Shown: positions 1 through 64,000, counted from the stretch's first letter. The stretch is DNA of 64,000 bases from Adineta vaga (GCA_021613535.1 CP075497.1:558001-622000); one strand, 5' to 3'. The notes: generated from the letters alone by a model not told the origin. Numbers and translations: made by a program.

Positions 1-2050
1 CTATCTTTTAATATTGAAATCCATTGATCACTAACAAAATCACTTCTACACACTTGATGTAATATTGGTGATAATGAAATGAATGAACTGTAAAGTATTG
101 TCATATTTGAACAAAAACATTCAATTGTATTCGAATATAACTTTTGTAAATTATCAAAAGTAATTAATGATGGTTTGTCCACTGTTATTGTCATAATTTC
201 ACTATTCAATGAATGAAAAAGAAGAAGAATAAGAATTGAACCTATAATTATACAAATATAAATATATGTTTTCAATAAACAAAACATACTGATAAGTAAA
301 CTCAAATAGATACGAGTAATAAACTTTTGTTGTTTGATATTATTCTCTGTTCGCTTATTAATATCTTTGAATAAATTTAATTGTTTGATTATTTGAATAA
401 ATTTATCGACATATGAATTTTGATGAACTATAAATTATAGAAAAAGATAAAATAAGATTGATAAATGAACATTATGTTTAATTGAATTTATCTCATAGAT
501 AAAATTCTTCAAATTTCATTTTACTTGAATTAATATTTGTATCTGTTGATCGATGTTTAAATTTGAATATAATATTAATTAAGAATGGTGAAATTAGACG
601 AAGTAGAATAATAAGACCACTATATAAACTAATAAAAAATGTCATTGTATAAGATAAATTAATTCGATCTGTTGTTATATATGTACAAGATAAAGGAGAA
701 CATTTATGAAAATAATTTGAATAATTCATTTCAATTGACCAATTCTTAATGAAAAGTTTATTTAAATAATCATTAACAGAATTATTTTCATATGTTTTTA
801 TTAAAACAATATTTGACAAATTATAGTTCATCTAGAAGAATAAAAATAATAACAAAAATGCAGAATAATATTAAACAAACTTGATTGAGTATAGGAAAAT
901 ATTCATTTAATAATTGAAGACATTTAATATCATATAAACAATCGAGTGTACTTTGTAGAAGAGCTTCAAAAGGTGTACAAGCAGCAAAAAATCCACTAAC
1001 TAATGTCGAATTTGATGTTGATTTATACCATATTACATGAGATTCATATTCTATATCTTGTGAAAAGGAAAAAAAACCTACTGGACTAATTGGATTTGTT
1101 GTATCACATTTGAAGATAGGTGCATCTAAATCATTATCATCATAAGCTAATTTATATGAGATATGCATTGAATGAACACGAAAATTATTTTCAATATAAT
1201 CAGTAACAACTAATAAATTGGTATTCAATGCAGAAACAAGATAATTTGCTCGAGTTGTTATTCTAAGATAATTTAAAAATGAATTTATTCGAATAAATAA
1301 ACTATTTTGAAAGATTTTAATAGTAGAATCGATTTGTAATTGAATTTGTTTTTGAGAAAGAAGATAAATACTAATTAATTCATTATTATTAATACTTTGA
1401 TGATTTTGTAAAATTGTTTGTTGAGAAAATAAACAAAGATTTGATAAAAGTTCAAACTAAATTAAGATAAAATTAATCATGAGAGTTAACATATTTACAT
1501 AATAATTTCGTCCAATCTCACTGTCAAGAATTATTATTAATTTACCTGAGAATAAGCTGTGGTTCGAAAATCCGCTACTCCATATGTACTTGCATTAGGT
1601 ATGTAAAATGATTGAATCCATTGTTGACTAACAAAAGTACTTGTACAAATAGGATAATATATAATTGTATGAGAAACAAAAGTTTCATAAGGCATTGTTA
1701 CTGTTGAACATGGACATGAAAGTGTTTTAATATGATCAGAATGAAGTTGATCAAAGATTAAAGGAGTAACAGGTGAAATAGTTACTGTTCGAGATTGTGA
1801 TTTGATTAAAGTCATGTAAAATAGAATATAAAGAGATACTAAAAAGATTTTATAGGAAAAGTGTTCGATTTTAATTTGACTTACTGAAGAGAAGAAGAAT
1901 ATATAATTTTGTTGAATATTTTTGATGTTTAATAACAAGTCTCGGATCATTTTGTTCTTCATGAACATCATAATCATTTTCTCCAGGTATAAAAAGATTA
2001 TAATTATAAATTTTATCAACAAACCAATAGAGAAAATGTTTCAAATTCAT
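1..2050 (-). CDS. Multi-exon membrane protein with repeated Cys modules (CxC...HQVCxSxFVSxQWI; YFxKCxPxxCTY); 3' end beyond the window edge
   Basis: ATG at 2050 (MNLKHFLYWF...). ORF pieces 1537-2022, 821-1228 and 493-831 are linked by short GT-AG introns. The Cys/Trp module recurs at 1-240 (CFCSNMTI...HQVCRSDFVSDQWI), with hydrophobic TM segments between modules. Exon edges approximate. Confidence 0.7.
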
Positions 2051-2635
2051 TATTAAAAATGAATTTAAGATACAAAGATTTTTTTATTCATTAAATCAAA
2101 ATATCGTGAATGTTATAATTGTTAGATTAAAGTTTGTTCCTGTGATAAATAACTGTAAAAGACCATGAGATTTTCTAATACATTTGTTTAAATCAGTTCT
2201 GAACAAATTTCTAAAATAAAAAACATCTGTTAAAAGATTTTTTTATAAAAGAAACATTTACCAATAAGAAAAAAGTGCTGATTTTCTATAGTTTTATATA
2301 AAAAAAAGTAGGATATTCAGATATCATTGTGACATACATTTGATTTATTTTGTCCTCAAAAAAATAATGTGTTTTAGAATAATATAATAAAAATATTGTC
2401 AATAGAAATTATTGTGAGAGAATCGTGAAAAACATCTTTTATAAACGATTTCTCATTGTTCTTCATTTTTTTTATTGATTTTTCCATGAAGTCAACCTTG
2501 TCTGTCCTAAGATTATAATTATGTAACGGATGATTATTTTTGATATTAACTATCTCACTTAAAACATACTCAAAAGTATAATCAAGACAAAAATAGCCGA
2601 TGTGACTATAGTACCAAAGTAGCTCTAAAAAGGAA

Positions 2636-2681
2636 AGGGCGTGGGTGGGTGTGGTTATATCTTCTTAACCCACACCCAAGA
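2636..2681. repeat. Telomeric-repeat inverted module (G arm / spacer / C arm)
   Basis: gggcgtgggtgggtgtgg-ttatatcttcttaa-cccacacccaag. Confidence 0.7.
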
Positions 2682-3738
2682 AATTCTCCTTTTTACTTTC
2701 CTATGTACGCTCAATATTATTCGTAGCACTGATATTGTTATAAGAAGTTTGTTCTTTAATTAATATTTTGCTATAGTATTCAGTAAACTGATGGGATGAG
2801 ACAGAAATCGTTTTTGATCCCGTTCCATCTCATCCCACTCAGAGTTACGTAAGACACATAGATATATAAATAAGTGATATGTATTTTTACTGTTTTCATC
2901 CAATACATTTATATTTATTATTATTCAACAAACTATCACATTTCGATGCTGCTCAAGTGATTTACATCATTTCTCCTCATATAACTCCTATTTATCGATT
3001 AGAAATATTTTCCATTACAAACAATGATATAGCATTCCAGCTATTGTTGTTCTTTATTTTCTTTTAAAAGATTTGTTATAGTTATTATTGAATAAGATGG
3101 ACAAAATAATTCTTTTTTTATTAATCTTTTGATTCGGGAAGATTATTCACATCTTTTTCAACGCCAATAGTAAGTCCTATTGATTAAGTTGTTGATATAG
3201 TTGAAATTGAGGATATCGGTATCGATGTAGAACACGCACCACATCATGCATCAAGATCTGTGTTGTAATTTTCTATCATGTTGTCGGAATAATACTTTTC
3301 ATTTACAAGCTTCAACAATCATTACTCTGTCACAACAACACAACCTACACAATTCTCTCTCTTACTCTTATTTGAAGAACATCAGAAATACATGTTTGTT
3401 TACATTCTTCTATCGTTTGAAAGACTTCAATTATAATTGAAGTGAAATAACAGCAGAGAAAAAATTTCTTTTTAAGAACGAACGATCATTTATAAAAAAA
3501 AAATTTTCTCGATACACAAATCAGCATAGGTAGGATAGTTTGAGAAAGAAAAACTTTCTATTATATCAGCTTGCCATTTCGATATCCTATTTAACAAGAC
3601 ATAACATGGACTAAGTTCCATGATATTTACTATAACTATAAATTCTTTCATATTATAGTATTAGTAACAAATTTAATCAATTGTCAAATAAAAACAAGGT
3701 AACCTGTATTTATTGATCTAATTAGATTTTGATTCACA

Positions 3739-4212
3739 ATGACCGATAAACATGAAATTCGTGTTCACGAACATTTTCATCGAAAAGGTGATCAAATTAC
3801 TGAAGCTGAATATGTGTACGATGAAATTCTTGGTGAAGGGAAAATAAATCAACAACGTGTCCATGTTAGACGAGAAGTTTTTGAACAAATAGCAGCTACG
3901 ATTAAAAAAGAAACATTATCATTTGATGATTTTATCAAAGTCGTTCGACCGTTTCTAATGGTAGAAAATGCACTCGAAGACATACCTGAAGCATTTAGTC
4001 TACTTGATACTGATAAATCAGATTCAATTAATATTAATGAATTGGCTATTTTTATGCCTGTTATTGTACCCAATTCTAATCAATATTTACTTCTTCGTTA
4101 TTTTCAACCAGCTGATACAAATAAGGATTATAAACTCAGTTTAGAAGAATTCACAGAATTTATCAAGAAAGGTGTTGTACGAGATCTTGCACTTGGACGA
4201 ATTAAAAATTAA
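3739..4212 (+). CDS. EF-hand calcium-binding protein (calmodulin-like C-lobe)
   Basis: 157-aa ATG ORF with two EF-hand loops, EAFSLLDTDKSDSININEL and ADTNKDYKLSLEEF. Confidence 0.85.
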   Translation: MTDKHEIRVHEHFHRKGDQITEAEYVYDEILGEGKINQQRVHVRREVFEQIAATIKKETLSFDDFIKVVRPFLMVENALEDIPEAFSLLDTDKSDSININELAIFMPVIVPNSNQYLLLRYFQPADTNKDYKLSLEEFTEFIKKGVVRDLALGRIKN

Positions 4213-5155
4213 ATTCTTTCGACTAAGATGTTTCTTTTTCGAAAAATGTATTGTCTATGATTCGTAAATAAATGTTCGATGTACTTTTTTACACGGAGTA
4301 TTGACTTTAAAGTATAAAATAAATTGTTTTGAGAGCCATATATATTCTGTGTTTTTTATTGATGTATTTTTCTCTTTTTTTTATGTTCTTCTAATAGTAA
4401 GTAAATGAATGATTTAGTTTGTAAAGATACAATTTGTTTTTATAGTTTGAATCATCAAATTGTTTATGTGATAAAACAAAATCGTCTGGTATATGATTCA
4501 GAACGACACTTAAAAATTTAAAACTAGTCCCTAGAGTTATAGAGGAGTCAATCGAATGATCTTTTTTGCGAATTTCTACTTCACCCCCAAGAAATTCAAC
4601 TATTTGTTTTTGGTCATCGTTTATGAATATAACAACTCTCCTTTGTACCAAGGTTAAGCGTAAACTTGCTACAGTATTTATTAATGTTTTCTTCGTGTTA
4701 ACAAATAGTCTATCAGCTTTTGTGGAATTTCATAGAACATGTTGTTTGAAATGAATGTTTAAATATGTACGTCATTTACCTTTCTCGTTATATTATACCA
4801 ATGGTATTTCGATCATTAGCATAATTTTGTGCTTTCCAATCGTATAACATCGAAAGAATAAGAGAGGAAATTATAGATTTGATACGTATAAGCACTGGAC
4901 CATAGCAAATAAAATAATACCTTTAAATTCAAGTCTGGATACGTTTGATGAAGGTGATTACTTTAAACATTTAATCAAATAGAAACGTATTCAAATTATT
5001 TATTTATTTTCGGGCATGCCAATATGAATAAACGATAGAATCTGAGAAGAGACGAGAGAAAAGAATAAAGCAATGCATATCGGAGATAATATAGCTCTCT
5101 GCAACTGTGATACATGTCAAGGGAATTAGTTTTGTGAGCATTTTATCATTAAGAA

Positions 5156-5214
5156 TGGGTGTGAGTAAAACTATATTTTCTTGTCTCTCATCCACACCGC
5201 ACCCACACCCTCAA
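5156..5214. repeat. Telomeric-repeat inverted module
   Basis: tgggtgtgagt...ctcatccacaccgcacccacaccctcaa; abuts the truncated Helitron fragment. Confidence 0.7.
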
Positions 5215-5497
5215 ACATTTCATCCAGGCACCCTCTCTCAATCCCAAATAGTGCTCCCAATCTCCTCTCCACCCTCAATTGGACCTCAGAAAGCATTGTG
5301 AAAAGTTTCGTGACATTAGCTATCACAGAACCACCTGGGTGAAATTTCACCCACGTCCACCTCCAATCCCATGTCAACCTTCCTCTGAGTCTAAGCAACC
5401 ACTGTAGAAAGTTTGGCGACGCTAGCTATTGTAGGGACTGCGAATGTATAGCGAACAGATAGACAAACAAACAAACTTTCTTCTTTATATATATAGA
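5215..5497 (-). mobile_element. Non-autonomous Helitron, 5' fragment
   Basis: Minus strand starts A|TCTATATATATAAAGAAGAAAGTTTG(TTTG)n...CTGTTCGCTAT...GTGGGTGAAATTTCACCCAGGTG, homologous to the 5' part of the element at 53449. Confidence 0.75.
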
Positions 5498-5712
5498 TAA
5501 GGAAAATCTGAATTAATAATCGTACTATTAATATTAGTCAACTTCATTAACGTTACTGTTTGCTAATGAATCGCTCAAGTTGACATCAATAAAATTGGTT
5601 AGCAAACTGAATCGAACAATAAGATCAGATAATTCATTATAATTTTGTTCTTTCAATGCATTCAATATTTGTGCTGCATCATCAAATCGATCTTGCTCAT
5701 TCAATAATGAAA

Positions 5713-7277
5713 CTAATTTTTCCCTGCTGTCTTAATAGCGTCCGTTTGATTTTGTTTTATTTCTTCTTTTGTTTCTTTATTTTTCTGAATAATACTATCG
5801 AGACGTTCATTTAGGGTTTGTTCTTGTTGATAAGTTGCAACCAATTCTCGTGATACATCTTCTTTTGCAAATTGCATATCTTGTGCTGCATGCAGCAGTC
5901 GATCGGAATCACTATCAAGGTTAAACGGCTCATATTGAATATTACTATTAGAAGTATCGGTATTAACAAGTTCATACGATGTTCCTCTTGTTTCTATTTC
6001 GTTTTCTTGTCGTTGTTTTCTCATTGCTTCTCGAGCTTGTTTACGATATTGTTCTTCTTCGCGATTCAACTTATTCAATGAAAGTTGTCGTAGCATTATC
6101 TCGGCATCAACTGCGTTCGAGGCTGTTAGAGTACTTTCTCGAGCCGCTTTACCTCCAATAGCGGTTAACGTTGTAGTTGTCAAGGCTAAGCTACTGACAG
6201 CACCGCCAACAATAAAGTCTGCCGCTGTGACACTAAATATTGATGTACCCGTGCATAAGGCTGTACCAACGACACCAACAACAGCTCCGATTGCAAGTGA
6301 GATACCCAATGTACCAACAACAAGTACTGCAGTTTTACCTGGATTTTCTCTGACCCATTCCCATGCAACTTTTGCGATCTGTGATGGATGACAAATAACA
6401 TGAATAATATTTTTGACGCTGTCGATAGGCGACAATACTGGGTTTAAAAAAGCTTGTTTAATGTAAATGCGTTATCCCGAATATGTCGCAATTGATCACG
6501 TATGCTTTCATATATTTCACCAATTTTTTTAGCCATTTATTGCATAAATGCACGTTTGACATCTAACGTACATAATTCAAGAGCAGTATTGATTTCCTCT
6601 CTTTGTAAGATTTCTGCTGTATTAACGACTTGAATATTTTCTTCGAAGATTTTCCAATTAGATTCCACACTAATTGCTAATTGTGAAAACCCTAATTCCC
6701 GAATACGTTGGGCAATATAGATGAGTTCTTCTCCCAATTGATCCTTGTACATTGAATACATATAAATCGTGTCAAATACAATTATGTTTCGAAGAATTGA
6801 ACTAAAGTAGTTTATAACATATTGTGCATGGTTGGATCTAACTATTCGTCTTGCAAGAGTTTCTTTGACATGATTATATTCGATTAATGCATTAATAAAC
6901 TTTTTCTTATTGGTTTCTTTTTTATCTCGTATTTCACTCATCAATTTGAACACACATTCCGCGCCGAAACCTAATTCTTGATCTATCAGTACACTACTAT
7001 GTTCTTGGTTGAGATCATAGTTCCATAACAACCAACATTGAAAATCATGCCGTAAATTACCATTTCCACTTGCTTCTTGATTAGCTATTTCGATCATTTT
7101 TTTGAAACTAGCAATAGCATCGCATTTTGCTTGTGGGTAATTTTTTGAATCATGATGATCTTTCACACGTTGCAAGTTAACTCGAAAGCCATAAGAGTAT
7201 TGAATGAATTCTTTGTGCTGAGTGATCGATAAATTAGATGATACTTTTTGTTGCTTGTCTTGTGCAGAAGAACTCTC
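5713..7277 (-). pseudogene. Probable single disrupted gene: helical protein with Gly/Ala-rich hydrophobic hairpin and C-terminal coiled coil
   Basis: ORF 6537-7175 extends upstream to a splice acceptor near 7278. After its TAA the same frame continues (MAKKIGEIYESIRDQLRHIRDNAF) and then needs a frameshift to enter ORF 5713-6435. Confidence 0.5.
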
Positions 7278-8756
7278 TAGGTGATTATGATTAAATCAAT
7301 ATTTGTATATAATCTATCTATATTTGGTGAAGAAGGTAAGTCCTACTTATCGCTACAGCATATTACATATCTTCCAAAACTGGACCGGAGTTCGACTATG
7401 ATATTTTCAGTTCTAAAGAACCTGTATACTAGTTCACGAAGACTAAACTAAAATAGAACTGCCACGATTCTACGTTGGAGGGAAAAGTTTATGAAAATGT
7501 GCTTCTCCTTTGTAAAGATGATCTTTCGCCTTCATAAATTGTCAGGAGTGATGACGGCGACAGAAAAAAACCATAGTCGAAGTTCTCAATGGAGTATTAC
7601 TCGGTTTAAATACAGATAATCTACTTGTATTTCGAAGCCGTGGGATTTAAGATTTTGTAAAACCGATTGTCTAAAACTTTTTGGACTAAACGTGATTGAA
7701 TAAACTGCTTCGAATTTGAACTTGAATCCAAACTGTACTCCTAGTAACTTTACAGATTTTCTAATCCAAAGCTGTAGATCACTCCGGAGGGGCTAGATGT
7801 TTTTCTTGATTATTTCTGTGTGGCTTATAGCACAACTTCGACATTTTTCAAAGAAAAAGCTTATAACTTGTAAATTTTTTGAATTTGGATCATCGAAACA
7901 AAACTTTCATCTTTAAACTCGGATTCAATTAGGTCTGAAAGAAGTTTAAATCTAGGAGCTGTCTCTCTGATTCTGCCTAAATCTTATTTGAACTCAAATC
8001 TTCAGTATTGACATATGACTCTGCTCATATCATTCGAATTCACATCTAATCGTAACTCCAAATATTCATAGCTGTTTTCAATTTGTTCGCATAATTTTCA
8101 CTCAAAATGCATGATTTCCGTTATCTTGATTTCAAAAACGGTAATAATAACAATGAAACAACAACAACAACTTATAAATATAACGATTTGATGCGTTATA
8201 GCGATTTCCGTGAGATTCGTTTTTAGCACATTTTGTAGATGATGATCTTACAGCGGACATAATGGGTATAATCGAGAGTTTTCTAATTTTCCGATTTCCC
8301 AGTTTTATAATATTCTCATTGTGACATATTGACCATAATCCCTCGTGTCTGTTTCGTTCACTCTGAGTTGAGGATTGACAGTGTGAACTTACCTTTACTT
8401 TTTTTATGAGTACTCGACATTGCGCGTATTTGATTCTATGCAGTTGAGAGTTAGTTTAAATGACCGCTTTTTTGTGCGATAGTAAGAGAAATGTATGTAT
8501 ATATTTAAACTAATTATTATAAACGTATGTTGGGAAATTTCACAGGTATCTTTTACAAATTCTGCTCATATTCTCTTTCTGTCACAGGTAGGCAGCGAAG
8601 TATTTGCCAAGAAAAAAAAAGAAAAATCCAGCATGCTTACAATCTTGACTTTTTATGACTGTTGTAAAGAACGTTGCATACTACTTAGAAAAGATAAAAC
8701 AACTCAGACAGACGACGTGTGTACCGTTTGTCAGAATAAATAAATGTTAGGTATAG

Positions 8757-8912
8757 TAGAGTTCGGCGGAACTTTCTCGATGCCGAGACGATATTCTATC
8801 ATGATCAAGATCTGGATGTATGTTATTGATAAAAAAGCGATATCGCTACCAAGATCCCGAAAAAATACTTAAACCGGATCAGGACAAAGAACCCTGGTCC
8901 CGCCAGACCCTA
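8757..8912. mobile_element. Degenerate MITE candidate with TAGGG-type termini
   Basis: Left tagagttcggcggaact vs reverse complement of right end tagggtctggcgggacc; no clean TSD. Confidence 0.35.
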
Positions 8913-9463
8913 ATGGGTAGCAAGATGTTCTCTTCTCTCTCTTACACCATCCTTCTCTTAGCAGGCTTTCCACCCCTCTTCGTTCTATATATATATATAT
9001 ATATGATTAAAAAATTATGGGTGTGGGTGAGGGCATAAACGACGGAGCCATTAGGCTTGTGGAGGTTGAACACGGCCCACGTTTTCGAGAGAGCTTTAAC
9101 AACATCGTGAGAAACCGAATAAATAGTCTCTTTCTCAAGAAAAAATTCAAAAGTGAATCACGTTTGGTGGCTATCGCTATCAGAAGTCATAAATCACGCT
9201 ACAGTTAATTTGGACAACACCACAAAGAATGTGGGGACGAATAAAATTCAGCGATATCTTTTACTTCTGGCCTATACACACAGAGAAGAAACAAAAAATC
9301 AAACACTATAAGGCGTAAAAGCACACATTTTATCATCGCATAAAAAATTTCTTTCAAGATAAACAAGTTTTGAATAGAGGTGTAAGCCGACGTCTCGATC
9401 GGTGGCAGCGACTCGAAATCTTTAATTGTTTTTGATCGTTTTACGGTGGGAGCTCGAAAACCA

Positions 9464-9529
9464 TCTTGAGGGTGTGGATGATAGTATATTATATTGACTC
9501 TCATCCACCCACATCCACACCCATGCCCT
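9464..9529. repeat. Telomeric-repeat inverted module
   Basis: tcttgagggtgtggatg-atagtatattatattgactct-catccacccacatccacacccatgccct; a lone G arm also lies at 9018-9033. Confidence 0.75.
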
Positions 9530-10540
9530 AATACCATAAATATAATCTTTTCTCGACATTGTTTCTATAAATAAGAACAGATAAAAGTCAAATAAAATAT
9601 TCAAGAACGATGAATATTATCTCGCTAAAAGCAAGTCACTTTTCTTCCATTCTAAGTATACACATATGATTCTCATCCTGATTATCTATAATATATACAT
9701 AACGAAGGGACTCAAATTATGTGTGATCTAAATACGAAGAATTATCATAATTAGTAACGTTGTCTGTCTCTTATCAATACTAGCATGAATCCAAAGCTAT
9801 AGATTTGCCATCTGTTTTGAGCTAATCCGTCACCACACAGATTTACATGGGGAAAAAAGTCAGACATCTTAGCTTCAGAAGATGTTTGAAGTGCGATTTA
9901 AGTACAGAGAAGTATTATATAATTGAAGTTTTCTCCCTTTCAGATAGCTCGATTCTTAGGATCATATCATTTCTTTGCTACGTACATTCGTCGGCTCAAA
10001 CGTAGATTCAAATGATTTTTAACTATGAACACTTAATTGGTCAATGTGCCGATTTGATAAAAATTTTACCTTTGACTCTGTCACAAACAAACATAGAAAC
10101 TACTTTTTCATATGAATCTCCTTTCAGTCGAGGGAACAAGATTTTTTTCACCACATTTTATTTCTTCGATCAATCGACTGTATCATAGGTTTCAAAATAT
10201 GAATGAAATACATGAAAAATACTGAGAGGCTCATTCATTTTGACTCATTCAGTAGTCTCTGCATCTGCACATAGCAGATACATAGATCGGCATCGACACC
10301 TGATATCCACGCTTTACACCCTCATACTTATAGTCTTTTAATCGCCTCCTCCTTCATCACAGAATTTATTTGTCTTTAAGCATTCTATTAAAATACATAT
10401 TTTTTTCTCACTAAGCCTATATAAAATAACTTCCACGAATCATCCAAGATAATAACCAAAAATGAATTAAATATCGAATGAAACTATAAATGGCATCGCA
10501 TTTTCTTTTTATTTTGCAGTTGATGTTTAATACAAGTTTG

Positions 10541-10933
10541 ATGAAAATGAAAGGTAGATGCATGCACTCAAGAGCGTATTTCGCTTTGATCATCGAATAA
10601 ATTGTGTTTTTTTCTCTATTAGATCTTAGTGTTTTTCTTGTCTGTGCACTGTTATTGTTTTCTAATGTTCATGGATCGGCATTGCAAGAAACAACGGATG
10701 ATGAAGTTCAAGAACGAATTCTTCCAGTGATTGCAGCGGTCGTTGCTCGAGTCGTCGCTATTCTTGGACCGCGTGTCACACTTTTTGTGACATGTATGGG
10801 TGGTGCTTTTACATTGGAATGTGGTCAGAAGATGTTGGATTGTGCAATGCGTGGAAAAGCTCCTTGGGAATGTATTGGTGGACTTTGGTGTAGTGGTAAA
10901 TCGGCTGCTAATTGCGTCAAGTTTTCTGGTTGA
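10541..10933 (+). CDS. Small secreted Cys-rich peptide precursor (signal peptide, acidic pro-region, amphipathic helix, 6-Cys domain)
   Basis: Exon 10541-10553 (ATGAAAATGAAAG), intron gtagat...tattag 10554-10622, exon 10623-10933. Translation: MKMKDLSVFLVCALLLFSNVHGS-ALQETTDDEVQER-ILPVIAAVVARVVAILGPRV...6 Cys. Confidence 0.75.
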
Positions 10934-11335
10934 ATATTTAGTGTGAAATTTTGATTATCTACATGCTATATCTTTAATAAAAAATTTGATTACCTTAAGA
11001 AATATCAAGGATCTGAGTTTATGTGTGGATGAGGATGAATGTGTAGATTTAGTCGATGATAGCCATACCCTCACTCGCATTACGAAGTTCAATAAAAGTT
11101 ATATTAGAAAAATGTCTGTAAAAACACATAGGATATATTTGACATATGCTCTTACGTCTAGAATGAGTTAATTCGACGATTTACTTCAACTCAACCCAGC
11201 AAAAAATCATTCAGTAGTCAAAGAGTCAATGTCGCTTCTCAGTTTTCTACACAGTGAATGCTTTACTGTTACTGCTTGATTCACATGTGTAAACATTTTT
11301 TTCTAGATATTATTTTCATTCTGTATGAAAGTAGA

Positions 11336-12295
11336 ATGTCATTCGAAATATTACCAGATGAAATATTATTAATGATCTATTCGTATTTGAATGATATCGA
11401 AATTCTTCACGCCTTTAATGATTTGAATACTCGTTTAAACTCAACAATAATTAACTATCGAAAACATATTCATCTTATACATACAAGATATGGACAATTT
11501 AATCAATATTGTTGTATACTCACTCATACAAATCTAAGCTTACAAGTTCAATCAACCATTTTGGAATCAACTAAAACTCTTTAGAGAACAAATTTGGCCA
11601 TTCGATGAAAAATTTCCAAATTTAGAATGTCTTACATTATGTAATGTATAATGATATGATCACACATTTTGATGTTTATATTAAAACAACAAATGATTTA
11701 ATGATACTTTTACATTACTTTCGTAATCTTTATTTTCTCAGTATTTCAATTCAAAACTTCCAAGCTTCTCCTGAACAACAGTAAGTCTTTTCTTACGTTT
11801 TTGCGATTGTATTTTGTTCTTTTATTCAAAGATCTTTCGATCACATATTCCCAACAACACTCAATACATTTCATCTAGAAGATTTACACGGAACTGATCG
11901 ATCGATATTGAACAAAGTCATACTTATCTTAGTGAATATCTCCAGTCTTCACCATGTTAAATTTCAGATATGTCTAGATCCTGTTATAGGCAACAATGAG
12001 GATGGCATTGATTATTTAAATGGTCAAGAATGGAACCGTATTCGTATGCAATTTCATCATCTTCTCGATTTCGATTGTACTCTATGGACTGTAGTAAGAT
12101 CATACGACGTCAATGACTTATCTGAATATATCATCGACTCGTTTGCACAATTTTAAGCTTGGTTTGTTGATTTGTTTGAAACAATGTCAGACCATTCGTA
12201 CGTATGTGTGTTCACGAAAACACGAAGATTATGCGATGCAAATATAAATCATTCTTTCCTAAACAAACGAAATGGAAAAGAAATAGCAACACTAA
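11336..12295 (+). pseudogene. F-box protein pseudogene, cut off at an inverted module
   Basis: MSFEILPDEILLMIYSYLNDIEILHAFNDLNTRLN F-box motif; downstream frameshifts and stops (11584, 12156); coding-like sequence ends at 12296. Confidence 0.65.
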
Positions 12296-12380
12296 TTGAG
12301 AGTGTGTGGGTGCAGGTGTGGGTGGGTGAAGAGAAGAGTATTGCCCACACCCACACCCACACCCACACCCACACCCTCAA
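12296..12380. repeat. Telomeric-repeat inverted module
   Basis: ttgagagtgtgtgggtgcaggtgtgggtgggt-gaagagaagagtattg-(cccaca)5ccctcaa. Confidence 0.85.
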
Positions 12381-12757
12381 ATCGGCGAATCAACGAGTTG
12401 GAAACTTCAATCTTATGTATAAAATGCTCTCAAAGTAAACGATCTAATACTTGAATAAAGTTTTTCCTGTTATTCTCTCGACATGGCGTATGTATACCAA
12501 CAAAACACAGATGGCGCTTCAAACACTATCAAGAAAAGTTGCTTATTACAATTTATCAAAAGGTAAATGATTCTCTCCAATCAAATACATGTTGCGATGA
12601 TGATTGTGCTAATGCACCACCTTTTTTCGTTGAAAAGAAAAAGAATTAAAAAAAATACTGCATTATGACGCAACATCTTACATTATTCTTACGCAACAGT
12701 CTCGTAAATTTCAACAAAATAATTGGTTTTTTCCCTTTATGAAAGTGACATGTGTGA

Positions 12758-14302
<1,545 letters not shown>

Positions 14303-14509
14303 AATGATAGACCAGGCGGACTTTGATAAATGATTTGAACTTCAGCATAAGAACAACTATTTTAAAACGATTTTATCCCTTTGAGAACCGCTGGCGCATA
14401 TGTGCGTCCTAACATTTTTTTATCAAAATAAGCTATCTTTACGTTTTATTTTGGTTTTGTATACTTTAATTTCAGTGCAAAAAGGCAGTCATAAATTACA
14501 GCATTAGTT

Positions 14510-14543
14510 TTGAGGGTGGGTGTGTGGGTGTGGGTGTGGGTGT
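14510..14543 (+). repeat. Telomeric-repeat G arm fused to a Helitron 3' fragment
   Basis: ttgagggtgggtgtgtgggtgtgggtgtgggtgt runs directly into Helitron-internal ctgcatcc. Confidence 0.75.
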
Positions 14544-15071
14544 CTGCATCCAGGATGGACAACTACAAAGCGTGGGTTGGGTTCTCAAAAAAACTGAATC
14601 TGGAGTGAAATGACTACTCTATCTGTATAGAGTAGAAGTGAAGTTTATAAAGTAGAGAATGACTTGCAGCGAGACAGAGGGTGTAGAATGGAACTAGAGT
14701 TGCAGCGGGACAGTAGGAGTGGATTTAAAAGGAACAGAGCTGTATATCGTATGCAAAGCGAGAGAAAATCTGTAGGAAAGAACTAATGAAGAGATGCGAA
14801 GTTCTGAAAAAAGACCTGGTGCATGACGCGAAAAGGGATATAGGAAGGATCTCAGTACGGAGGAGAAAGACGTGTGAAAGACAGGTAACGTACTCTGAGT
14901 GACGACCTGAAAGATTACACTAACTAAGTCAGGGCGGAAAAGGAGGGTGTGAGGATTTTTTGATGCACGACGGATAAATACGAACGAGGAGGTCCTGTGG
15001 GTGATAAGAAAAGCACTGCTGTAGATAAAAAACGTAAATTGTGTCGTTTTTGCAGCGGTTATCTCCGCTAG
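14541..15071 (+). mobile_element. Non-autonomous Helitron, 3' fragment
   Basis: Homologous to 53745-54022 with extra internal segments; ends GCAGCGGTTATCTCCG-CTAG|T. Confidence 0.75.
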
Positions 15072-15765
15072 TATATTATACTCTCATTCTCACCATCATG
15101 TCCTATATTCTTAGAATAAAGAAAAAAGCCATAGGAATATGACGAATAGTAAATAACCAGACAATTTGTTTTTCAATAATTTAATATTCCCAATAGAATG
15201 CCATTGTTTAATACATATTTAGATTAAAATAAATGTGGAAACTTCGGATTCTATCCGAAAGTTATGTGTATTCTAAAAAGTGTATGAGACTTAAGCTACA
15301 GAGCACTCTAAGTGTTGTATCAAGATTTTACAATGAGTAACAAAAGATACGTCCGGACAGCCGAGTATTGCGAACCCAAACGAGATATTGCTATAACGCT
15401 ACTTCCGAGAAAATTTCACGACAGCTTAGAGGGGCTTCATGCAAAACTCAAGAATGCCATCATAGTTTAAAACTGGAGAACCCAAGCGATCTCCGCGCCA
15501 TAGCATAGCATATGATTTTGAGGACACAAAAAGAATAATTCGTATTGTTCAGGTCGAAATGATCTTTTTCCATTAGTCAAAAGTTGACTTGATATAATCA
15601 CTTGGTTAGTCATATGTTCAATGACAAATTCAGAATATTATAATTTCATTATCTATATATCAAGTGACACGGCGATATGTAGACGCAATTAGTAGATTAT
15701 TTTGAAAATTATGGAAAAATTATTTTCTTTACTGTATTGATTTCGAAAAAAATTATAAAATACAG

Positions 15766-18700
15766 TTAACAAGTTTGTAAGTAGAGACTTAAACTGTCTG
15801 TTCCATTATTTATTACAGCAACATCTATTTTTCCATCGCGACTAAAATCAGCAAGAGCAAGTGAAGATGGATGTGATCCATATGGCATTGCAAAGAAGAT
15901 AATAGAATCAAATGTCCCATCACCATGACCAAGAAAAATCCCAAATTTATTATTATTATAATTCACAACGATGATATCTAACTTATTATCATCATTTATG
16001 TATCCAACAACAACAGAATAAGGTAATGATGATGAGCCTGTTGAATATGTTGTTTGATTTATAAATAAATTACTATCATTACCATTGAGAAAAACACTGA
16101 TAGCATCAGAACCAAAATTAGCAGTGACGATATCTAATTGAGTATCATCATTGAAATGACCTGTAGCAATAGAATATGGATAAGAGTTATTACCAGTTGA
16201 ATATGTTGTTTGATTTGTAAATGTAAAATTTCCATATCCAAAGAAAACACCAATATTATGAGTACCTGAATTAGCGACAATAATATCCATATGATGATCA
16301 TTATTAAAATCATCAATTACAAATGATCGAGATCGAGAATTGTTACCGGTCAAGAGTGTTGTTTGTTTCTGAAAAACGAGATTTTGATGTCCGAACATGA
16401 TAACTATAGATGCATCACCTGAATTTGCAACAACAATATCAAGATGATTATCATTGTTAAAATCATGAATTGCTAATGAATATGGATTGGAACCAGTTGT
16501 ATACCTTATTTGAGTAGCAAATAAACCCTCACCGTTTCCTAACAAAACACTTATAAAGCTGTCACCAGAATTAGCAACAATGATATCTAGATGATTGTCA
16601 TTATTACAGTCACCGATAGTCACAGATACTGGAAGAATACCAACTGGAAAGTTTCCTGGATCTGAAAAAGATCCATTCCCATAGCCAATGAGGACAGTAA
16701 CTCTACGTTCACCTACAGTAGTTGTAACAATATCTAGTCGATTATCATGGTTTAGATCTCCAACTGCTAATGCATATGGATAGATACCAACTAAATAATT
16801 TACTTGTTGAGAAAAAGAACCGTTTCCAAATCCAAGACAAATACCAATACTATTATTACCATAATTAGTAATAGCAAGATCCAAATGAGAATCATTATTG
16901 AAATCAGCTACAATTACTTGTTGTGGAGTGTAGCCAGTTTGGTTTCTAATTTCAGTTAAGAAAAAAGAACCATTACCAAATCCTTGATATAGATTGATAT
17001 TTTGTTCGAAAGTGATGATAATTAGATCTAATCGATTATCTTCGTTAAAATCAGTCACTGCGAGATGTTGTACGCTAAGCCCAGCTGAATAACTAATTGG
17101 ATCGAGAAAATTATCTTTATCCTTTGCTAAAAATATAATGAAACGACCTTTATTATCTCCAACAACTAAATCTAATCGATGATCAGAATTAAAATCACCA
17201 ACAGCAACACAAAGTGGACCAGTACCAGCTGAATATGTCGATGGATCTATAAAACTTCCATTCTCTTGTCCATAAAGAATACTTATATCATTGGAATCAA
17301 AACTGACAAGAACAATGTCAATAAAACTATCATTATTAAGATAATCTAAAGTCACATATCTTGGAGTTAAACCAACTGAATATTTGTGTGTAAGTACAAA
17401 AGATCCTGTATTATATGTAGTAAACATATTTATTGAATCACTATCATCATATGCAACAATAATCTCGGATTGTTCATCACGATTAAAATCACTGGCAGAG
17501 ATAAATAAAGGAGAAGATAATGAAGGAGTTTGATAGATTTCTTGATGAATAAATGAACCTTGTCCATTTCCAAGTAACATTCCAATTTGATTCGACGGAG
17601 CAGCAAGAGCTACAGCAACATCTAATTGTTGATCTCGATTAAAATCACCCAAAGTAATCGACGATGGATGTGAATTTATGTTTAATTGAATCTTCATTTG
17701 ATCATGAAAATTGACATTTTCATCACCAAACAGAACAGTGAGATCATCCGTACCATAGTTAGCAGTGATAATATCTAAATGAGTATCATTATTTATATCA
17801 TCGATCAACATTGATCGTAATTTTGAACTTCCACTTGATGCATAAGTTAAAAAATTTCTAAGAAGACCTTGATTATTTTGATATAATACTGCAATGAAAG
17901 TACTTCCTATATCTGTTACAACTACATCCAATCGTTGATCTTGATTAAAATCACCCATAGTTACAGCAGATGAAAGTGAATTAGTAAAATATGATAGTGC
18001 AGTACTAAACGAACCATTTCCATAACCAAATAAAATATAGATATTTGTCACATACTGACAAGCAACTACAAGATCTAGATATGTATCATTATTCATGTCA
18101 CCAATCTCTATGTATGATGGGCCACTACCAACTCCATATGTCACTTGTTTTCCAAAAGAACCATTTCCATAACCAAGAAAAACATTTACAGTTTGACTAA
18201 CATACAAAGTAACGACAACATCCATGTATGTATCATTATTAAAATCAGCAGTTATTACAAAATGTGGATAAACACCAGTTGAATATTTGATTTGATTAGC
18301 AAAACTTCCATTTCCATGTCCATACAAAATACCTATACTGTTATCCAAGAAATTGGTGACGATTAAGTCAAGATAATGATCATTATTGATGTCATTTATA
18401 GATATAAAACGTGGTCCACTACCAGTTGAATATGTCATAGGTGGTGCAAAAGAACGATTGCCATAGCCTAGAAAAATCCATATAGTGTCGTTACGATAAC
18501 TAGTAACAACAATATCTAATCGATTATCATTATTCAAATCATTGACAGTTATGGAGTATGGAGAAGAACCAGTTGGATATGTACCGTTAGTGGAAAACGT
18601 GCCATCACCTTTTCCCCAGTATATTTGCATATTATTACTATTATAATTAATAACAACAATGTCAACATGTGTATCATTATCAAAATCTCTAACAACTGCA

Positions 18701-20357
18701 TGTTGGGGAAGAGATCCAGTTGAATATGCATTTACTTTACCACTTCCAACCAGAAAGATTATCATTATGTTACTGCTGTTACTGATAACTATCAAATCTA
18801 ATATCATATCATTGTCTAAATCATGACTAATTATAAACTTTGAACGAGTAAAAGCAGAAATCTTTGTCGGAAGTTGAAAACCTTGAAAATATCCATGAAG
18901 AATATTTATACTTCCAGTATCATTATTAATAATAATTGCATCTAATCTTTGATCTTTATTTAAATCAAATAAAATCATAGAAATTGATGAAGATGATCCT
19001 GTTGAATTCATTATTCCATCTTGAAAATAACCACTTCCATTACCAAGAAATAATCCAGTATTATTCTTTCCAATACCAATAATAAATAAATCTAATTGAT
19101 TATCTCCATTAAAATCATCAATACCAATGGAATATGGAGAAGTAGAATCTGTGGAATAAAAGTTTTGTTTTGAAAATGTTCCTTCACCATCATTTAACAA
19201 TACACAAATTATATTCGTACCAGAATTCGTCACAACAATATCAAGTTGATGATCAGAATTAAGATCAGCAATAGCAACCGAAGTCGGATGTGAATTCATT
19301 CCAGTTGAAATGATCATTTGATCTTGAAAGGAACTATTTTGATTTGCAAAGAAGATTCCAATATTGTTTGTGCCATAATTTGCTATGATAATATCCAATT
19401 TAAGATCATTATTCAAATCTGAGGTTATTAATGCATATGAATAAGAATCATAGCCAGTTGAATAAGTCATCGATCTGAAATAGAAATCATTCTGATTTCC
19501 ATAGTAAATAGTAAAACTATTTGTACCATAATTAATCACAATAATATCACAAAATGAATCATTATTTATATCATTTAAATGAATGAAGATTGGTCTTGAT
19601 ATTCCAGTTGATAGCTCAATTCGATCTCTAAATGATCCATTTCCAAAGCCATAAAAAATTGCAATCGAGTGGGTGCCATAATTAGCCACTACAATATCTA
19701 AATGTAAATCCTTATTGAGATCATTAACAGCGACCATCATTGGATTTGATTGTATGCCAGTTGAATAATGAACTTGTTTTGAAAATGATTCATCAATTAA
19801 ACCAAAATAGATATCAATTTGATTAATAATCGAATTAGCAATAACCATATCGATCCATTCATCTTGATTAAAATCACCAATCGCAACTGATTGTGGACCA
19901 TAGTTATAGTCGATAGGGTTTGCACTTCGTCGTACAAAATTCAATTCACATTTTTTCGCTAAAGAAATCAAAGAGAGTTCAGTTTTTCATTTCTTATATA
20001 TCAAAATAACAAACTTTCAGGTTTTGGTGTCGTCAAAGAAACAATTATAACGCCAATTACGGTTATTAATATCACAAATAAAGAAAAGATTAGAAAAGCA
20101 ACAGATTTATATGATAATTTCAAACCGAAAATTTCTCTTCAAATAAAAAAAGGAAAAATGAAATGAATAGAAAAATAAGAAAGACTTACAAATGCCATGT
20201 AGGTTTAAATAAAGTAACTTCATTTTTCTTCTTTTTTATTTGCAAATTTCGATTTTGTTGACAATTCAATGAATTATCGATTGTTATTATTTCAGTCTAA
20301 ATAAGAAATTTTGAAATCAAATTCTATTGTATTCTTTGTATATCATACTTGATTCAT
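15766..20357 (-). CDS. Type II membrane protein with a large FG-GAP/VCBS (integrin-alpha-like beta-propeller) repeat ectodomain
   Basis: More than 20 repeats of P.S.A.GD(F/L)N.D..LDIVVAN...SI..G.GNG.F. Three small 5' exons (ATG 20357 MNQ / TEIITID...TWH / LEIFGL...TM...PKPE) splice in frame into the long exon at about 19958. Confidence 0.9.
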
Positions 20358-20849
20358 TTTCAATTAAATTCTCTTCAGTAATGCGTTCTATAAATGTCGA
20401 TATATATATATATATTTATTGATCATTCAGTCATAGGGTTATCTTTTTCTATCTCTTCTATAAAAACAAAGTACGTATTTTTATTTTGATCATATTCGTT
20501 ATTTTTTACCTTGAATAAATCGATAAATATCTTTTCGTTTTCTATTACTTTCTTCTAAAGTATGTGAAGTAATCACAAAGATATCAACGTATAATTAATG
20601 AATATCATTCTAAAACGTTTTCTTTCTCTACAAAATCGAAATACAATATAATTATTCACGTAAGTCATATTTGTTTTGATTTTCGTTATGTTTACAATTA
20701 CTTTGTAATAGGTATGAAAACTATGATTGTTGACATTTTTCTAAAAAATATTATTTATATTCGAAATATCGTAAATATAACAAAACAAAAACACTTCCGT
20801 TTCAAGTAAATGATCATAAATGATTTTGTTTAATTTTTTTCAAAATTCC

Positions 20850-21617
20850 ACTTGAAAATGTTTCAATGAAATCAATATGTTACTTTATTGTATCGATGAA
20901 CAAAATAATAAATATTAAATTCATTAATTTCAATATCAAAAACTAAATTTCGTTGAATCGAATTGATTTGATTATCCATTAATATTTGAATATTTATCAC
21001 CAAATTGAGAATTACGATAATCCAAAGAAAATATTCTACAAATAATTTTTCTCAATGATCAGCATAAAGACATATGTATGTTTTGATCTTGATTTGTACA
21101 ATGAACATGTAGAATTTTTAAATTCGAATAAATATTTTTCATAAAAGATTGAAATTGATCACAATCTAAATAATATGTATTAATCGGAAGATGAGTCAGA
21201 TCATCTAAATCAATTGGAAACGTATATTCATCATCGAGAATTGGATATGAAAGTTCAAGACGACGAAGTTTTCGTGTATAAACTACTAATTGAACTAGTT
21301 CAATAAATGTATATTGATGACCAATGGTAAAATATTCAATAGAAGTTGTTTGAATATTTAATGAAGAAAGACAAAAAGGTAATGTAGAAAAAACAGTAAG
21401 TAATGAAATAAGATTTTCTTTTTTAAATATTATCAACACAAATTGATTGAAGATTATTAAATAAATAATCAAGTTTGATCTTATATTGAATAGATGAGTT
21501 TGTAATTAATTGTTGAAAACGAGAATTTAGATTGAAAAATGCACAAATTATATCCAAATCATCGAGATAATCGATTATTTCATACAAGATTTCGTTCGAT
21601 AAATTTTCAATATCCAT
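20850..21617 (-). pseudogene. F-box/LRR-like protein pseudogene
   Basis: MDIENLSNEILYEIIDYLDDLDIICAFFNLNSRFQQLI F-box motif; frameshift between ORFs 21423-21698 and 21059-21472; further decay downstream. Confidence 0.65.
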
Positions 21618-22033
21618 GTTAGTGTTTTGAAATGAGATCAAGAATGAAGAATTATATACATATAGCGAGAGAGAGACTGATTTTCCTTTAACGGTCATTT
21701 TATTTCAAAAAAGAAAACAAAAAATACTGTTTATGATGAGTTCATGTAATATAAATGTTTCCTTATAGAAAAGTATACTTGTTCAAATTAAGATGCTACA
21801 ATAGCGTATGGTTTGATTTCCTAATCTCTTAATTTTAAATAATTATCATTAAAACTTGCATGGTTAATAAATCAATTATTCGAATATTTGGAGAATTTTC
21901 TCTTAAAATCTTTTATTTTTTCCAGAACAGATTCGATAAAATTGAATAAATCAGCTCAATCAGTAATTCATTGTTAAGAATTTGAATAGCTTTGATTATA
22001 TTCATTGCCTGTGTAAATAACAATTCATTTGTT
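21376..22033 (+). repeat. Segmental duplication, copy 1 (copy 2 at 44559-44872)
   Basis: 21376-21558 matches 44559-44741 and 21908-22033 matches 44746-44872, with scattered substitutions. Confidence 0.9.
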
Positions 22034-22036
22034 ATT

Positions 22037-22058
22037 CTTGAGGGTGTGGGTGTGGGGG
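22037..22058 (+). repeat. Telomeric-repeat G arm at the edge of the duplicated block
   Basis: cttgagggtgtgggtgtggggg. Confidence 0.75.
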
Positions 22059-23053
22059 TATCTGTATATTCTCTTTTTTCTTCACAGAAAAATTGTTCTT
22101 TAATTCGAGAAGAATCAGGCTGACTGAAGAATAATACATTTTGCCATTTTTGTCTCGTTGCAAACTGATGAGAAAAAGTACAGGATATATAAGAAGTTAG
22201 AATGATTTGGATTTTGCTTTGAGACATTTTTCCCTTTTTATGAACAACAAAATAATTTATTTTTCCTTTTTATGACGATGATGGTTTGCCAAGCATTCAA
22301 AGGCTTTTTCCCCTGTAATGGATTGTTTTTCTTTCTTGTAATGATTTTTCATTCTCAATGTTTTGCTTGGAAGATGCCCATTCTGTGTCAGTAAAAGCGC
22401 ATAGAACAGAAAACAAGAAATGTGAAGTTTTTCTTTCTGTTATAAAATGAGTGAAAAAAACACAAACAACATTAAACCATTTCATACAACAGCGAAAGAT
22501 TATGTCAGTTGTCTCCATCGTACTATTTCATTGTGGTGAGTTTTCTTTTGACTGATCTTAGAAATAGTAGAAACTAGTTGTTTCTAACCTCAATTATTGA
22601 TACTATGACTTGAATAAGGATCTTCGAAGTCGAGTTTTTATCGAACACCGTTGGAAGCAAACTAGACGAGATAGTTGTAGTCCAAGTGAACACATATGGC
22701 ATTTCGAGAAAGAAGACAATTTAGATCCAAAGAATAAGTTTTCATTACCAACAACCATTTTCTTTCAGTTTTGTCTGAGGATGACGGCTGGATATGTAAG
22801 TGTGAGTAAAGGCGTGTATCTGGATGAATAGTCAACTCTCACCTCACCCGCACCCTCATGAATAGCTATCAATGGTGTCTTTTTTCTTCATTTCTAATCA
22901 GGTTGCTACGAAAGTGACTAGATACTTAAGTGAAACTGCATAATCAGCCAACCATTTTATTCTTCAATTATTGCGAAGACCTGCGAAATAATATCAATTT
23001 TACAAAAAGAACTCAACACTCGTCTAAATTCATAATAGCATCTGACAACGATA

Positions 23054-23857
23054 ATGTGTGCCTACAAAAAGTCCGTATGTACTTTTCCCGGAGTAACTGC
23101 TATGAAAATCAGATATCAACAGCTCGAGATTATTGATGATCAAGCGCACATATTTGCAGATGTTATATTCCACGAATTATTACCAGATGAATACAATCGA
23201 TCAGTACAACAAGTGGTCAACAGCCTTCGACCATGTCCCACATCTTATTGGATATCGCGGCTCAAAATGGATAATCAAGTACTTTCATGCACAGCTACCA
23301 CTCAATATCACAACATTCGAGAATTCAAAGCATTAGAAGAACGACAAAAGACAGAGGCAGTGTCTGAAACTGCTGTTGTTGTTACGCAAAATGATCTTGC
23401 ATCTATATCGAGTGTCGAAGACGTCATCAAAGTAGCAGTGAAAATTTGTTCGGATTTCAGAGCCAATGAAGATGTTGAATACCATCCGACATTTAATTAT
23501 CACGTGGTTGAGGATGCTATATTGAATGTGAACGGTTGGGAAAACTTACGACTGGTTGATAATCGATACCAATCTGTTGAAGATAATAGTTGGCTTCTAG
23601 CACAGAAAGACAATTTACTTAAACAATTTCCATGGATGTCTATATTTAATCCTATGGATAGTCTATTTGAGTATGGTTTCAAACTTTTGACGCTGGCTGC
23701 AGATGCAAAACAAGAGAGTGATGAATTGCGACGAAGGATGTTGAGCAAAGCGCTGAAAATTCGGATAAGTCTGATGACGAAAAGAAATCCAGATCCTGGA
23801 CATACGTTTTGTATTGCAGTGCTTTTGATTGCGATATATCAATACAGAAGCAAGTAA
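23054..23857 (+). CDS. Hypothetical protein, probably the 3' part of a 5'-damaged gene
   Basis: 267-aa ORF with normal composition and no recognised domain; lies between degenerate inverted modules at 22775-22858 and 24083-24156. Confidence 0.45.
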   Translation: MCAYKKSVCTFPGVTAMKIRYQQLEIIDDQAHIFADVIFHELLPDEYNRSVQQVVNSLRPCPTSYWISRLKMDNQVLSCTATTQYHNIREFKALEERQKTEAVSETAVVVTQNDLASISSVEDVIKVAVKICSDFRANEDVEYHPTFNYHVVEDAILNVNGWENLRLVDNRYQSVEDNSWLLAQKDNLLKQFPWMSIFNPMDSLFEYGFKLLTLAADAKQESDELRRRMLSKALKIRISLMTKRNPDPGHTFCIAVLLIAIYQYRSK

Positions 23858-24082
23858 TACTAGGGGAACTAGAAACTTACTTATTCATTGCTAAAATAGA
23901 TGAACGCACACTAGACAATGCTGATGAATGAAAAATAAATTCTTCTTTTTACTCAAGACAATAAACTTTAAGAAAAAGACTTCCCTCGATATGTGCCATA
24001 TGTACTGTATCATATTTAGTAAAGATGTTCCGAAGTAGGTGTACGTCTTGAGAGGTGAGGATGAGACAAGCAGCCGTAACCA

Positions 24083-24156
24083 TCTTGAGGGTGTGAATAT
24101 GGATGTATGTCAGAATATATGATCTTCAACTTCTATCCTCGCCCACACCCTCGAGA
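24083..24156. repeat. Telomeric-repeat inverted module
   Basis: tcttgagggtgtg...cctcgcccacaccctcgaga. Confidence 0.7.
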
Positions 24157-24572
24157 ATGCATTATCATTAAATAATGAATTTATTCATAGTCTATGATAA
24201 ATAACTAATAGGAGATCGACTAGTAAAGCATTTGTAATGGCGAAAAAAAGTTCTCATAAATAAATTAATAAACGAAAGAAAAGCAAATATTATTTGTTAT
24301 TTCTTAGATTGTTGCAATTGATAAGAATTCAATGATCTTATCAATCGCATCAACAATGATAAAAAATTGTCTGTTTGATCAAATAACACTGATCCAGTGT
24401 TAAGGACGTTCGAGTGAGTGAGACTGAGAATGAGGGTTTTTTGTTTTTATTTCACTCTCATCTACTGAGTGTGATAAGCATAGATGAATGATATGAGAGA
24501 AAAATTCTTATGTAATTCCTAAAAGGACTTGGGTTTTGCTATAAAAATATTCGCCAACTCCCAAGCCAAATT

Positions 24573-24864
24573 CCCTCGACTGTAGGGAGGGCCTTATGAA
24601 AAAAAATAGTTTGTCTGTCTGTAGGTTTGTGTCAAGGTTCAGCAAAAAAAATCAGTGAAGAGAAGTCTGAAATCGTGGGTGGGGGTATAGACCTGGGTGT
24701 TGGGTGAAATTGATCACACGAAAAAAAAGTTAACATTCTGTATTCGAAGGCGAGTACATATTTCAACAGTAACATGAAAGCCGTTTTCTCGTATCTTGAG
24801 TTTCCAGATCAATTTATCTCACTATTGAGCCGAGCTGAAAATACCCGTCCTCCACAGTCGAGGG
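24573..24864. mobile_element. piggyBac-like MITE (292 bp)
   Basis: Perfect 11-bp TIR CCCTCGACTGT...ACAGTCGAGGG with imperfect extension; right flank TTAA, left flank AATT (TSD imperfect). Confidence 0.55.
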
Positions 24865-24959
24865 TTAAGTGAGTCGGCCCGATGAGCGTTACTTGTAAAC
24901 TGTTTCGATTCATATATCTTTTCAATAATTTTGAGAAAAAAATAAAAATAAATAAGAGA

Positions 24960-25277
24960 TGAGGGTGTGGGTGAGGGTGTGAGGGTGGGTGAGGGCGTGG
25001 GTGAGGGTGTGAGAGTGGGTGGGTGAGGGTGTGAGAGTGGGTGGGTAGTGAGGGTGTGAGGATGGGTGAGGGTGTGGGGGTGCGTGGGTGGGTATGGGTG
25101 AGGGTGAGGGTAGGTGTGGGTGTGGGTGTGGGTGTGGGTGTGAGTGAGGTCGCGGGGATGAGGGTGAGGGATGGGTGTGGGTGTAGGTGTGGATCAGTGA
25201 AGGCGAGGTTGAGGGTGCCAGTAATTAATTGATACAATAATCTCACTCTTGCCCACACCAACACTCACACATCCTCG
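24960..25277. repeat. Long interstitial telomere-like tract (mixed TGAGGG/TGTGGG) with a short opposing C arm
   Basis: About 255 bp of degenerate G-rich hexamers (24960-25217), AT spacer gtaattaattgatacaataa, then tctcactcttgcccacaccaacactcacacatcctc. Confidence 0.9.
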
Positions 25278-25315
25278 ATGTATGCGAGGATCGAGGGATG
25301 TTATAGAAAGACGAA

Positions 25316-25553
25316 TACTAGTAAAAATACCATAATTTACTGAAAAAAGAATATTTTATACTGATATCTTAATTATTTTACTGATCAAATGATTAAATTG
25401 TTGATCAAAAAATATATATCTACTGATCAGTATTAAATAATATACTGATCATATTTTGATATGTTTACTGGTATTTCCAATAAATTACTGATCAAAAAAC
25501 ATATTTTTACTAATCAAAAACTACTGATCATTTGATGAAAAAAATACTGATCA
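25316..25553. repeat. Tandem array of TACTGATCA-core units, period about 21 bp
   Basis: About 12 cores, e.g. at 25359, 25379, 25421, 25443, 25486, 25522 and 25545. Confidence 0.75.
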
Positions 25554-26084
25554 TTTAAATACAAGCCATTTTAATATAGCTTCTGTTTCGGTTTTTTCTT
25601 GTCGTTTTTCATTTTCAAGATCAACTTGACATTGATTCAATAATTTAAGAAAGAGTCTTTCCACATTCAATAAACTTTCTAAATATAAATCATCTATATC
25701 TAAAGCAATAAACTTATCCATACAAGATTGAGAACAGAAATAAAGTCCTAATGAAGAAACAGTTGTAGAATTATTTTCTTTGTTCTTCCTTGATATCAAT
25801 TTAAATTTTAAAGTTTTCCCATCGGAAAATTTGAAACACAATCCACATACTTTTTTTTTAAAAGATCGAGTAATAGTTGAGCTAAGTGGTAGGGAACATT
25901 CATGAACTATTGTATCTTGAGCAAGATCAGTATTGGCAAAACAACTACGACCACCATAAGTTGTTGATTTTACGGAGAAATAAGATGAGATGTTATTCAG
26001 AGAAGTGACATCTTCATTCATTTCCACTTCAATTTCAGTCGTTGATGATGCAACAGATGAATTTTGAAGATCTAAATGAGTCAT
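25551..26084 (-). pseudogene. SET6: N-terminal half of a yeast-type Set6 (SET/MYND-like) lysine methyltransferase, 3'-truncated
   Basis: ISSYFSVKSTTYGGRSCFAN...ITRSFKKKVCGLCFKFSDGKTLKFKL...GLYFCSQSC matches the budding-yeast Set6 N-terminus as recalled (ISPFFQVRQTKWGGRACFSN...FRKEVCHNCF...KTMKYKL...GLWFCSEHC). No NHSC or post-SET region; the frame ends in the TACTGATCA array. Confidence 0.75.
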
Positions 26085-26927
26085 ATCGTCCACTAAAATA
26101 GACACAACATTAGGGGTATATCATCGTTTATCTATGGTAGATGATCAATAAGTGATCCTTATTGAAATATACTGTTGGTTATATTTTTTTGGTTATCAAA
26201 ACAGACAAAATTAAGATTTATTATTTCTTTAGGTTTCTCCTCCCCCAAAAATCGATTTCAACTCAGAACATATTCAGATGGTATGACATTTTCGGACTGC
26301 TATTATTTTATCTCATTCGACTCGTCATACTATCTACTACAAACTTACGTACTAATTCTTTTTTCTTTTCTTTTCTGTGCCAAGAAAAATTGTTTTTCAC
26401 TGCAACCATAACCATTTGTTTAGTCACGAAAATTTCTATTTGAAATATAAAACCTTCGAATATGCCGTCTAAAATGGCTATGGTTCTAGTAAATAAGATT
26501 TGTCCTTCACACAGAACAGAAAAGAAAAAAAGATAGTGTGTAACTTTGTAACAGATGGTATGATGAGCCGACTAAGATAAAATACTTGCCTTCATCACTG
26601 ACATAGAAAAAAATCGATAGGTTTACGAAATTTGAAGCACCATCACCTATAGAGTTTTGCATCTTACTCTATTCAGTTTTATATGCTAAATATTAGAAAC
26701 ATAGCTGGAGATGACGTAGTGATTCTATGCGTTTCTTTTCCTGGCTCGGTTTCATTAGTAAAATTATGGATAGTAATAGAAGAATAGAAAACACAAGCAA
26801 GATATGTCAATATGTTTCGTTTTTCTGTATTTCTTGAGGGTGTGATATTTTGTCTTGAAATTATAACTGTCTCTATGAATTCAAATGCTGATTAAAATAC
26901 AAAAGATAAAACTTTATTTTTATATTT

Positions 26928-29006
26928 TTATTGGTTGTTGTTCATTTCAGCCTGTTTTTGTGCTTGTTTGTATATTTCAAGGTTGTTCTGATGGCTCAAA
27001 GTCTGAGGATGCCCTTTTCGTAGAGCCTTTTTATCAATTTTGAGTGCCTCTTCAGCATACTCGACAGCTTTCGTATACAGACTCAAATAATACATTGTAT
27101 TAGCAATCATATTGTATGTGTTAGCTATTGTTGGATGAATTTCTGGAAATATTTCCAAATTAATCTTGAGTGCTTCTTGACATTTTCCCAATGCTTCTTC
27201 ATGTTTGCCTTGTCCATTAAGAATTCCAGCTATATTTGTGTGCAATGTCGCTATTAATTCTCGATTGCTATTATTTTGAGCATTGCATTCTTCAATTGCT
27301 TTTTGATAATATTGAATAGCTTTATTGGTTTCCTTCATTTTGCAAAAAAGAGTTGCCATATTATTATATGTTACTGCTTTGCCTCCCGTTTCTTCCAATT
27401 CAAGTGATTTGTTGTAATAATCTAACGCTGCTTCATTTTGATCCAGTTCATCTTTGACCATTGCAAGGTTAACATATAATACGGAACGGCGTTGTGGCGT
27501 AGTTTCAGTTTCGAACGCTTTAAAATAAAACTATTCCGATTTTTTCCATATTGCTAATTGATACATCAATCTACCAAAACTTAGACAGACATTCGAATCT
27601 CCCATGGATTTTTTAAAATGTTCTTTCAAAGCGGTAAGTCGTTTATCATGATCATCTGTTAATGCTAAAGGAACGATCCATATTCCTTCAGACGAACGTG
27701 TTAATTTACCGATACGAAACACTGATCCCATTGAGAAAAGCCATTCTTTTTCATTTTTATACTAGCTAAGTTCGGTTACATAAGCAACAGGAATTTCCGT
27801 ATTTTTCTCGATTTTAATTTCAAACAGAACGGTTGCTTTTCTCTTATCATCTAGATGAAGACGTGCAAATTGAAGTCCTACTTCACGATCCGATGTAGTC
27901 GAGAGAAAACTTGAAAATGATATAAGTCCACCCACATTATCACACAGTTGATCGAATTCGTCTTTTTCTAATGCTTGTCCTCGAGACAACATTTTTTCAT
28001 CAGGATTGTTTGTTTCTTGTTGAATAGTGATTTGTTGATGAAGATGACGGATATAAATGCGTAGAACATAAAGCGTATCATAATCATGAATACGGAGAGC
28101 TTTATTCAACATACGATAAAGAAATGTATTACGAGTGTACCAATAGATAGAAATATTCGATGAATAGCTTCGTTTGAGTTCTTTTAGATTTGCTAGTTCT
28201 TTAACATTAGTCCTGTATCGAGTTTGACAAAAATCATACATGTCCTGCATATCTTCATCCGATACTTTTAAAACTATATCTCGAAATAATTGATCGTACA
28301 TAAACGATGCTTCTTGTTGACTAGCTTCGGACACATCTTTTGATGACGATCGTTCCATAATTTCAAAACCTAACAACGTATAATCAAGTTTTGTCACATC
28401 TTTGTCCAACTGTTTACATAAGGATAGGATCGTACTGTAAATACAACTAATTTCTGGATATTGACTATACCAAGGTTCTTCTTTTACCTTTCCCGGACAA
28501 TAAATATAGATTGATTCAAGTTGTTTCTCTCCATGAATGTTTGAAATAAAATCTTCTTCAACCGCACCTGAGATGATCACAAAAATCTTTTCGTCTTTGA
28601 TCTTTGACATAAAATCTCGACATTCTTTTGGATCCAAAAATATTTTCACAGAATTTACAACTTGTTCCAATTGATGTTTGGATTCTTGGTCACACTTACC
28701 CTTACCTCCCATTGATTGATCCAACCATACAAGAACATAATTTTCTATGTTTTCTACTTGTGGTAAAGGTTTTTCAAGTTCCGATGTTGTAAGTTTTGCT
28801 TTTGCCGATTTAGGTATCGGTATTACGTATAATTTGTAACCTGTCGTTTTTCGAAGTAGTCGTTTATATGGTGGTAATTTACTATCAAATTTACCATCGT
28901 TTGTAAATAATTGCCAGTCACTTTTCGATTGTGGTGGTGCAGAGAAAGCTCTCTTTTCATTTTTTGCAGAAAAAAACGATCTTACCAGTTTGTTATGATC
29001 GTACAA
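26928..29006 (-). pseudogene. ADP-ribosyltransferase (R-S-E clade)-TPR protein with two in-frame TAG stops
   Basis: ORFs 27762-29006, 27531-27731 and 26928-27461 share one frame: ...TELS*YKNEKEWLFSMG...KKSE*FYFKAFE... Motifs WYTR..FLYRMLNKALR, SRGQ, FLSTT, EKEWLF, then TPRs. Confidence 0.85.
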
Positions 29007-29123
29007 TTGTCTTGTTTTTCTCTCTCACGCGTAAGAAAGAAAAGCAAGATATTTGTACAATCATAACAAACTGCTTTCTTATTGGAAATTCGCAAAACGG
29101 TAAGATTGTTATTTTCCGTGAAA

Positions 29124-29178
29124 CTTGAAGGGTGTGTGGATCACGAACAATAGAATATTCACACCCACCCCTCAAGAT
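29124..29178. repeat. Telomeric-repeat inverted module
   Basis: cttgaagggtgtgtgg-atcacgaacaatagaatatt-cacacccacccctcaagat. Confidence 0.8.
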
Positions 29179-29233
29179 CTTTTACTGTTCGACGAAAGCG
29201 ACTAGAAGCGACGAGAAAAACATAGAAACTACC

Positions 29234-29919
29234 CTAAAAATTTGAGAAAACAGTATGAACAATCTTTGTACAACAAGTCAAACAGACCGCATAATTAGTC
29301 CACATAAATTGGACAGACAATTGAGAGACAACGGCTTCTATAGAATTAGGATTTGCTACGATACTTATTCCGGATGTACACCATATATAGATATTGTCAA
29401 TACCATAGGGAGCAAGACAGAAAACAACTAATATTACTTGCATACAGATCATTCTTGTCAATTGTTTTTGCGCTCCTTGATCAGCCAGTACAGTCGTTCG
29501 TTCAATGTTTCGAAAGGCCAAACATCCAAAAGTTATCATTACAATGCTAACTATAAGAACAAGTACAATAACAATGAATAATGGTACATAAACTTCAAAG
29601 ATAGCATCTGTATATCGACAAACGCCAGTGACTAGTGAAAGATTAGCAAAAACAAGATATGGAATACCATGTAAACAACAAATGATAATGACAATAATTG
29701 TAATACGATGGGTCCATTTAATATTACTTCAGTTACGAACACGACTATTTGGTGATGTAGCAAAAATTGATCGATAGGTGCCAAACATGAAAAACATAAT
29801 GACATCATACCAAATGTAATATTACAAAATCTTCTTATTTTACACACAACATTTGAAGTACTACCCAATTCTAATGCAAATCCATCATATGTAATGCGTA
29901 TACCTACATTAGTAAACAT
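29234..29919 (-). pseudogene. Rhodopsin-like GPCR fragment, frameshifted and 5'-truncated
   Basis: CKIRRF...CLAPIDQF (TM3) and QKQLTRMICMQVILVVFCLAPYG (TM6) lie in different frames. Confidence 0.65.
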
Positions 29920-30176
29920 TAAGATAATCAGAGATGCAGAATCTTCCTCGTGCGTCCCCGTACCGGGGGGGGGGGATTTGAAAAGTTCTTATACTGGGAA
30001 AAATTTTTGAAAAAAGTATTAGAAGAGGAAATCTTGTTCTCCTCATAATTAACTATATGATATAAATCATTTTCCCCTTCTCATATGTGCATCCATCTAA
30101 ATATGCACTTAGATGTACACATACATAACTTCGTTATTCTAGTCACTGGTCGTTTCTCGTTCTCTTTCTGCGTCTC

Positions 30177-30250
30177 TGGGTGTGGGCGAAGGAGTCATCT
30201 CCCTACACTTACACTCACCAAATACCCCATACTCACACCCACCCTCAAGA
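30177..30250. repeat. Telomeric-repeat inverted module
   Basis: tgggtgtgggc...ctcacacccaccctcaaga. Confidence 0.7.
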
Positions 30251-30639
30251 CCGGTACGTTATGAGCCCTCACATCTCTTGGTTGCTAATTTTGAATCGAA
30301 AATTTTAATACATTCTGTATGTAAACAAACATGTCGCTGTAAAATCAAAAGTCTGGATCGGATTACATCCACGAAGTAAAGATATAGGTTGGATGTAAAA
30401 TCGTCTTCTTGAGCGCAAGATAACGTTCTGCCATTCAAACTGCTCCATTATCTCATATTTTACAAATGCATTACTATATATCATTGTATGTGATTCGCCA
30501 TCGCGAACAAAGCATCTTTCGCCAAGAAAACTCGAGCCCCTTCTCTGCTTCGTTTATTATATTAACAGTTGCACAAAAGAAATTTTTTTTTTAAAGAGAT
30601 GAAGTTTGTTCTGTAGATAAATTACGTTGGGCGCATTAG

Positions 30640-31632
30640 TTAGTTCTGCATTGGTTGCACCAAACCTCGTGTCATCCGAATGATGATCAACCGTTTTAGT
30701 TTCTCCTTTAAGTTTGGTAATGATAATATAATGACGAAAGGTAAAAATATACATATTCCAAATGCCCAGTAAGTGAACAGATTCAAATACAGATCGTATG
30801 GGAAAGGTGTTGGTCTGCCAGTGAGTTGTGCAATAGGATTTATTGAAAACGGTGCACAGAAGAGAAGATAGACAGTCGAAACGCTCAGCATTGGAACGAT
30901 CATTTTACGATACTTTCGCCATTCAATTGATAGTTGAAATCTACGCCGAGAAATAACCGTTCGCACTAGCAGTCCAACACTAAAGATGATAATAAGGAAG
31001 GGTGATATGATTTGATGGATTAACAACTCAATACCGAACACCGTGGCTGTTTCAAGATTCATGTAGCAGACAAAGGCGCACCAGGGAGAGGAAAAATCAA
31101 AGTTGTTAGTACACGGATAGAAATAGTCGACAAAGATATAGTAAACTAATTCATACAAGCATATGGTTGGAATCGGCAGGTAGTGAAGAAAGAATCGGCG
31201 ACCTCTTGTGTTGAACAAGTTCGAGTGAAAGATAAGCAAGTGTCTCTCAAAAGATGCCCAAACCATGAGAAGCAAACATGAGTTGTAGGTAAAAGTATCG
31301 ACGAACATCCATATGGTACATGTGACTTCGACTGATGGGCGGACAATTCCTGTCTTCAAATACTGAAGAGCTAACGACATATCGACAAGAAGCTGCACGA
31401 AATTAAGTACGAGCAGAATGAAAATCACATGAAGATTTAGTGTTTTCCTTAAACTCTGTAGAGACGAGAGAAGATGATAGCCAACGAAGATATAACCAAA
31501 GAAGGTCATTATCTGATCTACTTGCAGAATCCCGAAGGTAATCTGATGGGAGAAGTTTTGGTTGCTGTCTATTTCGCTCATAGGGAAGGTTGTTGTTATA
31601 TTATCCAATGTTTCACTAACGTTTCCTGTCAT
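30640..31632 (-). CDS. Rhodopsin-like 7TM GPCR
   Basis: 330 aa, seven hydrophobic segments, WASFERH at the DRY position, WRKYRKMI before TM6; paralog of 38968-39924. Confidence 0.85.
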   Translation of the reverse strand: MTGNVSETLDNITTTFPMSEIDSNQNFSHQITFGILQVDQIMTFFGYIFVGYHLLSSLQSLRKTLNLHVIFILLVLNFVQLLVDMSLALQYLKTGIVRPSVEVTCTIWMFVDTFTYNSCLLLMVWASFERHLLIFHSNLFNTRGRRFFLHYLPIPTICLYELVYYIFVDYFYPCTNNFDFSSPWCAFVCYMNLETATVFGIELLIHQIISPFLIIIFSVGLLVRTVISRRRFQLSIEWRKYRKMIVPMLSVSTVYLLFCAPFSINPIAQLTGRPTPFPYDLYLNLFTYWAFGICIFLPFVIILSLPNLKEKLKRLIIIRMTRGLVQPMQN

Positions 31633-33425
31633 AATCTAAACAGAACCAAATATTTGTTTTTGATCACTTTATTTTACTTGCATAACTAAGAAAACATGTT
31701 GGATCCCATCAGAATGGTGCATATTCTATACGGCTGCACATGACATATTTTGACGTCAGTGTGCTGCCATTCTACTAATAATTGAGGCAGAAAATGTTTT
31801 GAACAACTAGTATCTAAAAATCAACTAAGCGATTGCATAAAAGAAACAACTTATGTCTAACAATATTTGATGGACATATTATAATGGCAAGGAAAAAAGG
31901 CATACGCAACTATTTCACACACAACACGAGTGTATCTATGATAAAGAAGATTGAGAAGAGCAAATAAGAAGGAAAACAGATCGTGCAAGAGTGATATGCT
32001 TATTTACACATGCATCATGTGCAGACGTTCATTCGTGAGTTTTCTTATAGACAACTTGATTGCTTTGTTTTTACGCACAGAATGTCGTATGAATGATGTA
32101 AATAGAAAACGAAGTAATACACAAGTATAAGATACGCAAAGACACTGCCTGGACGCTACTTTCACACAAAGAGAATCGGTCATTAGTAATACTCTTTGAA
32201 TATGCATCCCTCTGTAACTACTTAGGTCTAAGGAGATTTTTCTTTTATTTCTCTCGTACTCTGATATGTACGAAACTCTTGCAATTTCCATATAGTATTC
32301 ATGAAAAGATAACTTTGAACTTACAAGAGTCAACATTTGATTATGGCAAAAACGAAAAACAAATCAATATAATTTTATTCTACTAGCGATTACAATTTAA
32401 ACCAGCGAGATCCCATACATACTATGCACAGCTATTTTCCCCTTTAACGTATGATCTCAAACGTTTAACTTTTCATCCGGTAAGAGACATACAGACACGC
32501 CATATCATGTATACAGACAGACAGCCCTACGACTTTAGTCTTATGGTCTTATATCCATTATAACTCTTTTATAGTATTATTCCGTTATTATATTAATCTC
32601 TTCAGAACCTATATGCACTGCCATAGGATAGCTCCTAAGCACTTATGGGTACTCCCAAAGGTAACATGACGATATATATTTCTACTAAGCGTACGATTGA
32701 GAAATCTTAAAATTACTGGAAACTTATAAAATAAAATGAAAAGATTCTCTCCAATTATCATGAATGAGAAAAATAAAAATACCATTTATTATTCAAATCT
32801 GGTAATACGATGAGTTGTATAATTTATATGTAAATGCACTTTTAACTACTAGGTTATAAAACTCATCATTGAGATAAAAGTCTATTTTTTTTATCTCTTT
32901 TGACGCAGTTATATAAAGATTAATTCAATCAGAAATGATAACTCAAATGATGCTTCATATAAGTGAAAAATAATTTTATCATAATATTATCTTTTCTTCT
33001 TTTTCTATGCTGACATCAATGCTTAGTTTGATTCATTTATTATAATTGATATAAAATTAACTTCTCGCTTTCTTTTTGTCTCTTTCGGAGCGGAAGATTG
33101 ATGGAAAAAAAATCAGAAAATGTTGTGTTTTTATTTATAGCTTTACTGATTGATGTGATATTTTCAAGTGCAAAAATAAAATGAATGTTATTTAGTTGAA
33201 TAATTTATTAATATGAATGAACAATATTCAAGTTTTACGATTAAAAATTAAACTATGTATCGTGTCAACTTATATTGTAGTATCGAATATATTTTAGATT
33301 TATATAATTTGATAGGTGGAAATTGTGATTTTTATAATTAAATATTTATTTTATTATTATTTCATTTTTGATAAGAATCATGTTTATTAAATGAGCAAAA
33401 AATATACATGATTTTCTAATTTATC

Positions 33426-36205
33426 TTAACTATCCGGCATAAGATCATTACTATCAATATATAAGTCCAAATGTCGAAATCCGGGAAGATCTCGAACGGG
33501 CAAATTAGGTTGTAAATATTCTTTGACATGTAATTGTCCATTTGAATCTTTTGTAAATCCACTACCATCAAATAAAACCGTAAGAGCTAATCGATTATAG
33601 AGAAAACCACGAGACTCTCCTAATGTTCCTTCACATGCCATAAATCTTTCTTCTGTCATAAAACGGGAATCAGTTGGAACACCTCTAATAGACATTTCAT
33701 TGACATCAGAATAAGATATTCCGTTAAGATACGATGCTTGAGCTTCAATTTCATTAAAAGTCATTGATTTGAATGCATCTGCATCCCATGTGAAATTTTT
33801 TTGGTTATAAACGCGTTTGAAAACGCATCCGAAACGCGTCTGATAAACGCATCTGGACGCGTCCTACATGAAACATCTGATGCGTCTAGATGCGTTTCGA
33901 GGATGCGTTCAGATGCGTTTCACAGGTGCGTTTAGACGCGCTCGAAAACAAAACGCGTTCAAACGCATCCGAATAATCGGTGAAACACCTGACGCGTCAG
34001 ACGCGTTTCGAAAAAATTGCAAAAAAAAAAGATTTTTTTGTACTTGTAGATTTGAACTACGTTACCATCAGAACCTCATGATGGTCATCTCTATCCTAGA
34101 GGCATAGTACAGAATATATTTTATGACTTACATAATTAATTTTGATTTGTGCGATGAACGAGACTAGAACATATGAACATGTGAATAGAAAACAAGTGAC
34201 TTACGATTGAGCCATATATGCTCGATAAACTAACATTCATATATTGATATCATTTTAAAATTCAATTCTACTTAGATAATAAATGTTGTTATAGCATAGA
34301 ATTATATTTTAGATGAGATTATATATTTTCTAATATTAATAATTAATTCATATTCAGCTCAATAACAAAAATTATTTTCCATCAAAACTCGTATGTATTT
34401 CCATATTTAGTTTATTTTTATCTATATTAGAAATTAAATAAGATAATTCAAGTATAAAATATAATTATTTGAGAAAAATATGAAACTTATTCGGATTTTA
34501 ATAATACCAAAAATCATAAGAACTCGAGAATCATTATTTTTCTTACCATTATGAAAAAGGCTATTTCGACGAAGGAACAACTTTGTCTTTCTATTTTTTA
34601 TCTTTACTTCAAATTTAATGAAAAATCTTATAGTTTTAACAATATTTCGTAAAAAGAAGATTTATTGAAGTCTGAAATATAAATTAAATTCAATAAAATA
34701 AATAATTACAATTGAATAATTATTATTTGGTATTTTCTTTCATACAGGATCAAAAACGAAATATATTTCTTTCATATATAATAATAAGGATAATAAACTC
34801 TTTATTTTCTAAATATTAAATTAAAAAAAAGACAAAAATGGGAATTATACGAATATTATTTATAAATAAACCTTTTATTTCCTTGAGTTCTACTATTTTT
34901 TTGATAAACTTCTTTGCACATTTGATCGGTTTTCTTTCCAATCAATAATGCTAAAGGATCATTTATATTTAACTTTTGTGTATTAAAATTATTATTTTTA
35001 TCTCCATTCTATATCTGCAATTCATATTTTTAATTAAATACTTGTTTTCCTCATTTGCGTAATTTAAACTGAAACTTTCGACTAAACAACAGAATTTCAA
35101 TGGACACAAAGATAAAACTGTCTAAATGATAAAGATATTAACTTCTATTCTAAGGTGACACAATTATATAAAAATATTTGATGAGTCGTATTTAATCAAT
35201 AACAACCCTCAAACTTATTGAAACAAACACAAAAAATCTTTTCTAAAACCATAGGTTTATCTTTATATCAAAAATTCGTTCCGAGATCTTTTTTATCGAA
35301 ATTCATTCTCATCTAAAATGCGTTTAAACGCGTTTATCATCCAGATTATCCCTAAAACGCATTTGAATATCAACAGCTGTGAAACGCGTCCCCACTCCAA
35401 ACGCGTTTAATCGCGTTTCTTAGTTCAAACGCGTTAGAACGCACACATCAGACGCGTCTAAACGCTTTCTCAATTCAAACGCATCAGGACGCGTGCTTCA
35501 GACGCGTTTAAACGCTCTCCCAGCCCAAACGCAGCAGGACGCGTGCTTTAAACGCGTCTAAACGCTTTCGTCTCTGAAAACGGGCAAAAACGCGATATAG
35601 AAACCAAACGCGTTTGTGTTTTAAGTGCGTGTGGACGCGTTTCTTACTAGGAACGCGTTCGAACGCGCCCATAGGATGCGTTTAGACGCGGTACATGTAT
35701 CATTTGAAACATTAAACGCGTTCAAACGCAGACTAAACGCGTCTAAACGCGTTTTTTCTGCGTTTCAGTGTTACATGGGATGTTGACATATCTTAGTTGA
35801 AATGGACTTTGGATAATACTTATCTATGAGTGATAATATTCCATCCCATGTCGCTGGAACACACTGATCTGATCTATAAAATATACCTAAACGAAAATAT
35901 CTACCAGCTTCTAGTCTTTTACGAATCCATCGATCTTCACAACCAATTGAACGTAGTGCTTGAGCATTAGAATGTTTCAGAAATAAATTTAATCCATCTC
36001 CACCCATTACCCAAGCAAATTTTTTATTTCTCTGTAAATACTCAAAATCTGCTTCGTTTTCACCTTGTGATGCACGACCAGCGATCATATCTAAATCTTT
36101 TTCACTCATTGTATTCTCACCATCGTTTGATTTGTTTTTCGATTGAAAAATTTTCGTAAATCTTTCAATAATATTCTCATCGTTTGATGTAATTTGTTTC
36201 TCCAT
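33426..36205 (-). pseudogene. 260-aa hypothetical protein gene interrupted by a DNA transposon
   Basis: Removing 33785-35779 plus one AT copy fuses ...STKICQH to ADAFKSMTFNEIE... in frame (142 + 118 aa). Confidence 0.85.
33785..35779. mobile_element. Non-autonomous DNA transposon, CMC/EnSpm-like (1995 bp)
   Basis: Termini CCCATGTGAAA...TGTTACATGGG; 2-bp TSD AT (33783-84 and 35780-81); dense subterminal AAACGCRT/GACGCGT repeats at about 33809-34010 and 35318-35765; AT-rich core with no recognisable transposase. Confidence 0.85.
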
Positions 36206-37125
36206 TGATTATTTCACAATTTATAAATAAAATACACGCTCCCCAATTTATCAAAACTTTTCTTTTTAGAATAAAAACGAAAAACAACATGACGAGGAAG
36301 AAAGAGAATAGAAAGGTAAATAGGTGAACGACACGTGTAGAACAGAACTTTTTTCTAAGCTGAATCTTACTGAAAATATGTAAATGAGATCAATCATTTT
36401 GAGAATGAATAATTAGCAGCAATGACACTAGTATAATATGCGCATGTCTTTTGTTTGCTTCTCAAAAAATTTCATTTTCTTCACTATAAACGATCAAGAA
36501 CGTTCCATCAGACTCCTTCATAGATGTTCTCATAATACGTCACACTGTAGCAGTCGACGGTTCTTGGCAATCAAACAAACCTTCTTCTTTATTCCTTTTT
36601 CTATGAAAGAACGGATTATAATAATATATATATGAATAATTGCATCAATCGCAGAGAAAAAATTACGAAATTTATCTGTTCGAAAGTATCCCGCGTTCTC
36701 TTCCGCGTAAGAAAAAATTCAAATTATAACTTCACTGACAACTACACCCTATCACCATCAAGATATAACTGGTTGACTTGGTCATACTTTTGTCATCGAA
36801 CGGCATATTCAATTATTTAGAGAAACATTTCTCGTATATAATAACAAAAATATTACGTACTTCTGAATAAAATTAATTATATTTGCATAAACGATATGAG
36901 ATAAAGAATTGAAAGTATTCCATCATCCTTTGTTACAATTGATTTATCGGGAACAAAACAAAGAAAAAACTAATATACTATTACCGTGAAAACCAACTAA
37001 CAATCATTATTTTATGTTTGTCGTTAGAAAGTACATTTTTATTTGATTTTTGTCGATAGACAAATAAAAAATTTCTTATTATCTCAGGAAATTTGAATCA
37101 TATTCATTTCTTTAACGTAAAAGTA

Positions 37126-38061
37126 ATGTGTGAGCGTCTTCTGTTTTGGCTCTATTACTATATTGCCATCTGTATTACTTGTACATTGCAACAACAGATG
37201 GGTCGTGAATATAATCAAATGAATTATCTTACAAATAGTTCTCCAATTGATCAATCAAATCTTGATTCTAAATTACTTTGTATTGCACAATGTACACAAC
37301 AGATTTCAACATGTAATATCATTGTATTTGATCGTCAAGCATCACCTCCATGTAAGATGTTTAATGAAATATTCATAATGGGAAACCTTGTCGTATCGGT
37401 TAGTGGTATTGTTGTGGACTTTAGTCAGTCCAATGTCAATGAAGGTATATTTACAAAAATACAATTGATTTCAGTTCGAAAAGTTTACTATCATACACTG
37501 AAATACTAGAAGATTTTTAACAGATAAAATATCTTATTATATAGTAATTATGAAGAATAATTTCTATGTTTTATTATTTAAAATATAGATTGTGGAAATG
37601 GTAGTACATTTATAACATTTGATGATTTAACAGCTGGAACAGCTGTACCGAATGGTTATAGTAATATTGATTGGAATAATGCAGTTGCGTATAACAGTTT
37701 TCATGCAGTAAATGGATATACAACAGGTACTGTCAGTAAAAATTGTACATCGATGAACAGTGGTGGCAATCCAATGACAATGACACGTACCGGCAGTACT
37801 CTTTTTACTTTACATTCTGCTGCAATTGCTGCAGCATGGTACGATAATTTACAATTAAACGTAGTTGGCTATCGTTCAAATTCAACTATTGCAAATTATA
37901 CTTATACACTTCAAGTGTTCTCAGTGTCCAATATCAAATTCATTGGATATTCTAATTTAGATGAAGTTATATTTTCAACATCAAATGGAACGCAAAATCC
38001 ATCTGTATCGGGTATTGGTACACACTATGCAATGGATAATCTTTGCATTAGTGTTATATGA
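37126..38061 (+). CDS. Secreted protein: PAN/Apple-like domain plus C-terminal beta-sandwich domain
   Basis: Exon 37126-37444, intron gtatat...atatag, exon 37589-38061. Hydrophobic N-terminus; SKLLCIAQC...CNIIVFD...CKMF; ITFDDL...PNGYSNIDWNN...AAWYDNL...HYAMDNL. Confidence 0.75.
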
Positions 38062-38967
38062 ATATAAAGATTATCAAAAGTACAATTCAATAATTTTCTC
38101 ATTGTTTATGAACATATTCTTTTTATTCGAATTATAATAAAGTATTTACAAATCAAACTTCAATCGAGATAATGGCTAGATTTAATCCAATGAATGGTTA
38201 AAGGAACAATCAAAATGAATTCTATCGTTTTTATATAAATTATGTTATTTTGTCCTGAATGACATCAGAAGAACTAAAAAAAAAGTTTTCTGCAACACTT
38301 GGTAATCCATTCTACACATAATTTTTGTTTCTATTTTCATTCTTTTCTTTCCATTTAAGTGTTGATAATGTGTTTTCTAATGATATCTAAATCGCCAACA
38401 ATTATCTTTTCAAATAGTATTATTTCTATTATTGAACTATAAATAAATGAGAACAAACATAGAGATGATGTTAATTATTTTTTCTCGTCGATCGAGGTCA
38501 TAATTGTTCAGAAATTTTTTAAAATATGACATTGCTCAAAACAAAATATCCACATATGGACGAACATTACATTCAGCACACTTATAACTTATTTTAATTT
38601 CTCAAAAGATTATACAGATAGAATTAGCGACTGACAAAAAATAATGATTTGTAAACATGCGGTCGCTTGTGTCAAATAAATTAACATTAAATTCGTATTC
38701 TTTGATCCCAATTACGTCTCAGTAGAGTTTTATGAAAAATTTTAACTTTTAGTTCAAATAATTTTTGACCAATTAAAAAAGTGCAGAGAGACGAGCAAGG
38801 TAGTAGACAATTTGTGTTTGCACTAGTCTTCTCTACAAGAAAAAGATTAAAAAAAATAGAAACACAGTCAAATATAGTAGAGAGAATTATTTCATTTTGT
38901 TGCATATATAAAAATAAGATTAGTTGCTCACTTATTTATAGTTTTGTAATAGACAATAAAAATTCTA

Positions 38968-39924
38968 ATGAATCAATCTGCCAATAATTCCATATACGAA
39001 GACGTACGTTCGTCACCTGTTCTTTGGTTATGGCTTCTTGCTGTTTTTATCATACCTTCGGTTCTTTGTTCTTTCTTTCTACTGTTTCATTTTCTTGGCA
39101 AACGATCTCTTCGTCAAGCAATCAATAATCATATTATTATCGTCGTCCTTATTCTTGGCCTCATTTACACATTGATTGATATAGGAAGTTCAATCACATA
39201 TTATCGTTTAAACCGTATGGTTTGGCCAAAATTACCTGCTTTTTGTTTCATCTGGCTACTCGTCGATTTTGGAACATATAATACAATTACAGTTCTATTA
39301 GCATGGGCTTCATTTGAAAGACATATTCTTGTCTTTCATCACCAATTAATGAATACTCATTCGAAGAAGATTATTTTTCATTATATACCCTTGTTTTTTC
39401 TTCTCATCTATATGAGTCTATTTTATATCATAGTCGTATTTTTCTATCCATGTGAGAATTATTGGGATTATACTTGGGCTATCTGTGGAGTTGATGGATG
39501 TTATCATAGTAATTTGTTTTTATCGTATTGGGAACTTTATTTACATGGTATTATACCTATGATGTTAATCGCAGTGTTCAATATCACATTATTGATTCGT
39601 GTGTTGTGTCATAAACGAGCAGTTCATCAGACGATTGTGTGGAAAAAGCATCGTAAAATGGCCATTCAATTACTGAGTATTTCAGCACTGTATCTGTCCG
39701 TTAATTTTCCCCTATTTTTTATTACAATGTTGAATCTATTGGGATTAATGTTGAATCATCCAGCATTCGGTAAACTATCCTATTTTACTAATCATGTAAT
39801 TATGTTTTTACCATTTGTAACTCTCGGATGCTTACCGGAAGTTTGGAAAAAAATGAAAAGTATTTTACCTATAAACACAATACAAATAACACCATTTCCA
39901 ATTCAACCAAACAACAATTTCTGA
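38968..39924 (+). CDS. Rhodopsin-like 7TM GPCR
   Basis: 318 aa, seven TM segments, LAWASFERH, WKKHRKMAIQLL. Confidence 0.85.
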   Translation: MNQSANNSIYEDVRSSPVLWLWLLAVFIIPSVLCSFFLLFHFLGKRSLRQAINNHIIIVVLILGLIYTLIDIGSSITYYRLNRMVWPKLPAFCFIWLLVDFGTYNTITVLLAWASFERHILVFHHQLMNTHSKKIIFHYIPLFFLLIYMSLFYIIVVFFYPCENYWDYTWAICGVDGCYHSNLFLSYWELYLHGIIPMMLIAVFNITLLIRVLCHKRAVHQTIVWKKHRKMAIQLLSISALYLSVNFPLFFITMLNLLGLMLNHPAFGKLSYFTNHVIMFLPFVTLGCLPEVWKKMKSILPINTIQITPFPIQPNNNF

Positions 39925-40776
39925 ACGACCAAAACAAATGGAATGCGTTTATCAACCATAAGAAAATCGAAGAATGAACTAATCCCTCCATTTCTCCCTC
40001 CCCCTCAAAACTCTACTTGTAGCTTAATCATATAACTTATTTTCATTTTAACGAATGCTTTTATTGTAAAATTAGTATAGCCACTCTAACAATAATGTAT
40101 ACCACATTCTTACTTATCCTTTTATGTATAAATATAGAATATCATTAGACATAGTCAACTTGAGAATGTAAGTAGATGAAGAAAATAACGGCATATCCTC
40201 ATTATCTGAAATTCTTTTATCCATCTCAGCTTCTTTCATGAAAAGAACGTTGGTGGTTTAGTCACACTAGTTATTGATTAAATTGTTTTCAAAATTTTCT
40301 GCAATTTGGTAAAACATTCATTATTATCTTTTAATAATACGATTTATAACCTCGTACAACCAGTTACTTTGTCAAATAATTTCAATGATACTTTCTATTC
40401 ATTTTTTCTATGTAGAAATCTACAGATTTTTGTTGCAATTTTTAGAGCATGTGTAATGTACAAAATTTCTCGTACTTATCAAACATCAATATGATGTCTG
40501 ACAAAGAATTTAAAGAAAAAATTAATTTGACAGATGAGTTCTATTTCTTTTTTCTGTATTTAGCTGTGATGAAGATGGAGACGAGAGAAAGTTGGAAAGA
40601 ATCAAAAGAAAATCAACTCGTTTGTTCGTTCTGTCACTTGTTCTTTACAATATTATTTTAAAAAGTAGCTAGGTAAAGTTTCTTCCTACGCGATAGTAAA
40701 ACAACAGAAATAACATTCGAGAAATAAAGAAAAAAAGAATAAAAGTGATCTTTCTTTTCAATCTAACAATATCAAG

Positions 40777-42543
40777 ATGGACGAATTGAACTCGATACCA
40801 TCATCCAATATTCGTCAATCACGACAACGCATCGCTCAAAATTATCTTCTTCTCTGGATAGATGCTAGCATCGATGAAGAAAGCAAAGACTACCAAGAAG
40901 TATTGTTTCAACTAAAGAATGTGATCAACAATGTCAACTTATGTACTCAACCGAATCAATGTATAGATTTGCTCAGTCAAGTAGACAATGAACGTGTCTT
41001 CGTCATCATATCAGAATATTTAGGTCAATATTTAATTCCTGAAATTCATGATATATCACAACTAGATACAATTTACATCTTCTGTGACAATAAATCCAAA
41101 CATCAAGAATGGATAAAAAACTGGACAAAAATAAAAGGTATTCATACAAATATAAACGAGATTTGTCAAGGTTTACAAAGGGCTGTTAAGCAATGTGATC
41201 AAGATCTTATAGCCATAAGTTTTGTTACAACAAATGAAATGGCTTCAACTGATAATTTAAATCAACTCGAACCAACATTTATGTATACACAAATATTTAA
41301 GGATATTCTTTTTGATATCGATTATGGTGACAATGCAATCAAAGATTTAGCAGCTTGTTGTCGAGAAGTTTTTTCTGATAATTCAATTGAATTACAAGTA
41401 ATTAATGAATTTGAACATGATTATATTCCAGAAAAAGCCGTATGGTGGTATACACGTGAATGTTTCACCTATAAAATGCTCAATCAAGCACTTCGAACTT
41501 TGAATGCCGATATAATCATAAACATGGGCTTCTTTCTACGTGATGTACATCAACAGATTCAAGAGCTGTACGAAAAACAAGTTAGTTCTTATGATGGCAA
41601 ATCGTTTATAGTTTATCGGGGACAAGGTTTTACGAAACCAGACTTTAAAAAACTTGAACAAACAAAAGGTGGATTAATTTCCTTTAACAATTTCTTGTCT
41701 ACAAGTACACATGAAAAAGTATCTCTCAGTTTCGCTCAAGATGCTTCAATAAAACCCGATATGGTGGGTATTCTCTTCATAATGTCTATTGATCCTTGTT
41801 CAACATCAACACCATTTGCTTCGATTAGAGAGGAAAGTTATTTTAAGGGAGAAGATGAAATTCTCTTTTCAATGCATACTGTCTTTCGAGTGAATACAAT
41901 TAAACAAATAAACAATAAGAATCAACTTTATCAAGTTGAATTACAATTAACCTTAGATGATGATCAAGAATTACGACTACTTACTGATAGAATACGAGAA
42001 GAAGTTGATGGTACTGGATGGGAAACATTAGCTGATTTATTACTTAAAATTGGTCAATTTAATAAGGCTGATGAACTTTATAATGTATTAATTGAACAAG
42101 CATCTAATGTATATGAGAAAGCACTTTATTCTAATCAACTTGGATTAGTACATTTAGATCAAGGTGATTATGAAAAAGCTCTTTTTTATTTCGAACAAGG
42201 ACTTAAAATTCGACAAGAAAATCTTCCTTCAAATCATCTTCATTTAGCTATTTCATACAATAATGTTGGTTTAGTCTATGATAAGATGGAAGAGTATGAG
42301 AGAGCACTTTCCTATTATGAAAAAGATCTTGAAATCTCTGAGAAAAGTCTTCCTTCAAATCATCCTTCGTTGGCTATTTCATACAATAATATTGGTTGGG
42401 TTTATAGAGATATGAAAGATTATTCGAAAGCACTTCTATATTTTGAACACGCTCTGAATATATGGCAACGTTTATTACCTCCAAGTCATCGTAGCATTAA
42501 AAAAGCGAAAGAGAGTATTGAATTTTTAAAGCAGCAATTATAA
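40777..42543 (+). CDS. ADP-ribosyltransferase (R-S-E clade)-TPR protein
   Basis: 588 aa; N-terminal alpha/beta domain (LLWID, VFVIIS, IYIFC); WWYTRE..YKMLNQALR; YRGQ, FLSTS, EDEILF; C-terminal 42-aa TPR/kinesin-light-chain-type repeats. Confidence 0.9.
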   Translation: MDELNSIPSSNIRQSRQRIAQNYLLLWIDASIDEESKDYQEVLFQLKNVINNVNLCTQPNQCIDLLSQVDNERVFVIISEYLGQYLIPEIHDISQLDTIYIFCDNKSKHQEWIKNWTKIKGIHTNINEICQGLQRAVKQCDQDLIAISFVTTNEMASTDNLNQLEPTFMYTQIFKDILFDIDYGDNAIKDLAACCREVFSDNSIELQVINEFEHDYIPEKAVWWYTRECFTYKMLNQALRTLNADIIINMGFFLRDVHQQIQELYEKQVSSYDGKSFIVYRGQGFTKPDFKKLEQTKGGLISFNNFLSTSTHEKVSLSFAQDASIKPDMVGILFIMSIDPCSTSTPFASIREESYFKGEDEILFSMHTVFRVNTIKQINNKNQLYQVELQLTLDDDQELRLLTDRIREEVDGTGWETLADLLLKIGQFNKADELYNVLIEQASNVYEKALYSNQLGLVHLDQGDYEKALFYFEQGLKIRQENLPSNHLHLAISYNNVGLVYDKMEEYERALSYYEKDLEISEKSLPSNHPSLAISYNNIGWVYRDMKDYSKALLYFEHALNIWQRLLPPSHRSIKKAKESIEFLKQQL

Positions 42544-42867
42544 AGAATGTTTAATAAATAAATAAAAAGATATTTTGTTCATACTCTCAAGATGTTCTTT
42601 TTCTCGTTCACTATGCAACTTGAAAGTTAATGACAAATCTATCAAGATTCATTTATTTATTTTTTGAGAATAAAGAAATCCAAGATTCTGATAACTTTCA
42701 ATCATTAATTTGATTTTGAATGTGACAAATATTCAAAGTTACAATAAATATCTCAAATTCATATTTTGTCAATTTCCTTTCTATATCCAATCAATATATG
42801 ATCGCAATCATATTTTATCTAAGAAGGGTCTGATGGGCCTATCGAGATCTGGAGACATTCGTCAAAA

Positions 42868-42931
42868 TTGAGGGTGTGAGTGTGGGATATAGTTGAATAA
42901 TAATACCCTCACTCACACCCACACCCTTCAA
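42868..42931. repeat. Telomeric-repeat inverted module
   Basis: ttgagggtgtgagtgtggg-atatagttgaataataata-ccctcactcacacccacacccttcaa. Confidence 0.85.
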
Positions 42932-43253
42932 CTTTTCCTGTTAATAATTGTTCATTCAATAGCATTGGACTAAATAATGCTGTATCATTAAATTGATTGA
43001 GTATACCAATTGTTGTTTGATTTTTATTCTGACAAGATGATCGAATTAATAGCCACATTGCACTTATACTTGTTCGTACATCAATTGGCCAAAGTAATAA
43101 TATATCTGCTGCAAATATGAAATCAATCCATTGTTGTGTAATGAAATTACTTGAGCATACTTGGTGAAATAATACAATTGTTTTGACAAATTTCTCGTAA
43201 GTGATCGAAGTTTTTGTACATGAATATTGTAAAATATGAGCATATTTCTGTAG
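42929..43253 (-). pseudogene. Orphan internal coding fragment of the Cys-module membrane family (paralog of the gene at 1-2050)
   Basis: Stop-free LQKYAHILQYSCTKTSITYEKFVKTIVLFHQVCSSNFITQQWIDFIF...DVRTSISAMW...LLNEQLLTGKV; no start codon, bounded by repeat arms on both sides. Confidence 0.8.
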
Positions 43254-43254
43254 A

Positions 43255-43327
43255 AGGGTGTATGAGGACGGGTGGCGTTGTGTGTGGATCTCTCGTTAAC
43301 CTACGCTCACACCCACACCCTCAAGAT
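43255..43327. repeat. Telomeric-repeat inverted module
   Basis: agggtgtatgaggacgggtggcgttgtgtgtgg...ctcacacccacaccctcaagat. Confidence 0.75.
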
Positions 43328-44132
43328 TAGTCATCGAATGATGCAGCTGTTTTTTTCTCTCTTCGTGATAAGGATGCTGAATTTATTTTTGATAACCGAT
43401 CGCGTAAAAGTAATAAATATTTTGTCTTTTTTTCTAATTATCAACGCTGTCCTATACTGCAACGAATATATGCCCGAGAGAAATGTTTTGAGATATTATC
43501 TGCTAGTTCAATTAATGACAGTGTATAACTGTACAAGCATTGTATCCGTTGTCGTTTGCTCTTCATTTCTATTTTGTACGTACCCGATCTTAATGTTCTT
43601 ACCAGGTAACTGATTCCACTAATTTTTCAATTTCTCATTAGTTAATCCATTTCTGTTTATCACCGATTATCAATGTTTCTTCTGATTTCAATTACATTTC
43701 GAATCAGTGGCATTCGGTTCGTTTGTAGTCTCTGAACCGTATTTTGAGTCAGTGTGAAGCGACGTTACATTCCTATTTTACCTTATCTTTCTGATTTCGA
43801 CGTTCTCTGGGTTTGAATGTTGATTTGCACACTCAGATGATCGATGATGTACCTGTATCTATACGCCCACACCCTAGATAGTAATTTTTCGTAATCAGCA
43901 GCTCACACTCTATCAGATGATGTAAAAAAAACGACAAAAATTTTCATTTGAAATTCGTATGGTCCGACCTTACCGTGGACTCAGTTTACTTTAACAGCTG
44001 TTCTATGCCATCCGAGTTGCTAAATACCTTAAGATCTGTTGTTCAGTATCAGTAATATACATCCACCAATAGAATAAAAAATATGTCGCTTATGTTCCAG
44101 ACACAACTTTAGACCATTCTTTGTTCTGAACA

Positions 44133-44558
44133 ATGGCGATCACAAGTTGTCGGAATCTTCGCCCCAATGAGGCCGAAGAGAACAAAGAAGATTTTACTCT
44201 CGTTTGGCTCGATGAAAATATCGATAATTCATCAGATTCTCTACAGATACAGATGCAAATGCGGAATGTGAACAATTACTACCAATTCTATACCAACTCA
44301 GAACTCTGTCTCGAGTTTATGCGAACAGTTCAAAATGAGAAAATATTCCTCGTTGTTTCCGAGATCCTGACACCTAGTATATTACCCCAAATCCAATCGT
44401 TACAATCGATCGCTTCGGTCTTCATCTTCTGCACCAACTGTCATGACTATCTCTCTCTACTTAATCAATATCCCAAATTCGCTCATCAAATCAATTCTAA
44501 AAAGAATCTATTTCGCCTCGAAACAAACACTCTTGTTTAGTCTCTTTGATCAGAAACT
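44133..44558 (+). pseudogene. 5' fragment of an ART-TPR family gene (N-terminal domain only)
   Basis: ENKEDFTLVWLDENID...EKIFLVVS...SVFIFC resembles the N-termini of 40777 and 29006; fused at about 44559 to the duplicated F-box block. Confidence 0.7.
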
Positions 44559-44872
44559 AAGGTAATGTAGATAAAACAGTAAGTAATGAAATAAGATTTT
44601 CTTTTTTAAATATTATCAACACAAATTGATTGCAGATTATTAAATAAATAATCAAGCTTGATTTTATATCGAATAGATGAATTTGTAATTAATTGTTAAA
44701 AACGAGAATTTAGATTGAAAAATGCACAAATTATATCCAAACCGTATCTTTTATTTTTTTCCAGAACAGATTCGATAAAATTGAATAAATCAGCTCAATC
44801 AGTAATTCATTTTTAAGAATTTGAATAGCTTTGATTATATTCATTGCCTGTGTAAATAACAATTTCTTTGTT
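44559..44872 (+). repeat. Segmental duplication, copy 2 (internally deleted)
   Basis: Matches 21376-22033 but lacks 21559-21907, which is replaced by ccgt. Confidence 0.9.
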
Positions 44873-44964
44873 CCAAAACACCTTCTATGTTTGATCAGTT
44901 AGAAAGTAAGGATGTTGATATATTAATATAACATACATTCAATTCAAGCAAACTATATTCATTT

Positions 44965-45040
44965 TCTTGAGGGTGTGGGTGTGGGTGGGTGTGAGTGTAG
45001 GTGAAGAAGATATACCCACACCCACACTACACCCTCAAGA
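44965..45040. repeat. Telomeric-repeat inverted module
   Basis: tcttgagggtgtgggtgtgggtgggtgtgagtgtagg-tgaagaagatata-cccacacccacactacaccctcaaga. Confidence 0.9.
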
Positions 45041-47424
45041 ATATAGAAAATAAAACTAATGTCACGAAAAAACTAAGAAGATGTTCTTGCATGAAAGTTT
45101 TAATTCCTATTTTTGTTGTTGGCGAAACTTGTGGATTTTTAGCCAGAAATGATAACGCAGGTTTTGAGAATGGTAATGATGGAGCTGATGTTGTAGTTTT
45201 ACCATCAATAATCTTGCCGGGCCTCATAAGTTGATTTTGCACCAGACCAATTCGCTTTCGATTGCAATGAGCCAAATATGCACAGTATAAGAATGCAAAT
45301 AATCCCGGGATAATAGTCACAACAAACAAATACATAAGCCAATTGTCCTGCATTTGTTTTAACCAGTTTGCTGTTGCAGCCAATATGTCACCGCCGCTTT
45401 CGATAAGTTTACTGGCGGTTTTGCCAGCTGTATACATAACCATGCGCACAGGAGTATCATTGAACTGTTTTGTTCGATCAAGAAGAATGCACGATGACAT
45501 TCATGCTGTATGAATTGTCCACATTACCAATTTTGAGAGCCATTACTGAAGGCAAAAAATAATCAAATACTAATGTTTAAAATGTTCGAATGTAGCAAGT
45601 ATTTTTATAAGTATAATGATAAAAACGAGAAGAAAAACAAATGATAAGAATTCTTTTTCTGATCATGCAGAAATCTAAAAAAATACGTTGAATATTATCA
45701 AAAGTCTATGATTTCTTATGGTAGTACAGATTGATTCAGCTATTTCTACTCCTTTTCTTCAGTTGTTTATCTGTATATGGTTAGATATTGCAGTAACTGC
45801 TGTATCTAATTGTTTAGCGTCCAGTTGATTTACTTCGTTTTTTTTAGTCAAAGAATGCATCAAACTGTAGAGGATACAAAAAACTATTTTTGCAAGCTCA
45901 TAACTCATTGAAAGCAAAACCGATTGTTTCGAAAAATAGTTTCACATTGAGGAGATATGTAAAACGTTAGGACACAGAAGAATAACTTGAATCAAAAATA
46001 TTCCGATTAAAAGAGGATTGAATGACGCATTTAGCGATATAAATTACATGAAGTATACATGTTGGAATTTTCAAAAAAAATATTCTGAATGCATCTTAAA
46101 GTCTATCATCTTTTTTCCTTGTCATAGTACGTATTAAATCAAATGAAGTCCATACAAATCGATCGAGTAGCCAGGGGTCTATTCAAATGTGTAAAAATAA
46201 AAAACGACTACTACTTAATAGAAATAGAGTCAACTGAAGAAAAATGAGCAAGAATAGATGAACCATCTTGCACAGATAAGTAGACGTCCTTTTCCCGCCT
46301 CATTTATTCGTTATTCGTCATACCTCTAACTCATTTCCCTCTCATCGTCTGCCTTCGGTTTCATAATTGACCCAAAACCTCTTTCAACATCATCCAATAT
46401 TTGTGTTAAAATCGTCAACTCTGTAGCTGTCCTGTTACAGGGCCGCTCACGACAGTTCTATCAGTCGTGGCCGGATTATTGTATTATCTACTTGATGGTG
46501 GTAGTAGTAAATGATATCATCGTTCTTACCTATGCTGTGATTTTTTCATATTATGCTTTTATCGTCATATTCTTGGTCGTTTACAACATTCATCTCATAC
46601 ACGTGGTGTTCTTTCATGATACTTTTACCCATCTTTATTTTATTTGTTGTCTGGAACAATGTTTTCTCTCTTCTCTTTTTTCTTTTTTTTCTTTTCTCTT
46701 TTATTCTTATCGGTTCGTTTCTTTATGTATTACTTGCACGCACCACTCATTTTTTTCTTTTCTTTTTCTTATCGCTTTACCTCCTCATTTACTACATACA
46801 TGCGCTACCCATTCGTTCTTTTTTCTTTTCCTCTCCAGTTTTTCTCTCTTCTCATCTTTCGACTTGTTCGATGGAAGAAGGAACGTCTCATCGCATTCTG
46901 CCACGAGTCGTGTACATGTGATCACGGGTAGTATATAATAGAGTGCTTCTGACTCTAATATGTGTGTGTTTTTCTCGTTCTCATCATCTCAAGAAAGCTC
47001 GAGTTAAGATACGAGCCCACAATATTGCTTGAAGATTCAAATCTCTCGTCAGTTGTACTCTGTCAATATCAGAATAGTTTTGATAAAATCTGACTGCTCA
47101 TAATCGATTCCGTGCTTTGGGACAGAGATGACGAATGATTCGTCTAATCACCGATCTCTATCCTTCGGATTTCCTGTTGGACCTCGTTCAACTTTCAGAT
47201 TGCTCTAAATGATTTTACTTTTGATGAAGTGAACTCCTAGAGTATAATTGTTAGTGAGCGAAGTGTCATTCACACGCTCTCTTCTTCATCTTTCTGTCGA
47301 TGTGTCATTGGAATTTTACTACTGTTTCAGATTTAAACACCAGCAATTTTGCAGGATAAAAGAAAGAGACAAGATCACACAATATCAGCTGACTTCTAAG
47401 ACCGACAGATCGGTAGCAACTACA

Positions 47425-48249
47425 ATGGACGAATGCTTAGATGAATACATTGACACTGCGGAAGAATCTCTCACGCTGTTGAGGAAACTGGTGGACGATA
47501 TCGAAGCGCACCATTCCAAATGCAATATTGCCAAAACAGCAGGCACTGCGGCTTCAGTTCTTGGTTCTGCAGTTACCATTGGAGCTATTGCTGCGGCACC
47601 ATTCACCGGTGGAGCCTCCATCATAGCGCTTGGTGGTTATGGTGCGGCTACAGCTATAGGAGGAGCAGTTACCAAGCTAGGAACAGATGCTGTTGATATG
47701 ATCTGGACAAAGAGTTATCAAGAAGAATTAATTGCAATTGATAGCCGACTGGAAGATGTTGGGAAAAGATTTTCTTCGTATCTCGAACAAATTGAAGCTG
47801 AGGCTGCACAAATTTTCAAGGAAAATGGAAACGAGGAAGAAGCATACGAAGAAGCTTTCAAAGTATTGATAACCACCGGAAAAATAGGTTGGAAAGGGAA
47901 GCAAGTCTTAAGTATAGCCAAAAATATGGGGCAAACTACTGGATCCACGTTTCTACGAAATGGAGGCGAAGCGTGGAAAGGAATGCAAGTGAATTCTAAT
48001 TTGCTCACGTCGGCATTCCAGAAAATGGGGCTGGATGTTTCGCAGCGAGCAGCGCTTAATGTGGTGAAAGGTGCTACAGCCGCCTTAAGTGCGATTTTTA
48101 TTGTCTGGGATCTCAAGTCGTTAGCTTATAGCCTTAACAATGACCATCCGGCTGCAGGACCTGTGAAGGAGCAAATTGAAAAAATCGAAAAGCTATTTAA
48201 AAACTTGAAAGACTTGCGAGATTCGTTCAACGTAGAAGAGAATGATTAA
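47425..48249 (+). CDS. Apolipoprotein L-like protein
   Basis: LRKLVDDIEAHHSKCNIAKTAGTAASVLGS...AAAPFTGGASII...GGAVT matches the ApoL family pattern; C-terminal ALSAIFIVWDL helix plus coiled coil; an upstream exon is possible (acceptor near 47330). Confidence 0.75.
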   Translation: MDECLDEYIDTAEESLTLLRKLVDDIEAHHSKCNIAKTAGTAASVLGSAVTIGAIAAAPFTGGASIIALGGYGAATAIGGAVTKLGTDAVDMIWTKSYQEELIAIDSRLEDVGKRFSSYLEQIEAEAAQIFKENGNEEEAYEEAFKVLITTGKIGWKGKQVLSIAKNMGQTTGSTFLRNGGEAWKGMQVNSNLLTSAFQKMGLDVSQRAALNVVKGATAALSAIFIVWDLKSLAYSLNNDHPAAGPVKEQIEKIEKLFKNLKDLRDSFNVEEND

Positions 48250-48502
48250 TGGTTATGGATTGAATCTGTACGACTGTATTTTTGGCTCCTGTCTCTTTAC
48301 GTTCAACATCATTCTGATGACTGATAAAAGTATAACAGTGAGTGTGCGAGGGTCAGTATTTTTTCTGTTCATAGCTCATACCCTCACCTTCAAGATACTC
48401 AGCTAGGTTATGATTTGTATTTTGAATTTCTTTCAATAAATATTATAAATATAAATTGAAATTTGGTTTGTCCTTGACAATTTGCTCCAGTTGTTGTTTC
48501 AT

Positions 48503-48562
48503 AGGGTGTGGGTGTGGGTGTGGGTTAAGACTGTAGCGTGAAGTATACCCACACCCACCCCA
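48503..48562. repeat. Telomeric-repeat inverted module
   Basis: agggtgtgggtgtgggtgtgggt-taagactgtagcgtgaagtata-cccacacccacccca; a degenerate module also lies at 48339-48396 and a lone arm at 49018-49039. Confidence 0.85.
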
Positions 48563-50027
48563 AATCGGAAGTCCATTGAGATATCTAGCCGTGGCAGTAG
48601 TGATGACTTTGATGATATTGAATATGTTTTAAATTGCATTGAAAAACCTTCAATATCTATTAAACATTGTACATTTTCCGTCAAAGCTGGTTATGATGAA
48701 TTTCGTATGAAAATAAGGTGTTATTTCATTTACCATTATTAACTCACTTGATAATTGAGATAATCTATGCTCTTGAAGACTTTATCGATATCGTAAACAC
48801 ATGTCTCATTCATGCAAAGCATTTACTTTATTTGTACCTTCCTATAAGCTACGGCATATTCTTAAAGAAGTATCTAATACAATGGAACAGAATATTCAGT
48901 TATGGTTAAAGGAAAATACTCTTTTAGGTGACTCGATGATCGGAAGAGAGTTTCATGCATTCATTGGTGGTGATGTCTCGATCTGGTTCTGCTATTAAAG
49001 TTTTTATGTAGACCAAATTGAGGGTGTGAACGTGTGAGTCTCTTGGATTACATACTTTTGTTAGTTTTCTTTTACTGTAAGTGGATGACGTTGCTTTAAT
49101 CGTTGAAGTTTATGTTGATAAAATTCTCGAAGTCGAAAACTATTATAACCCATTGGTTTTTCAATTAATCTTTTAGATAGCACAATGGTTGTTTATTAAA
49201 GAGCATTTTCCCGAGTATTCTTCAAGATAGATTTACATGTGGCGAAGAAAAGTGTAGAAATAGAACTTTCTCAAAATTATTCCACTCCCATGATGTAATT
49301 GAATACATTCTATGATAAAGTATATTTATAATACATGTACGTACATATCTTTCAGCTGTTTCCAATTTAGTATGAGGAATATCTTCAAAGTTAATTAGAT
49401 TTATATCCAAATCGTTTACCATTGTAGTGGATTCTTGTCCTAACCAAAAATTACAAAGCAAATTCATAACAATATACATTTCTTTACATTCAATTTCTAT
49501 TTCCTTCATCTGATTCATTTTTATTCTGATAACAACCTCCTGTCATTGAATGATATAATAAAAAAATAGATGCCAAGTCTATAGACCAAAGTTGTCCTTG
49601 AACATCATTCGTATTTCGAAACTTTTTTCACTAGTAAATAACTAAACTATACTTGATGGTTTATGACACAATCCCAAAGTTGTCTCTGCTTCGTATTATT
49701 CATTAAAATCAAATTGAGATTGTTCACAATTTTTGATTTTGAACTTTTCGAAATACATAAATAATTTTTCTGTTCAGAATATTCTTTCTTAGGTATCGCA
49801 TCTTTCTATAAAATTCATAACTTTTTTATTATCATAATTAATATCATTATCATTAAGATACGAATGAACAAGAATATAAATATAACATGCTTCATATTTA
49901 TCCATTTCTATTTGAACACGTTCTAAATACTCTTGAAACATATAACTTTCTTCATAATGTTTAAAGATTTCAAAGTTAATACTGTTGTAAGTATCATCAA
50001 TTGTTTCATTTTAATCGAAAATAGGTA

Positions 50028-50138
50028 AGGGTGTGGGTGTGGGTAGTTGTAGGAGTAGATGTTAGATAGCTATGGCACTCACACCCGCACCCGCAGGCAT
50101 CCACTCTCACGCCTAGATCGACACCCACATCCGCCTCA
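50028..50138. repeat. Telomeric-repeat inverted module joining two unrelated gene fragments
   Basis: agggtgtgggtgtgggt...cactcacacccgcaccc...acacccacatccgcctca. Confidence 0.75.
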
Positions 50139-51138
50139 TTTACGATGTCTTTCTATAAGTATTCGTTTAGCAGATGAGAATCAACATTTTCCAATTGTTC
50201 TTACATCGATCATTACACTAAAGCTTCGTTTTAGTGGTAAATTCTTATTATTATGCAAATTTTTGAATTATATGCCGAATCTACGTTATTTAACAATCGA
50301 AATAGAAGATAATTGTTTAAATGGATATGAATGGCAACAACTTGTTGTCGACATGCACCTAAACTGAAAGTTTTACGTTTCAAAATGCCCGTGAAATTTT
50401 CTAATTGTTTCAATATCGATACAGAAGTTGATAAACTTTTGGATACATATCGAACTTCATTTTGGCTTAATAATCATCAATGGTATGTTTGTTGTGATAT
50501 AAGTCTAAACGAAAACATCTATAATGGACATCTTTATACGTTACCATATTGTTTCGATACTTTTGTTGAAATTTCCAACAGATATTCGAAATGGACTTCT
50601 GATAACGATAAAACAATTTGATCATTTGACTACATTACATTGTTCAATAGATAGTGAAGAATCCGAATTTCAATTACAAATCTTATGCAATCGAGCAATA
50701 CATCTTCATCAATTAATCATTGATAATCCACATTCATTAGCATTGCCAATATTATGTAGACTCAATAGTTCATCTATTCGTCATCTAAAATTATTTCCGA
50801 GATCTTCTTTACCTTTCTACTATTTAAATCATATAGAATGTATCACATTTGTTAATTCTCCACTTGGACGTCAATGTGAAGTGCTTAACATTCAAATTAA
50901 ATCTGAAGAAAGTGTAGTGTATCTTATCAATACTATCATTAATCTTCAAGCACTTCTGCTTCATATTTTTCAACAAAAACATCCACATACATTTCCAAAC
51001 CAAAATGAATTCAGCGAACGGATGGATAATCAGTTACATAAAAGATATTTGATTAAAAATTTTAAATCTGTTCTTTATAGTAGTGAACTCGTTTGTGGAA
51101 GTACCGATTCAATAGATATTGATCTGTTGATCGGTTAG
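50139..51138 (+). pseudogene. C-terminal fragment of an F-box/LRR-family gene, frameshifted
   Basis: MPNLRYLTI...LNGYEWQQL / PKLKVLRF...YRTSFWLNNHQWYV...LYTLPYCF / SPLGRQCEVLNI are spread over three frames; 5' end replaced by the repeat module. Confidence 0.65.
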
Positions 51139-51965
51139 TTCTTTTCAACTATTGTGACCTTTATAGATATCAAAATAATTATATATAAGTTTATCATTTC
51201 CATTTTTATATTATATTCTATAGGAACAAGTCAAAACCTATGTTTGACAGAGAAATACAATATAACTGTGATACAATTGCTACTTTTCCTTTAAATTTTT
51301 TAACTTTCATAAAATAAATGTTTTTTTTTTCAAGTTCTTATTTATTGAATATGTCATATTTTCTCATTCAAATGACATTTATTATTCCATATAAATATAC
51401 TTATAGACATGACATCTATAAGTATCATTATCAAAAGAGGAAATCGTTACTCATATATGGTGGGATGAGTGTACGGGTATATATTCAAAGAAAACATTCA
51501 TACCCAACTGCGACATATATAGATGCAAGATATAAATCAAACTTTAGACATTATTTTTTCCAATTGCTGACTATTAAAAATGAGTAGATCAATAGAACGA
51601 ATAGGTGTTAAATTGCGTGATAATTGATAAAATTCTTCAATATATTTTTCTTAAGAAAGTGATATATATATTCGAAAGAATTTTATCTTTATTTTCCTCT
51701 TTTAAAACAATAGCTTTTTGTAATGAATAACAATCTTAAATTCAAATTCTGTTAATAGTCTGATAGAAAAAAACATTATTGAAATTATTCCTTTGAATTT
51801 TTATAAATTTTATAAGATCCGAACATTTATTTCAACTATATTGATGAAAATTCGCTTAGAAAATTTCTTTCTATGAAGATATTGTTTGATTGATTGACAT
51901 TTTATTGGTAAAACTAATTTTTATCATTTGTAAATTAACAAAAAAAAGGATTGTAAAAATTGTTT

Positions 51966-53186
51966 TTATCTTTGAAATGAAGTAACTGATCGAACACGAT
52001 TGATTAATGTTTTTACACTTTCATAACGATGTTTTATCCATTGAATATCTTGAATACGTTTACGAATCTTTCGTCGAATAACCATAAATATGGTAATAGA
52101 ATTTCCTAAGAAAAAAATAAAAAATATTCCTGAAAGAATCTTTAATATAAATTGCCAATTAGGATTTGGTTCATTTTTTGGATCCATTGAAATTTGAAAA
52201 AGAACATAAGCATTATATAATTCAAATATATATCCAATAATAAGAAATGGTGCAAGAAATGAAAGACCACGTAACATCCGTGATTGAAAACCTTCGATGG
52301 AGATTTGTAATTCATCGGAATCACCTAATGCTCTCAAACGATAAAGAAGACCTCGTTGATAATAATATAAAAGAACTTGAACACAACTAATATATAAACT
52401 AAATAAATAATGTTGTTGTCGAAAGATTTGATAGGATTCTGCTGATGGCCATATTAAGACAATGCATGTTGCTATTGTTGAAATAAAATGATGTAAACGC
52501 CACCATACTTGTATTTTTGAACCATTCATAACAAGAATTGATTCACGAATTGTTAATGTACAATAATACCAAACAAGTAAAAAATGAAAAAATGCATCTA
52601 ATGCACGATTAATTGGTATTATTGTTGACATTAATAATGATATAATCATAAGAATCAATGTAATATATAATTTAAATTTTTCATAACTTTCTTTATATTT
52701 TAATTGTTCAGATTTGTCTAAAATCGAGACAGATAATTGACTTCCAAGGATAATACGTAAATAAATTTCAGATGGTTGTGGTAATGTATATTGAATTCGT
52801 TTAAAATAATCTGAATGTTGTTTAGTTAAATATTCACGAATTGTACTTAGATGAATCAAACGTTCTTCAAATGTTTCTTTAACTTTTTCATTATCAGGTA
52901 GAATGATTAATGATTGATGAATATCAATAGATTTATTTAAATGTTGAATCTTTTTTTCAAGTTTATTAAATTGAATTTGATGTGCTTTTTTTAATTTTTC
53001 AATTGTTTCTAATTGATTTAAATATTTTTGATGATCTTGTTTGAATGTATTTATTTCGTCAGATAATTCTTCCCATTGTTGAATAAAATTTTGAATTTGA
53101 GCATCACATGTACCGTTGGATTTTATCGACCGTTTTTTACGTCGTTTTATTGTTTTTTCTAATTGAAGTTGATTGTCACTGGCCAT
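51966..53186 (-). CDS. TMEM120: Transmembrane protein 120 (TMEM120/TACAN family)
   Basis: N-terminal coiled coil; YLRIILG, KYKESYEKFK, FLLVWYYCTLTIRESIL..NGS.I..WW..HHF, YYQRG.LYRLRALG. Confidence 0.95.
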   Translation of the reverse strand: MASDNQLQLEKTIKRRKKRSIKSNGTCDAQIQNFIQQWEELSDEINTFKQDHQKYLNQLETIEKLKKAHQIQFNKLEKKIQHLNKSIDIHQSLIILPDNEKVKETFEERLIHLSTIREYLTKQHSDYFKRIQYTLPQPSEIYLRIILGSQLSVSILDKSEQLKYKESYEKFKLYITLILMIISLLMSTIIPINRALDAFFHFLLVWYYCTLTIRESILVMNGSKIQVWWRLHHFISTIATCIVLIWPSAESYQIFRQQHYLFSLYISCVQVLLYYYQRGLLYRLRALGDSDELQISIEGFQSRMLRGLSFLAPFLIIGYIFELYNAYVLFQISMDPKNEPNPNWQFILKILSGIFFIFFLGNSITIFMVIRRKIRKRIQDIQWIKHRYESVKTLINRVRSVTSFQR

Positions 53187-53448
53187 ATTTCACTTGATAA
53201 AATATGAAATGAAGAGAGAACAAACGGCGTACGTTTATACGTTCGATAAACATACCATACGCTCTGATCGTGATAATACAAAAGAACAGATGAAGAACAA
53301 GAAAAAATTCAAAGGTTACTTTGCTGATTAAATTAAAATTTGATATTAGCCTTGCTTTTTTTGTCGAAGATACCTAATTTTAATTTATGACTAATAAATT
53401 TAGATAAACTTTCAAATCAGAATATCTTTATCTATCTATCTATATATA

Positions 53449-54022
53449 TCTATATATATGGAGAGAGAAGAAAGTTTGTCTGTTCGCTATGCATTCAGTC
53501 CCTGTAATAGATAGCGTCACCAAACTCTCCACAATGCTTCCCTAGGTCCAGAGGAAGGTCGGTCGACATGGGGTTAGAATGGTCATCAAGGGGTAGGAGT
53601 GGGGGCGTGGGTGAAATTTCACCCAGGTGATGGCATATAGGAATTTTTCGATCCCACTGATAGTTGGTGACACCAAACATTTCACGAGACTCCACTAAGT
53701 TCCACGGAAGGTCGAGAGGGGGTTGCCACCTCCAAGGGATGTGAGTGTCTGCATCCAATATGGACAACTGCAATGCCTGAGTTGGGTTCTCAAAGAAAAC
53801 TGAATCTGGAGTGAAATAACTAATGAAGAGATGCGAAAAGTTCTGAAAAAATGACCAGGTGCATGACGCGAAAAGGGATATAGGAGGGGCCTCAATACGG
53901 AGGAGAAAGACGTGTGAAAGACAGATAAATACCAACGTAGAGGTCCGGTGAGTGATGAAAAAAGCACTGTTGTAGATGGAAAACGTAAATTGCGTCCTCT
54001 TTGCAGCGGGTATCTCCGCTAG
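53449..54022 (+). mobile_element. Non-autonomous Helitron with both ends present
   Basis: A|TCTATATATATG... 5' end (could start up to about 20 bp earlier in the TCTA repeats); 3' AGCGG-gtatct-CCGCT stem overlapping CTAG|T; no TSD; two partial homologs in the window. Confidence 0.8.
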
Positions 54023-54516
54023 TAGTGAATAAAATAGACAATATCCGATATCTTGAGCTGTGATTATTTTCTTTTAATGTTAGAAAGTACAAAAATACAC
54101 ATGAATCGAATAGTCTTATATATATTTGTGAATTAATTGAAAACTGTCAAGACTGATGTTATTGTTTTTTGTTTCTTAGGAAAATCTTCGATAGACAGTG
54201 TATTTAAAGTCGATAGAAAATGATAAACAACTGGTAATTAGTATTCCAACAGGTGATTTTTTTCCATGAAAACCAAGGTAGAATGAAAATTAATTTTGTC
54301 AATCAATTGAAAAATTAGTAAAAAAGTGTGATTAGAAAAGTAGGAAGTGAATATTATCAAAGTACCATGAATAGTCAAATTTATTATTCATCTAAGTCAA
54401 CAACGTAAACGATGGTATATATGCAATAATTTGTAATTGTTTCAATCAAAGTTTCTAGTCGTGATTATGCGGCATCAAATGAAAAGAACGAGCATTCTAC
54501 ATTTGTTTGTCGTACT

Positions 54517-54708
54517 CTTGTGTGAGGGTGAGGGTGAGGGTGAGGAAAAGGTGTGATTAAAGCGCAGTTGTACCGATTCTCTGTCGAATCCACCTAACTT
54601 TGACTATAAAGACACTTTTGGAAGACAAAAATTTTTCTCATAGAATGAATGACTAACATGAGGGTGTGGGTCAGACTATACTCTCAACCCTCACCCACAC
54701 CCAAGATG
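54517..54708. repeat. TGAGGG arm (54517-54545) and an inverted module (54659-54708)
   Basis: cttgtg(tgaggg)3tgagg; tgagggtgtgggt-cagactatactctcaa-ccctcacccacacccaagatg. Confidence 0.75.
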
Positions 54709-55732
54709 CCCATTACACAGTCAGATTATATACAAATTCATTTCAAAATTTCGTGAAGAATTTCGACGTTGATGTTTTCGATATGGAGTTGAAGTTTTCA
54801 AAACGTATACTCGGTTAATTAGATGTTTATCATTAAAAACTCAACGAACTGTACTTCATGAAAATCAAAAGGCACATAGAAATAATATACATTTGACAAG
54901 GCCTATTCAAGGAAACAATATCATTATTCGTATTGGATAGAAAAACAAGCATGCACATTTATCGTCATTATTTTTTCGTTGTCTTGTGTTATTTATTGGT
55001 TTTCGTCTTCTATAAGTAATAGATATATTTGAAATAATAAAAATGAACATACACTAATATGCAATTTTCTATGTTCAAGTTGAAATGAAGCAAAAAAAGT
55101 GTTTCTGAAACTGATCACTGTGATAGATCTTGAGGATAAAAGGTGTGAGTCGGAGTGATGAATGATGACAAAGAAGACGTCCACAACCACATCGTTTTAT
55201 ATGGTTTTCATCGTGGAAAATCATTAGATGTCTTTTTTGGTAGAAACTGAAATCTTATGGATTTTGTTTTTGATTTAGTTTTTTTGAAATAAATATTCAA
55301 TTCATCTGTCGAGACAATTTTAATTAGGCATAATGCTTTTGTGACTCTGTCTCGTTGCTTATTCTCAGAGCTTAAGACAACGAAAATGAAAATTATACAT
55401 TCATTTCATAGTGTCAATATAGTTGTCAAAGAAATTTTATTTATTATTACATTTTTATACTTAAAAGAGATTCTTTGATTTTAATAAATTATCAATTCAG
55501 TTTATTTTCAATAAATCTTGCGGGTGTGAGTTACGGATAAGAATTCCAGAGACATCTACTTCCACATTGAGAGTAAACGTTTTTTTGTCAATATCATTGG
55601 ATGATGAACATTTTTTCACTGCTATCAATATGTCTTATTATTAGTTCTAGATTATTTATGAATAAATGAAACGTATTGAAATTGCTAGCTATATTCAAAC
55701 GAAAAAGAATCTTGATAATTTATTGATTGTCA

Positions 55733-56245
55733 TCACGGACCCAATGGTTTTCCATTAGAGATAGCGTTTATCCATTTATCTGTTTGAGTAATATAATCAG
55801 GATCTCCATATGGATATTGAGGATCGATTTTGTTAGCATCGCTGGTAACGACAGCATTCGGACCTGAGTTGTATGCACGTCTTGCAAGATCCCAGCTACC
55901 AAACTTTTCATAATTCTCTTGCAAATAATGAGCACCGGCCAAGATATTTTCCTCATGACCACTTAATCCTTCGAAATCATTTGAATGTTTTTGTTTCATA
56001 TCTTGAAATGTTCTGTTATTGATTTGCATGAGTCCTGTATCACGTCCTTGCTGTTGATTTTGTGTAGCATTAACACCAGCACGTCCACGTGATTCTTGAT
56101 ATAATACACCACCAATAATTGATGCCGGAACTCCTGTTTTCTCAGCAGCCGATTCAATTTCATTACGCCATTGTCCAATACTTGAATCAATTTTATCAGG
56201 TAATTTCGATGGATTAGAGGCACGTGAAGGAAGACCACGATCCAT
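55733..56245 (-). CDS. Lytic transglycosylase SLT-domain (GH23, lysozyme-like) protein, bacterial type
   Basis: IESAAEKTGVP..IIGGVLYQESRG (catalytic Glu), DTGLMQIN, ENILAGAHYL, ARRAYNSGP; intronless, 170 aa. Confidence 0.9.
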   Translation of the reverse strand: MDRGLPSRASNPSKLPDKIDSSIGQWRNEIESAAEKTGVPASIIGGVLYQESRGRAGVNATQNQQQGRDTGLMQINNRTFQDMKQKHSNDFEGLSGHEENILAGAHYLQENYEKFGSWDLARRAYNSGPNAVVTSDANKIDPQYPYGDPDYITQTDKWINAISNGKPLGP

Positions 56246-57473
56246 ATATGTTACTTATATGTAGTATTCGAAAGAATATAATGTATTTTGTATTTCCATC
56301 GAACCCATTATATGTATCTTGAAGATGCGATGAATAATTTCTTTCTTTCTTTCTTTGGGTTTTTTTCTAGTTCTTTCGATGAATGTAATACGATACTATA
56401 AGTATAGTGCTTCACGGAGGAAATTAATGAATCATACGATTATAACTTGGAAAAAGCCTATATACAATAGAAAATATTCCCATTACAGTATGATATACGA
56501 ATATTGAGAGAATACTTTCTATTCCGCGATGATGCACATTCCGGAATCAGTTCCGCCGTAAGAATTAGTTCCAACCAATTTCGGTACTGCTTCGATTACC
56601 AAATAAACTGGGTACCGACCGAATTCCGTGCCGGAATCACTGGCTTTTCTCTTATCCTCACTTTCCTGCATTTTCTTTTCGAACGACAAACACTTCTGTA
56701 TATACAGATACAAATGACAAAAGGTATACTCGAATCATATTATTATTGAAGATAAAAAATAAATTATCATATTGTACTTGATAGAGTGACATCAAATATA
56801 AAAAACAATAATATTTTATGTTTTAATTATAATTCTTCGGTATATGATACAAAGCATCTTAAGGACATTGTTTTAAACAGATCATTTTCATTGAATATAA
56901 TAAAAATATAACAATATACACTTAGTAAGATCTATATTAAGAGAGACAACTCGTCTAAAAATCGTATCGCTCATGTCGAAAAATGTCGCAATAAAAATAG
57001 ATAATCTTTTTCCTGATACATAAGAACTGTGCCGAAATTAAGAATAGCTAAGATTCATCTGATCGAATTAGGTGATTTCAAGATTCTCTTCTATAAAAGT
57101 TTGGTTCTACGCAGCAGGTGTACTTGTTACTCATTAAAATCCGACGATTATTACATGAATGATCAGACATGCTGGTAACGTACATTTCATCAGCAATGTA
57201 AAAGTAAGAATGAACAATATTTACACATCACTCGATAAGATGCTGGTGTCAATATAAGTGATGTGGAATTAATGATAAAGGGGGAAAAAATATAAAATAC
57301 TGGATTTATTCATGCATACGACTCTGATTTACCTGTTGCTTTCTGCCATAATCGATCGTGTTAAGCATTTACTTTCTTTTTATATCGTATATATATATAT
57401 ATTTGTCGACTTTTCATTGCAAGATTGAATTCAGGTTAGTGAAACAGTATGTGTAATTTGAATAAAAGTTCCA

Positions 57474-57535
57474 GAGTGGATGAGGACGTGTGGGTGAAGA
57501 TGTACATGAGTTTATACTCTTAACCCACACTCACA
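57474..57535. repeat. Degenerate telomeric-repeat inverted module
   Basis: gtgtgggtgaaga...tatactcttaacccacactcaca. Confidence 0.6.
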
Positions 57536-58199
57536 TTTATTCGATTGATTATATTATTGATAATTATCAACAATATCAAATTTTTTTACTATCATTTAAG
57601 TCGGAAATAAATCCTTTATTATCGGGTTTATTGATTCTATTTGTTGGAGTAAGATGCAATAAGATGATAATTGTTTTGCAAGTTTTAATGAAGCTAAAAA
57701 ATAATTTACGTTCAATTTATATTCATGAATTGTGTAATTGAATAAAGGGAGAGTAATAAACAAAATATGATTTTTTGTATTCTTGTCTATACTGACGATG
57801 AACAATAAATAAAGATATGCTGAATATAATATATTCGTTTGTTCATAACTATATTTATATATGATTATATATATATATTAGATTGACCAAAGCTTTTGAA
57901 CGTTACTTCTAATCGAATGTTTAAAGGTTCATTTGTAATAAGTCTACGTCTTTGTTCTCATTGGTCGCGATACACATGAAAACAGTTTTTAAATTATTTT
58001 TCTGTCTGTATATGATTTATGTATGGTTTTGAATAATTAATTTCAAATTTATATATTAATGATGTCGCTTTAGTCTTTTCAAGATCGTGGTAATAAATAA
58101 AATTGTAAGACAATAATAATATATTTTCCTGTCTCTTTCTCTTTTTGATGGCGATGTACTGGTGTTATATATACATAAATAAGACAATAAGGAATGTTA

Positions 58200-59681
58200 C
58201 ATGTTCGCTATCTGGTTGCAGTTGTTACGTTGTATTAATTTTTCCAATCGTATATGTAATTTTTCCTGTAAAACAGGATTTTCTCCGATTGGATTGCCAC
58301 ATAGATCTAGCGTAATAAGTGTCTATATGTAGAAGAAAAGAGATATTGATACGATATGTAGACAAACGCAGAGAATATGAACAAGAATCACCTGGTTATT
58401 TTCTAATGCATCGATCAGATGTTGTATTCCGATAGTATGAATTCGATTGATAGAGAGATCGAGTGTATTAAGTGTCTATATACATGAAAAGAATGAGTAT
58501 AGTTATATGAAGTAGATGAAGAAAGAAGATTATACTTGATTATTTCTTATGGTATCAGCTAAATATTTTGCTCCTGAATCTCCAATTTGATTGAGAGAGA
58601 GATTGAGTACGGTAAGTGTCTGTATGATAAAATCATGAAGTTAATGAAGAAATAAATATATATAGTTACCTGATTATTTTGCAATGCATCGGCTAGATAT
58701 TCTGTTCCTTGATCTCCGATTTGATTAGTGTAGAGATTGAGTTTGATCAATGTCTATGTATTAAAAGTAACAAAAACGATGATACAAAGTAAATTACGAG
58801 AGAAAAATGAGTACCTGATTATATCTTAATGCATTGGCAAGATGTTGTGCTCCAGTAGATCGAATTTGATTATCGGCGAGATTCAGAACAGTAAGTGTCT
58901 TTCGAATATATAATGAAGATATTAATATGAAATAATGACGAGGGAAAAATGCTTACGTGATTATTTCTTAATGCATCAGCTAGATATTCTACTTCTTTAT
59001 CACCGATATGATTAATAGCGAGATCAATTGTGTTCAGTGTCTGTATAAACAAATAAACTTTGTAGTATAAGATGAATGAAGCGTGAGGGAAAGAGAAAGG
59101 AAGTCACATGATTAGTTCTTATTGTATCACCAAAATATTTCGCTCCATTGGTTCCAATTCGATTATCTCGAAGATTGAGTATAGTAAGTGTCTGTAGACA
59201 AATATGAAGTTGACAATATAGGATATTGTAAAGAAAATTACCTTATTTTCAAGTAATGCAATGGCTAAGTGTTTTGCACCTTTATCTCCGATTCGATTAC
59301 TTTCAAGATCTAGTACAACGAGTGTCTGTATAAAGAAGAGTGTACATTACAAATGAGATATTTTATTCGATAAATAAATCCTTTTTATATTATTTTAATG
59401 TCGTATATTTTTAGAAATTCTTAATAATAATTAAATATTACCTGATTATCATGGAGTACTTTGGCTATAATCTCAGCACCTTCATGTGTTATACTATTGT
59501 TCGATAAGTTAAGATTGGTGCATTTTTGCTTGATTATTGCTTCATTCAACACATGTTCAATATCATCATCAGTCAAGTTTTTTTCTCTATAGGATAATTC
59601 CAAAGAATATTTTGGTTTGATTTTAATCTTTTCTTCATTTTTCTGTAAACTTGTATTAGTATTCGAAGTTTTCAAAGCCAT
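58200..59681 (-). CDS. Ribonuclease-inhibitor-like LRR protein (NLRC3-like repeats), one 28-aa LRR per exon
   Basis: First exon MALKTS...LNLSNNSITHEGAEIIAKVLHDNQ, then about eight exons of roughly 84 nt of form TL..L.L..N.IGD.G...LA.AL.NN separated by 50-120-nt GT-AG introns; final exon(s) uncertain. Confidence 0.85.
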
Positions 59682-60008
59682 TGTAGATAAAATCTATCTA
59701 TAAATAGAGAAATTTAATTAAAACTATCGAATTATTTTGTTCATTGGTGGCCCAAAACATGTTTCTATCGGTATTCATCTTATTTTTTGTACAAAATCAT
59801 TTGTTGTTTGCCTATTTGTACAAACGTTTCTTTTGATGAGAGAAAGACACACATGCTTTGTTATTTTTATTTTACGAAGCTTTTAAAAAACGTTTCTATC
59901 AATACATGTGACCATAATAACATCAATGAAAACAATACATTTGAATTTAAAACAGGCTGATGCTGTCATAGCAACATACTAACAACAAATAAATAAAATT
60001 CAGTTCTA

Positions 60009-60068
60009 TTGAAGTAGGTGTGGGTGTGGGTCTTTTGTATTCATACCCACACCCACCCTCACCCTCAA
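60009..60068. repeat. Telomeric-repeat inverted module
   Basis: ttgaagtaggtgtgggtgtgggt-cttttgtattcata-cccacacccaccctcaccctcaa. Confidence 0.85.
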
Positions 60069-60358
60069 TATTTTTATTCTTTATATTATGAATTCTTTGT
60101 TTTTTATTCACTTTTTACAGAGAACGCTACCTGTCAATAAAATTCGTATTCTGAGTACCCTATCCAGTATTGGTGCTTGATCATATATAGAAGTGATTCA
60201 TTGTATGCTCGTTCTGCTCTTCCTTTCACATCTAACTGCCTGCTTAATTAGACTTCTCTGATGATTATTCATACGTGACGATACAACCATTTCATCAAGT
60301 ATAAAATATAGACTCTCCACAAATATTTGAAGACGCTTTTATTCATTCACGTGTAAAG

Positions 60359-63300
60359 ATGAAACGTATTATTGAATCTAGTTTAAAAGAGGAACTACAA
60401 TCGTCAATATTATTTCATGTTCCTCCTTTAACTGCATCACTCAAATTGGATAGTGCACTTGCTCAACTAATTACACTGTTACCAAAAATAGACGTGCAAG
60501 AGCAAATCGAAAATGATGCTTACATTATCTGGTTAAAACAAGATCGAATCACTGTTCAAGAATACATTAATGGTATCAATGTGAAAATGTTTTACGCGAA
60601 CGATGAATTAAATGATTGGATATCTAAAATACGAACATCCAATGTGTTTTTGATAGTTGATTATATACTTTTTGAAAGTATAAAAACATTGCTATTAGAT
60701 TCACGAAATATTATATTGGTTTATATATTAATGAATGAAACAAATGCTCATAGCTCATTGGTGGCAAATATACAGTCAACTATTTGCAAAATTTCCTCGA
60801 ATAAAGACGAATTATTTCATTTAATTATGCAAGATATCGATATGTGTACGAAAGATTTAATATCTACTAGTATTCTTGATCTTGTTGAAAAAGAAGAGTC
60901 AACTAATCAAATAAAAAATTCATCATTTCTATGGTATTATTTGCTGATCGACAGTCTATTCTCTTTGAAAACATATACGTTGACAGCAAAAAGTGATTTA
61001 ATAAAATATTGTCGTGATCGATACTCAGAAGATATTATAGAACTAGAGAAAATATCTGAATTTGAACGAGATTATTCATCGACTAATGCTATCAGATGGT
61101 ATACACGTAACTCATTTCTCTATCGGCTGTTGAATGAAGCACTAAGGATTCGTGACATCGACACTATTTTTAAGCTTCGCTTTTTTATTATTGATTTACA
61201 AAACCAATTGGAGAAAAACTACAACGAAGAACTATTTGTAGATCAACTTCGATTATATCGTGGTCAGCTAATGTCTCCTTTAGAATTAGAAAAACTAGAG
61301 AAGAGTATTGGTAAACATATTTCAATAAACACATACTTCTCAACATCTGTAGGCTTGGATGTGGCTAAAACGTTTATCGGTACCGAACCTTCTGCAGTCT
61401 TATTCGAAATAGAGACTGATATTGCCGCACATAGCGGAAGTAAAAGAACGTTACCCGTTTCTGTGCAGACACTCAGTGTCAATCCTGATGAAATGGAAGT
61501 TATATTTCCTATTGGTACCATATTCAATATAGAATCTATGAAGAAAGAAGGAAATCAATGGCACATCAAACTAAAACAAATAAATCATGATGATAAATTA
61601 CTTCAGTTTATTCAAACAAAATATATGAACTCGCATGCATCAACAGTGAGATTTGGCGATTTACTTTTAGACATGGGTGACTGCGAAAAAGCTGAACGAT
61701 ATACTCAAATGTTAATTGATGAATTAATATTTTCTGATGACAAAGTGACCATTGCATACGCCTACGATCTCATGGGTCAAGTTCGCAGTGTACGAGGCGA
61801 TCACAAAAGTGCATTACACTGGTTTGAAAACGCGCTGGACGCTCTTCCATCAGAAAACATTTACCGTGGAACAATATATCTTAAAATTTGCTCAGTATAT
61901 CTACAGGGACATGACATTTGCAATGCTCACACATATTGCAGCAAAGCATTGAACTACGAACGACATATGGATCATTCAGACTTGGCCAGTATGTATATAC
62001 TACGTGGCGATATCTATCAACACATGAACAACTTCGATGATGCTCTTTTCTATTTAAACAAATCAGTTAATTTATGTCGTTCTCACATGCCTAACAATCA
62101 TCCTATATACGTCAGAATATATCTTACTCTCGCCACCATATATGAAACTATATCAGATTACAAGAAAGCTCTCGGATTCTACAAATCCGTGCTCTGCCTT
62201 CTACTACAGATTGTATCAGAACATCATCCGGATATAGTTTTTGCATACGAACGAGTTGCTGCGATGTATATTAATTCTGGTCATTATGAGTTAGCTATGG
62301 TTTATTGTCAAAAAGCATTAACGAACATAAAAAAATTCCAAAATGATGAAGATACAAATAAATATATAAATCCGATCGTCCCTATTTTCCTTTATAGTAC
62401 TGTAGGAGCCCTTTATGCGCATCATACCGATGTGGCAAATGCTTTGGATTATGCCAAAAAAGCAGTCAATGAGTATATTAGATATGAATATATGATACCA
62501 AAAACTTATCCAATAATAGAATCCATTTACAACAGCTTGGGATCAGCTTATGATGCAGTTGGTGATATAACTTCCGCATTAGATACTTACATAAAAGTTC
62601 TTGATCTTCCGGTAAAAGATGTAAGTGTTCGAATAATGACACTTGGAAATATAGCCAACATGTATCTAAAGAGAAGTGACAGAGAAATGGCTTTAACATA
62701 TTTGTACAAATCATATGACCTTATTTCCGAGATACCTTCATGTCTTATTAATTACAACCATCTCGCAAATATTATGTTTGGACTTTCCTATGCATATAAA
62801 CATAAAAATGACTTTGAGACAGCTTTATCTTTCGCTGAAAAAAGTTTACAACTTCTACTCATTTCGCCAAAACAAGATTCCATTCGTATTGCAGGCGCGT
62901 ACTCTTGGCTCGGTCTACTCTGTCCAGACAAAATGAAAATGTGTTGTGAAGAAATGATCAAGCTTATGTTGAAAGATAACTTTCCTGCATTACAAGGATC
63001 GATACATAACACTACTATTGGATGGTATTTTTATGAACAAAACAATTTCTCTGATGCAATAATTTATTTTCAAAAAGCATTAAATAAAATAATCGCAATC
63101 ATTCCAGTTTGTTACTCCGATTTGATGAACGCACACCAACGTCTAGCTTTGACGTACGTTAGTATGAAAACTACGGATTCAAATAATGCATTAATTCACT
63201 GTGAGGCAATCCATGATATTTATCTACAACTTGTAAACATGAAAGAAATTCCGTTAAAAGATAAAGCGAAAATGCGAAACATTGATGGCTTATTGCTGCC

Positions 63301-64000
63301 CGATGATATAAAACAAAGTTACTCGCATACGAGAAGCATTTTTAGTAATTATAGGACAATAGGATATATTTATAATCAAAGAGATGATCATAAACAAGCG
63401 TTGAATTATTTTCTAAAATCAGAAGAAATATTAACAGAGTATTTAGGTAAAACAGAATTAAAAGGCATAGAAACTCTTTATGGTTCAATCGAATGTGCAT
63501 ATGTCATGCTCAACGAATTTGATCAAGCACTTCATTATTGCGAGAAACGTTTCCAGCAGGAGTTAATAAATCAGCGAGATTATGGTAAATATTATGCTTC
63601 AATTGCTTGTTACTATTATCAGAAAAAAGAATATTTAGTTTCATTATCAAAATATAAAATAGCATTGACTTTCTTACATAATACAAAATCGAAAAATTAT
63701 AAATTATTGTCAGAAGCATATTATTATGTAGCATCTATATATATGAAGTTGAACAATTATGATTATGCTTCAATTTATCAAAAACTAGCGATGAATAATG
63801 CTTTGCAATGTGATCCAATAGATTATAAACACCTCTCAAATATGTATGATATGCTTGGATTTCATCTTTCTCTTTTGAAACCGTTTGATTGTGACGAGCC
63901 ATTATACTATTATCTGAAAGCAATTGAACATTCAAAACACCCAGTCAGTATTTATTCAGGCATTCAATTGCTTTATTTGACCAATGGTCAGTTCAATAAA
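60359..64000 (+). CDS. Large ADP-ribosyltransferase-TPR protein (more than 1200 aa, open at the window edge)
   Basis: Manual translation from ATG 60359: MKRIIESSLKEE...AIRWYTRNSFLYRLLNEALR...LYRGQ...YFSTS...PDEMEVIF, then many TPR-like repeats. Its absence from the ORF track is consistent with no stop before 64000. Confidence 0.85.
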   Translation, partial: MKRIIESSLKEELQSSILFHVPPLTASLKLDSALAQLITLLPKIDVQEQIENDAYIIWLKQDRITVQEYINGINVKMFYANDELNDWISKIRTSNVFLIVDYILFESIKTLLLDSRNIILVYILMNETNAHSSLVANIQSTICKISSNKDELFHLIMQDIDMCTKDLISTSILDLVEKEESTNQIKNSSFLWYYLLIDSLFSLKTYTLTAKSDLIKYCRDRYSEDIIELEKISEFERDYSSTNAIRWYTRNSFLYRLLNEALRIRDIDTIFKLRFFIIDLQNQLEKNYNEELFVDQLRLYRGQLMSPLELEKLEKSIGKHISINTYFSTSVGLDVAKTFIGTEPSAVLFEIETDIAAHSGSKRTLPVSVQTLSVNPDEMEVIFPIGTIFNIESMKKEGNQWHIKLKQINHDDKLLQFIQTKYMNSHASTVRFGDLLLDMGDCEKAERYTQMLIDELIFSDDKVTIAYAYDLMGQVRSVRGDHKSALHWFENALDALPSENIYRGTIYLKICSVYLQGHDICNAHTYCSKALNYERHMDHSDLASMYILRGDIYQHMNNFDDALFYLNKSVNLCRSHMPNNHPIYVRIYLTLATIYETISDYKKALGFYKSVLCLLLQIVSEHHPDIVFAYERVAAMYINSGHYELAMVYCQKALTNIKKFQNDEDTNKYINPIVPIFLYSTVGALYAHHTDVANALDYAKKAVNEYIRYEYMIPKTYPIIESIYNSLGSAYDAVGDITSALDTYIKVLDLPVKDVSVRIMTLGNIANMYLKRSDREMALTYLYKSYDLISEIPSCLINYNHLANIMFGLSYAYKHKNDFETALSFAEKSLQLLLISPKQDSIRIAGAYSWLGLLCPDKMKMCCEEMIKLMLKDNFPALQGSIHNTTIGWYFYEQNNFSDAIIYFQKALNKIIAIIPVCYSDLMNAHQRLALTYVSMKTTDSNNALIHCEAIHDIYLQLVNMKEIPLKDKAKMRNIDGLLLPDDIKQSYSHTRSIFSNYRTIGYIYNQRDDHKQALNYFLKSEEILTEYLGKTELKGIETLYGSIECAYVMLNEFDQALHYCEKRFQQELINQRDYGKYYASIACYYYQKKEYLVSLSKYKIALTFLHNTKSKNYKLLSEAYYYVASIYMKLNNYDYASIYQKLAMNNALQCDPIDYKHLSNMYDMLGFHLSLLKPFDCDEPLYYYLKAIEHSKHPVSIYSGIQLLYLTNGQFNK

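What the first reader, a model, noticed from the sequence alone, without database searches (positions are those of the whole stretch)
2636..60068. Dispersed head-to-head telomeric-repeat junction modules: candidate cap-and-rejoin break-repair system
Seen: about 25-30 modules or lone arms in 64 kb (2636, 5156, 9018, 9464, 12296, 14510, 22037, 22775, 24083, 24960, 26833, 29124, 30177, 42868, 43255, 44965, 48339, 48503, 49018, 50028, 54517, 54659, 55515, 57474, 60009). Each is a G arm of TGTGGG/TGAGGG units, a mostly unique spacer of about 13-45 nt, and a C arm. In every two-armed module the G arm comes first, which is the geometry of two telomere-capped ends fused tip to tip. Arm lengths are asymmetric (about 1 to 40 units), no TSD is visible, none lies inside an intact ORF, and many coincide with truncation points of genes and TEs. 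Established: TGTGGG and TGAGGG are the reported telomeric repeats of bdelloids (Adineta, Philodina), which repair massive desiccation-induced breaks. Inference: broken ends are routinely extended by telomerase or a telomere-associated RT (e.g. Athena/Penelope-like) and then ligated to unrelated capped ends, giving a signed mosaic genome.
Basis: partly seen in the sequence, partly recalled or inferred. Interest (0 to 1): 0.92.

Follow-up and report, generated by a model that had tools for sequence, protein, structure and literature searches.

The report
Head-to-head telomere-repeat joints in rotifer subtelomere
This rotifer chromosome-end region is a patchwork of unrelated DNA pieces, each piece carrying a short telomere-type tail at both ends, and the pieces are stitched together tail-to-tail, which suggests that free DNA ends here are first given a mini-telomere and then joined.

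Summary
The window is G000:C6:558001-622000, a subtelomere of a 100.8-Mb, 6-contig genome that matches the published Adineta vaga assembly. It holds about 20 G-arm/spacer/C-arm modules and about 9 lone arms.

The polarity is absolute. The core pattern occurs 609 times genome-wide G-first and 4 times C-first. The same modules occur in A. ricciae, A. steineri and Rotaria.

They are not assembly artefacts: contigs from three independent studies span them. They are not introns: a transcript contig reads through one. They are not MITEs: there is no TSD, and ends and arm lengths vary.

At seven places, homology to paralogs stops exactly at an arm edge. Pieces between modules are unrelated fragments, including a processed SRP54 retrocopy.

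- Arms start with a templated prefix, (AACC)ATCT-TGAGGG, then TGTGGG repeats. Some of it pre-exists in the target as microhomology and some is added.
- Spacers are not unique. They fall into recurrent families copied between unlinked loci.
- Strict modules lie only in distal chromosome regions.

Best reading: abortive telomere-type capping of free DNA ends, then head-to-head joining bridged by copying an existing module. First readers of this scan noted the same modules in other windows of this genome; none was followed up.

The parts
2641..2678 (.). two-armed module (G-arm, 13-nt spacer of the purine-rich family, C-arm)
5156..5213 (.). two-armed module, weak G-arm, C-arm ending CCCACACCCTCA
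9018..9033 (+). lone G-arm
9467..9523 (.). two-armed module with full prefix AACCATCT|TGAGGG on the left
10316..10324 (+). short lone C-arm (ACACCCTCA)
12302..12379 (.). two-armed module. Homology of the left flank to C3:1364001-1364091 stops at the G-arm (TTGAG microhomology). The C-arm is (CCCACA)6 CCCTCA
12380..14510 (+). capped piece: intronless (processed) SRP54 copy with a spliced-leader remnant at about 12800-12813. C-arm on its left, G-arm on its right
14511..14543 (+). lone G-arm joined to a 1.3-kb repeat that is truncated at its own internal ACACCCACA motif
22039..22056 (+). lone G-arm. Homology to window 44746-44872 ends 5 nt before it, and ATTCT is added
22775..22858 (.). degenerate (old) module. 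Its interior resembles a degenerate module at C3:1364886-1364960
24086..24152 (.). two-armed module with prefix AACCATCT on the left and CCCTCGAGAATG on the right
24960..25270 (.). long degenerate G array (about 230 nt, about 38 units), 24-nt spacer and C-arm. From 25114 it is part of a 450-bp multi-copy repeat
26835..26844 (+). lone short G-arm (TGAGGGTGTGA). 97%-identical paralogy to C3:18983904-18985171 stops exactly here. The preceding TCT is present in the paralog (microhomology)
29129..29174 (.). two-armed module
30177..30247 (.). two-armed module
42869..42927 (.). two-armed module shared, with a few substitutions, with the C3 paralog (L001 7543-7600), so it is inherited and stable
42928..43254 (+). 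capped 325-bp piece of a gene family (76% to C6:990214, C5:4945683, C5:160827). It is absent from the C3 paralog, which has about 110 bp of other sequence here
43255..43323 (.). two-armed module absent from the C3 paralog. Paralogy resumes at 43323 with AGAT microhomology to the cap
43866..43875 (+). short lone C-arm
44968..45037 (.). two-armed module. It supplies the last codons and stop of ORF 45027-45500 (minus strand) and is read through unspliced by an RNA-type contig
48338..48388 (.). degenerate two-armed module, inside a transcript contig (47332-48404)
48503..48560 (.). two-armed module. Its 21-nt spacer is near-identical to one at C1:16005910
48561..49018 (+). capped 460-bp piece, 83% identical to C3:1364283-1364709, where the sequence continues on both sides without arms
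49019..49038 (+). lone G-arm closing that piece
50028..50138 (.). two-armed module with a second C-arm stretch
54520..54555 (+). lone G-arm made of TGAGGG units
54659..54703 (.). two-armed module with a family-A spacer (reverse complement of TTGAGAGTATAGTCTGA)
55522..55530 (+). weak lone G-arm
57481..57534 (.). two-armed module, spacer partly family A
60017..60067 (.). two-armed module (GAATACAARAGAC spacer family)

Best explanation
Each module is a repair joint between two free DNA ends that were first given a very short telomere-type 3' tail.

Step 1, capping (inferred from sequence). A reverse transcriptase with a fixed RNA template reading about 5'-(CCCACA)nCCCUCAAGAUGGUU-3' acts on a double-stranded DNA end. 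Telomerase is the most likely enzyme, since a TERT gene is present. The end is aligned by 0-5 nt of microhomology somewhere in the AGAUGG/CCCUCA part of the template and is extended. The tail therefore begins with (AACC)ATCT-TGAGGG and continues as TGTGGG repeats. Chromosome breaks, DNA fragments and at least one double-stranded cDNA are treated this way, so every piece carries a C-arm on its left and a G-arm on its right.

Step 2, joining (inferred). Tails of one to a few repeats are presumably too short to act as telomeres. Two G-tails cannot pair with each other. One of them therefore invades or anneals to an existing head-to-head module elsewhere, or to its transcript. It copies the spacer and the start of the C-arm, and the new C-rich end anneals to the second G-tail. 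This gives G-arm, recurrent spacer, C-arm, always in that order, with independent arm lengths and outer ends.

Lone arms arise when a capped end joins an uncapped end by microhomology.

The process is confined to, or only tolerated in, subtelomeric regions. It has operated since before the Adineta/Rotaria split.
For: Geometry and polarity: 609 G-first against 4 C-first genome-wide; 48 against 0 for the strict pattern.

Junction nature:
- Paralog homology ends exactly at arm edges at seven places.
- 8 of 30 homology endpoints lie within 8 nt of an arm edge, P=3e-7.
- Two pieces that are 190 nt apart in C3:1364001-1364709 lie 36 kb apart in the window, each ending at an arm.
- No collinear empty site was seen.

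Templated cap:
- TGAGGG is the outermost unit in 43 of 85 arms but only 8 of 61 inner units, P=3e-6.
- The flank consensus decays outward: T 76%, C 47%, T 50%, A 53%.
- CCATCTTGAGGGTG occurs 174 times against 0 for the control.
- The prefix bases pre-exist in the uncut paralog at 26834 and 43323 (microhomology) and are added at 22034-22038.

Independent arms: G-arm and C-arm lengths are uncorrelated, rho 0.18.

Copied spacers:
- 8-mer sharing is about 3 times the control level.
- About 38 of the 51 TTAAGAGYATAG matches lie between a G-arm and a C-arm, always in that orientation and with unrelated flanks. None is part of a longer repeated element; the rest equal the chance control count.
- The first C-arm unit co-varies with the spacer.

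Reality and age:
- Contigs of three independent studies span 42859-43323 with no difference.
- A module is shared by 93%-identical paralogs.
- Modules occur in A. ricciae, A. steineri and Rotaria.

Other support:
- A TERT RNA-binding domain is encoded at C2:6094386-6094754.
- One piece is a cDNA. The SRP54 copy lacks the roughly 10 introns of the A. ricciae gene and keeps 14 nt of the rotifer spliced leader.
- Literature: neotelomeres and Athena fragments were found at deletion breakpoints in A. vaga lines (PMC13564844). Telomeric repeats cap 5'-truncated Terminons, with host genes captured between them (PMC6431247).
Against: - No enzyme or template RNA was identified. The template is inferred only from the consensus.
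- The bridging step is a model. It was not observed, and gene conversion between existing modules could also make spacers alike.
- About 40% of spacers have no recognised relative.
- Junction evidence rests on seven places in one window plus endpoint statistics, not on a genome-wide survey.
- I could not compare haplotypes or orthologous loci of sister species.
- The restriction to subtelomeres could reflect selection rather than where the process acts.
- The key older papers (PNAS 2007, Science 2008, MBE 2017) could not be read. Part of this may already be described there.
Confidence: 0.58

Rival explanations
1. One-step RNA-templated patch. A hairpin-shaped RNA, such as the transcript of an existing module, is reverse-transcribed once from one broken end (by Athena/PLE RT, telomerase or another RT). 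The whole arm-spacer-arm cDNA is then joined to the other end. Only one end is ever 'capped'.
For: - Spacer families and the co-varying inner arm units show that arm, spacer and arm can be copied as a unit.
- Modules are transcribed within UTRs.
- The RNA would fold into a strong hairpin, median MFE -22 kcal/mol, z -4.3.
- A cDNA piece lies between modules.
Against: - Both outer ends show the same decaying prefix.
- Within one spacer family and orientation, either side can be the complete one. A fixed run-off side is not seen.
- Arm lengths within a family range from 9 to 35 nt and the two arms are uncorrelated.
- Lone arms with nothing but the prefix and 1-3 units exist at 26835 and 22039.
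Confidence: 0.17
2. One reading: telomerase or Athena RT caps ends and plain end-joining ligates them. The spacer is random filler, and the process is a routine genome-wide repair route for desiccation breaks.
For: Same geometry and junction evidence as the best explanation. Neotelomere signatures at breakpoints are reported (PMC13564844).
Against: - Spacers recur far above chance and are copied between unlinked loci.
- All 48 strict modules are in distal chromosome regions.
- PMC13564844 reports faithful reconstruction of the karyotype after irradiation, with only scars of neotelomeres and no meaningful change in interspersed telomeric repeat density.
Confidence: 0.1
3. A miniature foldback or MITE-like mobile element with telomere-like inverted termini inserts by transposition. 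Later ectopic recombination between copies produces the rearrangements.
For: - Inverted arms, a consensus at the termini, spacer subfamilies and hundreds of copies.
- Class II TIR elements dominate the A. vaga TE content (PMC8494291).
Against: - No TSD, 0 of 50.
- Termini are ragged, with a decaying consensus rather than a fixed end.
- Arm lengths range from 8 to about 230 nt and are uncorrelated.
- Lone arms are common.
- No empty site was found. Where a paralog lacks a module, the flank on one side is unrelated.
- Prefix bases sometimes pre-exist in the target.
Confidence: 0.08

Closest known systems
De novo telomere addition (chromosome healing, neotelomeres) at double-strand breaks, as in yeast, ciliates, nematode programmed DNA elimination and human cells. 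Suggested for A. vaga in PMC13564844.
   Same: G-strand repeats start directly at non-telomeric DNA. They point away from the retained DNA and begin at short matches to a template.
   Different: Here the healed ends are not terminal. The tails are only 1-6 repeats long (rarely about 40) and are joined head to head with another healed end. The first unit is a variant (TGAGGG) preceded by non-telomeric templated bases.
Head-to-head interstitial telomeric arrays left by telomere-telomere fusion (the classic example recalled from memory is human 2q13).
   Same: G-strand array followed by C-strand array on one strand.
   Different: These are hundreds of tiny joints rather than one. They have a 9-46-nt spacer from recurrent families, they lie between kilobase-sized unrelated pieces, and they have a templated non-telomeric prefix at the outer edges.
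Athena/Terminon endonuclease-deficient Penelope-like elements of bdelloids (PMC6431247, PMC3846280).
   Same: Subtelomeric location. Association with short telomeric stretches and captured host genes. Use of (ACACCC)n/(TCACCC)n tails complementary to the G strand, which matches the TGAGGG/TGTGGG mix.
   Different: The described arrays are head-to-tail, with repeats in one orientation. Here the repeats are head to head. No RT ORF or hammerhead motif was recognised in the window, and the spacers are not ends of a longer element.
Templated insertions in alternative end joining and synthesis-dependent strand annealing (general knowledge, not tested here).
   Same: Short stretches copied from elsewhere appear at repair joints.
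   Different: The donor would be other joints of the same kind, reached through the telomeric tails. The filler therefore forms self-propagating families.

Membership tests
De novo telomere addition (healing) site | Telomeric G-strand repeats begin at unique DNA and point away from it | tested here: met
   Every piece has a C-arm on its left and a G-arm on its right. Paralogs show the unique DNA continuing where the arm starts.
De novo telomere addition (healing) site | Junction shows short matches to the template RNA | tested here: inconclusive
   A decaying ATCT|TGAGGG consensus, with prefix bases pre-existing in the uncut paralog at 26834 and 43323. The template RNA itself is unknown.
De novo telomere addition (healing) site | The new repeats form a chromosome end | tested here: not met
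   All are internal and joined to further DNA.
De novo telomere addition (healing) site | Dependence on telomerase | not testable with these tools
   Only the presence of a TERT RNA-binding domain gene was shown.
Telomere-telomere fusion scar (head-to-head interstitial telomeric sequence) | G-strand array followed by C-strand array | tested here: met
   609 against 4 genome-wide.
Telomere-telomere fusion scar (head-to-head interstitial telomeric sequence) | Arrays abut directly and flanks are former chromosome ends | tested here: not met
   Spacers of 9-46 nt from recurrent families. Flanks are gene and TE fragments and a retrocopy.
MITE / foldback transposon | Target-site duplication | tested here: not met
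   0 of 50 modules have a direct flank repeat of 6 nt or more. Mean longest shared word is 3.34, against 3.43 in controls.
MITE / foldback transposon | Fixed termini and a roughly constant structure | tested here: not met
   Ragged outer ends. Arms range from 8 to about 230 nt and are uncorrelated.
MITE / foldback transposon | Empty sites with collinear flanks | tested here: inconclusive
   None was found in the paralog comparisons made. Haplotypes and orthologs could not be examined.
Athena/Terminon (EN-deficient Penelope-like element) copy | RT ORF and/or 3' hammerhead ribozyme followed by an (ACACCC)n/(TCACCC)n tail | tested here: not met
   No RT family among the window's 19 ORFs of 150 aa or more: 18 were scanned against Pfam and the other is a translation of the telomeric array. 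No Rfam match in the window or in the 1.3-kb repeat. Spacers never continue into a longer element.
Athena/Terminon (EN-deficient Penelope-like element) copy | Head-to-tail arrays with telomeric repeats in one orientation | tested here: not met
   The repeats are head to head.
Spliceosomal intron / introner | Removed from transcripts | tested here: not met
   An RNA-type contig runs unspliced through 44973-45383. The same run does show a true splice, 45545 to 46530.

The most novel reading that the evidence does not exclude
Bdelloid subtelomeres are built by a dedicated end-capture pathway. Any free double-stranded DNA end in the germ line (chromosome fragments, cDNAs and possibly ingested foreign DNA) is tagged by telomerase with a short templated cap. 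Capped ends are then stitched together through self-propagating bridge sequences. This would be the physical route by which retrocopies and horizontally acquired genes enter bdelloid genomes, and each entry would carry a readable signature.
Probability: 0.2. Interest if true: 0.9.

Novelty: new variant of a known kind. Interest (0 to 1): 0.72.

Why it matters
Bdelloid rotifers are known for surviving genome shattering and for carrying many foreign genes near their chromosome ends, but how DNA pieces are physically incorporated there is unknown. These joints are a sequence signature of that incorporation. They show which ends were free and how they were primed (a specific templated prefix). They also show that joining reuses earlier joints as templates.

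The inferred template sequence gives a direct handle for finding the telomerase or other RNA involved. The signature can be searched for in irradiated or mutation-accumulation lines, which makes the mechanism of subtelomere growth and gene capture testable.

Tried and rejected
Intron/introner idea: rejected, because transcript contigs read through modules.

Assembly artefact: rejected. Three independent studies' contigs span the joints, paralogs share a module, and other species have them.

MITE: no TSD and no fixed ends.

Spacer as the 3' end of a longer retroelement (Athena/Terminon): rejected for family A. The motif never continues into longer common sequence.

Hammerhead ribozymes: no Rfam match in the window at gathering score, or in the 1.3-kb repeat at E up to 1.

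Search for the template RNA gene: a scan for CACCCTCAAGATGGT gave mostly modules plus a few hits without a G-arm in chromosome centres (C5:10929229, C6:10257824, C4:12143928).

Two pattern calls (64, 67) failed to find the C3 counterpart of the 26834 junction. A DNA search with loci then gave it.

SRP54 as a foreign gene: rejected. It is a rotifer-type gene, 84-87% identical to other Adineta, present here as a processed copy.

Papers that could not be read: PNAS 2007 (PMC1890498), MBE 2017 (PMC5850863) and Science 2008. One paper search on the two hexamers was uninformative.

Full report
WHERE THE WINDOW LIES. The window is G000:C6:558001-622000. G000 is a 100.8-Mb genome in 6 contigs, with 32% G+C. 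This matches the chromosome-level Adineta vaga assembly, in which (TGTGGG)n lies at every scaffold end and subtelomeres are rich in TEs, foreign genes and rearrangements (PMC8494291). The window sits 0.56-0.62 Mb from a contig end, so it is subtelomeric.

All 25 listed places carry TGTGGG/TGAGGG units or their complement. A parser based on telomeric 5-mers finds 19 G-then-C pairs within 80 nt in the window, against one C-then-G pair. In 200 kb of C1 (16.0-16.2 Mb) it finds 31 against 5. Genome-wide, GGGTGTGGG N4-34 CCCACACCC matches 609 times, against 4 for the pattern read backwards, which is the C-first arrangement. A stricter pattern that includes the outer TTGA/TCAA matches 48 times against 0. 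Arms are 8-38 nt, with one array of about 230 nt at 24960-25192. Spacers are 9-46 nt, median 19. The modules can fold into strong hairpins, median -22 kcal/mol and z = -4.3.

THE MODULES ARE REAL AND OLD.
- Short-read contigs from three independent studies (2013, 2015, 2022) cover 42859/42868-43323/43352, which is two modules and the piece between them, without a single difference.
- The module at 42869-42927 is also present, with a few substitutions, in a 93-96% identical paralogous segment on C3.
- G-first modules with TGAGGG as the outermost unit occur in A. ricciae (L036 9435-9510), A. steineri (L039 4762-4840 and 7744-7802; L045 8164-8241) and Rotaria sp. Silwood1 (L038 6140-6200). The A. 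ricciae one and one A. steineri one (L039 4762) also carry an ATCT-like prefix. None is C-first.

THE MODULES ARE NOT INTRONS OR ORDINARY TRANSPOSONS. An RNA-type contig (run X14) shows a true splice at 45545 to 46530 elsewhere, yet runs unspliced through the module at 44968-45037. That module supplies the last codons and the stop of ORF 45027-45500. Flanks show no target-site duplication: 0 of 50 modules have a direct repeat of 6 nt or more, and the mean is the same as in controls.

THE MODULES ARE JOINTS BETWEEN UNRELATED DNA. I compared the window with its paralogs elsewhere in the genome.
1. Window 40201-44561 matches C3:19008552-19016989. Both share the module at 42869. The window then has a 325-bp fragment of a gene family plus a second module (43255-43323), where C3 has about 110 bp of other sequence. 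Homology resumes exactly after the C-arm.
2. The 97% paralogy with C3:18983904-18985171 ends at 26834. A lone TGAGGGTGTGA follows, and then unrelated DNA. C3 continues with other sequence.
3. Window 21908-22033 matches 44746-44872. The first copy then carries ATTCT-TGAGGG..., while the second continues.
4. C3:1364001-1365200 (L006) holds in one kilobase the relatives of window 12214-12302 and window 48561-48991. In the window they lie 36 kb apart. The first ends at a G-arm. The second is bracketed by a C-arm and a G-arm. In L006 the sequence runs on without arms.
5. A 1.3-kb repeat with more than 30 copies is cut at 14543, at its own internal ACACCCACA motif, where a G-arm of the neighbouring piece meets it.

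Overall, 8 of 30 homology-block endpoints lie within 8 nt of an arm edge, against 2.3% expected (P = 3e-7). I found no case of a module inserted into otherwise collinear DNA.

PIECES ARE CAPPED ON BOTH SIDES. In every resolved case the piece has a C-arm on its left and a G-arm on its right. This is the form of a double-stranded fragment whose two 3' ends were extended with G-strand repeats.

One such piece (12380-14510) is a processed gene copy. Its 505-codon SRP54 ORF is continuous where the A. ricciae gene has about ten introns of 52-58 nt. A 14-nt exact match to the rotifer spliced leader (Table 1 of PMC3795323) lies just upstream of the coding homology. The protein is of rotifer type, 84-87% identical to other Adineta. 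So cDNA, not only chromosomal fragments, can be a substrate.

THE CAP IS TEMPLATED.
- TGAGGG is the outermost hexamer in 43 of 85 arms, but makes up only 8 of 61 inner hexamers (P = 3e-6).
- Outside it the flank shows a consensus that fades with distance: T 76%, C 47%, T 50%, A 53%, which reads ATCT|TGAGGG.
- CCATCTTGAGGGTG occurs 174 times in the genome against 0 for the control. Beyond a frequent A or AA, nothing is conserved further out.
- At 26834 and 43323 the TCT/AGAT bases are already present in the uncut paralog. At 22034-22038 they are absent from the paralog and so were added.

Bases that are sometimes used as microhomology and sometimes synthesised are what one expects if ends are aligned at variable positions on a template reading about (CCCACA)nCCCUCAAGAUGGUU. 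A template whose alignment part reads CCCUCA and whose copied part reads CCCACA would also explain one TGAGGG followed by TGTGGG repeats. This is inference; no such RNA was identified. A gene with a telomerase RNA-binding domain is present at C2:6094386-6094754. Terminon retroelements of A. vaga are reported to end in (ACACCC)n or (TCACCC)n (PMC6431247), so a Penelope-like RT with such an RNA remains possible.

SPACERS ARE COPIED, NOT RANDOM. Among 50 spacers, 44 pairs share an 8-mer, against 12.6 after shuffling and 16.9 for random genomic segments (0 of 200 controls reach the observed value). At least four families recur:
- TTAAGAGYATAGYCTGA
- a purine-rich GAAGAAGA...ATA type
- TTAGATAGATGTAGTAC
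- GAATACAAGAGAC

TTAAGAGYATAG gives 51 matches in the genome. About 38 of them lie between a G-arm and a C-arm, always directly after GGG and in the same orientation, with unrelated flanks and arms of 9-35 nt. The other matches equal the chance control count, and none is part of a longer common element. Variants of the first C-arm unit travel with the spacer. The lengths of the two arms of a module are uncorrelated (rho 0.18). Within one spacer family, either side can carry the complete prefix.

I read this as follows. Two independently capped ends are bridged by copying the spacer and inner C-arm of an existing module, reached through the homology of the G-tail. The new C-rich end then anneals to the other G-tail. 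A one-step reverse transcription of a hairpin transcript is the main alternative.

DISTRIBUTION. All 48 strict modules lie in distal chromosome regions. Most are within about 3.7 Mb of a contig end and the furthest is 5.6 Mb. None is in a chromosome centre. This fits a subtelomere-specific process, or selection against it elsewhere. It does not fit a routine genome-wide repair route. PMC13564844 reports faithful karyotype restoration after irradiation, with neotelomere and Athena signatures only at a few deletion breakpoints.

COMPARISON WITH WHAT IS KNOWN. Already described for bdelloids:
- short interstitial telomeric stretches in subtelomeres;
- telomeric repeats added to 5'-truncated Athena/Terminon copies;
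- host genes captured between such elements;
- possible neotelomeres at breaks (PMC2861651, PMC3846280, PMC6431247, PMC13564844).

In the papers I could read I did not find the head-to-head module as a unit, its absolute polarity, the templated non-telomeric prefix, the outermost TGAGGG rule or the recurrent spacer families. The founding papers (PNAS 2007, Science 2008, MBE 2017) were not available, so priority cannot be excluded. I class it as a new variant of a known kind: telomere healing combined with telomere-fusion-type joints.

THE SCAN'S OWN RECORDS. First readers noted the same kind of modules in at least eight other windows of this genome, and in parts of this window. None had been followed up. 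My genome-wide counts agree with their being one genome-wide family.

LIMITS.
The local sample is therefore the window, 200 kb of C1, a few paralogous loci and about 130 kb from other species.
- Haplotypes and orthologous loci were not compared.
- The enzyme, the template RNA and the bridging step are inferred, not shown.

Noticed in passing
window 12785-14302 (piece 12380-14510): Intronless 505-aa SRP54 ORF. The A. ricciae and Didymodactylos genes have introns and a conserved RING/RAWUL neighbour that is absent here. A 14-nt match to the rotifer spliced leader lies just upstream. It is a processed retrocopy with an intact reading frame and no poly(A) at its 3' edge.
   Followed up: yes
window 33785-35779: 2-kb repeat with internal AAACGCGTC-type tandem repeats and at least 6 copies at 85-92% identity. 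It is absent from the otherwise 97-98% identical C3 paralog, where C3:18990952 and 18990951 abut. It is therefore a recent transposon insertion with a clean empty site, unlike the telomeric modules.
   Followed up: partly
L001 2438-6480 (C3:19010438-19014480): A 4-kb insertion in the C3 copy of the ART-TPR gene, bounded by inverted GGGGGGGTCGCGACCCCCC-like ends. It is absent from the window copy (40777-42543).
   Followed up: no
window 5280-5500, 14523-15080, 53424-54036; full copy at L007 2384-3705: Fragments of a 1.3-kb repeat family with more than 30 copies at 82-96% identity. It contains GGGTGAAATTTCACCC mini-hairpins and CTGATGA...GAAA strings reminiscent of hammerhead cores, yet has no Rfam match.
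   Followed up: partly
window 45027-45500 (minus strand): 157-aa ORF without a Pfam match. Its last four codons and stop (FLRV*) are encoded by the telomeric cap. It is covered by RNA-type contigs and spliced to an exon at 46530-46635.
   Followed up: partly
window 55733-56245 (minus strand): 170-aa ORF with a bacterial-type lytic transglycosylase (SLT) domain, E = 4e-18. It is a candidate horizontally acquired gene, lying between a weak lone G-arm (55522) and the module at 57481.
   Followed up: no
window 25568-44561 versus C3:18983904-19016989: A large segmental paralogy at 93-98% identity with several replacements. Window 26835-32880 and about 4.9 kb of C3 are unrelated, and about 13 kb of C3 is missing from the window near 37350.
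   Followed up: partly
window 25114-25564: A 450-bp multi-copy repeat (at least 8 copies, 82-94% identity) that itself contains a module (spacer and C-arm at 25218-25270) followed by TACTGATCA-type repeats. Some modules therefore also spread passively inside larger repeats.
   Followed up: no
G000:C5:10929229-10929333, C6:10257824-10257928, C4:12143928-12144032: Matches to CACCCTCAAGATGGT in central chromosome regions with no G-arm in the 65 nt shown upstream. They are worth checking as candidate genes for the template RNA.
   Followed up: no
window 15766-19971 (minus strand): 1401-aa intronless FG-GAP repeat ORF belonging to a family of at least 8 full-length copies at 71-80% nucleotide identity, all in distal chromosome regions.
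   Followed up: no
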